Part shown: in pieces, positions 1-64,000 of the stretch
Layout: every line of letters begins with the position of its first letter
How positions within the stretch are numbered: the stretch's first letter is position 1
Assembly (NCBI GenBank): GCA_014879675.1
Contig: JACSRQ010000101.1
Span: forward strand, 901 to 64,900
Length of the DNA stretch: 64,000 bases
Direction of reading: 5' to 3'
Origin: Ignavibacteria bacterium
Lineage (GTDB): Bacteria; Bacteroidota; Ignavibacteria; Tepidaquicellales; OLB5
Notes under the pieces: model-generated
Seen by the model: only the letters and a program-made list of their open reading frames with translations
Database searches by the model: none
What the model was told of the DNA's origin: nothing
Position numbers and translations under genes: made by a program

Positions 1-640
1 TGCCCGAGACAATTATTCCCGAATTCTTAAATACGAATTTTTGCAGCAGGTAACTGGCATATGAAATTGTTGAGACAACCACGACTGTCAGCCAGATAGT
101 GTATGCTGAGAGTCCGACAAATGGTATATCCGGCGACTTAGGCGATATAGGCAGTATCACACCCGCTATTACGAGGAACTTCGCGAGGGTGGTGAACTCG
201 TTCATATCGATACCTTTAGAAACATTCTGGAGGAATTCCTTCCGCTCAACAAGTATCAGTACCGATACTACGATTACAACCGATATCCAAAGCGGCTGCG
301 TAATAACAAACGGTCCCAGTGTATAAGTAACAAGCGCAACCAGGATCGATGTGAGCCCGTATGATTTGGAATCCCGAACCTTGGTATAGTAGAATATTCC
401 AAGCAGCACGCCCAGAATACATGCGCCGGTAATATAAAGCAGCAATGTTTGGGGTGAAAGCGTGTACAGCATGAATCCAAACATGCCTATGAATGCGAGA
501 GTACGGTCAGTACCAAATGCAGGTGTGTTATCCGAGTCATCATAAGAGCGTTTTCTCTGCTCAAGTCCAAGCAGCAGCGAGAACGCAAGTGTGATCAGAA
601 AATTTATGAATACTTCCGGTATTTGAGCTAAGAGGTCCAT
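1..640 (-). CDS. MgtC/SapB-family membrane protein with DUF4010-like hydrophobic extension (N-terminal part; gene runs off window start)
   Basis: Absent from the ORF track because it has no in-window stop. I translated the minus strand from the ATG at 638-640 (MDLLAQIPEVFINFLITLAFSLLLGLEQRKRSYDD...). I checked codon by codon that the frame stays open to position 2. It is multi-TM with an LGLEQR-type MgtC N-terminus. Confidence 0.55.
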   Translation of the reverse strand, partial: MDLLAQIPEVFINFLITLAFSLLLGLEQRKRSYDDSDNTPAFGTDRTLAFIGMFGFMLYTLSPQTLLLYITGACILGVLLGIFYYTKVRDSKSYGLTSILVALVTYTLGPFVITQPLWISVVIVVSVLILVERKEFLQNVSKGIDMNEFTTLAKFLVIAGVILPISPKSPDIPFVGLSAYTIWLTVVVVSTISYASYLLQKFVFKNSGIIVSG

Positions 641-740
641 TGCTGAAGTTAAAAATATCGTATTTATAGTGGGAATTCAAGGGTATAACATGATGTCAGG
701 CGATTAAGAAATTGAGCTAACTCTTTTACATTCTTTTTCT

Positions 741-755
741 CTTTTAACCCTCACC
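741..755 (+). repeat. Solo terminus (cttttaaccctcacc) of the GC-rich hairpin repeat family
   Basis: Matches 14 of 15 nt with cttttgaccctcacc at 5302-5316, the left end of the full element. Confidence 0.3.
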
Positions 756-786
756 TAATCTCATTAAATTTGCTTTAAATTAATGG

Positions 787-826
787 ATACCCGTCTACCT
801 GCATACTGCAGGCACAGCGCGGGTAT
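787..826 (+). promoter_or_regulatory. Nested stem-loop in the leader of the adenine deaminase gene
   Basis: Outer stem atacccg (787-793) pairs with cgggtat (820-826). Inner stem cctgca (798-803) pairs with tgcagg (807-812). The structure ends 9 nt before the ATG at 836. Confidence 0.3.
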
Positions 827-835
827 GATTACTCA

Positions 836-2464
836 ATGGAACTCTCAGGAAATATAGTTGATGTTTTAAACCGAAGAATATATCCCGGTACTATTACAAT
901 TGAAAACGGATACATATCCCGTATTGCCGAAGGCGGGGGACCGTATGAAAATTATATAATGCCAGGATTCATTGATTCACACGTGCATGTTGAAAGCTCA
1001 ATGCTTGTTCCATCAGAGTTTGCACGCCTCTCGGTTCTGCATGGCACAGTTGCAACGGTTTCAGATCCCCACGAAATAGGAAATGTACTTGGTATAGCAG
1101 GTGTACGATATATGATAGATAACGGCAAAAAAGTGCCGTTCAAATTCTATTTTGGTGCGCCCTCATGCGTGCCCGCAACTTCTTTTGAAACTGCAGGCGC
1201 AGAAATTACATCAGGCGATATCCGTGAGCTATTCGAAAAGGACGGGCTTAAATACCTTAGCGAAATGATGAACTACCCTGGCGTATTACATCGCGACGCA
1301 CTCGTAATGGATAAGATCAACACAGCTCACGAGCTGGGCAGACCCGTTGACGGGCACGCTCCCGGCTTAAAAGGAGATGATGCTAAGAAGTATATAGAAG
1401 CCGGAATCAGTACAGATCATGAGTGTTTTACGCTTGATGAAGCATCAGGCAAAATTCAAAACGGAATGAAAATTCTCATCCGCGAAGGCTCGGCAGCAAA
1501 GAATTACGAAGCGCTTCACCCGCTGCTGAAGAGCCATCCGGATATGGTTATGTTTTGCAGCGATGATAAACATCCCAATGACCTTGTTGTAAGCCAGATA
1601 GATGACCATGTACGGCGCTCTATAGCTTATGGCTATGATTTGTTCGATGTGCTCACTGCCGCATGCGTGAATCCGGTGATGCATTACAAGCTTGAAGTTG
1701 GCTTGCTGCAGCAGGGAAATGCTGCGGATATGATAGTGGTAAACAATTTAACTGATTTCAAAGTTTTGCAGACATATATTGATGGAAAGCTTGTAGCAGA
1801 TTCCGGCAAAACTCTTATAGAAAGAGTGCCGGCCGAAATTGTTAACAACTTCAATACTTCCCGCAAACATGAAAAGGATTTCCAGGTTGAAGTGCATGTT
1901 GATGGAGCTCCTGTAATACGGGTGATCAAAGCCATAGAAGGGCAGCTTATTACCGAAGAACTTCATGAGCCGGGCAAACTTTTTGATACAAGACTCGTAT
2001 CCAATACTGCGAATGATGTGCTAAAGATAGCGGTTGTTGAAAGATACGGCAATTCAAAGCCCGCGGTCGGATTCATTCGAAATTTCGGACTCAAAAAGGG
2101 CGCTATCGCTTCATGTGTTGCGCATGATTCACACAATATCATCTGCGTAGGCGTGAGCGATGAAGATATTACAAATGCTGTGAACGGAATTATTGATTAT
2201 AAGGGCGGCATTTCAGTTTCTTTTGATGGTAATGTGGAAGTTCTCCCCCTTCCTGTTGCAGGCATTATGACAAACGAAGAGGGATATTCGATAGCTGAAA
2301 AATATACCCGCTTAGATGCCATGGCAAAAGAGCTTGGAACAAAGCTTCATGCACCGTTTATGACGCTTTCATTCATGGCGCTGCTTGTAATACCGCAGCT
2401 AAAGCTGAGCGATAAAGGACTTTTCGATGGCCGCAAGTTTGAGTTTGTAGATCTGTTTGTATAA
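836..2464 (+). CDS. ade: Adenine deaminase (amidohydrolase superfamily)
   Basis: 542-aa ORF with GFIDSHVHVESS metal-binding signature, VDGHAPGLKG and AHDSHNIICVG motifs. The overall layout is that of adenine deaminase. Confidence 0.9.
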   Translation: MELSGNIVDVLNRRIYPGTITIENGYISRIAEGGGPYENYIMPGFIDSHVHVESSMLVPSEFARLSVLHGTVATVSDPHEIGNVLGIAGVRYMIDNGKKVPFKFYFGAPSCVPATSFETAGAEITSGDIRELFEKDGLKYLSEMMNYPGVLHRDALVMDKINTAHELGRPVDGHAPGLKGDDAKKYIEAGISTDHECFTLDEASGKIQNGMKILIREGSAAKNYEALHPLLKSHPDMVMFCSDDKHPNDLVVSQIDDHVRRSIAYGYDLFDVLTAACVNPVMHYKLEVGLLQQGNAADMIVVNNLTDFKVLQTYIDGKLVADSGKTLIERVPAEIVNNFNTSRKHEKDFQVEVHVDGAPVIRVIKAIEGQLITEELHEPGKLFDTRLVSNTANDVLKIAVVERYGNSKPAVGFIRNFGLKKGAIASCVAHDSHNIICVGVSDEDITNAVNGIIDYKGGISVSFDGNVEVLPLPVAGIMTNEEGYSIAEKYTRLDAMAKELGTKLHAPFMTLSFMALLVIPQLKLSDKGLFDGRKFEFVDLFV

Positions 2465-2540
2465 ACACGGGTAATCAGCAAAGACAATTAGGAGTTTATT
2501 TTGTGATTTGTTTGTGTTTTTTTGGTGTAAACTTGAAATT

Positions 2541-2598
2541 ACCCCCACCCAGTCTCCTCCTTTGCAGGGGGAGAGGAGAACACAACGAAGTTGTGTTC
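2541..2598 (+). repeat. GC-rich hairpin repeat, copy of hairpin-1 module of the 5302-5452 element
   Basis: acccccacccagtctcctcc...gggggagaggagaacacaac aligns in the same orientation with acccccggcccctctccc...gggagaggggcgaaacaac at 5313-5372. A GAA-triloop hairpin, acacaac/gttgtgt, follows at 2580-2596. Confidence 0.5.
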
Positions 2599-2615
2599 GA
2601 CGTAGAGGTGCTGCA

Positions 2616-3149
2616 ATGAATATGAATTCTTTCACGATAAATAATATACAATACACCATCAGGCCTTTTGATGAATCTGTTGATTCAGTTGAAGAGCTGA
2701 CAGAGCTGCTGCACCGCGCATATAAACGGCTTGCGGATATGGGGCTGAATTTTATAGCAACTTTTCAAACAGCAGAATACACCCGAAACTATTTTAAAAA
2801 GGGAGAGTGTTTTATCTTAACCAGCGGCGAAGAAATTTCGGGTACCATTTTCTATCAAACCGTTATGTGGGATGATGCGCCGGAAATTTATAAAGATCCG
2901 GATTCCGTTTTAGTCGGTAAGTTTGCCGTTGAACCTGAACTACAGAAAATGAGGCTGGGTGAAAAACTGATGGATTTTGTTGAGTCCTATGCTGCCAAGA
3001 ATGGAAAGAAAAGAGTTGTACTGGATACATCTGAAAAGGCGCTTCATCTAATAGAGTATTATACCCGGCGTGGTTATAAATTCATCGAAAACTGGCAATG
3101 GCCGGATGTAAATTACCGAAGTGTAATAATGAGCAAGGAAATATCTTAA
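2616..3149 (+). CDS. GNAT family N-acetyltransferase (PaiA-like position)
   Basis: The ORF track gives 2508..3149. I trimmed it to the ATG at 2616 because the first 36 codons translate the GC-rich repeat. GNAT-like core: VGKFAVEPELQKMRLGEKLM and YTRRGYKF. The stop is 3 nt before the paiB-like gene. Confidence 0.7.
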   Translation: MNMNSFTINNIQYTIRPFDESVDSVEELTELLHRAYKRLADMGLNFIATFQTAEYTRNYFKKGECFILTSGEEISGTIFYQTVMWDDAPEIYKDPDSVLVGKFAVEPELQKMRLGEKLMDFVESYAAKNGKKRVVLDTSEKALHLIEYYTRRGYKFIENWQWPDVNYRSVIMSKEIS

Positions 3150-3152
3150 AGT

Positions 3153-3767
3153 ATGTATATACCAAAACATTTTGAAGAAAAAGATACAACGGTACTGGTT
3201 GAGTTCATGAAGGAATTCAACTTTGCCGCTATTGTTAGTTCAGCGAAGAAAAGATACTGGGCAACTCATCTGCCTTTCATTGTATCGCAGCGGGGTGAAA
3301 AAATCATTCTGCGTGCGCACATGGCTAAATCAAATCCCCAATGGGCCAGCTTCAAAGATGGTGAAGAAGTGCTGGTAATATTCCAGGAACCGCATGTTTA
3401 TATTTCACCTTCACTTTACGAAAACAAAGTGAGCGTTCCAACCTGGAACTACATCGCTGTTCATGCCTATGGCGTGCCGAAGCAATTGCCTTCGAGGGAA
3501 GAGCGTATCAGCTTGCTGGAAGAATCCTTCGAAGTATTTGAATCCTCGTTCCGCAAGCAGTGGGATACACTGCCGGCTGATTACCGCGATGAGCTGCTGG
3601 AGGGTATTGTTGCATTTGAAATTCAGGTCACAAGTATTGAGGGAAAATTCAAACTGAGCCAGAATCGGACCGATGGCGATAGGGAGAGAATAGTGCAAAA
3701 TCTTGGTGATTCTGATGAAAAAGTTAAGTCAGATATTGCCCGATACATGAATAAGCCTCCAAAATAA
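3153..3767 (+). CDS. paiB: FMN-binding negative transcriptional regulator, PaiB family
   Basis: 204 aa. The MYIPKHFEEKD N-terminus and the KFKLSQNR motif are typical of the PaiB split-barrel family. It follows a GNAT gene, as in the Bacillus subtilis paiA-paiB pair. Confidence 0.8.
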   Translation: MYIPKHFEEKDTTVLVEFMKEFNFAAIVSSAKKRYWATHLPFIVSQRGEKIILRAHMAKSNPQWASFKDGEEVLVIFQEPHVYISPSLYENKVSVPTWNYIAVHAYGVPKQLPSREERISLLEESFEVFESSFRKQWDTLPADYRDELLEGIVAFEIQVTSIEGKFKLSQNRTDGDRERIVQNLGDSDEKVKSDIARYMNKPPK

Positions 3768-3884
3768 CTCTGTAAACTCTTGTAATAACAATTCTATAAT
3801 TATTTGTTTGACTAACGTTTTTAAGGTATTCCGACATAAATATATTTAGGTTATCTTAGGTTCAATTAAAAAGGAAGATATAGT

Positions 3885-4130
3885 TTGCAGATAGCAAATT
3901 TCGTGGGGCGAAAATTTATGGCTAAAAGTAATCAGCCTAAAACAGTTTTGGCATCGGGTAATACTTCAATAATTTCAGTGGCGGAATCACTGCTTAATGA
4001 TGCTGGTATTGCATATTCAATATGTAAAAACGGGGTGACCGAGGTACAGGTAACCGGCGATGAGAATATAATGAACGCGAGAAAGATCCTTATCGATCTG
4101 GAAGAGCTGGATTTCCACGATAACAAGTAA
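3885..4130 (+). CDS. Small hypothetical protein (DUF2007-like putative signal-transducing fold)
   Basis: 81-aa ORF. The TTG at 3885 is preceded by aaggaag 7 nt upstream. An alternative ATG lies at 3918. A strong terminator follows. Confidence 0.4.
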   Translation: MQIANFVGRKFMAKSNQPKTVLASGNTSIISVAESLLNDAGIAYSICKNGVTEVQVTGDENIMNARKILIDLEELDFHDNK

Positions 4131-4180
4131 CACTAAATTTTGAATTATATTTTAGTTTAATAAATAAAGTTTTAAATTTG

Positions 4181-4206
4181 AGCGGAGCAGGCCTCCGCTT
4201 TTTTTA
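4181..4206 (+). terminator. Rho-independent terminator
   Basis: Stem agcggag / ctccgct with a 5-nt loop, followed by a T8 run. Confidence 0.8.
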
Positions 4207-4234
4207 TGCCCTCCAAACATAAAAAATAAAATAA

Positions 4235-5236
4235 ATGAAAAAAATTCTCATCCTGGGCGGCACCGGATTTGTGGGCCGCATTCTTACCGAAAACCTCATA
4301 AAAGAAAATATCCATCCAGTTCTCTTTAACCGGGGAAAACGTTCACCGGGAATATTCCCTGAGCTTCGGCATATCACCGGCGATAGAATGGTGAAGGAAG
4401 ATATCAAACAGATCGCTGCGGAAAGCTGGGATGTTGTAATTGACTTTAGCTGCATGTTTCCGGTAAACCTTGATGAAATCACAGAATCATTGAAAGGCAA
4501 AGCCGGCAGGTATATTTTTGTTTCAACTTGCAGTGTTTACCCGATGGATGATCCTGAAATGTGGAAGGTGCCCGTGGATGAATCCACTGAAACACTGCCA
4601 TGTACCGAAGAACAGAAAGTGGATCCCGACATACTTCCAACATACGGCCAGAAGAAAGCCGAATGCGAAAGGATACTGCTGGCTAAGGATTGGCTTGACA
4701 CCATTATTTTCCGGCCCGGACTGATTTACGGGAGATATGATTACACTGACCGATTCTACTACTGGCTTCACCGCGCGCACAGTGTTAACCCGATCTTGCT
4801 GCCGGAAGAGGGCAGGGAGAAGTTCACGGCTACTTATAGTGAGGATTTTGCCGCGCTGATAAGATCGGCAATTGATATAAAATCGCACAACAAGGTTTAT
4901 AATGCTGTTACTCACTCACCGGTCTCGCTCAAAGAATACCTGGATGAATCCTGCAGGCAGCTTGGTACATCGCCTGAATTTGTGAATGTGAATATGGATT
5001 TCATTGAGAAAAATGAGCTTCAGCCATGGGGTGACTTGCCTGCATGGGTAGGAGCAATGGAACTTGTTTTGGATTATTCCAAAGCACTGAGGGATTTCCC
5101 CGTAAAATTCCATACATTCAATGAAAGCCTGAAAGGCTGCATAGATTATTATTCCTCTTTAAGCTGGAAGGTACCTGTTGCCGGACTTACTCCCGAAAGA
5201 GAACAGGAACTGATAAAAATAGCTCGAACCGTTTAA
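4235..5236 (+). CDS. NAD-dependent epimerase/dehydratase family (atypical SDR) protein
   Basis: 333 aa with an N-terminal Rossmann motif MKKILILGGTGFVGRIL. Confidence 0.75.
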   Translation: MKKILILGGTGFVGRILTENLIKENIHPVLFNRGKRSPGIFPELRHITGDRMVKEDIKQIAAESWDVVIDFSCMFPVNLDEITESLKGKAGRYIFVSTCSVYPMDDPEMWKVPVDESTETLPCTEEQKVDPDILPTYGQKKAECERILLAKDWLDTIIFRPGLIYGRYDYTDRFYYWLHRAHSVNPILLPEEGREKFTATYSEDFAALIRSAIDIKSHNKVYNAVTHSPVSLKEYLDESCRQLGTSPEFVNVNMDFIEKNELQPWGDLPAWVGAMELVLDYSKALRDFPVKFHTFNESLKGCIDYYSSLSWKVPVAGLTPEREQELIKIARTV

Positions 5237-5301
5237 TTTTTGTCCAATTCAGCCGCGAAGTTATAAGTACACGACAGTAAAACATTTACTTATTAATCTT
5301 G

Positions 5302-5452
5302 CTTTTGACCCTCACCCCCGGCCCCTCTCCCAAACTGCTGATGCAGTCAAGAGGGAGAGGGGCGAAACAACTCGAAAATTTCTCAGTTCCCCCTCTCCTC
5401 TCAGGAGAGGGGGTTAGGGGGTGTGGTCAACCATATTGGAATTTAGGGTCAA
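5302..5452 (+). repeat. Composite GC-rich hairpin element with inverted termini (MITE-like)
   Basis: Terminal inverted repeat ttgaccct (5305-5312) / agggtcaa (5445-5452). Hairpin 1: gcccctctccc (5321-5331) / gggagaggggc (5353-5363). Hairpin 2: ccccctctcc (5389-5398) / ggagaggggg (5404-5413). The direct repeat cgcgaagttata flanks it at 5254-5265 and 5508-5519. Confidence 0.55.
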
Positions 5453-5685
5453 CAAATTCTTCTATCATAGCTTTTGGGGTATTTTTTATTAACTGTCATG
5501 TACTAAGCGCGAAGTTATACAGCATGATTTCGCGGCAATCACTTCGGTTTACCTTATTCAGAATTAGACCTAAGGACTGCTCCGCGGAGAGGGCAGCGTC
5601 GGGCTCACTTAACAAATCCATAATCCACCCGGTACTTCCATAAAATTCCATACACTTCATCCTTGACAAAGTATTAATTATGACT

Positions 5686-5693
5686 TAACTTTG
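5686..5693 (+). promoter_or_regulatory. Candidate Bacteroidota-type -7 promoter box (TAACTTTG)
   Basis: Fits TAnnTTTG and lies 40 nt upstream of the ATG at 5734. A TTG at 5663 could be a -33 element. The same 9-mer, ttaactttg, recurs upstream of two other genes. Confidence 0.3.
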
Positions 5694-5733
5694 TACTGCA
5701 AAGTACTTTTAGCTGGAAATTAAAACTTGTATT

Positions 5734-6381
5734 ATGAGTGATATCAATAACCCCAAGGATAGCAGCACCGAACACCTCAAAAACCTTAGCGAGATTAGAA
5801 GTTTAATGGAGCGGTCTTCAAGTTTTATTTCGCTCAGCGGCCTCTCTGGTGTCAGTGCAGGGATAATGGGGCTTCTCGCCGCATATCTGCTCAACAGCAG
5901 ACTGAAACCGTTTCTGGACCGCAGCATCGATTATGAAATGAGCGGGGTCACCAGGGTTGATCTCATCATGTACGGGATTTGGGTTTCGGCTGCGGTGCTT
6001 GTAATGACATTTGCGCTGGCAATATATTTCACATCACGCAAAGCAAAAAAGAGCGGCCTGCCTGTTTGGGATGGCTCGGCTAAAAGACTTGTTTTGAGCC
6101 TGTTCATTCCGCTTGTCACCGGCGGATTGTTCTGCCTTATACTCATTTATCATTATTTCGATTGGCTCGTGCTGCCTTCGATGCTGATATTTTATGGACT
6201 GGCACTTATCAATGCAGGTAAATACACATTGAGCGAGATCAGGTGGTTGGGTATCTCTGAAATAATTCTCGGGCTACTGGCAGCAGTATTCTTAAGCGAA
6301 GCAATCATTTTCTGGGCAGCCGGATTCGGAGTTATGAATATCATTTACGGATTAGTAATGTATATAAGGCATGAGAAATGA
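5734..6381 (+). CDS. Integral membrane protein of unknown function
   Basis: 215 aa. A soluble N-terminal 30 aa is followed by about 5 hydrophobic helices. It lies directly upstream of the HTH_34 regulator. Confidence 0.6.
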   Translation: MSDINNPKDSSTEHLKNLSEIRSLMERSSSFISLSGLSGVSAGIMGLLAAYLLNSRLKPFLDRSIDYEMSGVTRVDLIMYGIWVSAAVLVMTFALAIYFTSRKAKKSGLPVWDGSAKRLVLSLFIPLVTGGLFCLILIYHYFDWLVLPSMLIFYGLALINAGKYTLSEIRWLGISEIILGLLAAVFLSEAIIFWAAGFGVMNIIYGLVMYIRHEK

Positions 6382-6409
6382 AAAGAACTGATCCGGTTTA
6401 TCCGCGAAA

Positions 6410-6712
6410 TTGAAAGATATACTAGAAAATATAAACAAGCTGTTTGAAAGCAAGGTGCGGCTTGGCATAATGTCGCTGCTTGTTGTCAACGAATCGGTTG
6501 ACTTCAACACCCTCAAGCAATACCTGGAAGTTACGGATGGAAATTTAGCGAGCCATATTTCAGCGCTCGAAAAAGCAAAATACGTAAAGGTTAATAAATC
6601 ATTTATCGGCAAAAAGCCGAACACAACATACTCGGTCACAGCCGGGGGAAGGAGAGCATTTAACGAACATCTCGACGCATTGGAAAGGTTAATAAGCGGC
6701 AGGCAGAAATAA
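6410..6712 (+). CDS. Winged-helix transcriptional regulator (HTH_34 / PF13601-like)
   Basis: 100 aa with a TTG start. LFESKVRLGIMSLLVVNESVDFNTLKQYLEVTDGNLASHISALEKAKYVKV...TTYSVTAGGRRAFNEHL follows the HTH_34 consensus closely. Confidence 0.75.
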   Translation: MKDILENINKLFESKVRLGIMSLLVVNESVDFNTLKQYLEVTDGNLASHISALEKAKYVKVNKSFIGKKPNTTYSVTAGGRRAFNEHLDALERLISGRQK

Positions 6713-6887
6713 TAAATTATCACTGCTGCAAAACTAGTTATGAACTTATTTTTTGAACAAATAATACCGGGTATAATTCACTTTAAGGATAAACGCCATG
6801 AAAGGGGAACACAATTCATCCCGTCTGCGTATAAAGGTTACAATATTTCCAATTATCCTGTTGTTACAGCCTTGAAAGGGGAGTTTA

Positions 6888-8669
6888 ATGATTAAGCCGC
6901 GTTTCCTGATGACGATTATTTTGCTTGTAATATTCAACTTCTCCTTTTGGGGCGAAAAGCTGGGAATAAATCTTTTTTTGTTTTTCTTCCTTGGTATAAT
7001 CTCGATGATGTTCATCAATGAAGAAAATATCAAAAATAAGAACGTGATCGTTTCCATGTTTGCGCTCCTGTACTCGCTTGCAATGGTGATTGTGAATAAC
7101 TCATTTTATTCAAAGTTCTCCTCCATAATTTGTTTCATGATATTTACCGGTTTCATTCACCAGCCGGCACTTAAAACGGCATACAACGCAGTATTTACAA
7201 CTGTTGCGGATTTTGTCATCTTCCCATACAATGTATATTCAGAACTGAAGTACTCTTCAACAAAGTTCAAGCCGGTCAGAATAATCCTGAAATTTACGAA
7301 ACTTGCATTTATTCCCGTAATATTTTTTGTAATATTCTACGCAATTTATGCCTATGCAAACCCGGTTTTTAATTCATACTCTGTTTCGTTCTGGGATACG
7401 ATCGGCAAATATCTTTATGATGTTTTCATAAATTACCCGATCCTAAGGTTCTTCTACCTGCTTTTCGGATTAATGATAATCATGGCATTCATGTACAATC
7501 GCAGGATACATATTTTCAGCGATATTGATAATGCGTATCTTGATACTCTGCACAGATCAAAGCAGTTTAAAGTACACTCCCTCTCAAGGCCTGTTGTAAA
7601 ATCACATCTGATGTACACTCTGTTTTCATACCGATTCAAGTTCAATACGCTTAAGCTTGAAACCAGGATGGGGATAGTTCTGCTGGGTATGATGAACGCC
7701 CTGCTGCTTTTGCTGAATGTGATCGATATACAGGTTACATGGCTTGGATTCAACGTTGGAGAAATAGAAAATCTTGCATACTATGTGCATGAAGGCACAT
7801 ATTACCTCATCTTCAGCATACTGCTTTCAATGGCGATCCTGCTTGTGATCTTTCGGGGCAGCCAGAACTACTATGCAAAGAACAGGCTACTGAAAATGCT
7901 TGCTTTTCTTTGGCTTGCGCAGAATGCTTTCATGGCGGTTTCAGTAGCTTTGAGGAATATTTATTATATAGAGTTCTACTACGCTTTATCCTACAAAAGA
8001 ATTGGAGTTATGATATTTATCCTTCTCACCTTGTTTGGTCTTGGCACATTGTTCTTCAAGATCTACGCTCGGAAAACAACATCATTCCTGTTTAAGATCA
8101 ACAGTACGGCTGTTGTTGTGGTGCTTCTGCTGATGAGTACATTCAGCTGGGATAAAACCATCGCTGAATTCAATCTCTCGAATCCCGATAAAAGCGCAGT
8201 AGATATTGAGTATCTCTTAAGGCTTTCAGATGACGCTTTGCCTATACTGGATTCACATAAAGAGCTGCTTGATAAAGATTACCTGCAGTACAGCTTCATT
8301 TTCAGTGATTACTCCAACGGGCTTGATGAATACAAAAGGCGGGTTCACAAGTTTCTTTCAGAGCAGATAAGATATACATGGCTTTCATGGAATCTTTCTG
8401 ACAGGAATACCCTGGATTTCTATATAGCAAATGAGTTTGAGAAAAAATATCCATACAGATCTACAGATCGGAACAGAATGGACAATAATGATATTAAAGT
8501 TGTACCGCCGGAAGTTAAGCCAAAAAGTGAAGCTCCTGTGGATACAAACCAAATGAATAAGGAAGTGAACAAAATAGAAGTAGGAAATGTACCCCGTTTA
8601 GATTTAAGGGGTACTTCAAAGAAGGATACTGTGGTAATTGCACCGAAACTTGAACAAAAGACCCGGTAG
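6888..8669 (+). CDS. Polytopic membrane protein, DUF4173/DUF4153-like
   Basis: 593 aa with roughly 12 predicted TM helices and a charged low-complexity C-terminal tail. An SD-like aaaggggag precedes the ATG. Confidence 0.55.
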   Translation: MIKPRFLMTIILLVIFNFSFWGEKLGINLFLFFFLGIISMMFINEENIKNKNVIVSMFALLYSLAMVIVNNSFYSKFSSIICFMIFTGFIHQPALKTAYNAVFTTVADFVIFPYNVYSELKYSSTKFKPVRIILKFTKLAFIPVIFFVIFYAIYAYANPVFNSYSVSFWDTIGKYLYDVFINYPILRFFYLLFGLMIIMAFMYNRRIHIFSDIDNAYLDTLHRSKQFKVHSLSRPVVKSHLMYTLFSYRFKFNTLKLETRMGIVLLGMMNALLLLLNVIDIQVTWLGFNVGEIENLAYYVHEGTYYLIFSILLSMAILLVIFRGSQNYYAKNRLLKMLAFLWLAQNAFMAVSVALRNIYYIEFYYALSYKRIGVMIFILLTLFGLGTLFFKIYARKTTSFLFKINSTAVVVVLLLMSTFSWDKTIAEFNLSNPDKSAVDIEYLLRLSDDALPILDSHKELLDKDYLQYSFIFSDYSNGLDEYKRRVHKFLSEQIRYTWLSWNLSDRNTLDFYIANEFEKKYPYRSTDRNRMDNNDIKVVPPEVKPKSEAPVDTNQMNKEVNKIEVGNVPRLDLRGTSKKDTVVIAPKLEQKTR

Positions 8670-8706
8670 TTTAAAAAGACTTTTTAATTGAATTAAGGGA
8701 GGCATT

Positions 8707-9207
8707 TTGGGAAAAAAAATTATTTTTTCGGTTATGATGGCAGCCGTTTTGTTAATGACATCATGTTCAGGTGATGAGAAGATACTGAACATAGGCGATA
8801 AACTCAAGCACGATGATTTTTACTATTCCGTGCAGAAGGTATTGAAGACACCGGATTTTGTGGGAAAGAAGTCGGAGGGTACTTTCTATGTCGTTATGTT
8901 CAAGGTCCAGAACGATGCCGGAAGCGGAGAACATGAATGGAGCAGAAGTACATTGTATGTTGTGGATGAAAACGGCAAGGAATACGAAAATAAATTAGAA
9001 CTACAGAAGGAGTACAGCAGAATAAATTACGAGGAATACAAGGAAATCTATAAAACAGCAGCCGGAGGTTCTGATTCCGCAGTGGTGGTCTTTGAAGTGC
9101 CTAATTCTGTTAAGCAGCCATATATCAAATACAGGGGAGGGAATTCCGGCATTGGTGAAATATTCAGCGGCAATGCAGTTAAGAACTCAAAGGTTAAGCT
9201 CTTTTGA
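8707..9207 (+). CDS. Lipoprotein, DUF4352-like beta-sandwich
   Basis: 166 aa. TTG start after agggagg. Signal peptide with lipobox LLMTSC. Confidence 0.5.
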   Translation: MGKKIIFSVMMAAVLLMTSCSGDEKILNIGDKLKHDDFYYSVQKVLKTPDFVGKKSEGTFYVVMFKVQNDAGSGEHEWSRSTLYVVDENGKEYENKLELQKEYSRINYEEYKEIYKTAAGGSDSAVVVFEVPNSVKQPYIKYRGGNSGIGEIFSGNAVKNSKVKLF

Positions 9208-9593
9208 AGAATTTTTCCGGCATTGAATTTTGCTTCAGTAAAAGTACTTTCGCTGCCTTAGGTTTTATTCTTCCTTTGCTATTGATGGTTTATTCATGTC
9301 TGTTTAAGTCCGCAGGTTTTGATGTACCGTTCCAATTGATACACCGGCTTGACCGCTCTAACATGCTTGGGGGAATACTTGTAATTATCGTATTTTTCTG
9401 CTCAGTTATTTTGCTGTATGATATCTATATTTCAATGCATACTTTTCTTTCTGCAGCAAAAGATACAAAAGCCGCTTCACAAAAAGCATTTTTCGACCTT
9501 GCATTTGTTATTATAGCGATCTTATTCAGCATCTTCATTGTGTTGTTTCATGCATTTGACATGCTGGGAAATATTCCCGTTGGCAGAGATTAA
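9204..9593 (+). CDS. Small membrane protein of unknown function
   Basis: 129 aa with about 3 TM helices. Its TTG start overlaps the stop of the upstream lipoprotein gene (TTGA). Confidence 0.45.
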   Translation: MKNFSGIEFCFSKSTFAALGFILPLLLMVYSCLFKSAGFDVPFQLIHRLDRSNMLGGILVIIVFFCSVILLYDIYISMHTFLSAAKDTKAASQKAFFDLAFVIIAILFSIFIVLFHAFDMLGNIPVGRD

Positions 9594-9658
9594 ATTTAAT
9601 TCTCATAAATTAATAAATAATTTACTATTTTGAGAAAATCAAATCAAAATTATTCAGC

Positions 9659-10027
9659 ATGGGAACAGAAATTACTTCTATCAAAATGGGTAGTATCTAT
9701 GTCGATAATTTCGGCAAGGCTATGGAGTTTTACAAAGACTTGCTGGGTCTGAAAGGAGAACCAGGCGAAAACTCATGCTTTTTCCCCATATCTCCAAAAC
9801 AGGCAATTTACGTTGAAGGAAAGTATAAACCGGTAAAATCCGATTCCGGATCCGTCCGATCTGCAATTACCTTTGAAGTGGCATCTACAGGCGAAATGCT
9901 TAATAAACTTAGAAGTGCGGATATTAAGATAGTACAGGAAATCCCTGTTCAAATGTCTGATGAACTTTTCTGGTTCCAGTGTTTTGATCCGGCAGGAAAT
10001 ATTGTGGAGTTTCTCGGCGGCAAATAA
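9659..10027 (+). CDS. VOC (glyoxalase/bleomycin-resistance fold) family protein, paralogue 1
   Basis: 122 aa. Its C-terminal FWFQCFDPAGNIVEFLGG is shared with the neighbouring gene. Confidence 0.7.
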   Translation: MGTEITSIKMGSIYVDNFGKAMEFYKDLLGLKGEPGENSCFFPISPKQAIYVEGKYKPVKSDSGSVRSAITFEVASTGEMLNKLRSADIKIVQEIPVQMSDELFWFQCFDPAGNIVEFLGGK

Positions 10028-10049
10028 GAACTTTTTTTAATATATACCA

Positions 10050-10427
10050 ATGGATAAATCAAAAATAACAGCCATTTCAATGGCAAGTGTTTACGCTGAA
10101 GATTACGATGATTCATTCAGGTTCTACAACGGTGTGCTCGGATTAGACGATTTCAACCCAATGGGCGATAAAGCCTGTTTCTTCAATATTGGCGATGAGC
10201 AGGGCATGTACCTTGAAGGCGGACATGAGCCTGCTGATTCAGGTGCTGATTCCGCAAAAGCTTCGTTTACATTCAAAGTTGATTCAGCTTCAGCAATGTT
10301 CGTAAAGCTGAAAAAGAACGGAGTTCGCACAGTGCAAAAGGAGCCAATGAAGATGTCTGAAGACATATTCTGGTTCCAGTGTTTTGATCCTTCTGATAAT
10401 CTTGTTGAGTTTATTGGCGGCGAGTGA
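10050..10427 (+). CDS. VOC family protein, paralogue 2
   Basis: 125 aa, colinear with 9659..10027 (FWFQCFDPSDNLVEFIGGE). Confidence 0.7.
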   Translation: MDKSKITAISMASVYAEDYDDSFRFYNGVLGLDDFNPMGDKACFFNIGDEQGMYLEGGHEPADSGADSAKASFTFKVDSASAMFVKLKKNGVRTVQKEPMKMSEDIFWFQCFDPSDNLVEFIGGE

Positions 10428-10436
10428 TCTTGTCTA

Positions 10437-10488
10437 ATTCATCCGATGAACTGTCAAAGCCAGTCAGGCTTGAAGTCATCGGATGAAT
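10437..10488. terminator. Long intergenic hairpin between convergent genes
   Basis: A 13-bp perfect stem, attcatccgatga (10437-10449) / tcatcggatgaat (10476-10488). There is no clear U-tract on either side. Confidence 0.45.
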
Positions 10489-10499
10489 GACCAATTCTT

Positions 10500-11234
10500 T
10501 TACAGCTTTGCATCAATAAAATAAGGAAGCATCTTCCGCCATGACGGCCAATCATGCGGTATGTCATATCCCCACAGGTCCAGCTCATGGTTTATCCCCT
10601 TTGCATTAAGAACATTGCTTAGGTTTTTTGACGCTTCGGGATTTTCGTAGCTGCCCTGCCCGGTAGTGATGTATATATGTTTACGGTTCTTGATCTGATT
10701 GAGAATGTTTTCATCTTCAAGATTGCTTAAATAATCAACGGGAGAGTTGAAGTAAACATTTTCATCGTAGTAACCTTTGGAATAATCCTTAAGGTCATAT
10801 GAACCGCTCATTGCGATAGTTCCCGCAAAAAGATCCGGCCTGCGGAAAAATGTATTAGCAGCATGCAGTGCCCCAAAGGATGCGCCGGTTGTAATTATTT
10901 CAACACTCTCGCCGCACGTGGTTTTAATAAATGGTACAACTTCTGCAAGCACATATTCATTGAACTGGCGGTGGCGTTCGGATTTATACTCGGGGTGATT
11001 TTCATCATTCAGCCAGCTCTCGCTGTTAATACTGTTGATGGAAAACGCCCTTATCTTTCCGTTATTGATATACGGCGTAATTGATTCTATCAAATGGAAA
11101 CGTTCGTATTCAAGGTAATCAGCTGCGGCTGTAGGAAACATCAGCAGCGCTTTTTGGTTACCGGTACCGTAAACAACTATTTCCATTTCTTTGTTAAGAT
11201 TCGGACTCCACCATTTGTGAATTTCTCTCTGCAT
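10500..11234 (-). CDS. Esterase family protein (alpha/beta hydrolase, PF00756/COG4947-like)
   Basis: 244 aa. WWSPNLNKEMEIVVYG N-terminus and nucleophile elbow GASFG. Confidence 0.7.
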   Translation of the reverse strand: MQREIHKWWSPNLNKEMEIVVYGTGNQKALLMFPTAAADYLEYERFHLIESITPYINNGKIRAFSINSINSESWLNDENHPEYKSERHRQFNEYVLAEVVPFIKTTCGESVEIITTGASFGALHAANTFFRRPDLFAGTIAMSGSYDLKDYSKGYYDENVYFNSPVDYLSNLEDENILNQIKNRKHIYITTGQGSYENPEASKNLSNVLNAKGINHELDLWGYDIPHDWPSWRKMLPYFIDAKL

Positions 11235-11277
11235 AGGCTGTAATTTTTTTTGTGTTTTATTCAGGTATGTAATGCCA

Positions 11278-11285
11278 CAAAAATA
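11278..11285 (-). promoter_or_regulatory. Candidate -7 promoter box (TATTTTTG on minus strand)
   Basis: Fits TAnnTTTG and lies about 43 nt upstream of the esterase start codon at 11234. Confidence 0.25.
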
Positions 11286-11440
11286 CGAATATTAAGATAG
11301 AGTTAAAAGTCCTGCCATGCCTGAATATTTGGTATAGTTTTATAGGTAACTTATTTTTATTATTAGGCTTCAAATCGGTTAAATTCAAGCAAATTTGTTC
11401 AAAAAGCAGCCAAATATGAGCTGGCGCGGAGTATTATATA

Positions 11441-12040
11441 ATGGGAAAAAACAAAGAGGCAAAGTCAAAAGTAACAGAAAGCGAAAAAGCCGAAAAAAAG
11501 CTGAGAAAGATCACTGAAGAAATTGCTGATCTCAGGAAAAAGTACATCAAGCAGGTATCTAAGTTAGCTGCAATGGATGTGAAGGATTACACCCTGAGAT
11601 CAAGTGATGGAAATGAAGTGAAGATATCGGAAATGTTTGGAGATAATAAATACCTCTTCCTTGTGCATAATATGGGGAAGTCATGTTCTTACTGCACGCT
11701 TTGGGCGGATGGTTTCAGCGGGGTAACATACTTTATGGAAAAGAAAGCTGCTTTCGGAGTCGTATCACCCGATGCGCCTGAAGTGCAGAAAGAGTTCGCT
11801 GAATCCCGCGGATGGAAATTCAAAATGTATTCTTCAGAAGGTTCTGACTTCACCAAAGATATGGGCTATTATACAGAATCCGGCGCATACTGGCCGGGAG
11901 TATCGGTATTCCATAAACTGGCTGATGGAAGTTTAAGAAGAGTATCAAAAGATTTTTTTGGGCCGGGTGATTTTTATTCAAGTCCGTGGCACTTTTTTGA
12001 TCTGCTTCCGCAGGAAGTGAATGAGGAGAAAAAGCAGTAA
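11441..12040 (+). CDS. DUF899 thioredoxin-like protein
   Basis: 199 aa. CSYC redox-type motif (GKSCSYCTLWADGF), followed by VSPDAPEVQKEFAESRGWKFKMYSS as in DUF899. Confidence 0.7.
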   Translation: MGKNKEAKSKVTESEKAEKKLRKITEEIADLRKKYIKQVSKLAAMDVKDYTLRSSDGNEVKISEMFGDNKYLFLVHNMGKSCSYCTLWADGFSGVTYFMEKKAAFGVVSPDAPEVQKEFAESRGWKFKMYSSEGSDFTKDMGYYTESGAYWPGVSVFHKLADGSLRRVSKDFFGPGDFYSSPWHFFDLLPQEVNEEKKQ

Positions 12041-12594
12041 TGGGAGTAAGTTCAACTGAGCTCGATAATCTGAAAGAACAGTTCATGCAGATGAAAAAAG
12101 AATCTGCAGAGCTATTCCGGAAAATTACAGATAATGCTTTCAACAAAAGACCTGAAAGCGGCGGCTGGTCTGCTGCAGAGTGTATTGATCACTTAATTGC
12201 AACCGGCAGTGATTATTGCGACCAGTATGAAAATGCCCTCAGGGAAGTTATAGCACATGATAAAAAACTAACGGGCGAGCTGAAATATTCATGGTTTGGC
12301 CAGCGTTTTATCAATTTTGTGGAACCACCGGTACGGTTTAAAGCCAAGGCTCCAAAACGGTGGATGCCGGACTCAAACATCAATCTCAATAAAGCCGCAG
12401 CGGCGTACTCACAGCTGCAGGATAGGTATGTTGATCTGATAACCGCTTCTGAAGGATGGGATATCTCGAAAGTTAAGCTGCCATCACCTGCAACAAAGCT
12501 CATTAAATTTTCGGGATTGGAAATGCTGGGAATAAACTCTGCACACCAGAGAAGACACATTTTACAGGCAAAAAAAATTTTGAATATTAAATAA
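12040..12594 (+). CDS. DinB superfamily protein
   Basis: 184 aa with WSAAECIDHL, typical of the DinB_2 four-helix bundle. Its start overlaps the DUF899 stop (TAATG). Confidence 0.7.
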   Translation: MGVSSTELDNLKEQFMQMKKESAELFRKITDNAFNKRPESGGWSAAECIDHLIATGSDYCDQYENALREVIAHDKKLTGELKYSWFGQRFINFVEPPVRFKAKAPKRWMPDSNINLNKAAAAYSQLQDRYVDLITASEGWDISKVKLPSPATKLIKFSGLEMLGINSAHQRRHILQAKKILNIK

Positions 12595-12612
12595 TTTTAA
12601 GGAGAACCAATT

Positions 12613-13128
12613 ATGTCACTCAGCTCATTCAACTTTAAACAATGGATAGAAGAGAACCGCCACCTGCTGAAACCGCCTGTTGGTAATAAATGTATGGTGG
12701 ATGGCGACCTGATAGTGATGGTTGTAGGCGGACCTAACTCCAGGAAAGACTACCACTACGAAGATGGCGCGGAGTTCTTCTACCAGGTTGAAGGCGATAT
12801 AACCGTTAAAGTAATTGAAAACGGAAAGCCCAAGGATGTTCACATTAAAGAAGGCGAAATGTTCTACCTTCCGCCAAATGTTCCGCACTCGCCTCAAAGG
12901 CCGGCAAACACCATAGGGCTTGTAATTGAACGTAAACGTGAAGAAAAAGAGCTTGATGGCTTCCAGTGGTATTGTGAAAACTGCGGAGAAAAACTTTACG
13001 AAGAGTTTGTTAAGCTTGATAATATCGTTACCCAGCTTCCTCCTATATTTGAAAGATACTGGAACGATGTAGATAAGCGTACATGTAAAAATTGCGGCAC
13101 TGTTATGCAGCCGCCTGAAAAAAAATAA
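12613..13128 (+). CDS. 3-hydroxyanthranilate 3,4-dioxygenase
   Basis: 171 aa. Cupin core DYHYEDGAEFFYQVEGD...PPNVPHSPQR, plus a C-terminal CENCG...CKNCG rubredoxin-like site as in bacterial HAO/NbaC. A strong SD (aaggag) precedes it. Confidence 0.85.
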   Translation: MSLSSFNFKQWIEENRHLLKPPVGNKCMVDGDLIVMVVGGPNSRKDYHYEDGAEFFYQVEGDITVKVIENGKPKDVHIKEGEMFYLPPNVPHSPQRPANTIGLVIERKREEKELDGFQWYCENCGEKLYEEFVKLDNIVTQLPPIFERYWNDVDKRTCKNCGTVMQPPEKK

Positions 13129-13140
13129 TACTAATATTAA

Positions 13141-13596
13141 ATGGATATCAAAGAAGTAGTTCTTGAAAACAAATGGGCTTTAACAATTAGAGATACCTGT
13201 ACATTTGCCGAGCTAAGTGACAGATTTCGTGATAACTTCACAGAAATTGTAGTTTTCATGAAGAAGAATTCAATAAAGCCTGCCGGGCATTTTTATGGTT
13301 TGTACCACAGCTTCTCGGTTGAGAAGGTAGATTTTGAAGCGGGTGTTCCGGTAGAAGGCAACATTCAGCCTGAAGGCAGAATTAACATGTCTGAAACCCA
13401 TGGCGGCAAGGCTGTAATGACAATTTTTACAGGTCATTACGATGGGCTGAATGAAGCATGGAAAAAATTCGCTGATGTTGTTGATGCAGCAGGTTATAAG
13501 CTTGCGGGCCCGTGTTTTGAAGTATATATTACCGGTCCGGCAGAAGAGCCTGACAGCTCAAAATGGATAACAGAGCTTTATACACCGGTTGAATAG
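13141..13596 (+). CDS. GyrI-like small-molecule-binding domain protein
   Basis: 151 aa with a duplicated beta-alpha-beta-beta layout. The C-terminal ...PCFEVYITGPAEEPDSSKWITELYTPVE is typical of GyrI-like/AraC effector-binding domains. Confidence 0.65.
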   Translation: MDIKEVVLENKWALTIRDTCTFAELSDRFRDNFTEIVVFMKKNSIKPAGHFYGLYHSFSVEKVDFEAGVPVEGNIQPEGRINMSETHGGKAVMTIFTGHYDGLNEAWKKFADVVDAAGYKLAGPCFEVYITGPAEEPDSSKWITELYTPVE

Positions 13597-13709
13597 ATTT
13601 TCTATTCTCCAATAATCCATATTATGGAATACACCGTTGTTGCCGGGTTGAATCAAATGGAAGGTGATGCAGACTTAATAAGTTTCTGTAAATATTTCGA
13701 ACAATTCAA

Positions 13710-14732
13710 TTGAAGATAGACATTCATACACATATCCTGCCCGAAAACTGGCCGGACCTGAACAAAAAATATAACACTCACGGTTTTGTTACAATAGAAC
13801 ATCACAAACCATGCTGCGCTAAAATGATCTTGGGTGATAAAGTATTCCGTGAAATTGAGGATAATTCATGGAGTGCAGCTAAACGCATTGAAGAGTGTGA
13901 TCATACCGGTGTGAATATCCAGGTTCTCTCAACCGTCCCTGTTATGTTTAATTACTGGGCAAAACCTGAACAGACTTATGATCTATCACGTTACCTTAAT
14001 GATCATATTGCAAAGGTCGCGGCTGATAATCCCGACCGTTTCATTGGGCTGGGAACTCTCCCTATGCAGGATACAGCACTTTCTATTAAAGAGCTTGAGC
14101 GCTGTATGAAAGAACTTGGACTTGCAGGCATTGAAATTGGCACACACATTCACGGTCGAAATCTAGATGACCCTGAAATCTGCGAGATATTCCATGCATG
14201 CGAAGAGATGAATGCTGCTGTGTTCATCCACCCCTGGGATATGCTTGGGAAGGAAAGAATGCCGGAGTACTGGCTGCCCTGGCTTGTTGGAATGCCTGCC
14301 GAAACGTCCCTGGCAATATGCTCTATGATATTCGGCGGTGTATTCGAAAAGTACAAAAAGCTGCGCGTTTGCTTCGCGCACGGCGGCGGTTCATTCCCGT
14401 TTTCGTTAGGCAGGATCGAACATGGCTTTAACGTACGCCCTGATCTGGTTCAAACCAAAAATAAAATTAATCCACGCAACTACCTCGGCAAATTTTACCT
14501 TGATTCACTTGTTCATGATGAGCTTGCAATGAAATTTCTTATCGACCTTGTTGGCGAAGACCACATTGTAATGGGCTCTGATTACCCCTTCCCCTTAGGA
14601 GAGCATGTTCCGGGCAGCTTGATAGAATCAATGGATGAACTTAATAAAGTTGTGAAGGAAAAGCTCTTGTGGAAAAATGCGGCAGAGTTTCTCGGGGTTA
14701 ACAGCTTGATACAAAAATGTACGGCGAACTAA
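13710..14732 (+). CDS. 2-amino-3-carboxymuconate-6-semialdehyde decarboxylase (ACMSD, amidohydrolase_2)
   Basis: 340 aa with a TTG start. MKIDIHTHILPENWPDL (HxH ligands), FAHGGGSFPF and GSDYPFPLGE motifs. Confidence 0.8.
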   Translation: MKIDIHTHILPENWPDLNKKYNTHGFVTIEHHKPCCAKMILGDKVFREIEDNSWSAAKRIEECDHTGVNIQVLSTVPVMFNYWAKPEQTYDLSRYLNDHIAKVAADNPDRFIGLGTLPMQDTALSIKELERCMKELGLAGIEIGTHIHGRNLDDPEICEIFHACEEMNAAVFIHPWDMLGKERMPEYWLPWLVGMPAETSLAICSMIFGGVFEKYKKLRVCFAHGGGSFPFSLGRIEHGFNVRPDLVQTKNKINPRNYLGKFYLDSLVHDELAMKFLIDLVGEDHIVMGSDYPFPLGEHVPGSLIESMDELNKVVKEKLLWKNAAEFLGVNSLIQKCTAN

Positions 14733-14735
14733 ACT

Positions 14736-14773
14736 CATAAAAAAACGTTCCCCGGCTATTGCCGGAGAACGTT
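14736..14773 (-). terminator. Rho-independent terminator of the T9SS cargo gene 14840..15826
   Basis: Stem aacgttccccggc / gccggagaacgtt (one mismatch) with a tatt loop. On the minus strand it is followed by tttttttat. Confidence 0.7.
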
Positions 14774-14839
14774 AGATAAAAGGATTCAGTTTTTGTTTTA
14801 TTTTTTTTTGCCTTTTCACTTTTGCCTTTTTGCTTAACC

Positions 14840-15826
14840 CTACTTAACCAGCATCATTTTTTTTATATCACTATACTCACCAGATTCTATCCTGTAATAA
14901 TATACCCCTGAGGATAATCCTGAGCCATCGAAGTCAACTTCATAGGATCCCGGACTCAATACACCATTTACCAGCTGTGCTACCTGCTGTCCAAGAGAAT
15001 TAAAAACCATCAGCTTTGTTGCTGATTTTGTGATCCCGCCAGTTGATGGAATTTCGAATCTAATTTTTGTAACAGGATTAAACGGATTGGGATAATTCTG
15101 CCCTAATGAAAACTGTGATGCTGTTTCGGTTATGTTAACCAAACCAACAGGGTTGCGGGCGTTTAATCTTGTAACAACAAAATTTGCCTGCAATCCGCCT
15201 GAAGTAGCAGTGTAGCTGCTTGCCCAGCATGAACTGTAAAGAAACGCGTACCCGGAGCTTGAAGTACTTGCCGCATCAACCGAAGCGGAAGTTCCCGTAA
15301 ATCCTGTATGTCTTATTTCTATCAGAAGGTGTCCGCCTGTATAAATATAGGCTGAATCAAAATTGATGTCTGTTCCGAATGTTGTGGGACTGCCGCCAAA
15401 AGGGAATGAGCCGGCGGGGATTGTAAGCGGCCCTGACCTGACTCTTTTCTGAGGTCCCGCTATATTATCAGCAAATGTGAAGCTCCTGTTTTCCGGGGCA
15501 ACTCCGGGGCTGAGGTAAATATCGTAATTGGTGAATGTTACATCAGCACCGGGCCAGTTGCTTGATGCTGATGCAAGCAGGCGGAAAGTAAATGCCGTAA
15601 TTTCCTGCCCGATAAGCGGTGTCAGAATTGAATCACGGATAAGCAAATGAATTGTGCGCTGCGCATTTGAAAGCGGACCCAGGAAAGTTGCCGTACCCTG
15701 TGTACCTGAATAGTTCGGGGGCATTACATAAGTTGCTCTCTCAGAGCTTATACTGTTTTGAGTTTGAACAAATAAAGCAACAAAAAGGATGAGTGATACT
15801 GGTAGAAATTTGAAAAATGAATACAT
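14840..15826 (-). CDS. Secreted protein of unknown function with T9SS type-A C-terminal domain
   Basis: I trimmed the ORF from 15943 to the ATG at 15826, which has ggagg 5 nt upstream and is followed by the signal peptide MYSFFKFLPVSLILFVALFVQTQ. CTD: FSLGQNYPNPFNPVTKIRFEIP...GVYYYRIESGEYSDIKKMMLVK. Confidence 0.8.
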   Translation of the reverse strand: MYSFFKFLPVSLILFVALFVQTQNSISSERATYVMPPNYSGTQGTATFLGPLSNAQRTIHLLIRDSILTPLIGQEITAFTFRLLASASSNWPGADVTFTNYDIYLSPGVAPENRSFTFADNIAGPQKRVRSGPLTIPAGSFPFGGSPTTFGTDINFDSAYIYTGGHLLIEIRHTGFTGTSASVDAASTSSSGYAFLYSSCWASSYTATSGGLQANFVVTRLNARNPVGLVNITETASQFSLGQNYPNPFNPVTKIRFEIPSTGGITKSATKLMVFNSLGQQVAQLVNGVLSPGSYEVDFDGSGLSSGVYYYRIESGEYSDIKKMMLVK

Positions 15827-15890
15827 AGATCCTCCGGTAATTGTTAAATGAATTGCAAAGTTTTTTGGTGGAATTACTGTTTTGGATTTA

Positions 15891-15922
15891 AAACAAAAGG
15901 GGAGTTCCACTGCTCCCCCTTT
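15891..15922 (-). terminator. Rho-independent terminator of the S8 protease gene
   Basis: The minus strand reads aaagggggagcagtggaactcccc followed by ttttgttt. It lies 18 nt after the stop at 15940. Confidence 0.7.
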
Positions 15923-15939
15923 GAGAAAATCTTTATTTC

Positions 15940-17646
15940 TCACTTCACCAGGATCATCTTTTTCATTTCAAAAAGATCACCTGATTCAAGCCTGTAATAA
16001 TATACACCTGAGGCAGATCCTGAACCGTCAAACTCAGCTTCATATGTGCCGGGGCTTAAAAGTTCATTTACCGGTACAGCTATTTCCTGGCCAAGAGAAT
16101 TATATATCGCCAGCCGTGTAACTGCCGAAAAAGTATTTCCTGCAGGAATATCAAATCGAATTTTTGTTACCGGATTGAATGGATTTGGATAATTTTGGTG
16201 CAGGCCAAATTTTTCGGGAACAATAGCCGATATTGGCTGAATACCATTAATCTGATCAAGCGCGCCGCGTGAATTGATCAGACCCCAACCGAAATAATTA
16301 TCGAAACCGGGTGTATCTTCATTAGAAGGCCCTACCTGGTCGCGTGCTGAGTTCTTTAAGGCATTATAGATCTGGGTATAAGTCAGTGAACTGTTTACAC
16401 TAAATAGCAGTGATACCACGGCGCATACCATTGGTGTTGCCTGCGATGTGCCGCACCAGTAGCTTGTTGTTGCCGGATTAGTATGAGTTAGTCCGATTAT
16501 CATCTCGCCCGGTGCTGTGAAATCAATATGCAGCCCATAGCTGCTTCCGCCGCCCCAACAAAATGGAACAGCCCGCTGCATCCGGTTATTAATTGCGCCT
16601 ACAGAGATCAGGTTCTGGAATCCGGCAGGGTAATAAGTTGCGTTATTATTGTTATTCATCATGCATGCAACTACAATTCTGCCGTTATTGTATGCATAAT
16701 TCACTGCGTCTTCAAGAGCAGCATTGGTAGATGCGCCTCCTACACTCATGTTAAGCACTTTAGCGCCGTTATCAACTGCATATGTTATTCCCGATACCCA
16801 CCAGGAATATAATCCGCTGCCTGAAGCGTTAAGAATCTTTACAGGGATAATTTTGCAGCTCCAGTTTATGCCTGCTATAAGAGAACCATTATTGCTGTTC
16901 GCTCCTATTATACTTGCTACGTTTGTTCCATGACCCTGGTCATCTGTGGGATTGTTATCATTGTTTGCATAATCATATCCCTGCAGCAGCCTGCCGCTAA
17001 ATTCTGGATGAGTTAATGGAATACCGGAATCAAGTACTGCCACTTTTATTGAGGTATTACCGGTTGTTACATCCCATGCATTTGCTATATTAATATCACC
17101 GCCGTTTGTGCCAACAATTCCGTTTACGGTTTGGCCGGTATTTCTTAATCCCCATTGACTGTTAAAATTTGGGTCGTTGGGAAGCACCGCAGTATTCTCT
17201 TCAGAGCCGGGCGCCAGCATACCGCCGGCATAGCCAATATGGTCAAACTCAACATAATCAAACTCTCCGCTTTTAATCAGCCTGTCTCTCACAGTTTCAA
17301 CAACTGCGCCGGGCATAAGTCCTGCAATGAATATTCTTTCCATTCCCGCAGCTAGCGGCCTTGTATCTGCATCGGGTTTTGCGCCCTTCAACCAATAGAG
17401 ATCATACTCAGATAAGAAAGTTTTGATCGTATTGGTGTATAACAAGTTTGAATTTACATAGAAAGCTCCCTCAGGTGTTTTTGGTACGAGCTCTCTTGCC
17501 TGGTTGAATAAATCAGTGCCCGCTTTGAATTTTAATATCAAAGTGCTGCTGTTGTATTTGCCTTCTGCGTTTGAATTTGTGTTTAGGAGTAAAAGGAAGA
17601 ATAATATCGGTATTAATCGGGCTGAAATGATAAAAAAACGTTTCAT
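15940..17646 (-). CDS. Subtilisin-like serine protease (S8) with T9SS type-A C-terminal domain
   Basis: I trimmed to the ATG at 17646, which has ggaggt upstream and the signal peptide MKRFFIISARLIPILFF. Catalytic Asp VAVLDSGI, His HGTNVASI, Ser GTSQATPMV. CTD: FGLHQNYPNPFNPVTKIRFDIP...KKMILVK. Confidence 0.9.
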   Translation of the reverse strand: MKRFFIISARLIPILFFLLLLNTNSNAEGKYNSSTLILKFKAGTDLFNQARELVPKTPEGAFYVNSNLLYTNTIKTFLSEYDLYWLKGAKPDADTRPLAAGMERIFIAGLMPGAVVETVRDRLIKSGEFDYVEFDHIGYAGGMLAPGSEENTAVLPNDPNFNSQWGLRNTGQTVNGIVGTNGGDINIANAWDVTTGNTSIKVAVLDSGIPLTHPEFSGRLLQGYDYANNDNNPTDDQGHGTNVASIIGANSNNGSLIAGINWSCKIIPVKILNASGSGLYSWWVSGITYAVDNGAKVLNMSVGGASTNAALEDAVNYAYNNGRIVVACMMNNNNNATYYPAGFQNLISVGAINNRMQRAVPFCWGGGSSYGLHIDFTAPGEMIIGLTHTNPATTSYWCGTSQATPMVCAVVSLLFSVNSSLTYTQIYNALKNSARDQVGPSNEDTPGFDNYFGWGLINSRGALDQINGIQPISAIVPEKFGLHQNYPNPFNPVTKIRFDIPAGNTFSAVTRLAIYNSLGQEIAVPVNELLSPGTYEAEFDGSGSASGVYYYRLESGDLFEMKKMILVK

Positions 17647-17723
17647 ACTCACCTCCGTGAATTTGTGTTTTACCAAGAGCGTTATTTAAAATATTAAATA
17701 ACTTAAGTATAAACAATATCAAT

Positions 17724-17759
17724 AAAAAAGCACATATCTATAAAAATATGTGCTTTTTT
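17724..17759 (-). terminator. Bidirectional-type rho-independent terminator
   Basis: Stem gcacatat (17730-17737) / atatgtgc (17746-17753), flanked by an A-run and a T-run. It lies downstream of 17781..18881. Confidence 0.75.
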
Positions 17760-17780
17760 AAATTATTGTTTATCAGTTAA

Positions 17781-18881
17781 TTATTTAACCAAGATCATTC
17801 GTTTAGTTTGAATTTGTTCTCCATACTGCAGGCTGTAGAAATAAACGCCGGTCGAAAGCTCCGAAGCGTTAAAACTTACTTCATAACTGCCCGGTGCCAG
17901 TTCTGTATCGAACACTTTACGAACTGCTTCACCGAGAGAATTATAAATTGTCAGCTTTGCTGATCTCATCCCGCCTGCGGGAATATCAAATTTTATAATC
18001 GTTTCGGGATTAAACGGATTAGGATAATTCTGCAAAAGTGTGAATTTGTCAGGAACATTCGAATTCAACTGCTGGATAGATAGTAATGAGTTTATGTTGT
18101 GGAAAGTTACAGTATTGTTTCCTGCATTTGGTACTGCCAGAGTATCTCTGAACTTAGCTATGAAGATATCTGCAGGATTGCTGAGACCGCTGTTTATTAC
18201 AATTGATACAGGGTTCGCGAAATTAATATCATATTTCAGGATCTTCGCCGGAGAAGGAGACCATGAGGAAACATAAACATTATCATACCTGTCAAGATAT
18301 ATCCCGTCACAGTTATTGTATCCTGTATTTGTAAGCAGCGTTACTGTGGAATCAGCCAGGCTAACAGATTTGATCGCAGCATTGCTTCCCCAAAAACAAA
18401 CCAGCAGCCTGTTTCGGGGTGAATCAACATACACACCGTTTGGGGTACCGCCGGGACTCGGAACAAATATCCACCATGCCTGTGTATTCAAATTGAGCTT
18501 ATATATTTTTGGAGATGAAAAATCAGAAATATATGCAATACCTGAGTTATCGATTCCCATTCCGTTCAGAAATGATGAGCCTGTTAATTGTACGTTAAAA
18601 ACCAATGCACCAGTTGACAAGGAAAAACCCTTAATGCTTGTACCGTAACAAGCGTACACATTGCCGTTGTAGATCCTAAGTGCATGGGAGCCAGACGCGG
18701 AGGGCGCAAAGTCTGTTACCGTGCCGTTTGATGATCTTTGTTTTATCATGCCGCCGGAGTTTGTAACCAGCCAGCGGTTATAAACTGAATCAAACGTTAC
18801 GCTTTCAGGTGATGTATATTGTGAATAGATATTAACAACAAATAATGCTGCAAACAGCACGCTGCTCAATAATGATTTCAA
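17781..18881 (-). CDS. Beta-propeller (SMP-30/gluconolactonase/NHL-like) secreted protein with T9SS CTD
   Basis: 366 aa. TTG start with aagga SD. Signal peptide MKSLLSSVLFAALFVVNIYS. CTD: FTLLQNYPNPFNPETIIKFDIP...KRMILVK. Confidence 0.7.
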   Translation of the reverse strand: MKSLLSSVLFAALFVVNIYSQYTSPESVTFDSVYNRWLVTNSGGMIKQRSSNGTVTDFAPSASGSHALRIYNGNVYACYGTSIKGFSLSTGALVFNVQLTGSSFLNGMGIDNSGIAYISDFSSPKIYKLNLNTQAWWIFVPSPGGTPNGVYVDSPRNRLLVCFWGSNAAIKSVSLADSTVTLLTNTGYNNCDGIYLDRYDNVYVSSWSPSPAKILKYDINFANPVSIVINSGLSNPADIFIAKFRDTLAVPNAGNNTVTFHNINSLLSIQQLNSNVPDKFTLLQNYPNPFNPETIIKFDIPAGGMRSAKLTIYNSLGEAVRKVFDTELAPGSYEVSFNASELSTGVYFYSLQYGEQIQTKRMILVK

Positions 18882-18958
18882 TGGATGTCCTTCCGAAACT
18901 TTATAAAATTAGCCGCTAATTTAGTGATTTAATTTAATGAATGCCGTATATTTATTTC

Positions 18959-21064
18959 CTACTTAACCAAAACCAGCTTTATTGTGCCGGAGTATTTTCC
19001 GGCGTTCAGCCTGCAGAAATATACACCGCTTGGCAGGCTGCCTGCGTTCCATGAAATTTCATAGCTGCCGCTTTTTAATTCACCGTTAACCAGCGTTGCA
19101 GCTTCTTTTCCTGCCGCATCAAAAATTCTGAGCTCTGCGTGAGCGTCCTGCGGCAGTGCAAAGCGTATCCGTGTTTCTGGATTGAACGGATTTGGATAGT
19201 TCTGCTCCAGGCTGAATTTATTTGGCACCACAACACTGACAGGCTGCACACTAACCAGCGGATTCGAAGCACGCAGCATCGTGCCGCTATTGCCAACTGC
19301 AAATCCATATCCATCAGGAGATATACAAACCGCGTTAAATGTGTTGATGGTTATTCTTCTCTCCAGCGGCCAGGTTAAGCCACCATCAATGGTTTTGTGA
19401 ATGTAACCGCTGCTTGTAACGGCATAGCCTGAGTTTGCATTCAGCATTTTTATATCCCACACAGATGAAGATAGTGCAGTGCCAAACGGTACCCACGAAG
19501 TGCCGCCGTTGGTTGTACGGAGCATCAATCCCGATGAACCGCCTGCCCAGCCGTTGTTCTCATCAGCCATTGAAAGAGCATATAAACCCAGCGAAGTACC
19601 ATCCCATTGAAGCAGCCAGTTTGCGCCGCCATTAGTAGTTTTGTAGATGACTTCGCCAATACCGGCTACCCAGCCCGTATTTGAATTTACAAAATCAACT
19701 TCGTATAGCAGGGTTGTATTGGGCAGACCAATATTCTGCCATGATGCCCCTGCATTTGTGGTTTTAAATATTGCACCATTTTGCCCGGCAGTGAAAACAT
19801 TGCTAACATCCAGGTAATCGATTCCAAGCATTTCACCCGTCGCGCCTGTAATAAGCTCAACCCAGTTCGTGCCTCCGTTGGTTGTCTTTATCATCCGCCC
19901 GGAGTAACCGCAAGAGTAAGCATTGTTAGCATCAATTGCTGCAACTTTTTCAAGCTGGGTTGTAGAGTTTGTTGCCTGGTTCAACCAGCTAATACCGCCA
20001 TCTGTAGTTTTGAATATTATGCCTCCAATACCAACAACATAGCCGGTGTTTACATTTATAAAGCTGACACCTTCAATTGAACTGGATGTAAATCTTCTTG
20101 AAACACTTTGCCATGTTGCACCGGCATCGGTTGATCTGAGGATCTTACTATCCGCGCCTGCCATGTAAACTGTGTTAGCGTTTTCAAATTTTACTGAATA
20201 TAATGTACCTGTGAATCCATCGGGCGGCGACAGCTCCGTCCATGTAGTCCCAAAGTTTGTAGTTCTGATAGCTATGCCGATCGTTCCGCAAACAATTCCG
20301 GTACCCGCGTTGTTGAAATCAATACTCCAAAGCTGCACTGTGCCGGAGCCGGGATTGTGGGAAACCGACCAGTTTGCCCCGCCATTTGTTGTGATGGCTA
20401 TCCTTTTATTGTTGCCGCATAAAAATCCGGTGTTTGAATTTACAAACCGCACGAACCTGTAATCAGTGCTTGTTGGAAAGATCTGTGGGTAAGCTGTCCA
20501 GCTTGTGCCGCCATCTGTTGATTGAACCAATGCATTTGTACTTCCAACTGCATAAACATTATTAGCATCAGAAGCCCAAATACCATACATAGTACGGATC
20601 GTTGCTGAAGGATTTGTTTGTGACATCCAGTTTACTCCTCCATTGGTCGTTTTTGCTATAAACCCATTGAATCCGGTTACCCAGCCTGTGTTATCGTTCA
20701 GAAAATATACACCGTATTTGGTTGTATCCGGTGAGCCGGGCAGGTGAGACCAGTTCAATCCGGCATTGGTTGATCTGAACATCATTTCTTCAAATGCGCC
20801 AACTGCAAACCCGGTATTTGATGAAGGAAAATATAATGCGCGGATGATACCATCACCTACGGGTGTAGTGATCCAGTTTGCGCCGGCATTTGTGCTTACG
20901 ATCGCATCGCCGATAAAATTAGTAATGCCAACTACACGGTTTGGTGAAGGAACCGCGATACTGAATATATCTTCGCCATTTGGATATGGATTGATATACT
21001 GCCATTGTGAGTATGCAGTGTTAAATGAAAGTATGAATAAAACGAAAAGAGAGAGTTTTCCCAT
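18959..21064 (-). CDS. BNR/Ycf48-like multi-repeat beta-propeller protein with T9SS CTD
   Basis: 701 aa with more than 10 repeats of the TTNGGxNW / STDGGxSW type. CTD: FSLEQNYPNPFNPETRIRFALP...IKLVLVK. Confidence 0.8.
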   Translation of the reverse strand: MGKLSLFVLFILSFNTAYSQWQYINPYPNGEDIFSIAVPSPNRVVGITNFIGDAIVSTNAGANWITTPVGDGIIRALYFPSSNTGFAVGAFEEMMFRSTNAGLNWSHLPGSPDTTKYGVYFLNDNTGWVTGFNGFIAKTTNGGVNWMSQTNPSATIRTMYGIWASDANNVYAVGSTNALVQSTDGGTSWTAYPQIFPTSTDYRFVRFVNSNTGFLCGNNKRIAITTNGGANWSVSHNPGSGTVQLWSIDFNNAGTGIVCGTIGIAIRTTNFGTTWTELSPPDGFTGTLYSVKFENANTVYMAGADSKILRSTDAGATWQSVSRRFTSSSIEGVSFINVNTGYVVGIGGIIFKTTDGGISWLNQATNSTTQLEKVAAIDANNAYSCGYSGRMIKTTNGGTNWVELITGATGEMLGIDYLDVSNVFTAGQNGAIFKTTNAGASWQNIGLPNTTLLYEVDFVNSNTGWVAGIGEVIYKTTNGGANWLLQWDGTSLGLYALSMADENNGWAGGSSGLMLRTTNGGTSWVPFGTALSSSVWDIKMLNANSGYAVTSSGYIHKTIDGGLTWPLERRITINTFNAVCISPDGYGFAVGNSGTMLRASNPLVSVQPVSVVVPNKFSLEQNYPNPFNPETRIRFALPQDAHAELRIFDAAGKEAATLVNGELKSGSYEISWNAGSLPSGVYFCRLNAGKYSGTIKLVLVK

Positions 21065-21160
21065 TGTTTTCCTCCGGGGATATGTATTAATTCAAGTCTT
21101 TAATATTAATATTATTTCCAAAATATTGCTTAAATTGCAAAATAATAATCCAAAAATTAT

Positions 21161-21919
21161 ATGATAAAGAAAATATTCATTCTGCTGATTTTAGCGGTAT
21201 TTACATATTCGCAGGATACAGTTACAACCTCTTCGGGATTAAAATATATTGTTCTAAAAAAAGGCAGCGGAAAAATGTCGGAAGCGGGAAAGATGGCTGA
21301 AGTGCATTATACCGGATGGCTGCTTAACGGAACAAAGTTTGATTCATCGCGTGACAGGGGTGAGCCTTTTGAGTTCCTGCTTGGCGGAAAACAGGTTATA
21401 AAGGGGTGGGATGAAGGTGTTGCCCTGATGAAGATCGGCGATGAGTTCAGACTGATCCTTCCACCTGAGCTTGCTTATGGCGAGCGCGGCGCGGGAGAAA
21501 TAATTCCGCCGAATTCAACCCTCGTATTTGATGTTGAGCTGCTTGGTGTGCACAAACCACTGAAATCGATAGTTGATACATTGCTTGCTGTTACAATGGC
21601 AAAAGATGTAGAGGCAGCTATTGATACTTATTGGGAACTAAAAGAAGACTATGGCAAAGTATATAATTTCAAGGAGAGTGAGCTAAATGTGCTTGGCTAC
21701 CAGCTCCTGCAGGTTGGATTAAACAAACAGGCAATTGAGATCTTCAAGCTCAATGTTGAACAATTTCCGAAATCTTCTAATGCTTATGATAGCCTGGGTG
21801 AAGGTTATATGATAGCAGGCGATAAGAAAAATGCGATCAAGAATTACGAAGAATCGCTTAAGCTTAATCCGGATAACAATAATGCAAAACAAATGCTTGA
21901 CCAGCTCAATTCGAAATGA
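21161..21919 (+). CDS. FKBP-type peptidyl-prolyl cis-trans isomerase with C-terminal TPR-like region
   Basis: 252 aa with a signal peptide. FKBP core: EVHYTGWLLNGTKFDSSRDRGEPFEFLLGGKQVIKGWDEG...STLVFDVELLGV. Confidence 0.85.
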   Translation: MIKKIFILLILAVFTYSQDTVTTSSGLKYIVLKKGSGKMSEAGKMAEVHYTGWLLNGTKFDSSRDRGEPFEFLLGGKQVIKGWDEGVALMKIGDEFRLILPPELAYGERGAGEIIPPNSTLVFDVELLGVHKPLKSIVDTLLAVTMAKDVEAAIDTYWELKEDYGKVYNFKESELNVLGYQLLQVGLNKQAIEIFKLNVEQFPKSSNAYDSLGEGYMIAGDKKNAIKNYEESLKLNPDNNNAKQMLDQLNSK

Positions 21920-23166
21920 TTATGCAATATGATAGCAGCAGGGAATTTGCTGAAAAAATGGATTCATCTGACCCGCTTCGCGGGTTCAGGGATAGATTTT
22001 ACATTCCTAAAAACAAGGATGGCAAAGATGTTATTTACTTTGCGGGTAACTCCCTGGGACTCCAGCCAAAAACCGTGCGCAGCTATGTTGAGCAGGAGCT
22101 TGTTGACTGGGAAAAAATGGGAGTAGAAGGTCATATGCATGCCAAACATCCCTGGCTGCCCTACCATGAATTTCTAACAGAAAGTACCGCCGCACTTGTT
22201 GGAGCGCAAAATGAAGAGGTTGTGAATATGAATTCATTAACAGTTAATCTTCATTTAATGCTGGTATCATTTTACAGGCCGCAAAAACAGCGATTCAAAA
22301 TTATTCTCGAAGCAAATGCTTTTCCATCTGATCATTACGCGGTTCAGTCGCACCTGCGTTACCATGGTTTTGATCCTGCCGGGGGATTAATTGAAATGAA
22401 GCCGAGAGAAGGTGAAGATGTGATCCGCACAGAAGATATTCTCGCAAGGATCGAAGCAGAGGGTGACTCAATTGCGCTGATAATGTTTGCAGGTGTAAAC
22501 TATTATACCGGCCAGGCATTTGAAATGGGAAAGATCACAGAAGCGGCTCATGCTAAAGGTATAGTTGCAGGATTTGATCTTGCGCATGCTGCAGGCAATC
22601 TGCAGCTTGAGCTGCATAAATGGGATGTTGATTTCGCTGTATGGTGCTCCTATAAATACCTGAATGCGGGACCTGGAGCTATTGCCGGAGCTTATGTAAA
22701 CCGAAGACACCTGCTCGATATGACCATTCCGAAATTTTGGGGTTGGTGGGGGCAGGATAAAGCAACACGTTTCTTGATGCATCATGATTTTCAGCCGATA
22801 CCTACGGTGGAAAGCTGGCAGCTCAGTAATCCGCCTATTCTTCAGCTGGCTGCTTTAAGGGCATCGCTGGATATTTTTGCGGAAGCAAAAATGGAAAACC
22901 TGCGTGCAAAAAGTGAGCTGTTGACAGGTTACCTTGAATTTCTTCTCGAAAGCAGGAGTAACATTACTATCATTTCGCCGAAGAATAAACTTGAACGCGG
23001 TTGTCAGCTATCACTCAGAGCTGAAAAAGATGGTAAACAACTTCATACCCGTTTAAACGAAGCAGGTGTAATATGCGATTGGCGTGAACCGGATGTTATC
23101 AGAGCAGCACCTGTTCCGCTATACAATACTTTCACCGATGTTTGGCAGTTTGTTAATATGTTATAG
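21916..23166 (+). CDS. kynU: Kynureninase
   Basis: 416 aa. N-terminal DPLRGFRDRFYIP and PLP-lysine context CSYKYLNAGPGA. The ATG overlaps the FKBP stop (ATGA). Confidence 0.9.
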   Translation: MIMQYDSSREFAEKMDSSDPLRGFRDRFYIPKNKDGKDVIYFAGNSLGLQPKTVRSYVEQELVDWEKMGVEGHMHAKHPWLPYHEFLTESTAALVGAQNEEVVNMNSLTVNLHLMLVSFYRPQKQRFKIILEANAFPSDHYAVQSHLRYHGFDPAGGLIEMKPREGEDVIRTEDILARIEAEGDSIALIMFAGVNYYTGQAFEMGKITEAAHAKGIVAGFDLAHAAGNLQLELHKWDVDFAVWCSYKYLNAGPGAIAGAYVNRRHLLDMTIPKFWGWWGQDKATRFLMHHDFQPIPTVESWQLSNPPILQLAALRASLDIFAEAKMENLRAKSELLTGYLEFLLESRSNITIISPKNKLERGCQLSLRAEKDGKQLHTRLNEAGVICDWREPDVIRAAPVPLYNTFTDVWQFVNML

Positions 23167-23246
23167 TGTTTACCCGCCGGGTTTTTAGTCCCCGGGCATC
23201 TTAGGATATAATAGATATAATCGCATGAAATAAAGAAATACGATAA

Positions 23247-24611
23247 ATGGAAAAAATTACAATTGTTGGAGCTGGCTTAGCAGGTTCACTGCTCTCGGTT
23301 TACATGGCCAAAAAAGGTTTTGCAGTAGATGTTTATGAACGCAGGCCTGATATGCGCAAAGCCGCCATCAGCGCAGGGAAATCAATAAATCTTGCGCTTT
23401 CCGTTAGGGGAATTCATGCACTGAAAGAAGTTGGTCTGTATGATGAGATCAAAAAAATCTCTATTCCTATGTATGGCAGGATGATCCATTCAATTGATGG
23501 GGTTACACAATTTCAGCAGTACGGAAAAGATAACAGCGAGTATATAAATTCAGTAAGCAGGGGAGACCTTAACAAAAAACTGATGGATCTAGCCGATGAA
23601 TTCCGTTCGGTAAAATTTCACTTCAATAAACGCTGCATGGGCATGAACCTGGATAAAAATGAGCTGTATTTCCACGATGAGTTAACTCAAGCCAATATTG
23701 CGGTCAAATCAAAAGTTACTGTAGCAACTGATGGTGCAACATCACCTATTAGAATGGAAATGCTCAAAATTCCCCGGTTCGATTTTTCTCAGGAATACGA
23801 AAACTACGGGTATAAAGAGCTTCACATTCCCCCAAATGATGATGGCTCTTTCAAAATGGAAACTAATGCGCTGCATATCTGGCCGCGGGGTTCTTTCATG
23901 CTCATAGCACTTCCAAATATGGATGGCAGCTTTACCTGTACATTATTCATTGCTTATGATAGATCGCTTGGAGGCAATGCAAGCTTTGAATATCTTGATA
24001 CCAGGGAAAAAGTTTCGGATTTCTTCAAAGAAAATTTTCCCGATGCCCTGGAAATTATGCCATCTTTGCTTGAGGATTTTTTCGGGAATCCTACGGGTAC
24101 ACTTATTACCGTAAAAAGCTATCCATGGTGTGTTGATGGCAAACTGGCCATGTTGGGTGATTCTTGCCACGCTATTGTGCCATTTTTCGGGCAGGGGATG
24201 AATGCAGCATTCGAAGACTGTATCTACCTTAATGAATGTATTACCAACTCGCCCGGTAAATGGAATGATATTTTTAATAATTACCAGCAGATGCGTAAGG
24301 CGAATACGGATGCAATAGCCGATCTTGCGCAGGAAAATTTTGTTGAAATGCGTGATCTTGTCGCTGATCCGCGCTTCCTGCTGGAAAAGAAGATAGAATC
24401 AGAGCTTTACAAACGTTTTCCGGATACATTTGTGCCCAAATATACAATGGTTACGTTCATGCGGATTCCGTATAGCACGGCTTTGAATCGCGGAAAGATC
24501 CAGGCTTCAATTCTGCATGCATTAAGCGATTGCAAAAGCAGCATTGATGAAATTGACTGGACTGCCGCGGAAACGCTTGTTAAAAAAGAGCTTGCACCGC
24601 TGAATTACTAA
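23247..24611 (+). CDS. kmo: Kynurenine 3-monooxygenase (FAD-dependent)
   Basis: 454 aa. GAGLAGS dinucleotide fold at the N-terminus and LGDSCHAIVPFFGQGMNAAFED. tataat boxes occur at about 23207-23225 upstream. Confidence 0.9.
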   Translation: MEKITIVGAGLAGSLLSVYMAKKGFAVDVYERRPDMRKAAISAGKSINLALSVRGIHALKEVGLYDEIKKISIPMYGRMIHSIDGVTQFQQYGKDNSEYINSVSRGDLNKKLMDLADEFRSVKFHFNKRCMGMNLDKNELYFHDELTQANIAVKSKVTVATDGATSPIRMEMLKIPRFDFSQEYENYGYKELHIPPNDDGSFKMETNALHIWPRGSFMLIALPNMDGSFTCTLFIAYDRSLGGNASFEYLDTREKVSDFFKENFPDALEIMPSLLEDFFGNPTGTLITVKSYPWCVDGKLAMLGDSCHAIVPFFGQGMNAAFEDCIYLNECITNSPGKWNDIFNNYQQMRKANTDAIADLAQENFVEMRDLVADPRFLLEKKIESELYKRFPDTFVPKYTMVTFMRIPYSTALNRGKIQASILHALSDCKSSIDEIDWTAAETLVKKELAPLNY

Positions 24612-24671
24612 GGAGTTCATTTGTGGTAAGCTCAGAAATATTTTTGCTTTTGAAGATTCAGTTTAACTAGT

Positions 24672-24679
24672 TAACTTTG
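24672..24679 (+). promoter_or_regulatory. Candidate -7 promoter box (TAACTTTG) overlapping a 12-bp palindrome
   Basis: taactttg lies 45 nt upstream of the ATG at 24725. The perfect palindrome ttaactagttaa sits at 24663-24674. Confidence 0.3.
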
Positions 24680-24724
24680 TATAAGTTAGTTAAATTTTAC
24701 TTTAACTTTTCCTAAGGAGAAAAA

Positions 24725-25429
24725 ATGTTAAAAAACAACAGGTTCAAATTAGAATTCGTATTTTCGAAAAAGGTAATGCTCTTCGCATCTGTTATGGTGC
24801 TTTTTGCAGTTTACCTCGCCGGCTGCGTTAATGTTGACCAGAAGACAACATTAAAACAGGATGGCTCAGGATCAATGAAGGTTCATTACTGGACTAAAAT
24901 GTCCAATGTAAAATCAAGCACTGAGCTTGGAAACTTCAGCTTTGATAAAGATAAAGCAAAAGCAAATTATACCTCTTCAAATACCGAAGTTGGCGATGTA
25001 AAGGTTGAAGAAAAACTTGAAGATTCAACAAAACACGTAACACTTGATCTTAAGTTCAAGAACATTAATGATATCAGTTCAGCTAAAGCTTTCGAAAAAG
25101 TTAAAGCAAGCTGGAAAGAAGGCAAAGATGGTATGGATTTCACATACACACTTCTTAAAGATACATCAAACGCCGGCAACATGGGCGCATCTGATACAAA
25201 ACTTGATTATGAATTCGATTTTCCTGCTGAAGTTTTAAGAACAAACGGTACCAAAGATCAGCAGAAAGTTAAATGGAACAAAACACTTGCTGACCTTAAG
25301 AATGATATCGATATGACAGCAACAGTAAAGAACGAAGGCAAAAAATGCGGCTTATTCGGCATGGAGCTTCCGCTTATTATGCTTGCAGGTTTAGCTGTTA
25401 TGTCAATAAGAGTTAGAAGAAAGAAATAA
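24725..25429 (+). CDS. Lipoprotein of unknown function with C-terminal TM helix plus basic tail (sorting-signal-like)
   Basis: 234 aa with an aaggag SD. Lipobox YLAGC. The C-terminus is KKCGLFGMELPLIMLAGLAVMSIRVRRKK. Confidence 0.65.
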   Translation: MLKNNRFKLEFVFSKKVMLFASVMVLFAVYLAGCVNVDQKTTLKQDGSGSMKVHYWTKMSNVKSSTELGNFSFDKDKAKANYTSSNTEVGDVKVEEKLEDSTKHVTLDLKFKNINDISSAKAFEKVKASWKEGKDGMDFTYTLLKDTSNAGNMGASDTKLDYEFDFPAEVLRTNGTKDQQKVKWNKTLADLKNDIDMTATVKNEGKKCGLFGMELPLIMLAGLAVMSIRVRRKK

Positions 25430-25460
25430 CATCAAAGTATCTGCTTATGCAGTTTTTTCC

Positions 25461-25496
25461 AAATGCCTGTGAAACATTTCACGGGCATTTTTTTTG
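25461..25496 (+). terminator. Rho-independent terminator
   Basis: Stem aaatgcctgtgaa / ttcacgggcattt (one G-U pair), followed by a T8 run. Confidence 0.8.
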
Positions 25497-25596
25497 ACGG
25501 AATTCCGTAACTATTCAGTATAAAATGGGATTTTTTGCATCGAATTATTTTATTAATTTAACCCTATTCAGAAATTAACCATCATCCTGATCACAA

Positions 25597-28164
25597 ATGA
25601 GAAAACTCCTTTTTATTATTCCCTCTATATTGGTTGCTGCCGGCATGTTTTTGTATATGTTCGGAGATTCAAACACCGGAAATATAGAGCAGGCATCAAA
25701 AAAATTCAAGAAAAATGCACCTGGCGACTATTTCTTCTACCAGCGGTCATTCCCGCTTGGCGATATTCCATATGAAAGTTACTTCAGCGCAATGGAAGAG
25801 AAAAAAGTTATGGAACAAATGGATAACCCGTCATCAATTGTTGGATGGGTACCCAACGGACCATATAACATTGGCGGCAGGATAACAGCCCTGGCTGTAA
25901 ACCCATCAAATCCGAATATTATTATTATTGGAGCTGCTGCCGGCGGGATTTTTAAATCAACCAACGGCGGTGTGAACTGGGTTGCCAAAACAGATAACTG
26001 GCCAAGCCTTTCAGTAGGCTGCCTGATGATGAGCCCCTCAAATCCAAGTATCATTTATTGCGGCACAGGTGAAGGAAACAGCGCCATTGATGTTTACCCC
26101 GGATTCGGTATGCTGAAATCATCCGATATGGGTGATACATGGAATGTTGTTGGCTTAACAGAAGCGCTGCACATTCCCGCTATGGATATTCATCCGCTCA
26201 ATCCAAACATTCTCTACGCAAGTGTTATGGGTTTCCGTTCATTCGGGCCGAATAAAGGAATTTACAAATCAACCAATGGCGGCACTAACTGGTCAAAAGT
26301 GCTATATGTATCAGATTCTACATCCGGAGTCGATGTTAGGGTTGCACCGGATGATCTTAGTATAGTCTATGCGGCGATGTGGGAACGCGTCCGCACTCCT
26401 CCATCAGTTTCAAAGACCGGTGGTATCACAAGCGGATTGTGGAGATCGACCAACGCCGGTGTAAACTGGATTCAGCTCGGCCCTTCAAACGGAATACCCG
26501 CATCAGTATCAACCACCGGCAGGATAAGTATTGCCGTTGCACCATCAAATCCCAATTACGTATATTCAATCTTTAAAACAACTACAGGTAATAATATCAG
26601 CGGTGTTTATAAATCAACGAACCGCGGAACCAACTGGACAGCAATGGGAACATCAGGCCTGCAATCTTCTGGGTTTGACTGGTATTTCGGGCTGCTGGAA
26701 GTTGACCCCACTAATCCTGATAAAGTTTACGTTGGCAGCGTCGATATCTTCCGTACCACCAACGGTACCTCATGGGTAAACTTAACAAATTCATACTCAG
26801 GCACTTTTGACCAGCAGCATCCTGACCAGCATGTATTGTGGATAAACCCCGCGAATACAAATAACCTGATCTGCGGTAATGACGGCGGAATTTTTAAAAC
26901 AACAACAGGAAATGCGCCATGGACAAAAAGCTATGACCTGCCTATTACACAGTTCTATGCAACAAACATAGACAACCTGAACCCGGTAAGAAAAATAGGC
27001 GGCTCCCAGGATAATGGCTCAAAGATAACTTACACAGGTGCAGTAAATAACTGGGAAGTTATTTACGGCGGCGATGGGTTCACTGCGATAATTGATTATT
27101 CCAATTCAAACATAATATACTGCACTTCACAAAACGGCGGACTTGGCAGAAGTACAAATAATGGCACTTCGTTTACGGATATTACTAACGGACTCTCCGG
27201 CAGGTTTAACTGGTCAACTCCTTACATATTAGATATACAGGATCCTGCAACTGTTTATGTAGGAAGCCATATGTTGTATAAATCAACTAACCGCGGTAAC
27301 TCCTGGACAGCAATCAGTGGTGACCTGACCCGCGGGCCAAATGGCAGACTAGGTACGATTACATGTATCTCAAACGGAGTTATTGCAGGCAATCAGCGGG
27401 TGCTGTATGTTGGTACCGATGATGCCAAAGTGAGCGTTACAACAAACGGTGGAACGAACTGGACTGATGTTACAGGCTCTCTGCCGCAAAGATATGTTAC
27501 GGATGTAATGTGCGACCGAAGAAACCCGGCTATAGCTTATGTAACTCTAAGCGGATTTAATATCGATCAAAGAAACACACACATTTTCAGGACTACAAAT
27601 TACGGCGCGAACTGGAGCAATATTTCAGGCAACTTGCTCAACGTTCCGGTTAATTCGGTTATAGTCGATCATATGAGAGAGTCTGTTTTGTTTGTAGGCG
27701 GTGACGCAGGTGTTTACTATACCACAAATCTCGGCACAAGCTGGGCAATATTAGGTACCGGTTTGCCTAATGCCCCCGTGTTTGATATAAACTACCACCC
27801 GGGGTCACAGATACTCTGCGCGGGTACTCACGGCAGATCAATGTTTGAGATAAGTCTTGCGGATATTCCTATCGGTATATCAAATACAAGCGAGATAGCG
27901 GATAGATTTTCTCTTGGGCAGAACTATCCCAACCCGTTCAATCCTTCAACGCAGATAAAGTTCAGCATACCAAAAGCTGATTATGTAAGGCTGAAAGTAT
28001 TTGATATAACAGGCAGGGAAGTGGCTGTGCTTGTGAACAAAAATCTGCCAAAAGGCGAATATACATACGAATTTGACGGCGCAAATTATCCGAGCGGCGT
28101 GTATTTTTATACTCTGAAAACAGAGAAGTTTAACTCGACAAAGAAGATGATATTGGTTAAGTAA
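25597..28164 (+). CDS. Sortilin/VPS10-type BNR (Asp-box) repeat beta-propeller protein with T9SS CTD
   Basis: 855 aa. Repeated S-x-[DN]-x-G-x-[TN]-W boxes (KSTNGGVNW, KSSDMGDTW, KSTNGGTNW, RSTNAGVNW, KSTNRGTNW...). CTD: FSLGQNYPNPFNPSTQIKFSIP...KKMILVK. Confidence 0.8.
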   Translation: MRKLLFIIPSILVAAGMFLYMFGDSNTGNIEQASKKFKKNAPGDYFFYQRSFPLGDIPYESYFSAMEEKKVMEQMDNPSSIVGWVPNGPYNIGGRITALAVNPSNPNIIIIGAAAGGIFKSTNGGVNWVAKTDNWPSLSVGCLMMSPSNPSIIYCGTGEGNSAIDVYPGFGMLKSSDMGDTWNVVGLTEALHIPAMDIHPLNPNILYASVMGFRSFGPNKGIYKSTNGGTNWSKVLYVSDSTSGVDVRVAPDDLSIVYAAMWERVRTPPSVSKTGGITSGLWRSTNAGVNWIQLGPSNGIPASVSTTGRISIAVAPSNPNYVYSIFKTTTGNNISGVYKSTNRGTNWTAMGTSGLQSSGFDWYFGLLEVDPTNPDKVYVGSVDIFRTTNGTSWVNLTNSYSGTFDQQHPDQHVLWINPANTNNLICGNDGGIFKTTTGNAPWTKSYDLPITQFYATNIDNLNPVRKIGGSQDNGSKITYTGAVNNWEVIYGGDGFTAIIDYSNSNIIYCTSQNGGLGRSTNNGTSFTDITNGLSGRFNWSTPYILDIQDPATVYVGSHMLYKSTNRGNSWTAISGDLTRGPNGRLGTITCISNGVIAGNQRVLYVGTDDAKVSVTTNGGTNWTDVTGSLPQRYVTDVMCDRRNPAIAYVTLSGFNIDQRNTHIFRTTNYGANWSNISGNLLNVPVNSVIVDHMRESVLFVGGDAGVYYTTNLGTSWAILGTGLPNAPVFDINYHPGSQILCAGTHGRSMFEISLADIPIGISNTSEIADRFSLGQNYPNPFNPSTQIKFSIPKADYVRLKVFDITGREVAVLVNKNLPKGEYTYEFDGANYPSGVYFYTLKTEKFNSTKKMILVK

Positions 28165-28181
28165 AGGTATTTTGCCTTTTT

Positions 28182-28212
28182 AAAAAAACCGGGCTATCAA
28201 CCCGGTTTTTTT
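28182..28212. terminator. Bidirectional rho-independent terminator between convergent genes
   Basis: Stem accggg / cccggt with a 7-nt loop, flanked by A7 and T7. Confidence 0.75.
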
Positions 28213-28262
28213 ATTTTCATTTTTGTTTCATATATACTTGAATAAACCAAACGAAAGGTTCT

Positions 28263-29273
28263 TTAATTGGCTTTCAGCCTTAGTTCACCTGAAGGCAGGT
28301 TGGAAGAAGATACATTAAGCAAGCTGAATACTGTTCCGAATACGCCCGAAGATACCGGCGCAGTGAACAGCTTTATATAAAATGGTACAGTAAGCTCGGA
28401 GCCTTGTTCATATCTCGGTTCAAGTGTAATGAAAACCGAATAGCCCGTCGCCAGATCATTTATATCCGGCAATGTGCCGCCGGGACAGTTAGCAAGTATC
28501 CAGTCATGACCGGGAAGCAGCCAGGTCATTTGAGGCGGATTCTGCTGGCACTGCTGATTATTATCCTGTGCGTTTGATCTATCGAACCTGCCCATGTTAT
28601 AAATATAAACCGGGTTAGAGTCGTTTACAACCCATGCCTGGTATGTCCATTCAGTTGTATCAGCAAGAACCGGTACGGTTAATCCTGGTGTGTTTGCATT
28701 TGTATCTGCTGCAAACCACAATCCTTTTTTATAATCCAAAGAAGCCATACCTGTTGATGGAGAGGCCAGAAGGGCAGCTGCAGTAGACGATGAAAACAAT
28801 GAAGAAGGCGGCAGTATATCTGAGTAGCTCATTGATAGAGTAAATACAAGCTCACCACCCTGTATTTGTTTCGGTCCGCCAATGATCTTTATATTACTTG
28901 GAATAGTATCAAAATAGCCTGGCGGCTGGATCGTTACGATCACATCTGAAACATTATTTATATTGCTAATTCTTCCCAGATTAGGCGAAAAGCTGCCGCC
29001 GCTTGTATCGGTAATCTCTCCTGTTTGTGTAACGGCGAATCTGCCCATGCTCCTGAAAGCATTTTCGTCATGATCTGCGCCGCTTTCAATACTCCCCCAC
29101 AGTTCGTAGGTCCCGGTTGTATTTTTATCTATTGGTTTTAATCCGCTTAAGCTTATTGAACCACTGTTTTGAAGCTGTGTAACCCCTGAATCCCCGCACG
29201 AGAAAAACAAACCTGTTGTTGTGAGAATACAGATAAAAGATGACGATATAAAAAGTCTTTTGAATTTTTTCAT
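28263..29273 (-). CDS. Lipoprotein with two RskA-C-terminal-like modules
   Basis: 336 aa with lipobox FFSC. Two modules, TYELWGSIE...GRFAV...VIVTIQPPGY and WTYQAWVVND...MGRFD...SVFITLEPRYE, resemble the anti-sigma-K factor RskA extracytoplasmic domain pattern. Its ATG directly abuts the upstream stop. Confidence 0.5.
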   Translation of the reverse strand: MKKFKRLFISSSFICILTTTGLFFSCGDSGVTQLQNSGSISLSGLKPIDKNTTGTYELWGSIESGADHDENAFRSMGRFAVTQTGEITDTSGGSFSPNLGRISNINNVSDVIVTIQPPGYFDTIPSNIKIIGGPKQIQGGELVFTLSMSYSDILPPSSLFSSSTAAALLASPSTGMASLDYKKGLWFAADTNANTPGLTVPVLADTTEWTYQAWVVNDSNPVYIYNMGRFDRSNAQDNNQQCQQNPPQMTWLLPGHDWILANCPGGTLPDINDLATGYSVFITLEPRYEQGSELTVPFYIKLFTAPVSSGVFGTVFSLLNVSSSNLPSGELRLKAN

Positions 29274-30767
29274 TTAGTTTCCTAATCCCGGTGTGATGCA
29301 AATTCCGGCAGGGAAAGATGCCATTTCAATATCACGTACTTTAATATGACCGCCCCATACATCAATTACTGCCGTGGTGCCCGGTGTTGTGCCGGAGTTA
29401 ACAGGGTGGTGAACAAATGATCCGTTTGTAGATTCGCAAGTGACGTAAGCGTAATGCCCGTCAGCAGTAAAATCAATTTTGTGAGGCTGCGCTCCCACAT
29501 TCACAATTGTTTTGAAAACACTTCGTGTTGATATATCTATAACAGTCACTGAGTTTGAACTTTGGTTTGGCACATAACAGTACCTGCCGTCAGGAGTGAT
29601 TTCAAGTGCCAGCGGTTTTAAGCCAACAGGTATTGATGCTACAAAGCTGCGGTTAACAATATCAAAAACTCTTACATCATTTGACTTAAGGCAGCTAATG
29701 AAAGCATATTTATCGTCTGGTGTTATTGATACCTGGTAAGGAATAAACTGGTTGGTTCCGTTGCCGTTTGGCGGAACGATCGGGTCAACTGGGTAAACAT
29801 CCAGGATCTGGTTATCAGCAGTATTGATCAGGTATAAAAATTCACTGACTTCTGTAGCCATAAGCAGAAGTGAACCGTCATGTGTGATCCTCATACCATG
29901 CGGTGCCTTCATGCGGAATTCTTCGATCTCCTGGGTAATGGTCATGGATTGTGTATCGAACTGCCTGATCTTTTTCTCTGTTTGTGTTGCATCAAAATTT
30001 GAGTACCAGCCTTTGGTACCATCTGCCGAGAGCACTATGTGAGCAGGCGAGAGTCCAGCGAACATCCGGCCGACTTTTTCGTAAGTTACAGCATCAAATT
30101 TTTCAATATATCCTTCGGCAATTAAGCTTACATAAAAATACCTTCCCTGTTCATCAACTGTAATTACATGCGGTGCATCCAGAGGCTGCGTACTGTTATC
30201 CCTGCCGCCGGCGTTGATAAGCCTGACTAGCCGATTGTTATCTAGGTTTACCACTGCAATCAGATCAGATGCCTGGTTGGTTATGAAAGCTTTGTTGCGG
30301 ATGTTTGAAAATGCAACATTACCATTATCGTTTTTTGCGCCCTGGTTGATCCAGTCAACAATTTTCAGAAGCTGGTCGGTTGGCAGCGGCATTCCCTGCG
30401 AATAAGGCATTAACGCCTGCGGCATAAGCGGATCGAGGAAAGGAGAAATATTGGTATCCCGCCTGTTAATGTGCTGAACCATATGGCTCCACCTGGCATT
30501 AAATGGAATTACTTCAGCCCCGAAATCTGAGCCATTGAGCATAAGCGCTTCCCAGCTTGTGAGGTCAATACCTGCCTGTTTATCTGTTGAATTGTGGCAG
30601 CCCGGGAAATTACAATTTTGCGCGAAGATAGGTACAATATCCCGGTTAAAGCTGACGGGTTCACCGGTTGTAATGGTGCTGCCTGAATCGCACCCCATGA
30701 AATTCACTGAGTTTATTCCAAACCCTGCGGATATCAATAATGCCCAAAAAGCTATTCTTTTCTTCAA
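29274..30767 (-). CDS. Lipoprotein: PSCyt1-like cytochrome-c-type domain (CX4CH) fused to YVTN/YncE-like beta-propeller
   Basis: 497 aa. TTG start with an aggaaaa SD. Lipobox FMGC. IVPIFAQNCNFPGCHNSTDKQAGIDLTSWEALMLNG...LPTDQLLKIVDWINQGA is colinear with the Planctomycete cytochrome C domain. Six DG-x-Y-x-Y-V-type propeller blades follow. Confidence 0.6.
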   Translation of the reverse strand: MKKRIAFWALLISAGFGINSVNFMGCDSGSTITTGEPVSFNRDIVPIFAQNCNFPGCHNSTDKQAGIDLTSWEALMLNGSDFGAEVIPFNARWSHMVQHINRRDTNISPFLDPLMPQALMPYSQGMPLPTDQLLKIVDWINQGAKNDNGNVAFSNIRNKAFITNQASDLIAVVNLDNNRLVRLINAGGRDNSTQPLDAPHVITVDEQGRYFYVSLIAEGYIEKFDAVTYEKVGRMFAGLSPAHIVLSADGTKGWYSNFDATQTEKKIRQFDTQSMTITQEIEEFRMKAPHGMRITHDGSLLLMATEVSEFLYLINTADNQILDVYPVDPIVPPNGNGTNQFIPYQVSITPDDKYAFISCLKSNDVRVFDIVNRSFVASIPVGLKPLALEITPDGRYCYVPNQSSNSVTVIDISTRSVFKTIVNVGAQPHKIDFTADGHYAYVTCESTNGSFVHHPVNSGTTPGTTAVIDVWGGHIKVRDIEMASFPAGICITPGLGN

Positions 30768-30923
30768 TATTTTCCTGAACTAAGCGCTAAATCTATTTAA
30801 ATTAGATATAACTTACAATGATTATATTTTGCGTATTGTTAACCTTTAACGGCGAAAACAAGTTTAAAATTTCAAGAAATTGGGTAAGATATTGCTAGTA
30901 GGGATAATTTATTCGCAGCAGAA

Positions 30924-30958
30924 GGGTATAGCCCTTGACAAAATCAAAGGCTATACCC
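30924..30958 (-). terminator. Hairpin downstream of 30972..33095 (putative terminator, weak U-tract)
   Basis: A 10-bp stem, gggtatagcc / ggctataccc, with a 15-nt loop. It lies 14 nt past the stop codon. Confidence 0.4.
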
Positions 30959-30971
30959 GTAAAGCTAAAAC

Positions 30972-33095
30972 TCATTTCAGAAGGATCATTTTTTTTGATT
31001 CAGTAAAACCTTCACCACTCAGCACATAAAAATACACCCCGCTTGAAAAATTGCTTCCATCATAATCAAATGCATAGGTGCCGGGTATAAGGAAATCATT
31101 TACAATTACAGCTATCTCTCTTCCAAGGATGTCATAAATCCTGAGTGAAGCATTCATAGCCTTTGGAATATCAAACTTTATTTTCGTAAGAGGATTAAAG
31201 GGGTTGGGGTAATTTTGATATAAGTTATACGTATGCGGAACTATATAACTCTGCGGTTCAACGCTAATAGGAACTCCGCCGCCAGTTGTTGTTTTTATGA
31301 TAGTGCCATATTCACTAACTCCGTATCCGGTTTGTTCATCAGTAAAAAAAATACAGTCTGAGCTAAATGCATATATATTGTAAGTAGCAAACCAGTTGTT
31401 ACCCCCGTTTGTTGTCTTATACGAAATGCAATTGTATCCGGATGCGTACCCGGTCAATCCAGATGGAAAATAAATTGATTTTATTAATTGTGCTAGTCTT
31501 TGATAACTCCAATTAGCGCCCTGATCTGTTGATCTATAAATCATCCCTGGTGTGCTTATCCCATCGTAGTTTCCATAGCCAACCGCATACCAATAGTTTT
31601 GAGGAGAAATACAAACATCATATATCCATAATACTGAATCCAGCAGCGTTGCAGTCCATGAGACTCCTCCATTAGTAGTTTTACGAATAACTGCTTTTTC
31701 TGAATTGTAGTCATATCCTCCGGCAAATCCTGTTTCATTGTTTAGAAATTGAATGTCTCCGTATGACTCACCGGTTACAGTTGTAAGATTATTCCAGTTA
31801 ATGCCTGAATTTGTAGTTTTTAAAAAAGTTGCCCATTTTGTAACTGCATAACCCGTGTCAACTGAAGGAAAGTGCATTCCGTGCAAATGACCGTATTGCC
31901 CGGTTTCAATAACACTCCAATTCAACCCGCAATTTGTGGTTTTTGCAATTCTCCCTTCATCTAATCCTGCAAAGCCTGTATTTGAGTTTACAAATGTCAT
32001 ATTGTTAACAAATGCAGAACCGGAACCAATGTTGAGTTCGTAAGATATCCAGGTACTGCCTTCATTTGTTGTCTTATATATCTTGTTGTCTCCTCCAGTG
32101 AATCCCGTTGCAATGTTTACAAATGTTAAAGCATACAAGTGGTCCTTGAAACCCTGAGTGAAACTGTTCCAGTTGATCCCGGTATTAGTTGTTTTGTATA
32201 GAAAGTTTTCCGAATATCCGAAACCTTCATTCAAATTTTTTAAGAATGTCCTTTTTCCCGTATACTGATTAGTCCAGTTCAGTCCTTGGTTGGTTGTGTA
32301 CATAATATCATATTGCCCCTGAAGGTAACCAGTGGTATTATTAAGAAACTCAAAGCGTAAATACTGTCCGTTTAAATTTGATACAGAATCCCAGCTAACG
32401 CCGCTGTTTGTGGTTCTCATTAGCAACTGGCGGTTCTGTTCCGTGAAAATGAATCCGGTTTGTGCATTCAGAAAGTGTACTCCTTTTATCCTGAATCTAA
32501 AATTTGTAGTGATTGTGTCCCAAGACGCTCCGCCGTTTGTGGTTTTATGCAGTCTGCCGTAATTGAACAAGGTTGGTTTGTAACCTGCCGCAAATCCGAT
32601 GTTATTCGTAGGAAAGTGAACCGAGTAGAGAATATTACCCGGGTAGGCAGTTAAACTCAGCGTCCAGTTTTCGCCAAGATCATTGCTGAGATATACTTTT
32701 TCATTCTTCAATCCATACAAAATAATTTGGGGTGAAGTGCTGTAGCCAAGAACATTATCAACGGGTGCGGGAATGTATCTCCAGTTATTTCCGCCGTTAG
32801 TGGTTTTAAGTATTCCATTAGTTGCAGCCGAGAAACCGGTAACATCATTAATGAAAACCAATGCACTATTACTTTCTTTATTCGTCATCACAGAAAATGA
32901 ATTTCCGCTATCAGTTGATTTCATTAGGGTATTTCCCGCCGCAGAAATATACACTGTATTATTTGTAGTGAATTCAACATCAGTGTACCAGTTGCCTTGC
33001 GGCAATGGATTCAGCCAAAACCAGCCATCCTGCGAGCTTACATATGCAGCCGTTAAAAGAAGAATTGAAGCAAGGATTTCTTTTAGGTACTTCAT
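30972..33095 (-). CDS. BNR/Ycf48-like multi-repeat beta-propeller protein with T9SS CTD
   Basis: 707 aa with many TTNGGxNW / TTNxGxNW repeats. CTD: YNLYQNYPNPFNPLTKIKFDIP...KKMILLK. Same architecture as 18959..21064. Confidence 0.8.
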   Translation of the reverse strand: MKYLKEILASILLLTAAYVSSQDGWFWLNPLPQGNWYTDVEFTTNNTVYISAAGNTLMKSTDSGNSFSVMTNKESNSALVFINDVTGFSAATNGILKTTNGGNNWRYIPAPVDNVLGYSTSPQIILYGLKNEKVYLSNDLGENWTLSLTAYPGNILYSVHFPTNNIGFAAGYKPTLFNYGRLHKTTNGGASWDTITTNFRFRIKGVHFLNAQTGFIFTEQNRQLLMRTTNSGVSWDSVSNLNGQYLRFEFLNNTTGYLQGQYDIMYTTNQGLNWTNQYTGKRTFLKNLNEGFGYSENFLYKTTNTGINWNSFTQGFKDHLYALTFVNIATGFTGGDNKIYKTTNEGSTWISYELNIGSGSAFVNNMTFVNSNTGFAGLDEGRIAKTTNCGLNWSVIETGQYGHLHGMHFPSVDTGYAVTKWATFLKTTNSGINWNNLTTVTGESYGDIQFLNNETGFAGGYDYNSEKAVIRKTTNGGVSWTATLLDSVLWIYDVCISPQNYWYAVGYGNYDGISTPGMIYRSTDQGANWSYQRLAQLIKSIYFPSGLTGYASGYNCISYKTTNGGNNWFATYNIYAFSSDCIFFTDEQTGYGVSEYGTIIKTTTGGGVPISVEPQSYIVPHTYNLYQNYPNPFNPLTKIKFDIPKAMNASLRIYDILGREIAVIVNDFLIPGTYAFDYDGSNFSSGVYFYVLSGEGFTESKKMILLK

Positions 33096-33368
33096 AACAA
33101 TTTCAATATGTTAGAGATAACATATTTAATAAATTCATATTTTGCAATACAATTTTGAGAAATGATTAATTCTTCAAATTTTGCTTGTTCCGTGATTTTA
33201 TAACTGTGAACTTCAGGAAAGATCTGTTATCCTGCTTTCCTGTATAGAATTGTTTCAGGTTTTTGCTTCGTATTGAAATGCCTCAAAAGATTCAAAATTA
33301 GTGCAAATTGGTGTAATTCGTGTTGGCTTTTCAATTATCAAAGAATAAAATCAAAGTTTATAGCATAT

Positions 33369-33376
33369 TAACTTTG
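33369..33376 (+). promoter_or_regulatory. Candidate -7 promoter box (TAACTTTG) for dxr
   Basis: taactttg lies 37 nt upstream of the ATG at 33414. Confidence 0.3.
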
Positions 33377-33413
33377 AAAAATTAACCCTAAATTACAACA
33401 ATAACAGGTTAAA

Positions 33414-34580
33414 ATGAAGAATATTGCTGTTCTGGGCTCAACCGGATCAATTGGTAAAAATACACTGGAAGTTGTTAGGAATTTAAACCGTAACGGTTAC
33501 CCTGTTTCAGTTAAATATATTTCCGCAAACTCTAATGTTGATTTGCTTTTTGAACAGATCGAAGAATTCCGCCCAAAAGCGGCTGTTGTTTTCAGTGATT
33601 CGGGATACAAGGAGCTTAGTTCACGTTCTTTGAAACACAAATGCGAGATTCTGCACGGCCAGGCCGGCATTAATGAGATTGCCGTTCGGGATGATTTTGA
33701 GCTGGTTGTAAATGCTCTTGTCGGTTTCAGCGGACTAATACCAACTGTGGAAGCTATTAAAAACGGCAAGCAGATCGCGCTTGCGAACAAGGAATCGCTT
33801 GTTGTGGCAGGAGAGCTGATCTACTCAATGCTTGATAAAAGCAGTTCAACTTTGCTGCCGATAGATAGTGAACACAGCGCAATACTTCAATGTTTACAAG
33901 GTGAACCGCTTAAAGAGGTAACTAAGCTCATCTTAACAGCTTCCGGCGGACCATTCAGGGAGTTTTCCAAAAATGAGCTTGATAATGTGACAGTTGAGCA
34001 GGCATTGAACCATCCCAACTGGAAGATGGGGAATAAAATAACCATAGATTCTGCCACTTTAATGAACAAAGGATTTGAAATTATTGAGGCTAAATGGTTG
34101 TTCAATATAGAAGCAGAATCCATCGAAGTTTTGATACATCCGCAATCTGTTATTCACTCAATGGTTGAGTTCTCTGACAGCTCGGTAAAAGCGCAGCTTG
34201 GTGTACCGGATATGAAAGTGCCGATACAATATGCCTTAACTTACCCGGGCCGTGTTAGTTCTGATTTTCCTAAATTAGAGTTTAAACACCTGAAAAATCT
34301 GACCTTTGAACAGCCTGATTTCGATAAATTTGAGTGTTTGAAGATAACATATGATGTAATAAAATCCGGCGGATCGTATCCAATAGTATTAAACGGGGCA
34401 AATGAAGCCGCAGTAGAGCTTTTCCTGAACCGGAAGATAAGATTTACAGATATTCCTGCGCTCATCAAAGGGGCACTGGATAAACACGAGAACAATACGA
34501 AGCCGACACTGGAAAATATAGTTGAGATCGATTCCTGGTCAAAAGATTTCGTAAGGAAAGAATCGGCAAAAGCCGCCTGA
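33414..34580 (+). CDS. dxr: 1-deoxy-D-xylulose-5-phosphate reductoisomerase
   Basis: 388 aa with GSTGSIGKNTL, LANKESLV, DSEHSA and NHPNWKMG motifs. Confidence 0.95.
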   Translation: MKNIAVLGSTGSIGKNTLEVVRNLNRNGYPVSVKYISANSNVDLLFEQIEEFRPKAAVVFSDSGYKELSSRSLKHKCEILHGQAGINEIAVRDDFELVVNALVGFSGLIPTVEAIKNGKQIALANKESLVVAGELIYSMLDKSSSTLLPIDSEHSAILQCLQGEPLKEVTKLILTASGGPFREFSKNELDNVTVEQALNHPNWKMGNKITIDSATLMNKGFEIIEAKWLFNIEAESIEVLIHPQSVIHSMVEFSDSSVKAQLGVPDMKVPIQYALTYPGRVSSDFPKLEFKHLKNLTFEQPDFDKFECLKITYDVIKSGGSYPIVLNGANEAAVELFLNRKIRFTDIPALIKGALDKHENNTKPTLENIVEIDSWSKDFVRKESAKAA

Positions 34581-34665
34581 TATAATTTTATAAACAGTAA
34601 ATAGATCTTATTCATTCTTACTGCATAAGCAGGCATAGAGTGATAAAGGAGAAAACGAAAACAAT

Positions 34666-35991
34666 ATGGGTGTAGTAACAACAATACTTTACTTTTTAAT
34701 AACGATTGTCATACTTGTGTTTGTACACGAGTTCGGACACTTTGCGGCAGCAAAGCTGTGCAAAATGAGAGTTGATAAATTCTATCTCTTCTTCGATTTC
34801 TTCAACCTGCGGATATTCAAGTTTGTAAAAGGTGATACCGAATACGGACTCGGAATATTCCCGCTTGGCGGCTACGTAAAAGTGGCGGGTATGATAGATG
34901 AGAGTATGGATAAAGAATTTGTTAACCAGGCTCCACAGCCATGGGAATTCCGTTCCAAACCTGTTTGGCAGAGAATGTTTGTGATAACAGCGGGTGTTAT
35001 AATGAATACCCTGCTGGCATTTGCGATATTTTATACCATTAACCTTGTTGAAGGAAAAACCAAGATGGAAACCAATGTAATTGGTTTCGTTTCACAGGGT
35101 TCAATTGCATCAAAATTCGGTATCCAGCCGGGAGATAAGATTGTTTCTATCAACGGCAATCCCGTTCAGTATTGGGATGACGTAAGGGGAAATATCTTTA
35201 TCGAAAGCATGGGCGAAGATGTATCAATGAAGATCGAACATAACGGTACAGTAAAAGATATATTTATTCCCAAAAGCGAACTAACGGAGCTGGGCGAAAG
35301 AACTTTCGGTATTTTCCCCGAAAAAATGAGCCCGCAAATTCAGCAGATCGCTGAAAGCCGTCCGGCGAAAAATATGGGGCTTCAGGTTGGCGATCTAATT
35401 ACCGAAGCTAATGGTGAAAAGATCTCCCACTCACAGCAGTTTGTCGATGTTATCAAAAATAATGCGGGCAAAGATATTTCTGTTAAATGGAACCGCGCCG
35501 GCTCAGAAATGAGCGGAACCGTAAAACCTGATGCAGATAGTACAATTGGTATCGGTATCGGAAAATATACGGGTACGGTAAAAACCATCAATTATAATGT
35601 AATTTCAGCCATTCCCCAGGGCGCAAGCGATCTGTGGCACTACGGTGTAGTTCTCTTCGTAAAGTCAATGTGGAAGATCATTAAGGGTGATATACCATTT
35701 TCGAAAGCTGTGGGCGGCCCTGTTAAAATAGCACAGTATGCCGGCCAATCAGCAGAAGGCGGTTTGCTGTCATTCCTCGGGTTTATGGCTATGCTTTCGA
35801 TAACACTGGCTATCATCAACATACTTCCATTCCCTGCGCTTGATGGCGGTCATTTTATGTTCCTGTTATACGAGGGAATTTTCAGAAAACCGGTTAGCCA
35901 CAAAATACAGATCGTAGTTCAGAACGTTGGCTTCATTATACTCATGGCATTTATGGCATTTGTAGTTTACAATGATATTATTCACATATAA
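34666..35991 (+). CDS. rseP: RIP metalloprotease RseP (site-2 protease, M50)
   Basis: 441 aa. HEFGHF zinc motif in TM1, a PDZ region, and NILPFPALDGGH near the C-terminus. The dxr-rseP neighbourhood is classical. Confidence 0.9.
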   Translation: MGVVTTILYFLITIVILVFVHEFGHFAAAKLCKMRVDKFYLFFDFFNLRIFKFVKGDTEYGLGIFPLGGYVKVAGMIDESMDKEFVNQAPQPWEFRSKPVWQRMFVITAGVIMNTLLAFAIFYTINLVEGKTKMETNVIGFVSQGSIASKFGIQPGDKIVSINGNPVQYWDDVRGNIFIESMGEDVSMKIEHNGTVKDIFIPKSELTELGERTFGIFPEKMSPQIQQIAESRPAKNMGLQVGDLITEANGEKISHSQQFVDVIKNNAGKDISVKWNRAGSEMSGTVKPDADSTIGIGIGKYTGTVKTINYNVISAIPQGASDLWHYGVVLFVKSMWKIIKGDIPFSKAVGGPVKIAQYAGQSAEGGLLSFLGFMAMLSITLAIINILPFPALDGGHFMFLLYEGIFRKPVSHKIQIVVQNVGFIILMAFMAFVVYNDIIHI

Positions 35992-36015
35992 AATAAATTT
36001 GAGATATTAAAATTA

Positions 36016-36047
36016 AATGGCCAATTTTTGAAATTGGTCATTTTTTA
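36016..36047 (+). terminator. Rho-independent terminator after rseP
   Basis: Stem aatggccaattt / aaattggtcatt (one G-U pair) with a 3-nt loop and a T6 run. The run ends 4 nt before the next ATG. Confidence 0.7.
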
Positions 36048-36050
36048 TTT

Positions 36051-37943
36051 ATGAAAACCGGCACTTACTATATAATAGATTTTGACAGCACTTTTGTAAA
36101 AGTTGAAGCGCTTGACCTGCTTGCAGAAATTGCATTAAAAAAAGATCCCGCACGCAAGGCTAAGCTGGAAAAGATCAAATCACTCACCGGCCTTGCAATG
36201 GATGGTAAAATCACATTCGCAGATTCGCTGAAGCAGAGGCTGGCACTTATCAGTTGCGGCAAAGCCGAGATTGAAGTATTGATCAAAAAGCTCAGGAAAG
36301 AAGTTACCCGTTCAATAACCAAAAACGCAGATTTTTTCAGGCAGAATTCCGGCGAAGTCAGGATAATTTCAGGGGGATTCAAAGAGTATATTGTTCCGAT
36401 TGCGGAAAAATTCGGGATCAAGCCTGAAAATGTTTATGCAAACACTTTTCTCTTCGATAAAAACGGAAAAATAACGGGGTATGATACTACCTCGAATCTA
36501 TGCAAAACAAATGGCAAGGTTAAACAGCTTAAAGCACTGAAGCTGAAAGGCAAGCTTGTTGTGATAGGTGACGGACATACAGATTATGAGCTTAAGCAAT
36601 CGGGTTTGATAGATAAGTTTTATGCTTTCACCGAAAACATTGAACGTGAATCTGTAATGAAAAAAGCGGACCATGTTACCCCAAGTTTTGATGAATTTTT
36701 ATATGTATCCAGGCTGCCAATGAGTATTTCATATCCAAAGAACAGGATCAAAGTACTGCTGCTTGAAAATATCCATAAAGATGCTGCGGCTATATTTAAA
36801 GCCGAGGGCTATATGGTTGAATCATACCCAGGCAGTATGGAAGAGAACCAGCTTGCCGAAAAGATCAGGGATGTTTCGATACTTGGTATCCGCTCAAAGA
36901 CTGTGCTGAACGAAAAGATCCTTTCGAAGGCTAAAAAACTCATTGCAGTAGGTGCGTTTTGTGTAGGCACGAACCAGATTGAACTTGATGCCTGTTCCCG
37001 CAGGGGAATAATCGCATTCAATGCGCCATTCAGCAATACACGCAGTGTAGTTGAGCTTGTGATCGGTGAGATGATACTGCTCATGCGCGGGATCATTGAT
37101 AAGAATAACAGCCTGCATAAAGGTATTTGGGATAAATCAAGCAAAGATAGTTTTGAGATAAGAGGAAAGAAACTTGGCATAATAGGTTATGGCAAAATAG
37201 GTTCGCAGCTATCAGTACTGGCTGAAGATATGGGTATGGAAGTTTATTATTATGATGTACTCGAAAAGCTCGCGTTGGGAAATGCCAGGAAGTGCCACTC
37301 AATGAAAGAGCTGCTTAAAAAGTGTGATGTAGTTACGGTGCATGTTGATGGGAGTGCTCAGAACAAGGGATTGATCGGTGAAAAGGAATTCCGCCTGATG
37401 AAGAAGGGGGCTATCTTCATGAATTTGAGCAGGGGATCGGTTGCAGATATTGAAGCACTTGCTGAAAATATCCGGCAGGGCAGGCTAAAAGGCGCCTCGG
37501 TAGATGTGTTCCCGTATGAGCCGGTCAGCAATGAAGAAGCATTTGTATCGCCGCTGCAGGAATTGAAGAATGTGATATTAACCCCGCATATTGGCGGCAG
37601 CACAGATGAAGCTCAAAAGGATATCGCGAATTTTGTACCTACAAAGATAATAGATTTCGTTAATAGCGGCAGCTCGTATTACAGCGTTAATTTCCCGAAT
37701 ATCCAGCTTCCTTCATTCGAAAATGCGCACCGCCTGATCCATATCCATCATAATGTACCCGGTATTTTAGCAAAGATAAACTCTGCCTTTGCCGGGCATA
37801 ACATAAACATTATCGGCCAGTATCTAAAAACCAATGAGCAGGTTGGTTATGTTATAACTGATATAAGCAAAAAATATGACCCCGCAGTTATAAAAGAGCT
37901 TAAGGAAATTGACCATACGATCAAATTCAGGATTTTGTACTAA
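36051..37943 (+). CDS. serA: Bifunctional phosphoserine phosphatase (HAD, SerB-like) / D-3-phosphoglycerate dehydrogenase (SerA) fusion
   Basis: 630 aa. N-terminal HAD motifs: DFDST, IISGGF, GDGHTDYE. A 2-hydroxyacid dehydrogenase follows (GIIGYGKIGSQ NAD fold, LTPHIGGST), then a C-terminal ACT domain (HIHHNVPGILAKINSAF). Confidence 0.85.
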   Translation: MKTGTYYIIDFDSTFVKVEALDLLAEIALKKDPARKAKLEKIKSLTGLAMDGKITFADSLKQRLALISCGKAEIEVLIKKLRKEVTRSITKNADFFRQNSGEVRIISGGFKEYIVPIAEKFGIKPENVYANTFLFDKNGKITGYDTTSNLCKTNGKVKQLKALKLKGKLVVIGDGHTDYELKQSGLIDKFYAFTENIERESVMKKADHVTPSFDEFLYVSRLPMSISYPKNRIKVLLLENIHKDAAAIFKAEGYMVESYPGSMEENQLAEKIRDVSILGIRSKTVLNEKILSKAKKLIAVGAFCVGTNQIELDACSRRGIIAFNAPFSNTRSVVELVIGEMILLMRGIIDKNNSLHKGIWDKSSKDSFEIRGKKLGIIGYGKIGSQLSVLAEDMGMEVYYYDVLEKLALGNARKCHSMKELLKKCDVVTVHVDGSAQNKGLIGEKEFRLMKKGAIFMNLSRGSVADIEALAENIRQGRLKGASVDVFPYEPVSNEEAFVSPLQELKNVILTPHIGGSTDEAQKDIANFVPTKIIDFVNSGSSYYSVNFPNIQLPSFENAHRLIHIHHNVPGILAKINSAFAGHNINIIGQYLKTNEQVGYVITDISKKYDPAVIKELKEIDHTIKFRILY

Positions 37944-37965
37944 TGCAAAAACAGGGAAGAAATAA

Positions 37966-39252
37966 TTGATAACACAGTTGTTGTTAATATTGATACTTAT
38001 TCTCGTAAACGCAATATTTGTAGTTACGGAATATGCAATCATTAGGGTAAGGAAAACCGAGCTTGATGCACTTATAGAAGGCGGAAACCTGAAGGCTAAG
38101 CGTACCCGCCTGGTGATTGATAATCTGGATAAATATATTTCAGCAACACAGCTTGGAATTACGTTTGTGAATCTGTTACTTGGATGGGTGGGAGAAGATG
38201 TTTTTATCCATATGCTTCAGCCGGTTTTTGTTGCACTTGGGCTTGAAAGCTCAACGAGTCAAACAATTTCAGTAATACTGGGGCTTCTCATAATTACATA
38301 TTTCACCATCACAATAGGTGAACTTGCACCTAAGGCTTTTGCGATCCGGAAATACCTAAAAGCTTCACTATGGCTCTCGCCTGGATTGATGCTGTTCTAC
38401 AGCATTTTTAAGCCCTTTATCTGGCTGCTTAACAATTCCGCAGCGCTGATTATCAGAATGATGGGGCTGAATCCGAAGGATGATGATTCGGGCATTCACA
38501 GCCAGGAAGAGATAATGCAGGTTATTCACGAAGGAAGAAGATCGGGAGTTATTGACCAGACGGAACACCAGCTTATAGAAAAGATATTTGATTTCAATGA
38601 CAAGCTCGCTAAAGAGATCATGGTGCACCGTAACCGAATGGTTGTGCTTGATATAGATACGCCCCGCGATGAAATTTACCGCATTGTAACCGAAGAAGGG
38701 TTTTCGAGAATACCGGTCTACAAAGAAACGGTTGATAACATTATTGGCGTGATTTACACGAAAGATCTAATATCAGCCTCAGAACACAGGCAGCTTATTA
38801 TGCTGCAGGATATTATACGCCCGGCTTATTTTGTTTCCGAAACAAAGAATATCGGCATACTAATGCGGGACTTCCAGAAGAATAAAGTGCATATGGGAAT
38901 TGTAATAAATGAATACGGCGGCGTTGAAGGCTTGATTACGATGGAAGATATTATTGAAGAGATCACCGGTGAAATAATGGATGAGTATGATGTTGAAACT
39001 CCCGAAGTAATAAAAGGAAAAAACCAGGAGTACCTGGTTAATCCGGTAATACTTATCAAAGATTTTAACAAAAAATTCAGTGCAGCAATACCCGAAGACC
39101 CATATTACAATACAATTGGCGGCTTTTTATGTAAAGTAACAGGCCACATACCCGCTCTTTACGAACGGATAGACTTTCTGGGTATAACCTTCATTATCAC
39201 CGCCCGGCAGAGGAACATGATCAAGCAGGTAAAAGTGATCAGGGCTGCTTAG
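37966..39252 (+). CDS. CNNM/CorC-type hemolysin-family transporter (DUF21-CBS-CorC_HlyC), paralogue 1
   Basis: 428 aa. TTG start with an agggaag SD. DUF21 TM region, CBS pair and CorC C-terminal domain. Confidence 0.85.
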   Translation: MITQLLLILILILVNAIFVVTEYAIIRVRKTELDALIEGGNLKAKRTRLVIDNLDKYISATQLGITFVNLLLGWVGEDVFIHMLQPVFVALGLESSTSQTISVILGLLIITYFTITIGELAPKAFAIRKYLKASLWLSPGLMLFYSIFKPFIWLLNNSAALIIRMMGLNPKDDDSGIHSQEEIMQVIHEGRRSGVIDQTEHQLIEKIFDFNDKLAKEIMVHRNRMVVLDIDTPRDEIYRIVTEEGFSRIPVYKETVDNIIGVIYTKDLISASEHRQLIMLQDIIRPAYFVSETKNIGILMRDFQKNKVHMGIVINEYGGVEGLITMEDIIEEITGEIMDEYDVETPEVIKGKNQEYLVNPVILIKDFNKKFSAAIPEDPYYNTIGGFLCKVTGHIPALYERIDFLGITFIITARQRNMIKQVKVIRAA

Positions 39253-39268
39253 TCGTCTCGTTTTATGT

Positions 39269-39640
39269 TTACTTTACTTTAACCGGCAAATCGCTGCCAA
39301 TGAAAAACTGGCCGTTTATACCCTGGATATCAACCGGAACCTTATCCCCGAAAATATTCCTTCCGTTTACCGAACTAAGGTCAACTCTCAGGCTCTTGCT
39401 TGAGCTTCCGTCAATTCTCTGCAGGTCAACCGGCATATAACCACCTGATATTGAGCTTCCATTGATGCTTTTGATGTTCACATCCTGTACAGTATCATAA
39501 GCATTGACATCTTTTGGCCCGAAAAATATGTTAACTACTATAAGCAGCAAACAGGCTGCAATTACTGATAACACAGTTTTGGAATATTTATCGAGATTTA
39601 CAACGGTTTTTCCGTTTTGCTGATTGTTAAGTTCTGTCAT
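39269..39640 (-). CDS. Membrane-anchored small protein with four tandem ~16-aa repeats
   Basis: I trimmed from 39670 to the ATG at 39640 (aaggaa upstream). One TM helix (VLSVIAACLLLIVVNIFF), then VNIKSINGSSISGGYMP / VDLQRIDGSSSKSLR / VDLSSVNGRNIFGDKVP / VDIQGINGQFFIGSDLP. Confidence 0.55.
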   Translation of the reverse strand: MTELNNQQNGKTVVNLDKYSKTVLSVIAACLLLIVVNIFFGPKDVNAYDTVQDVNIKSINGSSISGGYMPVDLQRIDGSSSKSLRVDLSSVNGRNIFGDKVPVDIQGINGQFFIGSDLPVKVK

Positions 39641-39660
39641 TTCTGTTTTCCTTTCTGCAA

Positions 39661-39678
39661 GTATCCGCATACGGATAC
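39661..39678. promoter_or_regulatory. Perfect 7-bp stem hairpin/palindrome in the divergent intergenic region
   Basis: gtatccg cata cggatac, located 20 nt upstream of the repeat-protein start codon. Confidence 0.3.
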
Positions 39679-39804
39679 AGTAATAAGTTTCAGTATATTT
39701 TGTTTAGTATATTTGTTATATTTACAGTGAAAATAACAGTTTTGTATCATAGATATTGAGCAAAAAGCACAGTTTCATAGTAAATTTTGTAAATTAAGGA
39801 CTAA

Positions 39805-41109
39805 ATGCAACTAGAGAGTATTCTCTTTGAAGTTATCATTGTAATGCTTATCATCCTGGCGAACGCATTTTTTGTTGCCGCCGAGTTCGCCATAGTTAAA
39901 GTACGTTCCACACAGCTGGAACCCCTGGCAAATGAAAATAACAAACGTGCAAAAATTGCCGTAAAAATTCTTTCGAACCTTGATGCATATCTTTCTGCTT
40001 CTCAAGTGGGAATAACCATGACATCTCTGGGTCTTGGCTGGGTTGGTGAGCCGGTTACAGCAAAACTGTTAAGTCCTGTATTTGTATGGATAGGAATTGC
40101 CAATGAACAGACTATTCACACTTTATCAATTATCGTTGGATTCATTTTCCTGACGTTCCTGCATATTTCGCTTGGTGAGCAGGCACCGAAGATGCTGGCA
40201 ATAAAAAGTCCCAAGGCTGTTTCATTGATAATTGCCATACCTCTGAACCTGTTCTATATTGCATTTAAGCCTATAGTATGGATGCTTAACCACGCGGCGA
40301 ATTTTATACTTCGTGTGATCGGTATCCAGGCTGTACCTGATTCCGAGAGGATAAATTCTGAAGAAGAGTTAAGGCTGCTTATCAGCGAAGGCAGGAAATC
40401 CGGTGCAATAGACCAGACCGAACACCAGCTTATAGAAAAAATATTCGAATTTAATGATAAGCAGGTTAAGGAAATTATGGTTCCCCGAAACCACATGGCT
40501 GCGCTTGATATAGACGAATCCAGAGAGAAAATATTCCAGCTTGTAACTGAAGAAGGTTTTTCAAGGCTTCCTGTTTACAAGGATACTATTGATAATATTA
40601 TCGGTGTAATTTATACGAAAGACTTAATATCGGCTGCCGAACACAGGGAGCTGATCACCATACAGGATATAATTAGGGCTGCGTTTTTTGTTTCATCTAC
40701 CAAGCAGATCGGAAATCTTCTGAAAGAAATGCAGAGGAATAAAGTTCACATGGCAATTGTTGTTGATGAATACGGCGGCGTTGAAGGTCTGGTTACCATT
40801 GAAGATATTATCGAAGAGATAGTAGGTGAGATACAGGATGAATATGATGTAGATGAAACGCAGGATGTAGTGAGTGAAAAAAGCGGCGTTTACCTGGTTA
40901 ACCCGATAATTTCGATCGAGAATTTTAATCAAAGGTTTAAATCAAACATTCCGGAAGATACCGATTACCAAACATTGAGCGGATTCCTTCAGAAAGTTAC
41001 GGGTCACATTCCGGAAGTTTATGAGAGAATTGATCATAAAGGATTCAGTTTTGTTATTACTAAAAAAGCCGGTAACAGGATAATGCAGGTAAGAGTACAG
41101 AAGATCTGA
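39805..41109 (+). CDS. CNNM/CorC-type hemolysin-family transporter, paralogue 2
   Basis: 434 aa, colinear with 37966..39252. Long identical stretches, e.g. IDQTEHQLIEKIF, VTEEGFSR, DNIIGVIYTKDLISA, EYGGVEGL. Confidence 0.85.
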   Translation: MQLESILFEVIIVMLIILANAFFVAAEFAIVKVRSTQLEPLANENNKRAKIAVKILSNLDAYLSASQVGITMTSLGLGWVGEPVTAKLLSPVFVWIGIANEQTIHTLSIIVGFIFLTFLHISLGEQAPKMLAIKSPKAVSLIIAIPLNLFYIAFKPIVWMLNHAANFILRVIGIQAVPDSERINSEEELRLLISEGRKSGAIDQTEHQLIEKIFEFNDKQVKEIMVPRNHMAALDIDESREKIFQLVTEEGFSRLPVYKDTIDNIIGVIYTKDLISAAEHRELITIQDIIRAAFFVSSTKQIGNLLKEMQRNKVHMAIVVDEYGGVEGLVTIEDIIEEIVGEIQDEYDVDETQDVVSEKSGVYLVNPIISIENFNQRFKSNIPEDTDYQTLSGFLQKVTGHIPEVYERIDHKGFSFVITKKAGNRIMQVRVQKI

Positions 41110-41120
41110 TCACTCGTTTT

Positions 41121-42614
41121 TTAAAAAGGATCTTCGGGTTTTTCAGCCGGCAATGGTTCGTCTTCTTTAAACTTTTTCTTTGATTTCCTGAATTTACTGA
41201 ACATTTCGACTGCTTTCCTGAATTCATCAGAATTCCTGTAACTTCTGTACAGGTAAGTTCCGCTTAATCCTAAATAAACAACTCCCAGCAAAATTTTCAT
41301 CCATAAACCGATCCTGTAATGGCTGCTTAGCCATATCAAAACCCCAGATGCTGACATTAGAGCAATTATGAAGCTGTATTTATATTCAATCCTGTAATAC
41401 TTCTGTGAAGTGATAAGCGTGAAAATGAATATAGTGAAGTTAGCTGCCAGAATAGCTATTGCAGAACCGATCGAAAGCCATGTAGGTGTAAGCAAGGTAT
41501 TCAGAAGAATATTAACTGCTGCAGCGATCAGCATGATCCAAATTGTATGCTGCAGCTTTTTGGAAAGCCCAATACCTGCTGCGGCAATAAAATAGCCTCC
41601 GGTAAATACCATCGAAAAACACAGCAGCGGAATTACATATACCGCCGAGTAATATGCGGGCTGTGTCAAAACCTGAAGGATCTCTGATGCGAATATAGAT
41701 ACCAAAAATACAAGGATGGTATTAAGAACAAAATAAAGCTGGAACACCTTTGCGTAGATTTTTTTTGCGTTGGGCTCATATTGGATATCAGAACAAAACG
41801 GACCCCAAGCCATCTGGAATGCCCCTGAAAATGCCCCCATGATAGCAGCTACTTTCAATCCAACGGAATAAATACCAATTTGATTCAACCCGCTAAGGTA
41901 ATTGAGGAAATACCTGTCTGAATAATTCAGCACCCATGATGCTACTGCTGTGCCAATAAGCGGCGCGCCGTAAGCCAGGATATTTTTCGCCCATTTGAAA
42001 GAAAACTGAAGCTTATAGTTCTTTATGATATATATCACTCCGAATACTGCAAAAACTCCATACGACAGAATACTGGCGTAAATTACACCGGTAACTCCAA
42101 GCTTGAGGACCAGCACGAACAATATTGCTGAAAGTATATTAAGCAGCACATTGCCTGTTGAAAAGAAAGTGTACATCCACGGCTTAATGCTGAATCTTAA
42201 AAGCTCGGTAGCGAAAAAGTATATTGCGTTGAATGCAATATATACGGAGTAGAGCATTATCAGCTCCCTGCCTTCGCCGTGAAAAATAAGGTCTGATAGG
42301 AATGGGGAAATGATCATAAGAACTGCAGCAATTGAAAGAGAGAATACAATTCTTATGATGAGTCCGGATGATACAAGTATGTTTTTCTCACTCTGGAATT
42401 CTTTGCGGAAATAAAAATATCCAACTGAAGCATCAGTTCCGGATATAATAAGGAAAGAGCTGAAAACAGCCACAGAATTTAAAAGGTCGAGTATTCCGTA
42501 ATCTGAGGGGTTGAGTACAGCAGTATATAGAGGCAGCAGGAAAACACCAATGAATTTGCTGATGTAACCGCTAAGGCCGTAGATGAATGATTCTTTTAGA
42601 AGTTTTTTGAGCAA
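41121..42614 (-). CDS. Oligosaccharide/polysaccharide flippase (Wzx, MOP superfamily)
   Basis: 497 aa with a TTG start and about 12-14 TM helices. Typical Wzx N-terminus (SFIYGLSGYISKFIGVFLLPLYT). Confidence 0.8.
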   Translation of the reverse strand: MLKKLLKESFIYGLSGYISKFIGVFLLPLYTAVLNPSDYGILDLLNSVAVFSSFLIISGTDASVGYFYFRKEFQSEKNILVSSGLIIRIVFSLSIAAVLMIISPFLSDLIFHGEGRELIMLYSVYIAFNAIYFFATELLRFSIKPWMYTFFSTGNVLLNILSAILFVLVLKLGVTGVIYASILSYGVFAVFGVIYIIKNYKLQFSFKWAKNILAYGAPLIGTAVASWVLNYSDRYFLNYLSGLNQIGIYSVGLKVAAIMGAFSGAFQMAWGPFCSDIQYEPNAKKIYAKVFQLYFVLNTILVFLVSIFASEILQVLTQPAYYSAVYVIPLLCFSMVFTGGYFIAAAGIGLSKKLQHTIWIMLIAAAVNILLNTLLTPTWLSIGSAIAILAANFTIFIFTLITSQKYYRIEYKYSFIIALMSASGVLIWLSSHYRIGLWMKILLGVVYLGLSGTYLYRSYRNSDEFRKAVEMFSKFRKSKKKFKEDEPLPAEKPEDPF

Positions 42615-42620
42615 AATTGA

Positions 42621-43649
42621 TTAGTTTAGTAGTAAATCTGAATACTGTTTTGCTACAATTTTAGAATCATGATACTTAACCACATACTTCTTTCCGGCTT
42701 TCCCGGTTTCCTTCCATGATGAAGTATCTCTTAATAAGCCGCGAAGTACATCATATATGGTTGCCGGATTTGCGTTGATCATCGGGTTATCCGGTGGCTG
42801 TGCCGCTGCAACATCCTCGCGCATGTAGCAGACTACGGGTTTTTCAAACATCATTGCTTCCAGCGGAAGCATTCCAAACCATCCCTGGATAAGCTGATCA
42901 ACAACGAGGTCTGCTTTAATTATTTCTTCATATAGCTTTTGCAGGCTTACGTTGTTTACCAAGCGGAACTCAAAATCAAACTCTTCTTTGAGCTTCTCAA
43001 CAGCATCAACCAGATATTGTGTGCCTTTATAACCAAAATTACTTGGTGCGTGAAGTATGACAGGCTTTGGATTATCAGGGTGGTCTATTGTTTCCGGAAA
43101 TTCTTCTATATTGATAGGCTGATTGAGATGGGGTGCATCCCTGTGAATAACATTTCTCATAGCCCTATCATTAAAAATCACATCAATCAGTTCTTCAAGT
43201 TTACGTGTCCTGAGCTTTTTAGTTTCGGGTACACAGCCTACAAATTTTTTATATTCATCGGTGCAAACATGACAAGATGAATAGGGGATGTAAGGTTCAT
43301 GTGTCAACTCCGGCTGCTGAACGTCGCAGCCTGTGAAGATAAGGCCGGTCTTTTTACCGAAAAACCTGAGAATCTTGAGGTCCTTATGATCTTTAAGAAA
43401 TGTTTGTGTTGATATAAATAAAAATGCGTCATATTTAAAAAGGCATTTAATAAGGAAATACCTGGTATATATCCTCTGCATCCACCTGCTTTTGGGAAGA
43501 TTGTATCTTTTCAGTCGTTCAGTTGAATAGTTAAATACATGGTCGCCTTCAATATATACGTCAGCATTGGCGCCAATACCCTCAAATCCTTTCAGCAGCC
43601 TTGTGGCATACCCCGCAACATTACTGAAACCTACAAATAGTCTCTTCAT
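42621..43649 (-). CDS. GT-B glycosyltransferase (GT4-like) with a four-cysteine insert
   Basis: 342 aa. The C-terminal half has ILHAPSNFGYKGTQYL and an EX7E-type motif LEAMMFEKPVV. Cys108, Cys126, Cys129 and Cys139 form a cluster. Confidence 0.65.
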   Translation of the reverse strand: MKRLFVGFSNVAGYATRLLKGFEGIGANADVYIEGDHVFNYSTERLKRYNLPKSRWMQRIYTRYFLIKCLFKYDAFLFISTQTFLKDHKDLKILRFFGKKTGLIFTGCDVQQPELTHEPYIPYSSCHVCTDEYKKFVGCVPETKKLRTRKLEELIDVIFNDRAMRNVIHRDAPHLNQPINIEEFPETIDHPDNPKPVILHAPSNFGYKGTQYLVDAVEKLKEEFDFEFRLVNNVSLQKLYEEIIKADLVVDQLIQGWFGMLPLEAMMFEKPVVCYMREDVAAAQPPDNPMINANPATIYDVLRGLLRDTSSWKETGKAGKKYVVKYHDSKIVAKQYSDLLLN

Positions 43650-43830
43650 TACTTACAACTGCTTAGTTTGATGCAAAATTCAACAGGGTTCAGCAAGGGC
43701 GCAAATATTGTATAAACAAGTGGTTAACTCTCAAAGTTGAATGCACATATTACTTCAGCAAATTTACAGAAAATTTCATTAAAAAAGTAAGTACGGGAAT
43801 TAGGTACGGAATTAAGTATAAATGCAGCAA

Positions 43831-44820
43831 TTACCAATAATGTTTGCGGTTTTTTTCGTAATACGATATGGTTGCTCTAATCCCTTCTTCAAGGCCGGTA
43901 ACGGGTTTCCATGGGATCATATTTGTGATCTTGGTAATATCCGCGTAGTAATCACCGGGTTCCAGCGCTTTGCGCTCGCTTGTGAATTCAGTATAATTTA
44001 CTTTCCCTTTACCCGCAATTTTGATTATCATTTCAGCAAGCTCAACAAAACTTAAGGGCTTGCCCGAACCAATATTATAAACATCTCCATAGGCTTCTTC
44101 GGATAATGCTATTTGCACAAGCGAGTTTACAAGATCATCTATATACAGGTAATCTCTCAATATCCTCCCGTCTCCGAAGATCGGGATAACTTCGCTATCC
44201 ATCGCTTTACGGATGAACCAGTTGAATACTCCATATTCATCATGTGCCATCTGATGGCGGGGTCCGAATGTATTTGTGATCCGTAAGCAAAGCGATTTTA
44301 TCTTGTGCAGATTATTGTAAGTTAAAACAATGCGTTCTGCCGCAAAATTTGTTATGGCGTATATACCAATAGGATTAATAGCATGGCTTTCTGAAACAGG
44401 CAGAGTGAGTGAGGAACCGTACTCTCCGCGCGTGCCGGTAAAAATCACTTTTGCTGAAGGATTGTTATTTTTCAAAGCTTCCATCAAAACAAGTGTGCCC
44501 TCCACATTTATTGAAAGGTCGTTTAGCGGGTCCTTTACACTATCAACGTGGTTAACCTGTCCGGCAATATGAAATATATAATCCATCCCTTTTACAAGAT
44601 GGTTCATGGAAGTTGGGTTCCTGATATCCGAAATATTTATCTTAACTTTATCCTTAACGGGCTCTATATTGAACATATTCCCGCCCTGCCGCGGCAGCAT
44701 GTTATCAATTATTAATACATCTGCGCCAAGTTCAACCAGCTTAATTGCTAAATTGCTTCCTACGAAGCCAAGGCCACCGGTTATGAGTACTTTTTTATTC
44801 TTGATCTTAGATTTATCCAT
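43831..44820 (-). CDS. NAD-dependent epimerase/dehydratase (extended SDR)
   Basis: 329 aa with VLITGGLGFVGSNL Rossmann motif and a YxxxK-type catalytic region. Confidence 0.85.
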   Translation of the reverse strand: MDKSKIKNKKVLITGGLGFVGSNLAIKLVELGADVLIIDNMLPRQGGNMFNIEPVKDKVKINISDIRNPTSMNHLVKGMDYIFHIAGQVNHVDSVKDPLNDLSINVEGTLVLMEALKNNNPSAKVIFTGTRGEYGSSLTLPVSESHAINPIGIYAITNFAAERIVLTYNNLHKIKSLCLRITNTFGPRHQMAHDEYGVFNWFIRKAMDSEVIPIFGDGRILRDYLYIDDLVNSLVQIALSEEAYGDVYNIGSGKPLSFVELAEMIIKIAGKGKVNYTEFTSERKALEPGDYYADITKITNMIPWKPVTGLEEGIRATISYYEKNRKHYW

Positions 44821-44856
44821 GAGCTAAATTAGCAATAATTGTGTTTTATTTTTAGG

Positions 44857-45561
44857 TTAAACCTCTCCCTTAATGAGTTGGGATGTCTTTTCTGAGCCGC
44901 AGTTCATTAATGCGTCAAGAACTGATAGCCCCGGCACAAATTCTGAGGTATTGAATTGATCATAGACAGGGTGCTTAAAATTCTGATAAATGAGCTCAAT
45001 ATTATTCCGTTTAAACTTTTCATCTTCCTGGTACTTTGATGCCCCGCCTCCGCACATATAAGCGTTACATCCGGCTTCATTCACAATTGAAACCAAGAGA
45101 TCGGTTGAATTCCCCGAAACATTCATCGCAGAGCCTCGATTGAAATGAGAAGTATCAATTTTCAGCAGTTTACAGAATTCATGTATAACGGTCAAATTAT
45201 ACTCAGCCAGATTTTCGCCGGGAGAGCGCAGGAGCTTTTCAGCAATAGGATACATTTCAACGAAGAATTTTGCCTTACCGTAATTTACGCTAATTGTTTT
45301 AAGCATCTTCTGGTTCCAGCTTCGGGAATTATCTATTTCAATCTCATTTACATCTTTCATTCCGCTGTATGACCGGTTAATAGGCATTGTGACCCATTCG
45401 CCCTTGCCGCCTAAAATTATTTTTACCCTATTCGACCAATTCCCGCCCTTTTTAGGATACTGTACATTATCCAAAATAACGAAAACATCTGAGCGAACGA
45501 TCTTATTAAAAAATCCCAGCCAGGGGAAAAAAGACGGCTGATGTATTGCGGCAATTTTCAA
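44857..45561 (-). CDS. WbqC family protein
   Basis: 234 aa with a TTG start. MKIAAIHQPSFFPWLGFFNKI is the characteristic WbqC N-terminus. Confidence 0.8.
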   Translation of the reverse strand: MKIAAIHQPSFFPWLGFFNKIVRSDVFVILDNVQYPKKGGNWSNRVKIILGGKGEWVTMPINRSYSGMKDVNEIEIDNSRSWNQKMLKTISVNYGKAKFFVEMYPIAEKLLRSPGENLAEYNLTVIHEFCKLLKIDTSHFNRGSAMNVSGNSTDLLVSIVNEAGCNAYMCGGGASKYQEDEKFKRNNIELIYQNFKHPVYDQFNTSEFVPGLSVLDALMNCGSEKTSQLIKGEV

Positions 45562-45586
45562 TGTTTGAGGTTGAGTGATAGAAACT

Positions 45587-46333
45587 TCATTTAATGTTTT
45601 CTCTGCCCATTAGTCTTAAAAGTGCATCGTAGTTGTCTTTTGTCTTTTGGCTTCTGCCATCTATGCAGCGCAAGACCCTCTGACGGGGTGAAAGCACTTC
45701 ATCCTGCCACCAGGCGGGATGTGTTAATACCTGCAGCTTTTTGTGTTTTTCGGATAACAGTACATCTTCCAATCTCTCAAACCGCCAATAGCCATTGGAA
45801 TCGCTGCAATATCCAAATTCTTCGCGGAAATATTTTGAATATGTATTTATCATACCGGCGTATCTATCGGAATTGTATGAGAGGATATCTTCCGTTGTAT
45901 TATGAAATGAAAATACGTTTACGGGTATACCAAAAAGCTTTTCCAGAATACTTTTTTCAAACTGCAGTTGTTCTTCAAGCTGAGCTTCTGACGCAATTGC
46001 ATAATAATGACAATCAAAGTGCAATCCCGCATTGTGTCCTAATTTGAATATCTTTTCAAGCAGTGCTGAAATTTCTTTCTCAAACACATTATAGAACTCA
46101 TTGTGTAGGTGAATAAAAAAAGTTGAATTTACACCTTCATCATGTTCTATCTTTGCCAACGCGTAAGCGGAATGTACAGAGAAATCTATATCATGGCGCC
46201 AGATAACGGGGTTTTCGATCTTTCCGAAGTCTTCAAAACTGCAGAAACTGTACTTTTGTTTCGCGAGATTTAACAGTCTGCTGTAATTATCCCTTGTGAA
46301 ATCTTCAAAATTATATTTTTCGCTGTCATTCAT
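45587..46333 (-). CDS. Polysaccharide deacetylase-like protein (RHDID-type)
   Basis: I trimmed from 46405 to the ATG at 46333 (MNDSEKYNFEDF...). It has WRHDIDFS and FFIHLHN motifs and is common next to WbqC genes. Confidence 0.5.
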   Translation of the reverse strand: MNDSEKYNFEDFTRDNYSRLLNLAKQKYSFCSFEDFGKIENPVIWRHDIDFSVHSAYALAKIEHDEGVNSTFFIHLHNEFYNVFEKEISALLEKIFKLGHNAGLHFDCHYYAIASEAQLEEQLQFEKSILEKLFGIPVNVFSFHNTTEDILSYNSDRYAGMINTYSKYFREEFGYCSDSNGYWRFERLEDVLLSEKHKKLQVLTHPAWWQDEVLSPRQRVLRCIDGRSQKTKDNYDALLRLMGRENIK

Positions 46334-46479
46334 TATCTGACGCCATGCTCCTGAAGTCTTTTCTGAAGCGATAGTAATTGCTCCTCTGCGGTTACTATTC
46401 CGCAAATTGTATGGTCTTCGGATAGCTTAACTGCCGTTTCATATAAATATTCCGTTCTTCCTAGAATAAAAATTTGCAT
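46333..46479 (-). CDS. Unlisted 48-codon ORF (Rossmann-like beta-alpha-beta N-terminal fragment or small gene)
   Basis: Found by hand; it is below the 60-aa cut-off of the ORF track. Sequence: MQIFILGRTEYLYETAVKLSEDHTICGIVTAEEQLLSLQKRLQEHGVR. It starts 12 nt after the upstream stop. Its TAA overlaps the ATG of the next gene (TAATG). Confidence 0.4.
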   Translation of the reverse strand: MQIFILGRTEYLYETAVKLSEDHTICGIVTAEEQLLSLQKRLQEHGVR

Positions 46480-46491
46480 TACTCGGTCATG

Positions 46492-47304
46492 CTATATTTC
46501 ATATTTCATATTTATGGTGAAAGCTCTATCGGGTATATCCCACTTCTTTTCTTCAGCAGGTTTGAAATAGAACTGCGGCGAATATATTGCCATATTCGAT
46601 TGCTGAAGGTGGTATATGTGTTTGTGATTTTCCTTTGGGAGTGCATTAAGTATTCCGCAAAGTACATTTTTGTTCAGTTCTCCCAATAAATAATAGTCAT
46701 GCCATGCGATAACAGAATTATTGTCCTTCGTAAGATCCAGCGCAATACGCGTATCGTTTTCAACGTATTCCTGCGAATGATTGCCATCAATAAATACAAG
46801 CTCACAGCTTTTCCTGTATTTTGTTGGATCAAATTTCATGCTGTCTGATTTCAGGAAATGGACATTTTTTTTATCGCGTGCGTAATATCCAAAAATATGC
46901 TGTGGTATTTTGAATATCGCAATATCGGGATGGTCGAAAGGAATATCCAAGGAATATATTTCGGAGGAGTCGTCCAGATTATCCGAAACATTCCTTGCAG
47001 ATAGTCCAAGCCAGGTACCAATTTCAAAGTATCTTTTTGCTTTAAGTGCATTCGCGAATCTGCAAAGAAAATAATAATCGTTTTCAGGGGAGATACCGTA
47101 TGAGAAATCCGTTGTTATTTTGAATGTATCAGATGATGGGGGATAGAGTGCGAATACATCAGCGGGCTTCACTGATGGCAGTTTATCCATACCATACTTT
47201 TCCAGTACGGCTTCCTGGGATTTTTCATAATTTTTCTGATTTACCATACCCAGAATATGTCTTCTGTACTTAACCAGCCCTGAAAGTTTTGCTATTTTAC
47301 TCAT
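46492..47304 (-). CDS. Class I SAM-dependent methyltransferase (Methyltransf_24-like)
   Basis: 270 aa with FEIGTWLGLSARNV (motif I) and VFIDGNHSQEYVENDT. Confidence 0.7.
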   Translation of the reverse strand: MSKIAKLSGLVKYRRHILGMVNQKNYEKSQEAVLEKYGMDKLPSVKPADVFALYPPSSDTFKITTDFSYGISPENDYYFLCRFANALKAKRYFEIGTWLGLSARNVSDNLDDSSEIYSLDIPFDHPDIAIFKIPQHIFGYYARDKKNVHFLKSDSMKFDPTKYRKSCELVFIDGNHSQEYVENDTRIALDLTKDNNSVIAWHDYYLLGELNKNVLCGILNALPKENHKHIYHLQQSNMAIYSPQFYFKPAEEKKWDIPDRAFTINMKYEI

Positions 47305-47332
47305 AGTTTATATAAACAGATCTCCGGTGAAT

Positions 47333-48055
47333 TTATATACCGCCATTACTCTTCAGAAGAAATTCGTTTGCGATATCAGCCAGTTTGCGCGTAGTTAAAT
47401 TATTATGTTTGCAGTATGAAAGCAGCGAGATCAGCAGATCGCGAGTACCTACAACTTCTGTATTCCTGAACTCCAACAGTGCCTTTGCATCCTGGTAATG
47501 TCTTTTGGCTTCATTATATCTATACTTGTTTTCCGTATTAAGATAAATATGTATAGGTGAAAAAGCAAATACTACTAGATCTTCATCTTCCAGGTTCATT
47601 CCGCTGTCATCAAATGAATATCCATAAGCCCAGTGGACATCATCTTCCCAGTTGTACGGAATGCGTACCAAGCCGGTCCAAAGTTTGATTGGCTTAAGTC
47701 CGGATTGATAGGGAAGGAAATGATTGGCATCATACAGCAGCTTTTTATCTGTGAACATCTGCAGAAGCTCTGTGCTTTGAAGCATTGAATGAGATCTCAC
47801 CCCCTGTGCTTCCGGGTGAATATCCATGATCTCATCTACGATATCAACGGCACGCTTATCGGATTGTCCGTTCAGTATCGGATTGAAATTCGGATGAATT
47901 CCCGTTTCAAACAGGTTTTTATTGCATTTTGTAAGCTCGATGGAGTGATGAGTTGAAAAAAAAGTACATCTTACACCATAGAACTCGAATAGGTTAATAG
48001 TATCTGCTATTACTTCTTCAGGTGCCCAGTCAATATCTGATGTAAATACTATCAT
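47333..48055 (-). CDS. Polysaccharide deacetylase-like protein (WbmS-like)
   Basis: 240 aa with N-terminus MIVFTSDIDWAPEEVIADTINLFEFYGVRCTFFSTH. Its start overlaps the upstream stop (ATGA). Confidence 0.55.
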   Translation of the reverse strand: MIVFTSDIDWAPEEVIADTINLFEFYGVRCTFFSTHHSIELTKCNKNLFETGIHPNFNPILNGQSDKRAVDIVDEIMDIHPEAQGVRSHSMLQSTELLQMFTDKKLLYDANHFLPYQSGLKPIKLWTGLVRIPYNWEDDVHWAYGYSFDDSGMNLEDEDLVVFAFSPIHIYLNTENKYRYNEAKRHYQDAKALLEFRNTEVVGTRDLLISLLSYCKHNNLTTRKLADIANEFLLKSNGGI

Positions 48056-48828
48056 ATTTCAATTATGTCTGCGTTCCAAATGGTTACTCTTTTGCCGTTT
48101 ATTTCTGTAAATGCCCCGGGATAAGGTTTTGATTGCGCACGAATAAAATTTCTGATCCTTTCAGGATCCCAGGACCAGTCTATTTTTCCGTCTTCCGGTT
48201 TTCTTTGGGGCACATAAGTTGCTTCAGTATCGTTTTGTTTAGTCCGTGAGGCTTTGCCTTCGGCCAACTGTTGAATAGACTCATCAATTATTTCTAATGC
48301 TGCATCAGTGGTTTTTGCGATCAGGTCACTTATAAAGTCGTCTTCCTTAATTGGAAATTCTTTCTGAGAAATAATATCTCCGTTATCTACTCCTTCTTCA
48401 AGGTAGAAGAATGAGAGACCGGTTTTTTTCTCCCCGTTTATCATTGCCCACACAAGAGGCGCGCCCCCGCGATACTTTGGCAGCAATGATGCATGCATGC
48501 CGGCGCATCCCAGCTTCGGTATCTCACGGATCGATTTTGGTACAATATAGTACCAGCCAATAACCAGTATCATGTCAGGTAAATATTTTCTGATCTCTTC
48601 GGTGTAATCGCCCATTTTCGCGGTAACTGATATTACCGGGATGTTAAACTCTTTGCCAAGCGCATGGAAATCTGCAAAATTCACATTTGTAACGGGTTTA
48701 TCGGAATAAGAGATATTAAATTCTTTCGGAATTGTGAATATACAGGATACTTCTGCAAGCTTTTTTTCAATTATCCGCCTGCAGCATTTGCATCCAAGCT
48801 CCGAAGCCCCAAAGAAAACTATTTTCAT
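48052..48828 (-). CDS. Sugar N-formyltransferase (Fmt/ArnA-N-like)
   Basis: 258 aa with HASLLPKYRGGAPL (catalytic His, SLLP motif) and VDNGDII. Its start overlaps the asnB stop (ATGA). Confidence 0.8.
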   Translation of the reverse strand: MKIVFFGASELGCKCCRRIIEKKLAEVSCIFTIPKEFNISYSDKPVTNVNFADFHALGKEFNIPVISVTAKMGDYTEEIRKYLPDMILVIGWYYIVPKSIREIPKLGCAGMHASLLPKYRGGAPLVWAMINGEKKTGLSFFYLEEGVDNGDIISQKEFPIKEDDFISDLIAKTTDAALEIIDESIQQLAEGKASRTKQNDTEATYVPQRKPEDGKIDWSWDPERIRNFIRAQSKPYPGAFTEINGKRVTIWNADIIEI

Positions 48829-50708
48829 TCTACAGGATCGAAAATTTTACTCCACCATTCAAAACATAACAGTGACCAGATCAAAAGTCTGCGGTTCGTT
48901 TTTCCGTCAAAATGCTCATTCATCAAATCCTGTGCCATTGCCGGCTGAATAAAATCGTATATCCGTGCGCGTTTGTTGAAGAGGATAGTTTTGATGTAAT
49001 CATTGCTTTCACCTTTGAACCAGCTTGCATCAGGTGCAGAAAAGCCCTGCTTCAGCCCCGAAGTGTATGACTCCGGAACATATTTTGAAAGCGCCTTGCG
49101 CAGAATATTCTTGCCATCACTGTTCTGCGCAAAAAATCTTTCGGTTTTCGGACCCGGAATGTTCTCGTTAATTCTTATCACTTCAGAAAGATTTTTAAGC
49201 TTATGTTTAACGGGAACCTTCATTGCAAAATCAACAAGGTCATTATCAAGAAACGGTACTCTTGTTTCGAGGCTATGCGCCATTGAAAGCTTATCTTCAA
49301 CAACCAGAATTCCATGCAGAAATGTTTTCGCTTCAAAATACAACGAGTGATTAACATATTCCTCTGGCATGATCTTGCTTTTCATCTTCTTTTCAAGCAC
49401 TCCTCTGAACACATCTTTGCAAGGATAGCTTTTTATATCGGGGTATATATCTTCATTATAGAATTTCGGTTTATAACTATCCGGTATTAAACGCTGCCAA
49501 TACTGGTAGTATTTTTCGATATAATGCTCTTTATCATCATTCACTACAGCCCTGTAATAACGCCATGGATAGCCTGCAAACAACTCATCACCGCCTGAAC
49601 CAGAAAGTATAACTTTTACAAATTTACTGGCCAGCCTTGCAACATAAAAGTTCGGGTAAGATTGACCGATACGGAGATCTTCTAAGTGCCATATCAATTG
49701 AGACATTACCCGTTCCATATCACCGGCTTTAAGTACTATCTCATAATGTTCCGTCTTATAAATATTTGAAAGGAATTCTGCTTTATGCCTCTCATCAAAA
49801 CCCAGTTCCAGCCCGGAAGCAGAAGAAAGGTCAAATCCGCATGTAAATGTTTTCAGATTTTTGAAATTCTTTGCTGCGATGGATGTTACTGAACCTGAAT
49901 CCATGCCGCCACTCAGATAGGAGCCGATCTCCACATCACTGATGAGTTGTCTGTTAACGGCCTGTTCAAACAATCTGGCAAGCTCTTCAACGTATTCCGT
50001 TTCATCAGTATCGCCGTTATCTTCAAAGTTGTAATCCCAGTACTGCTTGATCTTAAGTGAATTAATGTCGCCAAGCTTCAGTGTAAGCATACTGGCAGCG
50101 GGCAGCATTTTTATATCTTTAAATAAAGTGAGATCAGTAAAAACATTCTGGAACGAAAAATACTCGTTTAATGCTTCCCTGCAAACCTTTACAGATACAG
50201 CCGGATGTTTTAGTATAGCTTTGATCTCAGAAGCAAATATAAATACACCGTTTTTATAATAATAGTAGAGTGGCTTTATTCCGTATCTATCCCGGGCAAT
50301 GAACAGCTCGTTTTCACGGTTATCCCAAATAGCAAAGGCAAACATACCATTGAACTTATAAATGCAGTCCTTGCCCCAAGCCTGGTAGGCTTTCAGCAGT
50401 ACTTCGGTATCGGTTTTTGAATAAAACTTATACCCCATTGATTCCAGCTCAATTCTGAGATTCTGGAAATTGTAAACTTCACCGTTATAAGTAATGACAA
50501 AATTACCATCATCAGTTTGCATTGGCTGGTGTCCGAGAGGGGAGAGATCAATGATCGCAAGCCTCCTGTGGCTGAATCCAATGAATGAATTCGTCCAGAA
50601 TCCTTCACCATCAGGTCCGCGGTGCTTAATAGCATCACCCATACGCCTTAAGGTACTGATCGAGATCGGCTCACCGTTAAGATTAAAATATCCTGCAATT
50701 CCGCACAT
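48825..50708 (-). CDS. Asparagine synthase (glutamine-hydrolysing) family amidotransferase, copy 1 (WbpS-like)
   Basis: 627 aa. MCGIAGYF (Cys2 nucleophile), HRRLAIIDLS, ITYNGEVYNF and the SGGMDS PP-loop. Confidence 0.85.
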   Translation of the reverse strand: MCGIAGYFNLNGEPISISTLRRMGDAIKHRGPDGEGFWTNSFIGFSHRRLAIIDLSPLGHQPMQTDDGNFVITYNGEVYNFQNLRIELESMGYKFYSKTDTEVLLKAYQAWGKDCIYKFNGMFAFAIWDNRENELFIARDRYGIKPLYYYYKNGVFIFASEIKAILKHPAVSVKVCREALNEYFSFQNVFTDLTLFKDIKMLPAASMLTLKLGDINSLKIKQYWDYNFEDNGDTDETEYVEELARLFEQAVNRQLISDVEIGSYLSGGMDSGSVTSIAAKNFKNLKTFTCGFDLSSASGLELGFDERHKAEFLSNIYKTEHYEIVLKAGDMERVMSQLIWHLEDLRIGQSYPNFYVARLASKFVKVILSGSGGDELFAGYPWRYYRAVVNDDKEHYIEKYYQYWQRLIPDSYKPKFYNEDIYPDIKSYPCKDVFRGVLEKKMKSKIMPEEYVNHSLYFEAKTFLHGILVVEDKLSMAHSLETRVPFLDNDLVDFAMKVPVKHKLKNLSEVIRINENIPGPKTERFFAQNSDGKNILRKALSKYVPESYTSGLKQGFSAPDASWFKGESNDYIKTILFNKRARIYDFIQPAMAQDLMNEHFDGKTNRRLLIWSLLCFEWWSKIFDPVE

Positions 50709-50738
50709 TATAAAATAGTAATTTTGCTTAACTGATTG

Positions 50739-51686
50739 TTAATTTTTCCGTGCAACTACTGTAATACCTGATTCCTGAACATCCATATGTTCGATATTCA
50801 ATCCGGCTTTGCTGCAATACTCTTTAACTTCTTCGGGTGTATGCCTTTGGCAATTCAGCGGCCGGAACCAATCGAAGTTGACAATATTCATTTCGTTCAG
50901 GTTCACTTCCGGCCTCACCCACATTTTACAAATATACCAATAAAAGAATCTCTGGATATCTATCTTTCCTTTTTTTATGCCAAGATAAGGGATATCTTCA
51001 GGTACATCAATTTCCGTATTCAGGTCAGCCAGTGCTTTGCCAAGTTTTGTAAGAGGCATTAGGGCATCCCATGCTTCATCATTGTTCATTGAAGCGATTT
51101 GCTCCCTTATATGATCATCAGTAAACTCCCTAACAGGTGCTTTCTTAACATACACATAAAACATGAATAAACCGTCTTTTTTGAGCTTACCTGTAAGATA
51201 CTTTATTGATCTTTCGGTGCTATCTGTGTGATGAAGTACGCCTTCTGAAAAAATTATATCAATACTGTTTTCCGGCACTGGGAGATCAAGCACTGAAACC
51301 TTTAGAAACTCACCGGGCAGGCCTGCTTCCTTAAACCGCTCTTTGGCAACTTCAATGGCGTCTGATATATCCACACCAAGGTATAAGTTATCTTTCAGGT
51401 AGTTACCCCAGAATATCATCCCAGAATATCCCGAGCCGCACCCGGCATCCATAATTATCTTTCCGCCGCCCTTAAGCCAATTCCTGAACATAGCTTCATC
51501 ACCGCCGCAGTATCTCTCAACAAGCCACTCCCTTTGCTTAACTTTTATCTCTTCGTTTTCATAAAACTCACGCATCTTCCATTTGTATCCGAAAGTTGAT
51601 TCAGTTTGTGCCTGTTCAGGTGTATATTGCACCGTAAGCTTTTCAAGTGTTTTTTCGTCAATATTGAGTTTTTCGAGTATGCTCAT
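50739..51686 (-). CDS. Class I SAM-dependent methyltransferase
   Basis: 315 aa with motif I IMDAGCGSGYSG. Confidence 0.75.
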   Translation of the reverse strand: MSILEKLNIDEKTLEKLTVQYTPEQAQTESTFGYKWKMREFYENEEIKVKQREWLVERYCGGDEAMFRNWLKGGGKIIMDAGCGSGYSGMIFWGNYLKDNLYLGVDISDAIEVAKERFKEAGLPGEFLKVSVLDLPVPENSIDIIFSEGVLHHTDSTERSIKYLTGKLKKDGLFMFYVYVKKAPVREFTDDHIREQIASMNNDEAWDALMPLTKLGKALADLNTEIDVPEDIPYLGIKKGKIDIQRFFYWYICKMWVRPEVNLNEMNIVNFDWFRPLNCQRHTPEEVKEYCSKAGLNIEHMDVQESGITVVARKN

Positions 51687-51687
51687 T

Positions 51688-52857
51688 TTAAATTTTGTAA
51701 TTTTTAATTTTATCAGCTATATAACTAAATTCTTCATCAGTCAAAGTGGGGAAAAGCGGAAAAGCAATGCTGCATTGGCTTGCGATGTATGAATTCGGAT
51801 GATCTTCATTACTGAATCCATATTTTTCCCTGTAATACTGCAGCATGTGTATTGCGTGTGTTCCGGGTCTGGTAGAAATGCCGTTTTGCTGGAGGTAATC
51901 CATAAAATTATTCCGCGAAGCATTTATTGAATCAATGTTCCCAAGAGATATTGCTTCAGGAGAATACATGCATACATAAGCCTGGAACCCATGTTCAAAA
52001 TCTTCATCTCTGAATGGCTTATTTAGCCATTCGATTCCATCAATCAATTCATCATATTTGTCAGCAATGGCAGATCTTTTTTGATGAATTTCTTCAGCCC
52101 TGTTCATTTGAGAAGAACCAATTGAAGCCTGTATATCCGTCATGCGGTAATTGTATCCAAGGTAGGGAAATTCCGGCAATAAGTATGGTTTGCTGCCTGT
52201 ATGCCTTTGATGATCGGATATAGCAGCACCGTGGTCACGCATTGATCTTAGTTTCTCCGCTAATTCAGCATCAGAAGTGATTATCATTCCGCCTTCACCA
52301 GTTGTTATAGCCTTCCTGGGATGGAAACTGAAGCACCCTGTAACCCCGAAATTACCAACATGCTTATCTTTATACTTTGCTCCAAAGCCGCATGCAGCAT
52401 CTTCAACCACAACAAGATTGTACTTTTCGGCAATTGCAAGAATTTCATCGATCTTTGCAGAAAGCCCAAACAAATGCACCGGTATAATAGCTTTAGTATT
52501 CTTCGTGATCAGTTTTTCGATCTTTGAAGGGTCAATGTTAAATGTTTCTGTTTCAATATCACACAGCACAGGCTTTGCACCGAGGTATTCTACTGCGTTT
52601 GCCGTAGCGATCCAAGTGAAAGAAGGTACTATTACTTCGTCACCGGCTTTGATACCACTTGCAGCAAGTGAGAGATGCAATGCGGTTGTGCAGTTTGAAA
52701 CTGCAACCGAGTTTGGCGCACCTGTATAGTTACCCCATTTTTTTTCAAATTCAGCAACGTGCGGTCCCTGGACTACCCATCCTGATTTGAGAGGATCCAA
52801 TATAGCGTTTAGATCTTCTTCCGAGAATTCAGTTTTTGCGATTGGTACTTTTAACAT
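51688..52857 (-). CDS. DegT/DnrJ/EryC1/StrS family sugar aminotransferase
   Basis: 389 aa with a typical fold-type I layout. The FSFHPRKAITTGEGG region contains the PLP lysine. Confidence 0.9.
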   Translation of the reverse strand: MLKVPIAKTEFSEEDLNAILDPLKSGWVVQGPHVAEFEKKWGNYTGAPNSVAVSNCTTALHLSLAASGIKAGDEVIVPSFTWIATANAVEYLGAKPVLCDIETETFNIDPSKIEKLITKNTKAIIPVHLFGLSAKIDEILAIAEKYNLVVVEDAACGFGAKYKDKHVGNFGVTGCFSFHPRKAITTGEGGMIITSDAELAEKLRSMRDHGAAISDHQRHTGSKPYLLPEFPYLGYNYRMTDIQASIGSSQMNRAEEIHQKRSAIADKYDELIDGIEWLNKPFRDEDFEHGFQAYVCMYSPEAISLGNIDSINASRNNFMDYLQQNGISTRPGTHAIHMLQYYREKYGFSNEDHPNSYIASQCSIAFPLFPTLTDEEFSYIADKIKNYKI

Positions 52858-52866
52858 TCTTTAGGT

Positions 52867-53859
52867 TTATTCAAATAATTTCCATTTATCACCGAAGCGT
52901 TTCTTGTGTGCCTTGCGCCATTCAATAAGCCGGCTGAGTCCTTCTTCGAGCTGAATAGTTGCCCTGAAACCGATCTCTTTTTCTGCTTTTTCCGTTGAAC
53001 CTACCCTGTTGGTAACAAAAGTCTGGCCCTGCGGGTGATACTGAATTTTCAGATCTGAGTTATAAATTTTCAGCAGAATTTCAGTAAGTTCTTTGATCGA
53101 GGTTTTTGTACCCATTCCAACATTATAAAAATTGTCAACAGCATCCGATTTCAAAGCGCAAACATTTGCTTTGGCCGTATCATCTACAAAGATGAAGTCG
53201 TAAGATTGTGAACCATCACCGTAAACTATTGGTGCTTTGCCTTGATCTAAATTATCAAGGATCTTCATTATAACAGCTATATAGGTACCCTTATAGTCCT
53301 GCCTTGGTCCATACACATTCATATATCTTAATCCCGCATAGTTTAGCCCATATCTTTCGTAAAACGCCCTTGCCATAGCCTCACCAGCAATTTTTGTTGC
53401 TCCGTAAAAAGTCCGGTTGTTAAACGGGTGCTCTTCGGTCATTGGAATTTCAACGGCATCACCGTAAACGGATGCGGATGAAGAATAAACCAAGCGTTCT
53501 ATTTTATTATCCCTGCATGCTTCGAGTATATTAAATGTACCACGGATATTAACCTCAAATGCGGAACGCGGGTAGTCGTGGCACTGAAGAAGCCAAAGTG
53601 CGGCCAGGTGGATCACCATATCACTTTCCTTCATTGCGGCACTTAATATATCTGTTTGCAGAATATCTCCGCCAACTTCAAAAACTCTTGCGCGCGGATC
53701 CTTAAGCGCTTCTTCAATATTATCGGCAGTACCCCTTACAAAGTTATCATAGATCGTAACCTGTGAAACATCCTCTTTTAAGAGATTATCAACAACATGT
53801 GAGCCGATAAATCCTGCGCCGCCAATTACCAATACTTTTTTACCTTTAATTTCGGGCAT
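52867..53859 (-). CDS. NAD-dependent epimerase/dehydratase (extended SDR)
   Basis: 330 aa with VLVIGGAGFIGSHV and the YGATKIAGE catalytic YxxxK. Confidence 0.85.
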   Translation of the reverse strand: MPEIKGKKVLVIGGAGFIGSHVVDNLLKEDVSQVTIYDNFVRGTADNIEEALKDPRARVFEVGGDILQTDILSAAMKESDMVIHLAALWLLQCHDYPRSAFEVNIRGTFNILEACRDNKIERLVYSSSASVYGDAVEIPMTEEHPFNNRTFYGATKIAGEAMARAFYERYGLNYAGLRYMNVYGPRQDYKGTYIAVIMKILDNLDQGKAPIVYGDGSQSYDFIFVDDTAKANVCALKSDAVDNFYNVGMGTKTSIKELTEILLKIYNSDLKIQYHPQGQTFVTNRVGSTEKAEKEIGFRATIQLEEGLSRLIEWRKAHKKRFGDKWKLFE

Positions 53860-53946
53860 TTCTGATAGTTATTAAAATTCTTTTAATTCTTATCTATTAA
53901 TAAATTCAATTTTTATACATGATAAACGCGAAAAATGACAACTTAT

Positions 53947-54609
53947 TTATAACTTCAAGTGATACACTTCGAATGCTTCTGCGTACTCAACACCAAAAGC
54001 TGCGCCGCGTGCTCTCATTAAACCTTTCATTACTTCTTTTGAAAAATAATAACCGCCGCTTTTTGTAGTTGACCACTGTGACTTATAACTCTGCGCGGCC
54101 TTGATCTTCAGGTTAACCAGATCCAAAGGAAGCTTTACATGCATGTTTGGCATGAAGTCATACCCGCTTCTTATAACTTCGTATCCAAAAATGGTTTTTT
54201 CTCTGAACAAACGGATGACTTCATCTGCGAGAACGATATGATCCTGGTGAATATCATGTATTGGCGGAGTAAACACTACATCAACATCACTTTTTGTTGC
54301 TATGTTGTATAAGATATTCCTTATCCTCGATTTGTGGTCATGAAATATCCTTGTCGGTATATCAAATACTTTACATGGCACTTTATCCAGTCCGAGTATC
54401 TTAAGTGATTTATCTTTCTCCTTCAGGTTACGCATCTTACCATCTTCATACCTATCTGACATTACGAAGATTTTCAGGTTTATATCTTTAAGATATTTTA
54501 AGATAGTTCCGGCGCAGCCTACTTCAAAATCATCAGGATGAGCGCCGAAAACAATCACGTTCTTTTTGAAGTTCTTTTTTTTGCTTGATGAAAGTATGCT
54601 TTCAATCAT
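53947..54609 (-). CDS. PIG-L/LmbE family deacetylase
   Basis: 220 aa with VIVFGAHPDDFEVGCAGT (AHPDD zinc motif) and HQDH. Confidence 0.85.
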   Translation of the reverse strand: MIESILSSSKKKNFKKNVIVFGAHPDDFEVGCAGTILKYLKDINLKIFVMSDRYEDGKMRNLKEKDKSLKILGLDKVPCKVFDIPTRIFHDHKSRIRNILYNIATKSDVDVVFTPPIHDIHQDHIVLADEVIRLFREKTIFGYEVIRSGYDFMPNMHVKLPLDLVNLKIKAAQSYKSQWSTTKSGGYYFSKEVMKGLMRARGAAFGVEYAEAFEVYHLKL

Positions 54610-55799
54610 GTTTTTGGAGTTTTAGGTTTCTTCACTTCAAAAAGCCTTTTAATTATTATCAACATAGATAAATTTGTGTAAAGAATAAACAAAAAGAAGT
54701 ACATGAAGGTCTTAATCCCGACATAATAAAATCCGTTTTTGATCGGCGGATAGTTATTTGAAAATACAGTCAGATAATATGTGAAATTTGTGTAAAATAC
54801 ACTAGCTAATTTTCTTAAAAACTTATTTTTCCATTCCTGCCTGGTAAAAACCACATTCTCGTAGTATTTAAAATAGTCTTTACCTACCAAAGATCGTTTT
54901 GTGAAGAGTATGGAATCCTGGTGAATTTCATCTTCTCTTCTGAATGTATGAATATTACAGATCTCAACGGCATTCAGATAGTCATTCTTTTGCCAATGCA
55001 TGAAGCGAAAACCATATGAAGGGTCAACAACATACCATTTGTGAAACTTGCTTGAATAGATCTCGCAAACAACATGAAGGGGGTAACCGATATTTTCGAA
55101 ATATCCAACCTGGTCTATATCTCCGCCCTGGAGGTTTATTATCCTGCATGGCAAGCCAAATTTATCGCAGATCCTTTGGAATATCATACTGTTTGTTCCG
55201 CATTCAGCAAGTCCAAGTGTATCTATACTATTGTTGAAGTAATCGAATACCTGATTGATAACAGTATCATTATTCAGCAATAGGTCAGTTCCAACAAGTT
55301 TGGAAGGGTCAATTCTGAAATCTGAAGGGTTGGTTGAAGTATAATTCAGGCCATCAATAATTGTTGAACTGTAAAAGATCTGTTTGTAAAATATGTTCTT
55401 ATCTTCCGATTTTGCAGTTACAAGATAGACCGAATCCAGGTAAGGTGAATCTTCGAATTGAAAAAAGAACCTGTTAGTTTTTTCAAAAGTGTTATCAGGA
55501 TACTCGATTTTGAGGGTATCATAATATTCAAAATTGCCGGTTTCATCTTTAAGCCGCAGCCTTTTGTTGCCTTCTATAACAACTTTATTCCCGGAAATCA
55601 ATTTGAGATTGATCCTGCTGATATTATCATATTCTTGAGGGGCAGAATAAATTGTTCCCAATGTGATTATCGGCAAAGTAGTATTGCTCTTCCACAGGAG
55701 GTCAAACACTTTGCTGCTCAGCAATAATAGGACAACAAAAGCTGCTGTTATTACGAGTATTCTCCGGAATGAATATGATTCTAATACGAACTTTATCAA
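54606..55799 (-). CDS. Membrane protein with transglutaminase-like cysteine-protease core
   Basis: 397 aa. TTG start with an aggtga SD. N-terminal TM and C-terminal TM helices. Core: GLAECGTNSMIFQRICDKFGLPCRIINLQG (Cys200), PLHVVCEIY (His242), WYVVDPSYG (Asp259). Confidence 0.6.
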   Translation of the reverse strand: MIKFVLESYSFRRILVITAAFVVLLLLSSKVFDLLWKSNTTLPIITLGTIYSAPQEYDNISRINLKLISGNKVVIEGNKRLRLKDETGNFEYYDTLKIEYPDNTFEKTNRFFFQFEDSPYLDSVYLVTAKSEDKNIFYKQIFYSSTIIDGLNYTSTNPSDFRIDPSKLVGTDLLLNNDTVINQVFDYFNNSIDTLGLAECGTNSMIFQRICDKFGLPCRIINLQGGDIDQVGYFENIGYPLHVVCEIYSSKFHKWYVVDPSYGFRFMHWQKNDYLNAVEICNIHTFRREDEIHQDSILFTKRSLVGKDYFKYYENVVFTRQEWKNKFLRKLASVFYTNFTYYLTVFSNNYPPIKNGFYYVGIKTFMYFFLFILYTNLSMLIIIKRLFEVKKPKTPKT

Positions 55800-55861
55800 T
55801 TATTCACCTATAAAAAAGCAAATTAACTACAAAAACAGTAAGTTAATATATAATAAGTTTT

Positions 55862-57811
55862 CTAAAAGCTATTACCGCGGGAAAACAGGTCAAGGAAAAA
55901 TTTAAGGCTGAGCAGCCGCCAGATCTCCCAGCTGTAATCCTTAGAATTATTAAAGTGTTCGGCAAGGTTCTTTTCAAGTATTGCTGAATCTATGTAATCA
56001 TGAAGAGAGCTGTTTTTTTCGAGCAGGGTGTCAATGATGAATGGTTTAAGAGATGTTTTGCTCCATTTGGAAAATGGTACGGGAAAACCAAGTTTATCTT
56101 TCCTGTTAACTACTTCTGCCGGAAGATACGGCCTGAGTGTTTTCCTGTACAAGGGCCGTGTCACACCCCTGTGTGAAAGGTACTTCGAGCTGAGATTTAC
56201 ACCCAGTTCTACAAGCCTGTAATCCAGAAACGGAACCCTGCTCTCAATTGAATGTGCCATTGAAGATCTATCTTCATAATGAAGAAGTGCAGGTATAGTA
56301 ATGTTCCTGATAAAATGGTAAGATAAATTTCCTAAGTAATTACCGAATTTTTTTTGCGGTTCAATATCAAAAAAGAGAGATTGTTTCGGGATTTCATTCA
56401 AAAGAGCTTTGTTAACTATATCGAATTTTCCGGATAGACGTGATCTTGTTAAGTAACCATATTGCCTGGGGAAAAGCCAGCCTGCAAAAGAATGAATGCC
56501 ATTCTTATTTAAAAACTGTACGAAATTTCCTGATTCACTCAGAAGCGCGCCCAGCCTTCGGTCTTTCAATACACCCCGCAGGTATGCGCCCATTTGGAAG
56601 TAGCCTCCGAATACTTCATCCCCGCCTTGCCCATCGAGCAAAACCTTGACATGTTCTCCGGCTTTTTGCATAACAAACCATTGCGGATAAAGACCCGGCC
56701 CTTCTGTCGGGATTTCCTGAAAATAACAGAGTTTTCTGAATACTGACTCAAACTGGTCTTCAGTGGGATAAGTCTTATGTTCTATACAGCCATATTTTGC
56801 GTTTACTATATTAATATAATAGGATTCATCACATTCTTTTTCTTTCCAAACAGCACTAAAAGTATTCAATCCGCCTTGTTTAATCGCAGAAGAAAGGGAT
56901 ACTATGCTAGATGAATCGAAACCGCCGCTCAGGCAAGTGCCAACCGGAACATCGCTTCTAAACCTCAACTTGATGGAATCAGTAAGAAGATTTATCAACT
57001 TCTCCTGCAGCTCAGTTTCGCTCAGTTTTTTACCTGATTCTGCTTCTATATCGTAGTATCTCTTAACTGATACTTCACTTCCTGATAACACAAGATAGTG
57101 AGAAGAGGGCACTGAGTAGATCTTATCCAGATATGTATCGTGTGAATTCAGACGGTTGCCATATATCAGATAAAATGGAATTTTATGTTTGTTAATATTT
57201 GGCCGCACGGGATAAAGAGATACAAGCGGCTTTATTTCTGATGAGAATGCGAAGAAGCTCCCCGTTTTTGTATAGTATAAAGGTTTGATTCCGAATCTAT
57301 CTCTAGCAAGAAACAATATTTTCTTTGAATTATCCCAAATGGCAAAAGCCCACATTCCGTTGAACTTATTCAGACATTCAGTACCCCAATGTTCATAAGC
57401 CCGGAGGATCACTTCAGTATCACTCGAAGTTCTGAAGGAATAACCAAATGTCAATAGCTCTTCACGTAATTCAGGGTAATTGTAAATTTCCCCGTTGTAT
57501 GTTATCCAGTATCTTCCATTTTCGGAGAACATAGGTCCATGACCATTTTCACTAAGGTCAATAATGGAAAGTCTTCTGTGCCCAAGAATAAGATCCGAAC
57601 CGTCATTTGCTAAATTTGAAATATGAGGGTGATTGTGTTTTACCGTTTCAATACTTGAATCTCCGCTGTATTGTATAAATCTGCCGTTACTGCGGTTTAT
57701 TGCCACGAAGCCCTCATCATCGGGTCCACGGTGTTTGAGCAGAATGTTAAGGTTCTTAATCTTTTTTTGAAGCGAATAATCGGATGTTACGATTCCGTTA
57801 ATCCCGCACAT
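55862..57811 (-). CDS. Asparagine synthase (glutamine-hydrolysing) family amidotransferase, copy 2
   Basis: 649 aa with MCGINGIV (Cys2), HRRLSIIDLS, ITYNGEIYNY and the SGGFDS PP-loop. Confidence 0.85.
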   Translation of the reverse strand: MCGINGIVTSDYSLQKKIKNLNILLKHRGPDDEGFVAINRSNGRFIQYSGDSSIETVKHNHPHISNLANDGSDLILGHRRLSIIDLSENGHGPMFSENGRYWITYNGEIYNYPELREELLTFGYSFRTSSDTEVILRAYEHWGTECLNKFNGMWAFAIWDNSKKILFLARDRFGIKPLYYTKTGSFFAFSSEIKPLVSLYPVRPNINKHKIPFYLIYGNRLNSHDTYLDKIYSVPSSHYLVLSGSEVSVKRYYDIEAESGKKLSETELQEKLINLLTDSIKLRFRSDVPVGTCLSGGFDSSSIVSLSSAIKQGGLNTFSAVWKEKECDESYYINIVNAKYGCIEHKTYPTEDQFESVFRKLCYFQEIPTEGPGLYPQWFVMQKAGEHVKVLLDGQGGDEVFGGYFQMGAYLRGVLKDRRLGALLSESGNFVQFLNKNGIHSFAGWLFPRQYGYLTRSRLSGKFDIVNKALLNEIPKQSLFFDIEPQKKFGNYLGNLSYHFIRNITIPALLHYEDRSSMAHSIESRVPFLDYRLVELGVNLSSKYLSHRGVTRPLYRKTLRPYLPAEVVNRKDKLGFPVPFSKWSKTSLKPFIIDTLLEKNSSLHDYIDSAILEKNLAEHFNNSKDYSWEIWRLLSLKFFLDLFSRGNSF

Positions 57812-57815
57812 CCGT

Positions 57816-58550
57816 TTAGAATAAACCTCCGTTAAGATTTATCGTCTGGCCGGTAATGTACTTCGAGTTTTCTGCGCAAAGATAAGAAATACATTCCACA
57901 ATTTCCAAAGGATTCCCAAACTCTTTGATCGGGATAGTATCTTTTATTTGATTTCTGATATCTTCAGGTATCTGGTAAAGCATGCCTGCATCAAAATATC
58001 CGAGTGAGATCACATTTGCAGTAATGTTGTTCTTTATTACTTCTTTTGAAATTGTTTTACATAGTCCAAACAATCCTGATTTGGATGCTGCATAGGCAGC
58101 GGTACCCGCAACACCTATCTGGGGAACCACTGAGGACATATATACTATCCTTCCGAATTTGTTTTCCTTCATAAGCGGCAGCACATGTTTTGAGCATAAA
58201 AAAGGCCCGGTAAGGTTAACATCAAGTACTCTTGACCAATCTTCGAACTTCAGTTTCCAGCTCATCGCATTTATGGAAACACCCGCATTATTTATCAGCA
58301 GGTCAATAGTTCCGAACTCGCTTTTGACTTCATTTACAAGGTTCGCAACTTCGGCTTCGATTGTTATATTTGCTTTGTAAGTTTTGTATTTGATTCCACT
58401 ATTCTTAATCTCTGCAATTAATGAATCCAGTTTACCCGGATTATCATTACAATGCAGAGCCAGATTAATACCCTTGGCAGCAAGCCCTGAGCTTATGTAT
58501 TTACCCAAGCCGCCCGATGCCCCGATAAGCAAAGCGTTTTTAACTGACAT
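57816..58550 (-). CDS. SDR family oxidoreductase (FabG-like)
   Basis: 244 aa with IGASGGLGKYI, NNAG and YAASKSG motifs. Confidence 0.85.
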   Translation of the reverse strand: MSVKNALLIGASGGLGKYISSGLAAKGINLALHCNDNPGKLDSLIAEIKNSGIKYKTYKANITIEAEVANLVNEVKSEFGTIDLLINNAGVSINAMSWKLKFEDWSRVLDVNLTGPFLCSKHVLPLMKENKFGRIVYMSSVVPQIGVAGTAAYAASKSGLFGLCKTISKEVIKNNITANVISLGYFDAGMLYQIPEDIRNQIKDTIPIKEFGNPLEIVECISYLCAENSKYITGQTINLNGGLF

Positions 58551-59108
58551 TTACTTTCCCGAAAGAACTAATTTGTAAGTTTGATCTCTAACCTTTTCAA
58601 GGTCAGCAATCATAAATAAATCTTCATCATCCCTGATATTTTGTATCTTCCAGCCCATCTTAAGAAACAAAATGATCGATCCGTTGTTGGATTTAGGCCA
58701 GAAACCTTCCTGGTGCGTGAAACCATTATCTAAGCCGGTTTGGCAAAGCTTAATAATATGAAGCTTTGCAAAGTTAAATCCCCTGGTATCTTTTCTTGCG
58801 TAAGTGCAATGATTATGGATTATTTTGTCGTAAACTGATGAGAAATTGAGAAAGCAGATCTCATCTTTATCGTTCACTATTATGAAGCTGTATTTCCATT
58901 TATCAACAAGCGGGTTCAAAAAATAGTCACGGGTTTCTTCTTTCCAGCCGTAAATCGGATAGTGTTCTCTTCTGATCGAATTTACGAATTCTATGATGTC
59001 TTCCATCCTGGAATTCATAACTTCTTCTGATATCAATTCGATCCTGAACCCATTGTAATTCAGACGTGAATCTACAAATTCGTGAAAATTCATGTTTTGT
59101 GGTTCCAT
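58551..59108 (-). CDS. Hypothetical protein, possibly GNAT-fold acyltransferase
   Basis: 185 aa. It directly abuts the SDR gene. TRGFNFAKL and FLKMGWK are reminiscent of GNAT motifs A/B. The assignment is weak. Confidence 0.35.
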   Translation of the reverse strand: MEPQNMNFHEFVDSRLNYNGFRIELISEEVMNSRMEDIIEFVNSIRREHYPIYGWKEETRDYFLNPLVDKWKYSFIIVNDKDEICFLNFSSVYDKIIHNHCTYARKDTRGFNFAKLHIIKLCQTGLDNGFTHQEGFWPKSNNGSIILFLKMGWKIQNIRDDEDLFMIADLEKVRDQTYKLVLSGK

Positions 59109-59142
59109 TTTTGGATTTATTTGAAGAGATGAGTAAGTAATG

Positions 59143-59433
59143 TTATAATGAACCGAAATTTTTCATTAAGACCTGTCGTATCACGTAAGCTACAGATACA
59201 ATAAGTAATGTGTAGAAAACTACAGTAATGAGTGAATATTTGTTTACAGTATATTTTTTGCGGATTCCACGCCAGCCGCACTCCCTGCATTTGTAAAGAT
59301 TTGCAGTTTTTGTAGCTTTAAGAGCTGCTTCCCATATATTTTTGGTGCGGCTTCTTCTTATGGTTCCCAGTTTGCCGCAAGAGAGGCACTTAGAAGTTTC
59401 AGGAAACGTCTTGAAAAATATTTTTAGCTGCAA
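59143..59433 (-). CDS. Small zinc-ribbon protein with C-terminal TM helix
   Basis: 96 aa. The TTG start lies 3 nt after the wzc stop. CLSCG...CRECG (CxxC x29 CxxC), then YSLITVVFYTLLIVSVAYVI. Confidence 0.5.
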   Translation of the reverse strand: MQLKIFFKTFPETSKCLSCGKLGTIRRSRTKNIWEAALKATKTANLYKCRECGWRGIRKKYTVNKYSLITVVFYTLLIVSVAYVIRQVLMKNFGSL

Positions 59434-59436
59434 GTC

Positions 59437-61755
59437 TTAGTTCGGTTTAATTATCTTTTCCTTGGCATTGCCATTTTTCGAAGCCCCGTTAACTGCAGCC
59501 CCGTTAGTTCCGGGTTTATCTTTGCCTTTTTCAGAACCGTAATAGTAATAATAGTACTTATAATAACTTCCGTATGTAGCCTGGTAATCAAAGTTATTCA
59601 GTATCACGCCAATAAATGTATCGTTGATCTTATTTAGTGTATCAATTGTATTTACAAGCAGGTCAAGCCTGGTTTTGCTTGCAAGGCTTACTACTACTGT
59701 GCCATCCACATAAGAAGAGAGCAATTCAGCATCGGTAACCGTTGCCAGCGGCGGTGAATCGATAAGTATGTAATCATACTTTGGCTTCATTTGGTTCAGG
59801 AATGTTTGCATATGCTTTGATGCAATTAACTCCGCCGGGTTGGTTGGAATAGTTCCGCAGGTCATTAAATGCAGATTAGGGAAAGAAGTTTCTCTGACTG
59901 CTTCCTCAAGAGGAACAGTTCCGAAGAGATAGTCGCAAAGTCCCGGGTACCTTTTCAGGTTGAAAATGTTGTGCATCCTTGGTTTCCTGAAATCGCAGTC
60001 AAGCAGAAGAACCCTTGATGATAGTGCAAAGCTTGCTGCCAGGTTTGATGAAATGATCGTTTTACCTTCTCTTGGAATAGAGCTGGTGATCAAAATTGTC
60101 TTAATTGGTTCAGGTTCAAGCTTGGAGAACTGAAGTCTTGTTCTTAGTGTCCTGAACGCTTCTGCCGGCACAGAGTCTGAGTTATATGCTACCACAAGCT
60201 CCTGCTCGGTATGAGTATGCCTGCCGGCTTTTGGTTCACGCATAAATGTTGGTACCCATCCAATAAGTGATATGCCGATGTTCTCCAGGTCTTCAGGTGA
60301 CTTAACAGATACATCAAGTATGTTTCGCAGTAATGCAAATCCATAGCCTAAACCAAGACCAATAAGCAACCCGATAGTAATAATAAGGAACCTGTTTGGT
60401 TTGGAAGGAGCTTTGGGTACCTTGCCATAATCTATGATCTTTACATTGTTTGGCTGTGACTCTTCATTGATAAGCGCTTCCTGGTATTTTTCGAGAAGCA
60501 TTAAATAGATCTTTTCATTTGCAAGGCGTTCGCGTTCAAGATTTGCGTATTCAATGCTTTGAGCAGGCAGTTTATTGAATTTCTCCTGGTACTTACCCAT
60601 ATATGTTTTCAGGAGGCCTTCTTTAATTCTGCTTTGATTATTCGCTACTTTGGTTTCAAAGTATTTGTTTGAAAGGTTTCTGACTTCTTCAGGTGTATTG
60701 GAAGAAGCACCGTCTTTCATTATCTCGAGCTTTTCATTAAGTATTCTTTTAAGCTCGTTAATCTTGCCGTCAATTTCTTTAAGTGATTTGGAGTTCTTTA
60801 CGAGCTCTTCATTTCCTACCTTAGAAAGGTCTCTTTGTATCTCTAGTTTAGCAATTTCACCCTGGATCTCTGAAATATACGGATCAGTTATCCTGCTTTC
60901 GAAATAATCGGTTGCCTTGGGATCGTATTTATCCAGTTCGTTTTTTATATCCGTTAAAGCTTTGTTTGTTGATTGTACATCAATTAATGCCCATTTGTAA
61001 TCGCCTTCAATTCCTGATAAAGAATTGATGATCGAGCTTGCCTGCGTACTGATCTCAACAACATTTTCAGTTCTTAAGAAGTTGGTAAGTTTATCTTCGG
61101 TTTGCAGCAGTGAGTTGTATTTTTCCTGTACTTGTTTTTCAAGGAACTCTCTGTTCAGGGTTAAATGTCCCCTGTTGAATTTAAGCGAATAATCGGCGTA
61201 TGCTTCAGCATAGCAGTTCGAAATGAGAGCAGCTTCCTGGGGCGAAGGGCTCTCAGTCTTGATCATTACGATATCAAGACCCCTTTTTTGCGATATCTCA
61301 GTGTGCTGCTGCAGCAAGCCGGCTATCTGGCCCTTGCTCTTAGGGTCAGCAGGGCTTTCCGGATTAGTTATGAGCAGATAAAACTGCATCTTACCTTTAA
61401 GTACCTGGAACGAATCAAGCAGGGCTGTTGCCGTTTTCTCGCGAATAGCGTATGACTTCAGTATCTCAACTTCGTTGTTAATGTAACGTTCGGGAAGCTC
61501 TCCTTCAACATCTGAAAATATTTTGTTTTCCAGAACATTTTCTTTGGGCTTAGTCAGCCTCATTGATGATGCTGAAGCATAAATATCAACCTGTGAATAT
61601 GCATAAAAATATGAAACTATCAAACCCACTGCAAGGCTCAGCAAAATTGGCACTTTGTTGCGCAGGATAAGATTAAAATAGAATCTAATACTGTGTGAAG
61701 ACTTAATATTAGAATCTATATTGCTGAATGCTTTGCCGTTTGATTGAGAGTCCAT
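59437..61755 (-). CDS. Polysaccharide co-polymerase / tyrosine autokinase (Wzc/GumC-type)
   Basis: 772 aa. Wzz-like N-terminal region with coiled coil. Walker A SSIPREGKT, Walker A' LLLDCDFRKP, Walker B YILIDSPP. C-terminal Tyr cluster YGSYYKYYYYYYG. Confidence 0.9.
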   Translation of the reverse strand: MDSQSNGKAFSNIDSNIKSSHSIRFYFNLILRNKVPILLSLAVGLIVSYFYAYSQVDIYASASSMRLTKPKENVLENKIFSDVEGELPERYINNEVEILKSYAIREKTATALLDSFQVLKGKMQFYLLITNPESPADPKSKGQIAGLLQQHTEISQKRGLDIVMIKTESPSPQEAALISNCYAEAYADYSLKFNRGHLTLNREFLEKQVQEKYNSLLQTEDKLTNFLRTENVVEISTQASSIINSLSGIEGDYKWALIDVQSTNKALTDIKNELDKYDPKATDYFESRITDPYISEIQGEIAKLEIQRDLSKVGNEELVKNSKSLKEIDGKINELKRILNEKLEIMKDGASSNTPEEVRNLSNKYFETKVANNQSRIKEGLLKTYMGKYQEKFNKLPAQSIEYANLERERLANEKIYLMLLEKYQEALINEESQPNNVKIIDYGKVPKAPSKPNRFLIITIGLLIGLGLGYGFALLRNILDVSVKSPEDLENIGISLIGWVPTFMREPKAGRHTHTEQELVVAYNSDSVPAEAFRTLRTRLQFSKLEPEPIKTILITSSIPREGKTIISSNLAASFALSSRVLLLDCDFRKPRMHNIFNLKRYPGLCDYLFGTVPLEEAVRETSFPNLHLMTCGTIPTNPAELIASKHMQTFLNQMKPKYDYILIDSPPLATVTDAELLSSYVDGTVVVSLASKTRLDLLVNTIDTLNKINDTFIGVILNNFDYQATYGSYYKYYYYYYGSEKGKDKPGTNGAAVNGASKNGNAKEKIIKPN

Positions 61756-61758
61756 ATG

Positions 61759-62280
61759 TTAGTTGTTTGTTAGTGTGATAATGAATGTTGCGATCGAAAT
61801 GAGCGTTGTGAAGATCGGGATATACAAAGAAAGATCTTCTCTGAATGTATATCTTTTTTCTTTTAGAATAATTACTACATCGCCTGCTTCTAATACCGGA
61901 TTTGACCGGGGTTTTGTTGATACCTTTTCATCCCAAAGCAGATCGTCATAATCAAGCTTGATCAGTTGTGCCGTTTTTCCCGCTACATTAGAATTCCGTA
62001 TAATTCTAATTTCTTTTAGATTTGATTCGTCAATAGGGCCGCCGGCATAACTCATAAGATCCATGAACGTTGTCTTAATGGGTACACGGTATCTGCCCGG
62101 AAGCCTAACGTAACCCCACAAATTCACTTCTATGTTCACACCAGTTGGATCACTTAGATCGTATAGTGCAGCACTTTTGTTATTTTGAGAATTGCCAAGT
62201 ATCAAATTATCATCGTCATCCTGTGAAAAAGATAAACCAAAAATCAGAAAGAATAGTACAGATCCAAGAAGATATTTCAT
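61759..62280 (-). CDS. Short polysaccharide export protein (Poly_export/SLBB, Wza-like) with C-terminal TM helix
   Basis: 173 aa with a signal peptide. VNLWGYVRLPGRYRVPIKTTFMDLMSYAGG and GDVVIILK are typical of Wza N-terminal/SLBB domains. It ends with the hydrophobic IPIFTTLISIATFIITL. Confidence 0.7.
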   Translation of the reverse strand: MKYLLGSVLFFLIFGLSFSQDDDDNLILGNSQNNKSAALYDLSDPTGVNIEVNLWGYVRLPGRYRVPIKTTFMDLMSYAGGPIDESNLKEIRIIRNSNVAGKTAQLIKLDYDDLLWDEKVSTKPRSNPVLEAGDVVIILKEKRYTFREDLSLYIPIFTTLISIATFIITLTNN

Positions 62281-62496
62281 CAGAAATTATCGCTATTTAA
62301 TGAAAGATTACCAACATTTTTTACAAATACAAGTCCGTATAGCTTTCTCAAAATAATGAAAATTGAGGGATTTTACAAAGCAAATACACTATAATAGCTG
62401 TCAAAACCGCTTGACTTTCCAAACGTGGATTTAATTGCAAATATTGCTCATTTTCAAAGAATTATGAAAAGACTATAAAAAATGGTTGATTCTTTT

Positions 62497-62504
62497 TATA
62501 TTTG
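62497..62504 (+). promoter_or_regulatory. Candidate -7 promoter box (TATATTTG) for fabD
   Basis: Fits TAnnTTTG and lies only 6 nt before the ATG at 62511. A TTG occurs at 62486. Confidence 0.25.
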
Positions 62505-62510
62505 TAGATT

Positions 62511-63443
62511 ATGAGCATAGCATACGTTTTTCCCGGACAGGGATCGCAGTACGTGGGAATGGGATTCGACCTGTATGACACATTCCCCGAAATTAAGGAC
62601 CTTTACTCCAGGGCCGATGAAATTTTAGGTATTTCGGTATCTAAGATCAGTTTTGAAGGCCCGGAAGAGAAGTTAAAACAGACATTTATAACTCAGCCTG
62701 CAATTGTAATGCACTCGATTGCTGCAACCAGGCTTGTTAAGGGAAAAGAACCAAGCTTCTCAGCCGGACACTCACTGGGCGAGTTTTCAGCTTTGATCAA
62801 TGCCGGGGCTCTCAGCTTTGAAGATGGCTTAAAGCTTGTTCAGCTTCGGGGTGAGCTTATGCAAAAAGCCGGCGAGCAAAACAAAGGTACCATGGCTGCT
62901 ATTATTGGCATGGATACCCTTAAAGTGATCGAAGTCTGCAGGGATGCATCAGAAATGGGGATAGTACAGGTTGCCAATTTCAATTCTCCCGGCCAAATCG
63001 TAATTTCAGGCAGTATCGAAGGGGTCAGAAAGGCTATCGGGCTTGCGAAAGAACGCGGCGCAAGAATGGCGAAAGAGCTTGTGGTACACGGAGCCTTTCA
63101 CTCACCGTTAATGGAATCAGCCAAAGAGGATTTTGAAGTCGCTCTCGATTACACAGAATTCAGGAAAGTGAGAATACCAGTATATACCAATGTTCACGCC
63201 AAGCCAATCACTCAAGATACAGATCTTGAGTTTGTTAAACAGACGTTATATGACCAGTTGACTTCATCTGTTCGCTGGGATGAAAGTATAGTAAATATGA
63301 TCAGCGACGGTGCACGCGAGTTTATTGAGCTGGGTCCGGGTAAAGTGCTGCAGGGACTAATAAAGCGTATAGATAGCTCAGTGACTACCAAAGGTTTGGA
63401 TAAGGCATCAGATGTAGAAGTTATTAACAAGGTTCAGGAATAA
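62511..63443 (+). CDS. fabD: Malonyl-CoA:ACP transacylase
   Basis: 310 aa with FPGQGSQYVGMG and the GHSLGEFSA active-site serine motif. Confidence 0.95.
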   Translation: MSIAYVFPGQGSQYVGMGFDLYDTFPEIKDLYSRADEILGISVSKISFEGPEEKLKQTFITQPAIVMHSIAATRLVKGKEPSFSAGHSLGEFSALINAGALSFEDGLKLVQLRGELMQKAGEQNKGTMAAIIGMDTLKVIEVCRDASEMGIVQVANFNSPGQIVISGSIEGVRKAIGLAKERGARMAKELVVHGAFHSPLMESAKEDFEVALDYTEFRKVRIPVYTNVHAKPITQDTDLEFVKQTLYDQLTSSVRWDESIVNMISDGAREFIELGPGKVLQGLIKRIDSSVTTKGLDKASDVEVINKVQE

Positions 63444-63465
63444 GAACAATTATAATAAATCATAA

Positions 63466-64000
63466 ATGAGCGAGTTTAAAGATAAAGTTGTAATAGTCAC
63501 AGGAGGTTCACGCGGAATCGGCAAAGCTATTGCCGTTAAGTTTGCAAACGCAGGCGCAAAGGTTGTAGTTACTTACAAAAATTCCATTGAAAGTGCAGAG
63601 TTTGATGCAGCCGGTATAAAACATTCGCAGTGCGATGCATCTGTTACTTCGGATGTGCAGGCATTTGTTGACTCTGTTATAAAAGATCATGGAAGGATCG
63701 ATATACTTATCAATAACGCGGGACTCACTAAAGACGGTCTCCTGATGCGCATGAGTGAAGCCGATTGGGATGCAGTCCTGAATACAAACGCCAAAGGAGT
63801 ATTTAACTTCACAAAGGCTGTTTGCAGGCAGATGATCTCGCAGAAGCAGGGCAGGATCATCAACATCAGCTCGGTAGTTGGTATTACCGGAAATGCAGGG
63901 CAGGCTAACTATGCTGCATCAAAAGCAGCGGTAATTGGTTTCACTAAATCGATCGCCAAAGAGCTTGCATCAAGGAACATCAACGTTAACTGCATCGCTC
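63466..64000 (+). CDS. fabG: 3-oxoacyl-ACP reductase (N-terminal 178 aa; runs off window end)
   Basis: Absent from the ORF track because it has no in-window stop. Hand translation: MSEFKDKVVIVTGGSRGIGKAIA...NNAGLTKD...NYAASKAAVIGFTKS. Confidence 0.9.
   Translation, partial: MSEFKDKVVIVTGGSRGIGKAIAVKFANAGAKVVVTYKNSIESAEFDAAGIKHSQCDASVTSDVQAFVDSVIKDHGRIDILINNAGLTKDGLLMRMSEADWDAVLNTNAKGVFNFTKAVCRQMISQKQGRIINISSVVGITGNAGQANYAASKAAVIGFTKSIAKELASRNINVNCIA

Follow-up and report, generated by a model that had tools for sequence, protein, structure and literature searches.

A probable capsule- or EPS-type surface-polysaccharide locus of uncultured Ignavibacteria, conserved without a starter transferase or polymerase in cis

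In the window, i.e., the whole stretch of 64,000 nucleotides that was analyzed, the genes at 41121-62280 (minus strand) probably form a lineage-conserved surface-polysaccharide locus of uncultured Ignavibacteria, of the capsule or EPS type, in which a glycan with wbm-like tailoring would be flipped by Wzx and exported by Wzc while starter transferase and polymerase are unlinked. That these last two functions are absent is conserved among the orthologous loci and not a peculiarity of the window. The bounds of the locus are exact, since the SLBB gene starts at 62280 and the Wzx gene has its stop at 41121. It holds 20 ORFs, all intact, and not the 21 genes counted in an earlier note; their co-orientation on one strand stands, whereas the "many" 4-nt overlaps come down to three junctions (g7/g8, g12/g13, and g13/g14). 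Pfam and NCBIfam searches match the SLBB, Wzc (GNVR plus BY-kinase), FabG-like SDR, PIG-L, DegT, formyltransferase, WbmS-like, WbqC and MOP/Wzx flippase proteins, as well as two AsnB, two extended SDR and two SAM methyltransferase proteins, and every function named in the note is backed by HMM, profile or structure evidence. The genes are:

g1, 61759..62280, minus strand: 173-aa protein with a signal peptide, an SLBB domain (Pfam SLBB, E=1e-8) and a C-terminal hydrophobic helix
g2, 59437..61755, minus strand: 772-aa Wzc-type PCP-2a co-polymerase with BY tyrosine autokinase (Pfam GNVR, AAA_31, Wzz; NCBIfam TIGR01007, 184.7 bits, cutoff 108)
g3, 59143..59433, minus strand: 96-aa protein with a zinc ribbon (two CxxC; weak Zn_ribbon match) and a single TM helix (TM scan)
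g4, 58551..59108, minus strand: 185-aa GNAT-fold N-acyltransferase (profile of 18 orthologues matching PDB GNATs)
g5, 57816..58550, minus strand: FabG-like classical SDR of the 3-oxoacyl reductase type (adh_short, E=9e-51; TIGR01830, 228 bits, under cutoff)
g6, 55862..57811, minus strand: AsnB-family glutamine-dependent amidotransferase 1 with N-terminal MCG (Asn_synthase, E=3.5e-71; GATase_7; TIGR03108, 385 bits, cutoff 817)
g7, 54606..55799, minus strand: 397-aa protein with two TM helices and a predicted periplasmic beta-sandwich plus transglutaminase-like Cys-His-Asp domain
g8, 53947..54609, minus strand: PIG-L/LmbE-family zinc de-N-acetylase (PIG-L, E=1e-12; AHPDD and HxDH motifs), overlapping g7 by 4 nt
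g9, 52867..53859, minus strand: extended SDR, GalE/TviC/LegB-like, with the motifs SSSASVYG and YGATK (Epimerase, E=2e-55; under cutoff in NCBIfam GalE, LegB and TviC)
g10, 51688..52857, minus strand: DegT/PseC/ArnB-type PLP sugar aminotransferase (DegT_DnrJ_EryC1, E=1.5e-112; PseC, 304 bits, and ArnB, 300 bits, both under cutoff)
g11, 50739..51686, minus strand: SAM methyltransferase (Pfam Methyltransf_11), found in just 2 of the related loci
g12, 48825..50708, minus strand: AsnB-family amidotransferase 2, part of the long-layout module (Asn_synthase, E=9e-85; TIGR03108, 461 bits, cutoff 817)
g13, 48052..48828, minus strand: 258-aa sugar N-formyltransferase, ArnA-N/Fmt-like (Formyl_trans_N and Formyl_trans_C; HASLLPKYRG motif; PRK06988, 199 bits, and ArnA, 171 bits, both under cutoff)
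g14, 47333..48055, minus strand: WbmS-like de-N-acylase (PF22537, E=1e-54), overlapping g13 by 4 nt
g15, 46492..47304, minus strand: SAM methyltransferase (Pfam Methyltransf_24)
g16, 45587..46333, minus strand: 248-aa RHDID/GLHFD-motif protein, weakly CE4-like (orthologue profile)
g17, 44857..45561, minus strand: WbqC-family protein, a core gene (PF08889, E=2.5e-65)
g18, 43831..44820, minus strand: extended SDR with a non-canonical YxxxN replacing YxxxK (Epimerase, E=7.5e-45)
g19, 42621..43649, minus strand: divergent GT4-type GT-B glycosyltransferase (profile and AF2 structure matches)
g20, 41121..42614, minus strand: Wzx-type MOP/PST flippase with at least 10 TM helices (Polysacc_synt_3, E=8e-15; Polysacc_synt, E=1.4e-9; TM scan)

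No match to the families Bac_transf, Glycos_transf_4, Wzy_C or O-antigen ligase was obtained for any protein of the locus, and a phosphoglycosyl transferase, Wzy or WaaL-like gene was found neither in the locus, the 64-kb window and ~83 kb of the source contig nor in the 10 kb past each window end. According to a TM scan, Wzx is the sole polytopic protein of the locus, g7 having two TM helices and g3 one. Family searches and TM scan thus bear out the earlier claim that there is no starter transferase, no polymerase and just one glycosyltransferase; nor does the locus match any characterised cluster gene for gene. Neither a Wzb-type phosphatase nor a UDP-sugar 6-dehydrogenase is present in it.

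In 31 other Ignavibacteria genomes the orthologous locus keeps its synteny and is flanked by fabG-fabD and a CNNM/CorC gene; with two metagenome loci added to the 31 genome loci, the synteny set is entirely from Ignavibacteria. The shared core consists of the SLBB, Wzc, g3, g4, FabG-like, AsnB, g7, PIG-L, WbqC, WbmS-like, g19 and Wzx genes, and some relatives carry in addition a GFO_IDH_MocA oxidoreductase followed by a second DegT, others LbH acyltransferases. Neither a starter phosphoglycosyl transferase nor any recognisable Wzy is encoded in the ~32 related loci, and both are assumed to be encoded elsewhere in the genome. The earlier statement that the locus does not explain assembly therefore holds in cis but makes no paradox, since split Wzx/Wzy pathways are documented in M. 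xanthus, where genes of single pathways lie from >18 kb to >1 Mb apart (PMC9603273).

Regarding export, g1 had been described as a "mini-Wza". While the SLBB domain is there, and the C-terminal helix is kept in orthologues, Pfam matched neither Poly_export nor Wza_C in g1, its family profile matches no Wza structure in the PDB, and the M. xanthus OPX protein EpsY gives a weak NCBIfam match (E=4e-4); g1 is an OPX-like "mini-Wza" by position only. The Wzc protein looks active, judging from its Walker motifs, a GNVR region with two TM helices (TM scan) and a C-terminal tyrosine cluster, YGSYYKYYYYYYG, kept in every orthologue inspected. Directly after wzc in all cases comes g3, both CxxC motifs of which are kept in 25/25 orthologues. 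It is absent from the ENA gene calls.

The single GT-B glycosyltransferase, g19, always immediately upstream of wzx, is confirmed as a two-domain GT4. Its Pfam GT1 match is under cutoff, but its profile matches lead to GT4 C-domains in the PDB, many homologues carry PF00534, and the AF2 model (pLDDT 92.3) has PglA, MshA and BshA as best PDB neighbours in Foldseek (E~1e-13, TM 0.65-0.72); four Cys residues are conserved in the N-domain. That all other glycosyltransferases are lacking is true of the present locus but not of the original state, most relatives carrying a second GT4 after PIG-L, conserved at 50-69% identity, of which no remnant exists anywhere in the 64-kb window. The single-glycosyltransferase state is derived, the second GT4 having been cleanly lost in this lineage, and the same layout is seen in genomes L005 and L026. 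Against L005, dN is 0.01-0.11 and dS is saturated (dN/dS ~0.01-0.04 where computable), which indicates that the reduced locus is maintained under strong purifying selection.

Among the tailoring genes, catalytic motifs are intact in g6, g8, g10, g12, and g13 on inspection, those of g9 are kept in 14 orthologues, and the YAITN of g18 in 8/8 sequences compared. The core gene g6 is present in 30/32 related loci analysed and always adjoins g7. The possible GNAT g4 has no Pfam match as a single sequence and is supported at profile level (n=18, PDB 2jlm, E=2.9e-7). In contrast, the deacetylase-like character given to the RHDID-type protein g16, which has no Pfam match, stands weakly, its 10-orthologue profile reaching CE4 at E=0.095 (7y51); its likely start is an internal Met (ENA call, 248 aa), although the longest ORF reaches 46405. 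No relative of g17 exists in the PDB. The enzyme set agrees with the formylated, amidated and methylated sugar that had been predicted, with two reservations. The formyltransferase g13 is translationally coupled to the WbmS-like g14, and the formyl group may therefore be present only transiently, as it is in the Arn pathway; furthermore, given the missing UDP-sugar 6-dehydrogenase, a uronic-acid substrate for AsnB is an assumption.

The most distinctive gene of the locus is g7, which the inventory of the earlier note passed over. C200, H242, and D259 do not vary among 35 sequences, and the positive-inside rule predicts an N-in topology with a periplasmic inter-TM domain. It matches no Pfam or NCBIfam family, and an exhaustive profile search gave just 9 clusters <1e-30, the weak matches being Transglut_core proteins; g7 belongs to an Ignavibacteria-specific family. 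The AF2 model (pLDDT 86.7) shows weak fold matches to NAT, vasohibin and TG2, all Foldseek matches to transglutaminase-fold structures being non-significant (E>0.1). In almost every locus AsnB, g7 and PIG-L follow each other in this order. One distant relative is found in an unrelated metagenomic locus (L037) beside a WbqC-family gene, a GT4 and two AsnB genes, another (L036) outside any glycan locus.

The comparison with the Bordetella wbm locus that had been called for is apt, since g14 is a strong homologue of WbmS (PDB 3hft, E=1.3e-48) and the AsnB/transglutaminase-like pair has its parallel there. Both loci hold more than one AsnB-type glutamine amidotransferase as well as several extended SDRs (WbmF/G/H in Bordetella bronchiseptica/parapertussis), and g7, as a putative periplasmic Cys-His-Asp transglutaminase-superfamily protein, lies beside an amidotransferase gene. 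The wbm O-chain is not known to be made by a Wzx/Wzc system, whereas the present locus has Wzx, Wzc and the SLBB protein; furthermore, the window is devoid of the WbpB/WbpD-type enzymes that 2,3-diacetamido uronic acids require. WbmE, whose locus also holds three amidotransferases and WbmS, is a periplasmic papain-like enzyme of the transglutaminase superfamily that deamidates O-chain uronamides (PMC2615507). The AsnB/g7 pairing would mirror WbmC/I/Z and WbmE, a likeness of g7 and WbmE by description, and g7 differs by its two-TM anchor and extra beta-sandwich.

In the favored reading of a Wzx-flipped, Wzc-exported polysaccharide, nucleotide sugars would be epimerised or oxidised (g9, g18), transaminated (g10) and N-formylated (g13) in the cytoplasm, g14 possibly taking the formyl group off again. 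De-N-acetylation (g8, g16) would be followed by re-acylation by the GNAT g4, with a 3-hydroxyacyl group from the FabG-like g5, then by methylation (g11, g15) and conversion of carboxylate to carboxamide (g6, g12). An unlinked phosphoglycosyl transferase, assumed to exist elsewhere in the genome, would prime undecaprenyl phosphate, and g19 would attach the following sugar, so that the repeat would count about two sugars, one fewer than in relatives with the second GT4. Wzx would flip the unit, an assumed unlinked Wzy polymerise it, and Wzc with the SLBB protein export the product. In the periplasm, g7 may edit the amides made by AsnB once the glycan has been flipped or completed, much as WbmE deamidates uronamides in Bordetella.

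Considering that starter transferase and Wzy are missing from ~32 related loci, it can also be proposed that the GT4 starts on a membrane lipid or another non-polyprenol acceptor, as do PimA, MshA, BshA, monoglucosyl-DAG synthase and PIG-A (with PIG-L), and that a short amino-glycolipid, and no Wzy polymer, is flipped by the MOP protein as a surface anchor to which g7, as a periplasmic transamidase, attaches proteins (e.g., T9SS cargo) or amines. The succession of core GT4 and PIG-L in most relatives follows GPI, mycothiol and bacillithiol logic, PimA, MshA and BshA are among the structural neighbours of g19, and the core GT4 weakly matches the MshA, BshA, MGlcDAG synthase and GlcNAc-PG synthase models, although all these scores are far under the family cutoffs. 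The organism encodes many T9SS cargo proteins, and an amide bond joins such cargo in Bacteroidota to a sugar that enzymes of the AsnB, deacetylase, GNAT and GT4 types build (PMC7468200); known attachment, however, proceeds via PorU and not a transglutaminase-like enzyme. An active-looking Wzc with a tyrosine tail and its SLBB partner head the operon everywhere, which points to a high-molecular-weight polymer, and the locus is maintained here even without the core GT4, so that a glycolipid product is rather unlikely. Still within the locus, amide chemistry might polymerise or cross-link the glycan and replace or supplement Wzy, g7 joining an AsnB-made carboxamide as donor to a de-N-acylated amine as acceptor without ATP and with release of ammonia. 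The sugar carboxamide is here likened to glutamine as acyl donor. The transglutaminase superfamily both makes and breaks amide bonds (PMC2615507), and the conserved AsnB-g7-PIG-L adjacency, the invariant triad and predicted location of g7, three de-N-acylase candidates and the lack of Wzy in cis everywhere would fit. Nevertheless, WbmE, the sole characterised polysaccharide-acting relative, hydrolyses, and a conventional Wzy encoded elsewhere is simpler. We know of no polysaccharide with an amide-linked backbone, and such a scheme seems improbable.

Loss of a GT4 that most relatives have kept could mean that the locus is a decaying remnant making no glycan, but with 20/20 ORFs and the above catalytic motifs intact, the low dN/dS against L005, which is independently GT4-less, and a third genome (L026) sharing the layout, there is very little to be said for decay. 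That a starter transferase or polymerase hides among the unmatched proteins is the least credible of all: Wzy proteins are very diverse and often missed by HMMs, and g4, g7, and g16 have no Pfam/NCBIfam match and g3 a sub-threshold one only, but g3 is a zinc-ribbon protein, g4 a GNAT, g7 transglutaminase-like, g16 weakly CE4-like and g19 a soluble GT4. TM counts and fold assignments largely refute this idea.

Several other systems share parts of this architecture. As in E. coli group 1 capsule and colanic acid, an MOP Wzx is combined with a PCP-2a Wzc (periplasmic GNVR region, cytoplasmic BY-kinase, tyrosine-rich tail) and a single-strand operon begins with the export genes at its 5' end; unlike there, WbaP, WcaJ, Wzy and Wzb are missing in cis and, as outer-membrane partner, there is a 173-aa SLBB-only protein. 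The EPS, BPS and MASC pathways of M. xanthus, the precedent for one Wzx/Wzy pathway over distant loci, have truncated OPX proteins without an outer-membrane-spanning domain that need a separate outer-membrane partner (PMC9603273). However, class-3 OPX proteins contain the Poly_export domain that g1 lacks, the tailoring set is unrelated, and neither the present locus nor its direct vicinity has a beta-barrel porin gene. With the Wbp/Vim system for the A-LPS linking sugar of Porphyromonas gingivalis, likewise a T9SS-bearing bacterium of the FCB group, the logic of AsnB-type WbpS, DegT, de-N-acetylase VimE, GNAT-type VimA and GT4 VimF is shared (PMC7468200). Its genes are scattered and feed LPS rather than Wzc-type export, whereas the window has no WbpA, WbpB or WbpD, its deacetylases are of the PIG-L and WbmS types, and g4 is a small GNAT as opposed to the FemAB-like VimA. 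The Arn (Ara4N) pathway differs in its ArnA-type decarboxylase (g9 is GalE-like), ArnC, ArnT and ArnE/F, all missing from this locus, and resembles it in the ArnB-like g10, the ArnA-N-like g13 and the overlap of the de-N-acylase gene g14 with g13, comparable to ArnA formyltransferase and ArnD deformylase. The Francisella tularensis wbt O-antigen (Qui4NFm and GalNAcAN) relies on an N-formyltransferase, a DegT, an AsnB-type amidotransferase and Wzx-dependent assembly, and its cluster includes a starter transferase of its own, wzy and several glycosyltransferases; to our knowledge, Wzc, an SLBB protein, a transglutaminase-like protein and a PIG-L, WbmS or WbqC set are missing from it. In this way, wbt sets a precedent for formylation and amidation of one and the same glycan.

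The surface-glycan locus runs on the minus strand from window position 62280 to 41121 and comprises 20 ORFs, here g1 to g20 in transcription order, coding for proteins of 96-772 aa. The genes are tightly packed, with gaps mostly below 90 nt and at most 181 nt, and overlaps of 4 nt occur at three junctions only, where an earlier note had seen many. That note had also counted 21 genes; the sole sizeable gap (43650-43830) holds no credible ORF for a twenty-first. Its enzyme list was otherwise borne out by Pfam and NCBIfam, and the locus it had singled out is real and accurately described. Proteins lacking a clear family match were resolved by orthologue profiles and by two AF2 models (g7 and g19). 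The locus genes assigned with Pfam/NCBIfam and the two bounding genes are as follows.

Window 39805-41109, plus strand: CNNM/CorC gene, housekeeping, bounds the locus
Window 62511-63443, plus strand: fabD, housekeeping, bounds the locus
g1 and g2 (first two locus genes), minus strand: SLBB protein and Wzc
g5 and g6, minus strand: FabG-like SDR and AsnB
g8, g9 and g10, minus strand: PIG-L, GalE/LegB/TviC-like extended SDR and DegT aminotransferase
g11 and g12, minus strand: Methyltransf_11 and second AsnB
g13 and g14, minus strand: ArnA-N-like formyltransferase and WbmS-like protein
g15, g17, g18 and g20, minus strand: Methyltransf_24, WbqC, second extended SDR and MOP-family Wzx

GC content is even across the window. 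No tRNA genes, which might have hinted at a mobile island, were found in it, and scans for promoters and terminators were uninformative, their counts matching the shuffled expectation.

A scan of species-representative genomes recovered 31 loci of this type, all from Ignavibacteria metagenome genomes except one labelled Solirubrobacterales (L019, CAVRGT010000001.1). The latter nevertheless carries an AsnB-g7-PIG-L-GT4 block of the Ignavibacteria type, has no SLBB and Wzc genes, and several of its ORFs are disrupted; the contig is probably mis-binned or chimeric. According to gene neighbourhoods and a phmmer synteny matrix, the relatives occupy the same chromosomal site, with Tricorn/Omp85, DoxD, DUF309, fabG and fabD on one side and CNNM on the other. 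Just downstream of the locus, the window has a close pair of CNNM/CBS/CorC_HlyC paralogues (37966-39252 and 39805-41109, both plus strand), the second being the conserved right-hand border in all relatives. The common core consists of SLBB, Wzc, g3, g4, the FabG-like SDR, AsnB, g7, PIG-L, WbqC, the WbmS-like protein, g19 and Wzx, and two arrangements, one short and one long, occur in the middle of the locus. The short one comprises PIG-L, GT4, a second PIG-L, WbqC, a reverse-strand FkbM-type methyltransferase, the WbmS-like protein and an SDR. The long one has PIG-L and GT4, then g9, DegT, the second AsnB, the formyltransferase, the WbmS-like protein and further genes, with extras that depend on the locus: either an LbH acyltransferase, or a GFO_IDH_MocA oxidoreductase and, after it, a second DegT.

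Regarding the tailoring enzymes, g14 belongs to the WbmS family (PF22537, E = 1e-54; PDB 3hft, Bordetella WbmS, E = 1.3e-48), while g6 and g12 both score above the TIGR01536 cutoff and possess the N-terminal Cys of AsnB-type amidotransferases; they are also related to the WbpS-type model TIGR03108, at scores below its cutoff. The 185-aa g4 is a GNAT by its profile match to PDB 2jlm (E = 2.9e-7, rounded to 3e-7) and is not FemAB-like. RHDID, GLHFD and FHN motifs are found in g16, together with a weak CE4 match. None of the papers that a literature search on WbqC retrieved characterizes it. Since the genes g13 and g14 share a 4-nt overlap, the formyl group may protect only transiently, by analogy with the Arn pathway, instead of being a final decoration. 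The locus encodes no UDP-sugar 6-dehydrogenase, so that an acid substrate for the AsnB enzymes is presumed. With its GalE-like motifs, g9 resembles an epimerase of the GalE type more than a dehydratase. In g18 (window 43831-44820, minus strand) YAITN stands at the YxxxK catalytic site, the same change being present in 8/8 sequences compared, and its sequence reads as that of a conserved non-canonical SDR with YxxxN for YxxxK.

On the export side, g20 is a Wzx of the MOP/PST family, with matches to Polysacc_synt_3 (E = 8e-15) and Polysacc_synt (E = 1.4e-9) and at least 10 TM helices. Likewise, g2 is a PCP-2a Wzc/BY-kinase: it reaches 184.7 bits against TIGR01007 (cutoff 108), has GNVR and two TM helices, and ends in a conserved tyrosine cluster, YGSYYKYYYYYYG. 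SLBB is the sole domain of g1. A Poly_export domain is part of the definition of every OPX class (PMC9603273); it is absent from g1, which thus falls outside these classes, and the g1 family profile matched no Wza structure in the PDB. Searches with Pfam and NCBIfam for the LMW-PTP/PHP families of Wzb/CpsB phosphatases gave no match among the 20 locus proteins. Next to wzc, g3 (window 59143-59433, minus strand) encodes a 96-aa double-CxxC zinc ribbon with one TM helix that is kept in 25/25 orthologues and may be a small partner of Wzc. These orthologues measure 95-97 aa and always lie directly 3' of wzc; g3 was missed by the public ENA gene calls for the 358,746-bp contig of metagenome assembly ERZ795033 to which the window belongs.

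The earlier note had remarked on the absence of an initiating transferase and of Wzy, which holds for the locus, for the window and for 10 kb past each window end, where no starter transferase, Wzy or glycosyltransferase was found outside the locus. No Bac_transf or Glycos_transf_4 protein (WbaP/PglC or WecA type) was detected among the locus proteins, among the larger ORFs in the rest of the window, within 10 kb of either window end or in the flanks of related loci, and a starter transferase is absent from every related locus as well. Wzy polymerases are polytopic, with 10-14 TM helices. In a hydropathy scan of the locus proteins Wzx is the single polytopic protein, so no starter transferase or polymerase is hidden in the locus; candidates among the family-less proteins were likewise ruled out by profile-to-PDB searches and the two AF2 models. 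A second polytopic protein was found neither in the locus nor in the window or the related loci, and no Wzy was recognizable in the latter, with one unclassifiable exception. This is a 574-aa protein in the related locus L029 (L029:11692-13416, minus strand), with 10 predicted TM helices and an EANDDY motif after the first helix, which matches no family and may be either a polymerase or a transferase of the GT-C type. An ATP-grasp/CoA-ligase gene (L029:16321-18429) adjoins that locus.

The single GT-B enzyme of the earlier note corresponds to g19. Its Pfam GT1/PF00534 match is sub-threshold in the window protein, many homologues carry PF00534, and the family profile matches only GT4 C-terminal domains in the PDB. 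The AF2 model (pLDDT 92.3) has PglA, MshA, BshA and PimB' as Foldseek neighbours (E ~1e-13, TM 0.65-0.72). E264, the EX7E-type glutamate of the C-terminal nucleotide-sugar-binding domain, is invariant, as expected of a GT4, and the N-domain has an unusual set of four conserved cysteines. Profile matches and model together identify it as a soluble two-domain GT4 (retaining GT-B), the sole glycosyltransferase of the locus. Adjacency of g19 and wzx was observed in 11/11 loci where both are seen. In the related locus L022, a different GT4 lies directly before wzx in the usual place of g19, and no g19-like ORF was detected.

Most relatives possess, after PIG-L, a second glycosyltransferase distinct from g19. 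This core GT4 is ~395 aa long, with PF00534, and its mutual identity is 50-69%. Examples from two related loci are:

L003:11853-13040: core GT4
L006:11857-13050: core GT4

It is absent from the window, from its 87%-identical relative L005 and from L026. The place where relatives hold it is, in the window, an 87-nt gap between g8 and g9 (53860-53946), and tblastn found no remnant or relocated copy in the window. Core GT4 has been lost in the window lineage. Against L005, the locus genes have dN of 0.01-0.11 with saturated dS, and dN/dS of ~0.01-0.04 where computable, which rules out decay of the GT4-less locus; the single-glycosyltransferase state is therefore derived but stable. From this loss, a repeat unit with one sugar fewer than that of relatives is predicted.

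The most distinctive member of the core is g7, a 397-aa protein (window 54606-55799, minus strand) without any match in Pfam, NCBIfam or PDB sequence families. In almost every locus the order AsnB-g7-PIG-L is found. Homologues number 162, all named ones being from Ignavibacteria or 'Chlorobi OLB5', and when 1.84 billion representative proteins were searched exhaustively with the profile, only nine clusters fell below 1e-30; the family is therefore small and essentially confined to Ignavibacteria. Weak profile matches past these clusters are Transglut_core proteins, and remote relatives are named 'transglutaminase domain-containing' or 'hypothetical' only. C200, H242 and D259 are invariant in 35/35 sequences. 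The AF2 model (pLDDT 86.7) comprises an N-terminal TM helix, a beta-sandwich, a Cys-protease-like core and a C-terminal TM helix, and the charge distribution predicts cytoplasmic termini and a periplasmic catalytic domain. Foldseek matches are all non-significant and cluster on transglutaminase folds (arylamine N-acetyltransferases, vasohibin, TG2, factor XIII). A distant transglutaminase-like relative occurs in an unrelated metagenomic glycan locus (L037; JGI 3300009405, Ga0117914_1000012) that also holds WbqC, GT4, two AsnB genes, methyltransferases, several radical-SAM/SPASM proteins and a heparinase II/III-like protein; another (L036) lies outside any glycan locus.

In Bordetella, WbmE is a periplasmic papain-like enzyme of the transglutaminase superfamily (C165/H201/D216) which deamidates uronamides of the finished O chain; three glutamine amidotransferases and WbmS are products of the same locus (PMC2615507). 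The WbmS-family and AsnB-type features of the wbm set are both present here (g14; g6 and g12). WbmE is the one characterized parallel to g7, whose invariant Cys-His-Asp, predicted periplasmic domain and remote Transglut_core relatives would make it a possible WbmE-like enzyme. The two differ in architecture, as g7 is anchored by two TM helices and includes a beta-sandwich domain. From the Arn (Ara4N) pathway, the C-terminal UDP-GlcA decarboxylase of ArnA, ArnC and ArnT have no counterpart, g9 being GalE-like and GT2 or GT-C proteins being absent from the locus. The Wbp/Vim enzymes of P. gingivalis include the AsnB-type WbpS, the deacetylase VimE, the GNAT-type VimA and the GT4 VimF (PMC7468200). 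The WbpA/WbpB/WbpE/WbpD route, VimE (CE4) and VimA (FemAB-like) were not found in the window, which encodes neither a UDP-sugar dehydrogenase nor a GFO_IDH_MocA oxidoreductase nor an LbH acetyltransferase; some related loci do encode the last two, and the likeness to this pathway is functional only. Compared with a Wzx/Wzy system with Wza-Wzc, Wzx and Wzc are present, and OPX, Wzy, starter transferase and Wzb/CpsB are not found in cis.

Altogether, the locus is a Wzx/Wzc polysaccharide system with Bordetella-wbm-like tailoring and, coupled to AsnB, a family-specific transglutaminase-like enzyme anchored in the membrane. The gene identities, their conservation, the predicted topology and the in-cis absence of starter transferase and polymerase are observed; beyond them, a working sequence of events can be proposed. 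Cytoplasmic nucleotide sugars would undergo epimerization/oxidation, transamination, N-formylation, de-N-acylation, re-acylation, methylation and carboxylate amidation. An unlinked phosphoglycosyl transferase would prime, g19 would extend, Wzx would flip and an unlinked Wzy would polymerize, after which Wzc and the SLBB protein would export the polymer; g7 would edit amides in the periplasm. The lack of assembly genes is a conserved trait of this clade-wide locus, for which a split pathway is the simplest explanation, and we infer that starter transferase and Wzy are encoded elsewhere in the genome. This has a precedent in M. xanthus, where the own genes of the EPS, MASC and BPS Wzx/Wzy pathways lie >18 kb, >223 kb and >1 Mb apart (PMC9603273).

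Two less conventional readings stay alive because g1 is SLBB-only, Wzb is missing and no relative has a starter transferase or Wzy in cis. The product could be a non-polymerized amino-glycolipid or anchor started by a GT4, which would combine GT4 and PIG-L in the manner of GPI, mycothiol and bacillithiol synthesis and finds some favour in weak family matches; an anchoring role is made conceivable by the many T9SS cargo proteins of the organism and, by analogy, by the Wbp/Vim enzyme logic of P. gingivalis (PMC7468200). Alternatively, g7 could ligate amide bonds with the AsnB-made carboxamide as acyl donor. Cytoplasmic AsnB would then pre-activate the sugar carboxylate as a carboxamide, a glutamine mimic, de-N-acylases would expose sugar amines, and g7 would transamidate after Wzx flipping, cross-linking units or chains or tethering surface proteins (e.g., T9SS cargo) to the glycan. 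If true, this would explain why ~30 related loci need no Wzy or starter transferase in cis. That the conserved core (AsnB, g7, the PIG-L/WbmS/CE4-like de-N-acylases and GNAT) forms a periplasmic, ATP-independent amide-ligation system for glycans is very improbable. For the present, the lack of a starter transferase and a polymerase is best read as an ordinary split pathway.

Ignavibacteria abound in wastewater reactors, sediments and hot springs, and to our knowledge nothing is known of their surface glycans; no literature on Ignavibacteria glycan loci was found. As a fixed, clade-wide envelope feature, the locus offers a genetic handle on their capsule or EPS and its role in flocs and biofilms. 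We know of only one protein, Bordetella WbmE, for periplasmic sugar-amide editing by a transglutaminase-fold enzyme. With g7, the idea of such editing is carried to a different phylum, a membrane-anchored architecture and genetic coupling to the amide-forming enzyme; should g7 ligate rather than hydrolyze, it would provide a new way to build or cross-link cell-surface polymers.

Nothing else in the window relates to glycans; the remainder comprises housekeeping genes, genes of the kynurenine pathway and several genes for T9SS cargo. Six proteins with a Por_Secre_tail (T9SS C-terminal sorting) domain, including a subtilase and BNR/sortilin-repeat proteins, are encoded at 14840-21064, 25597-28164 and 30972-33095, and the organism is therefore T9SS-bearing. 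Kynurenine-pathway-type domains are scattered over 12613-14732 and 21916-24611, with 3-hydroxyanthranilate dioxygenase, an Amidohydro_2 protein, kynureninase and an FAD monooxygenase. A 630-aa ORF at 36051-37943 (plus strand), with an N-terminal HAD-hydrolase, a D-2-hydroxyacid dehydrogenase and C-terminal ACT domains, looks like a SerB-SerA-type fusion.
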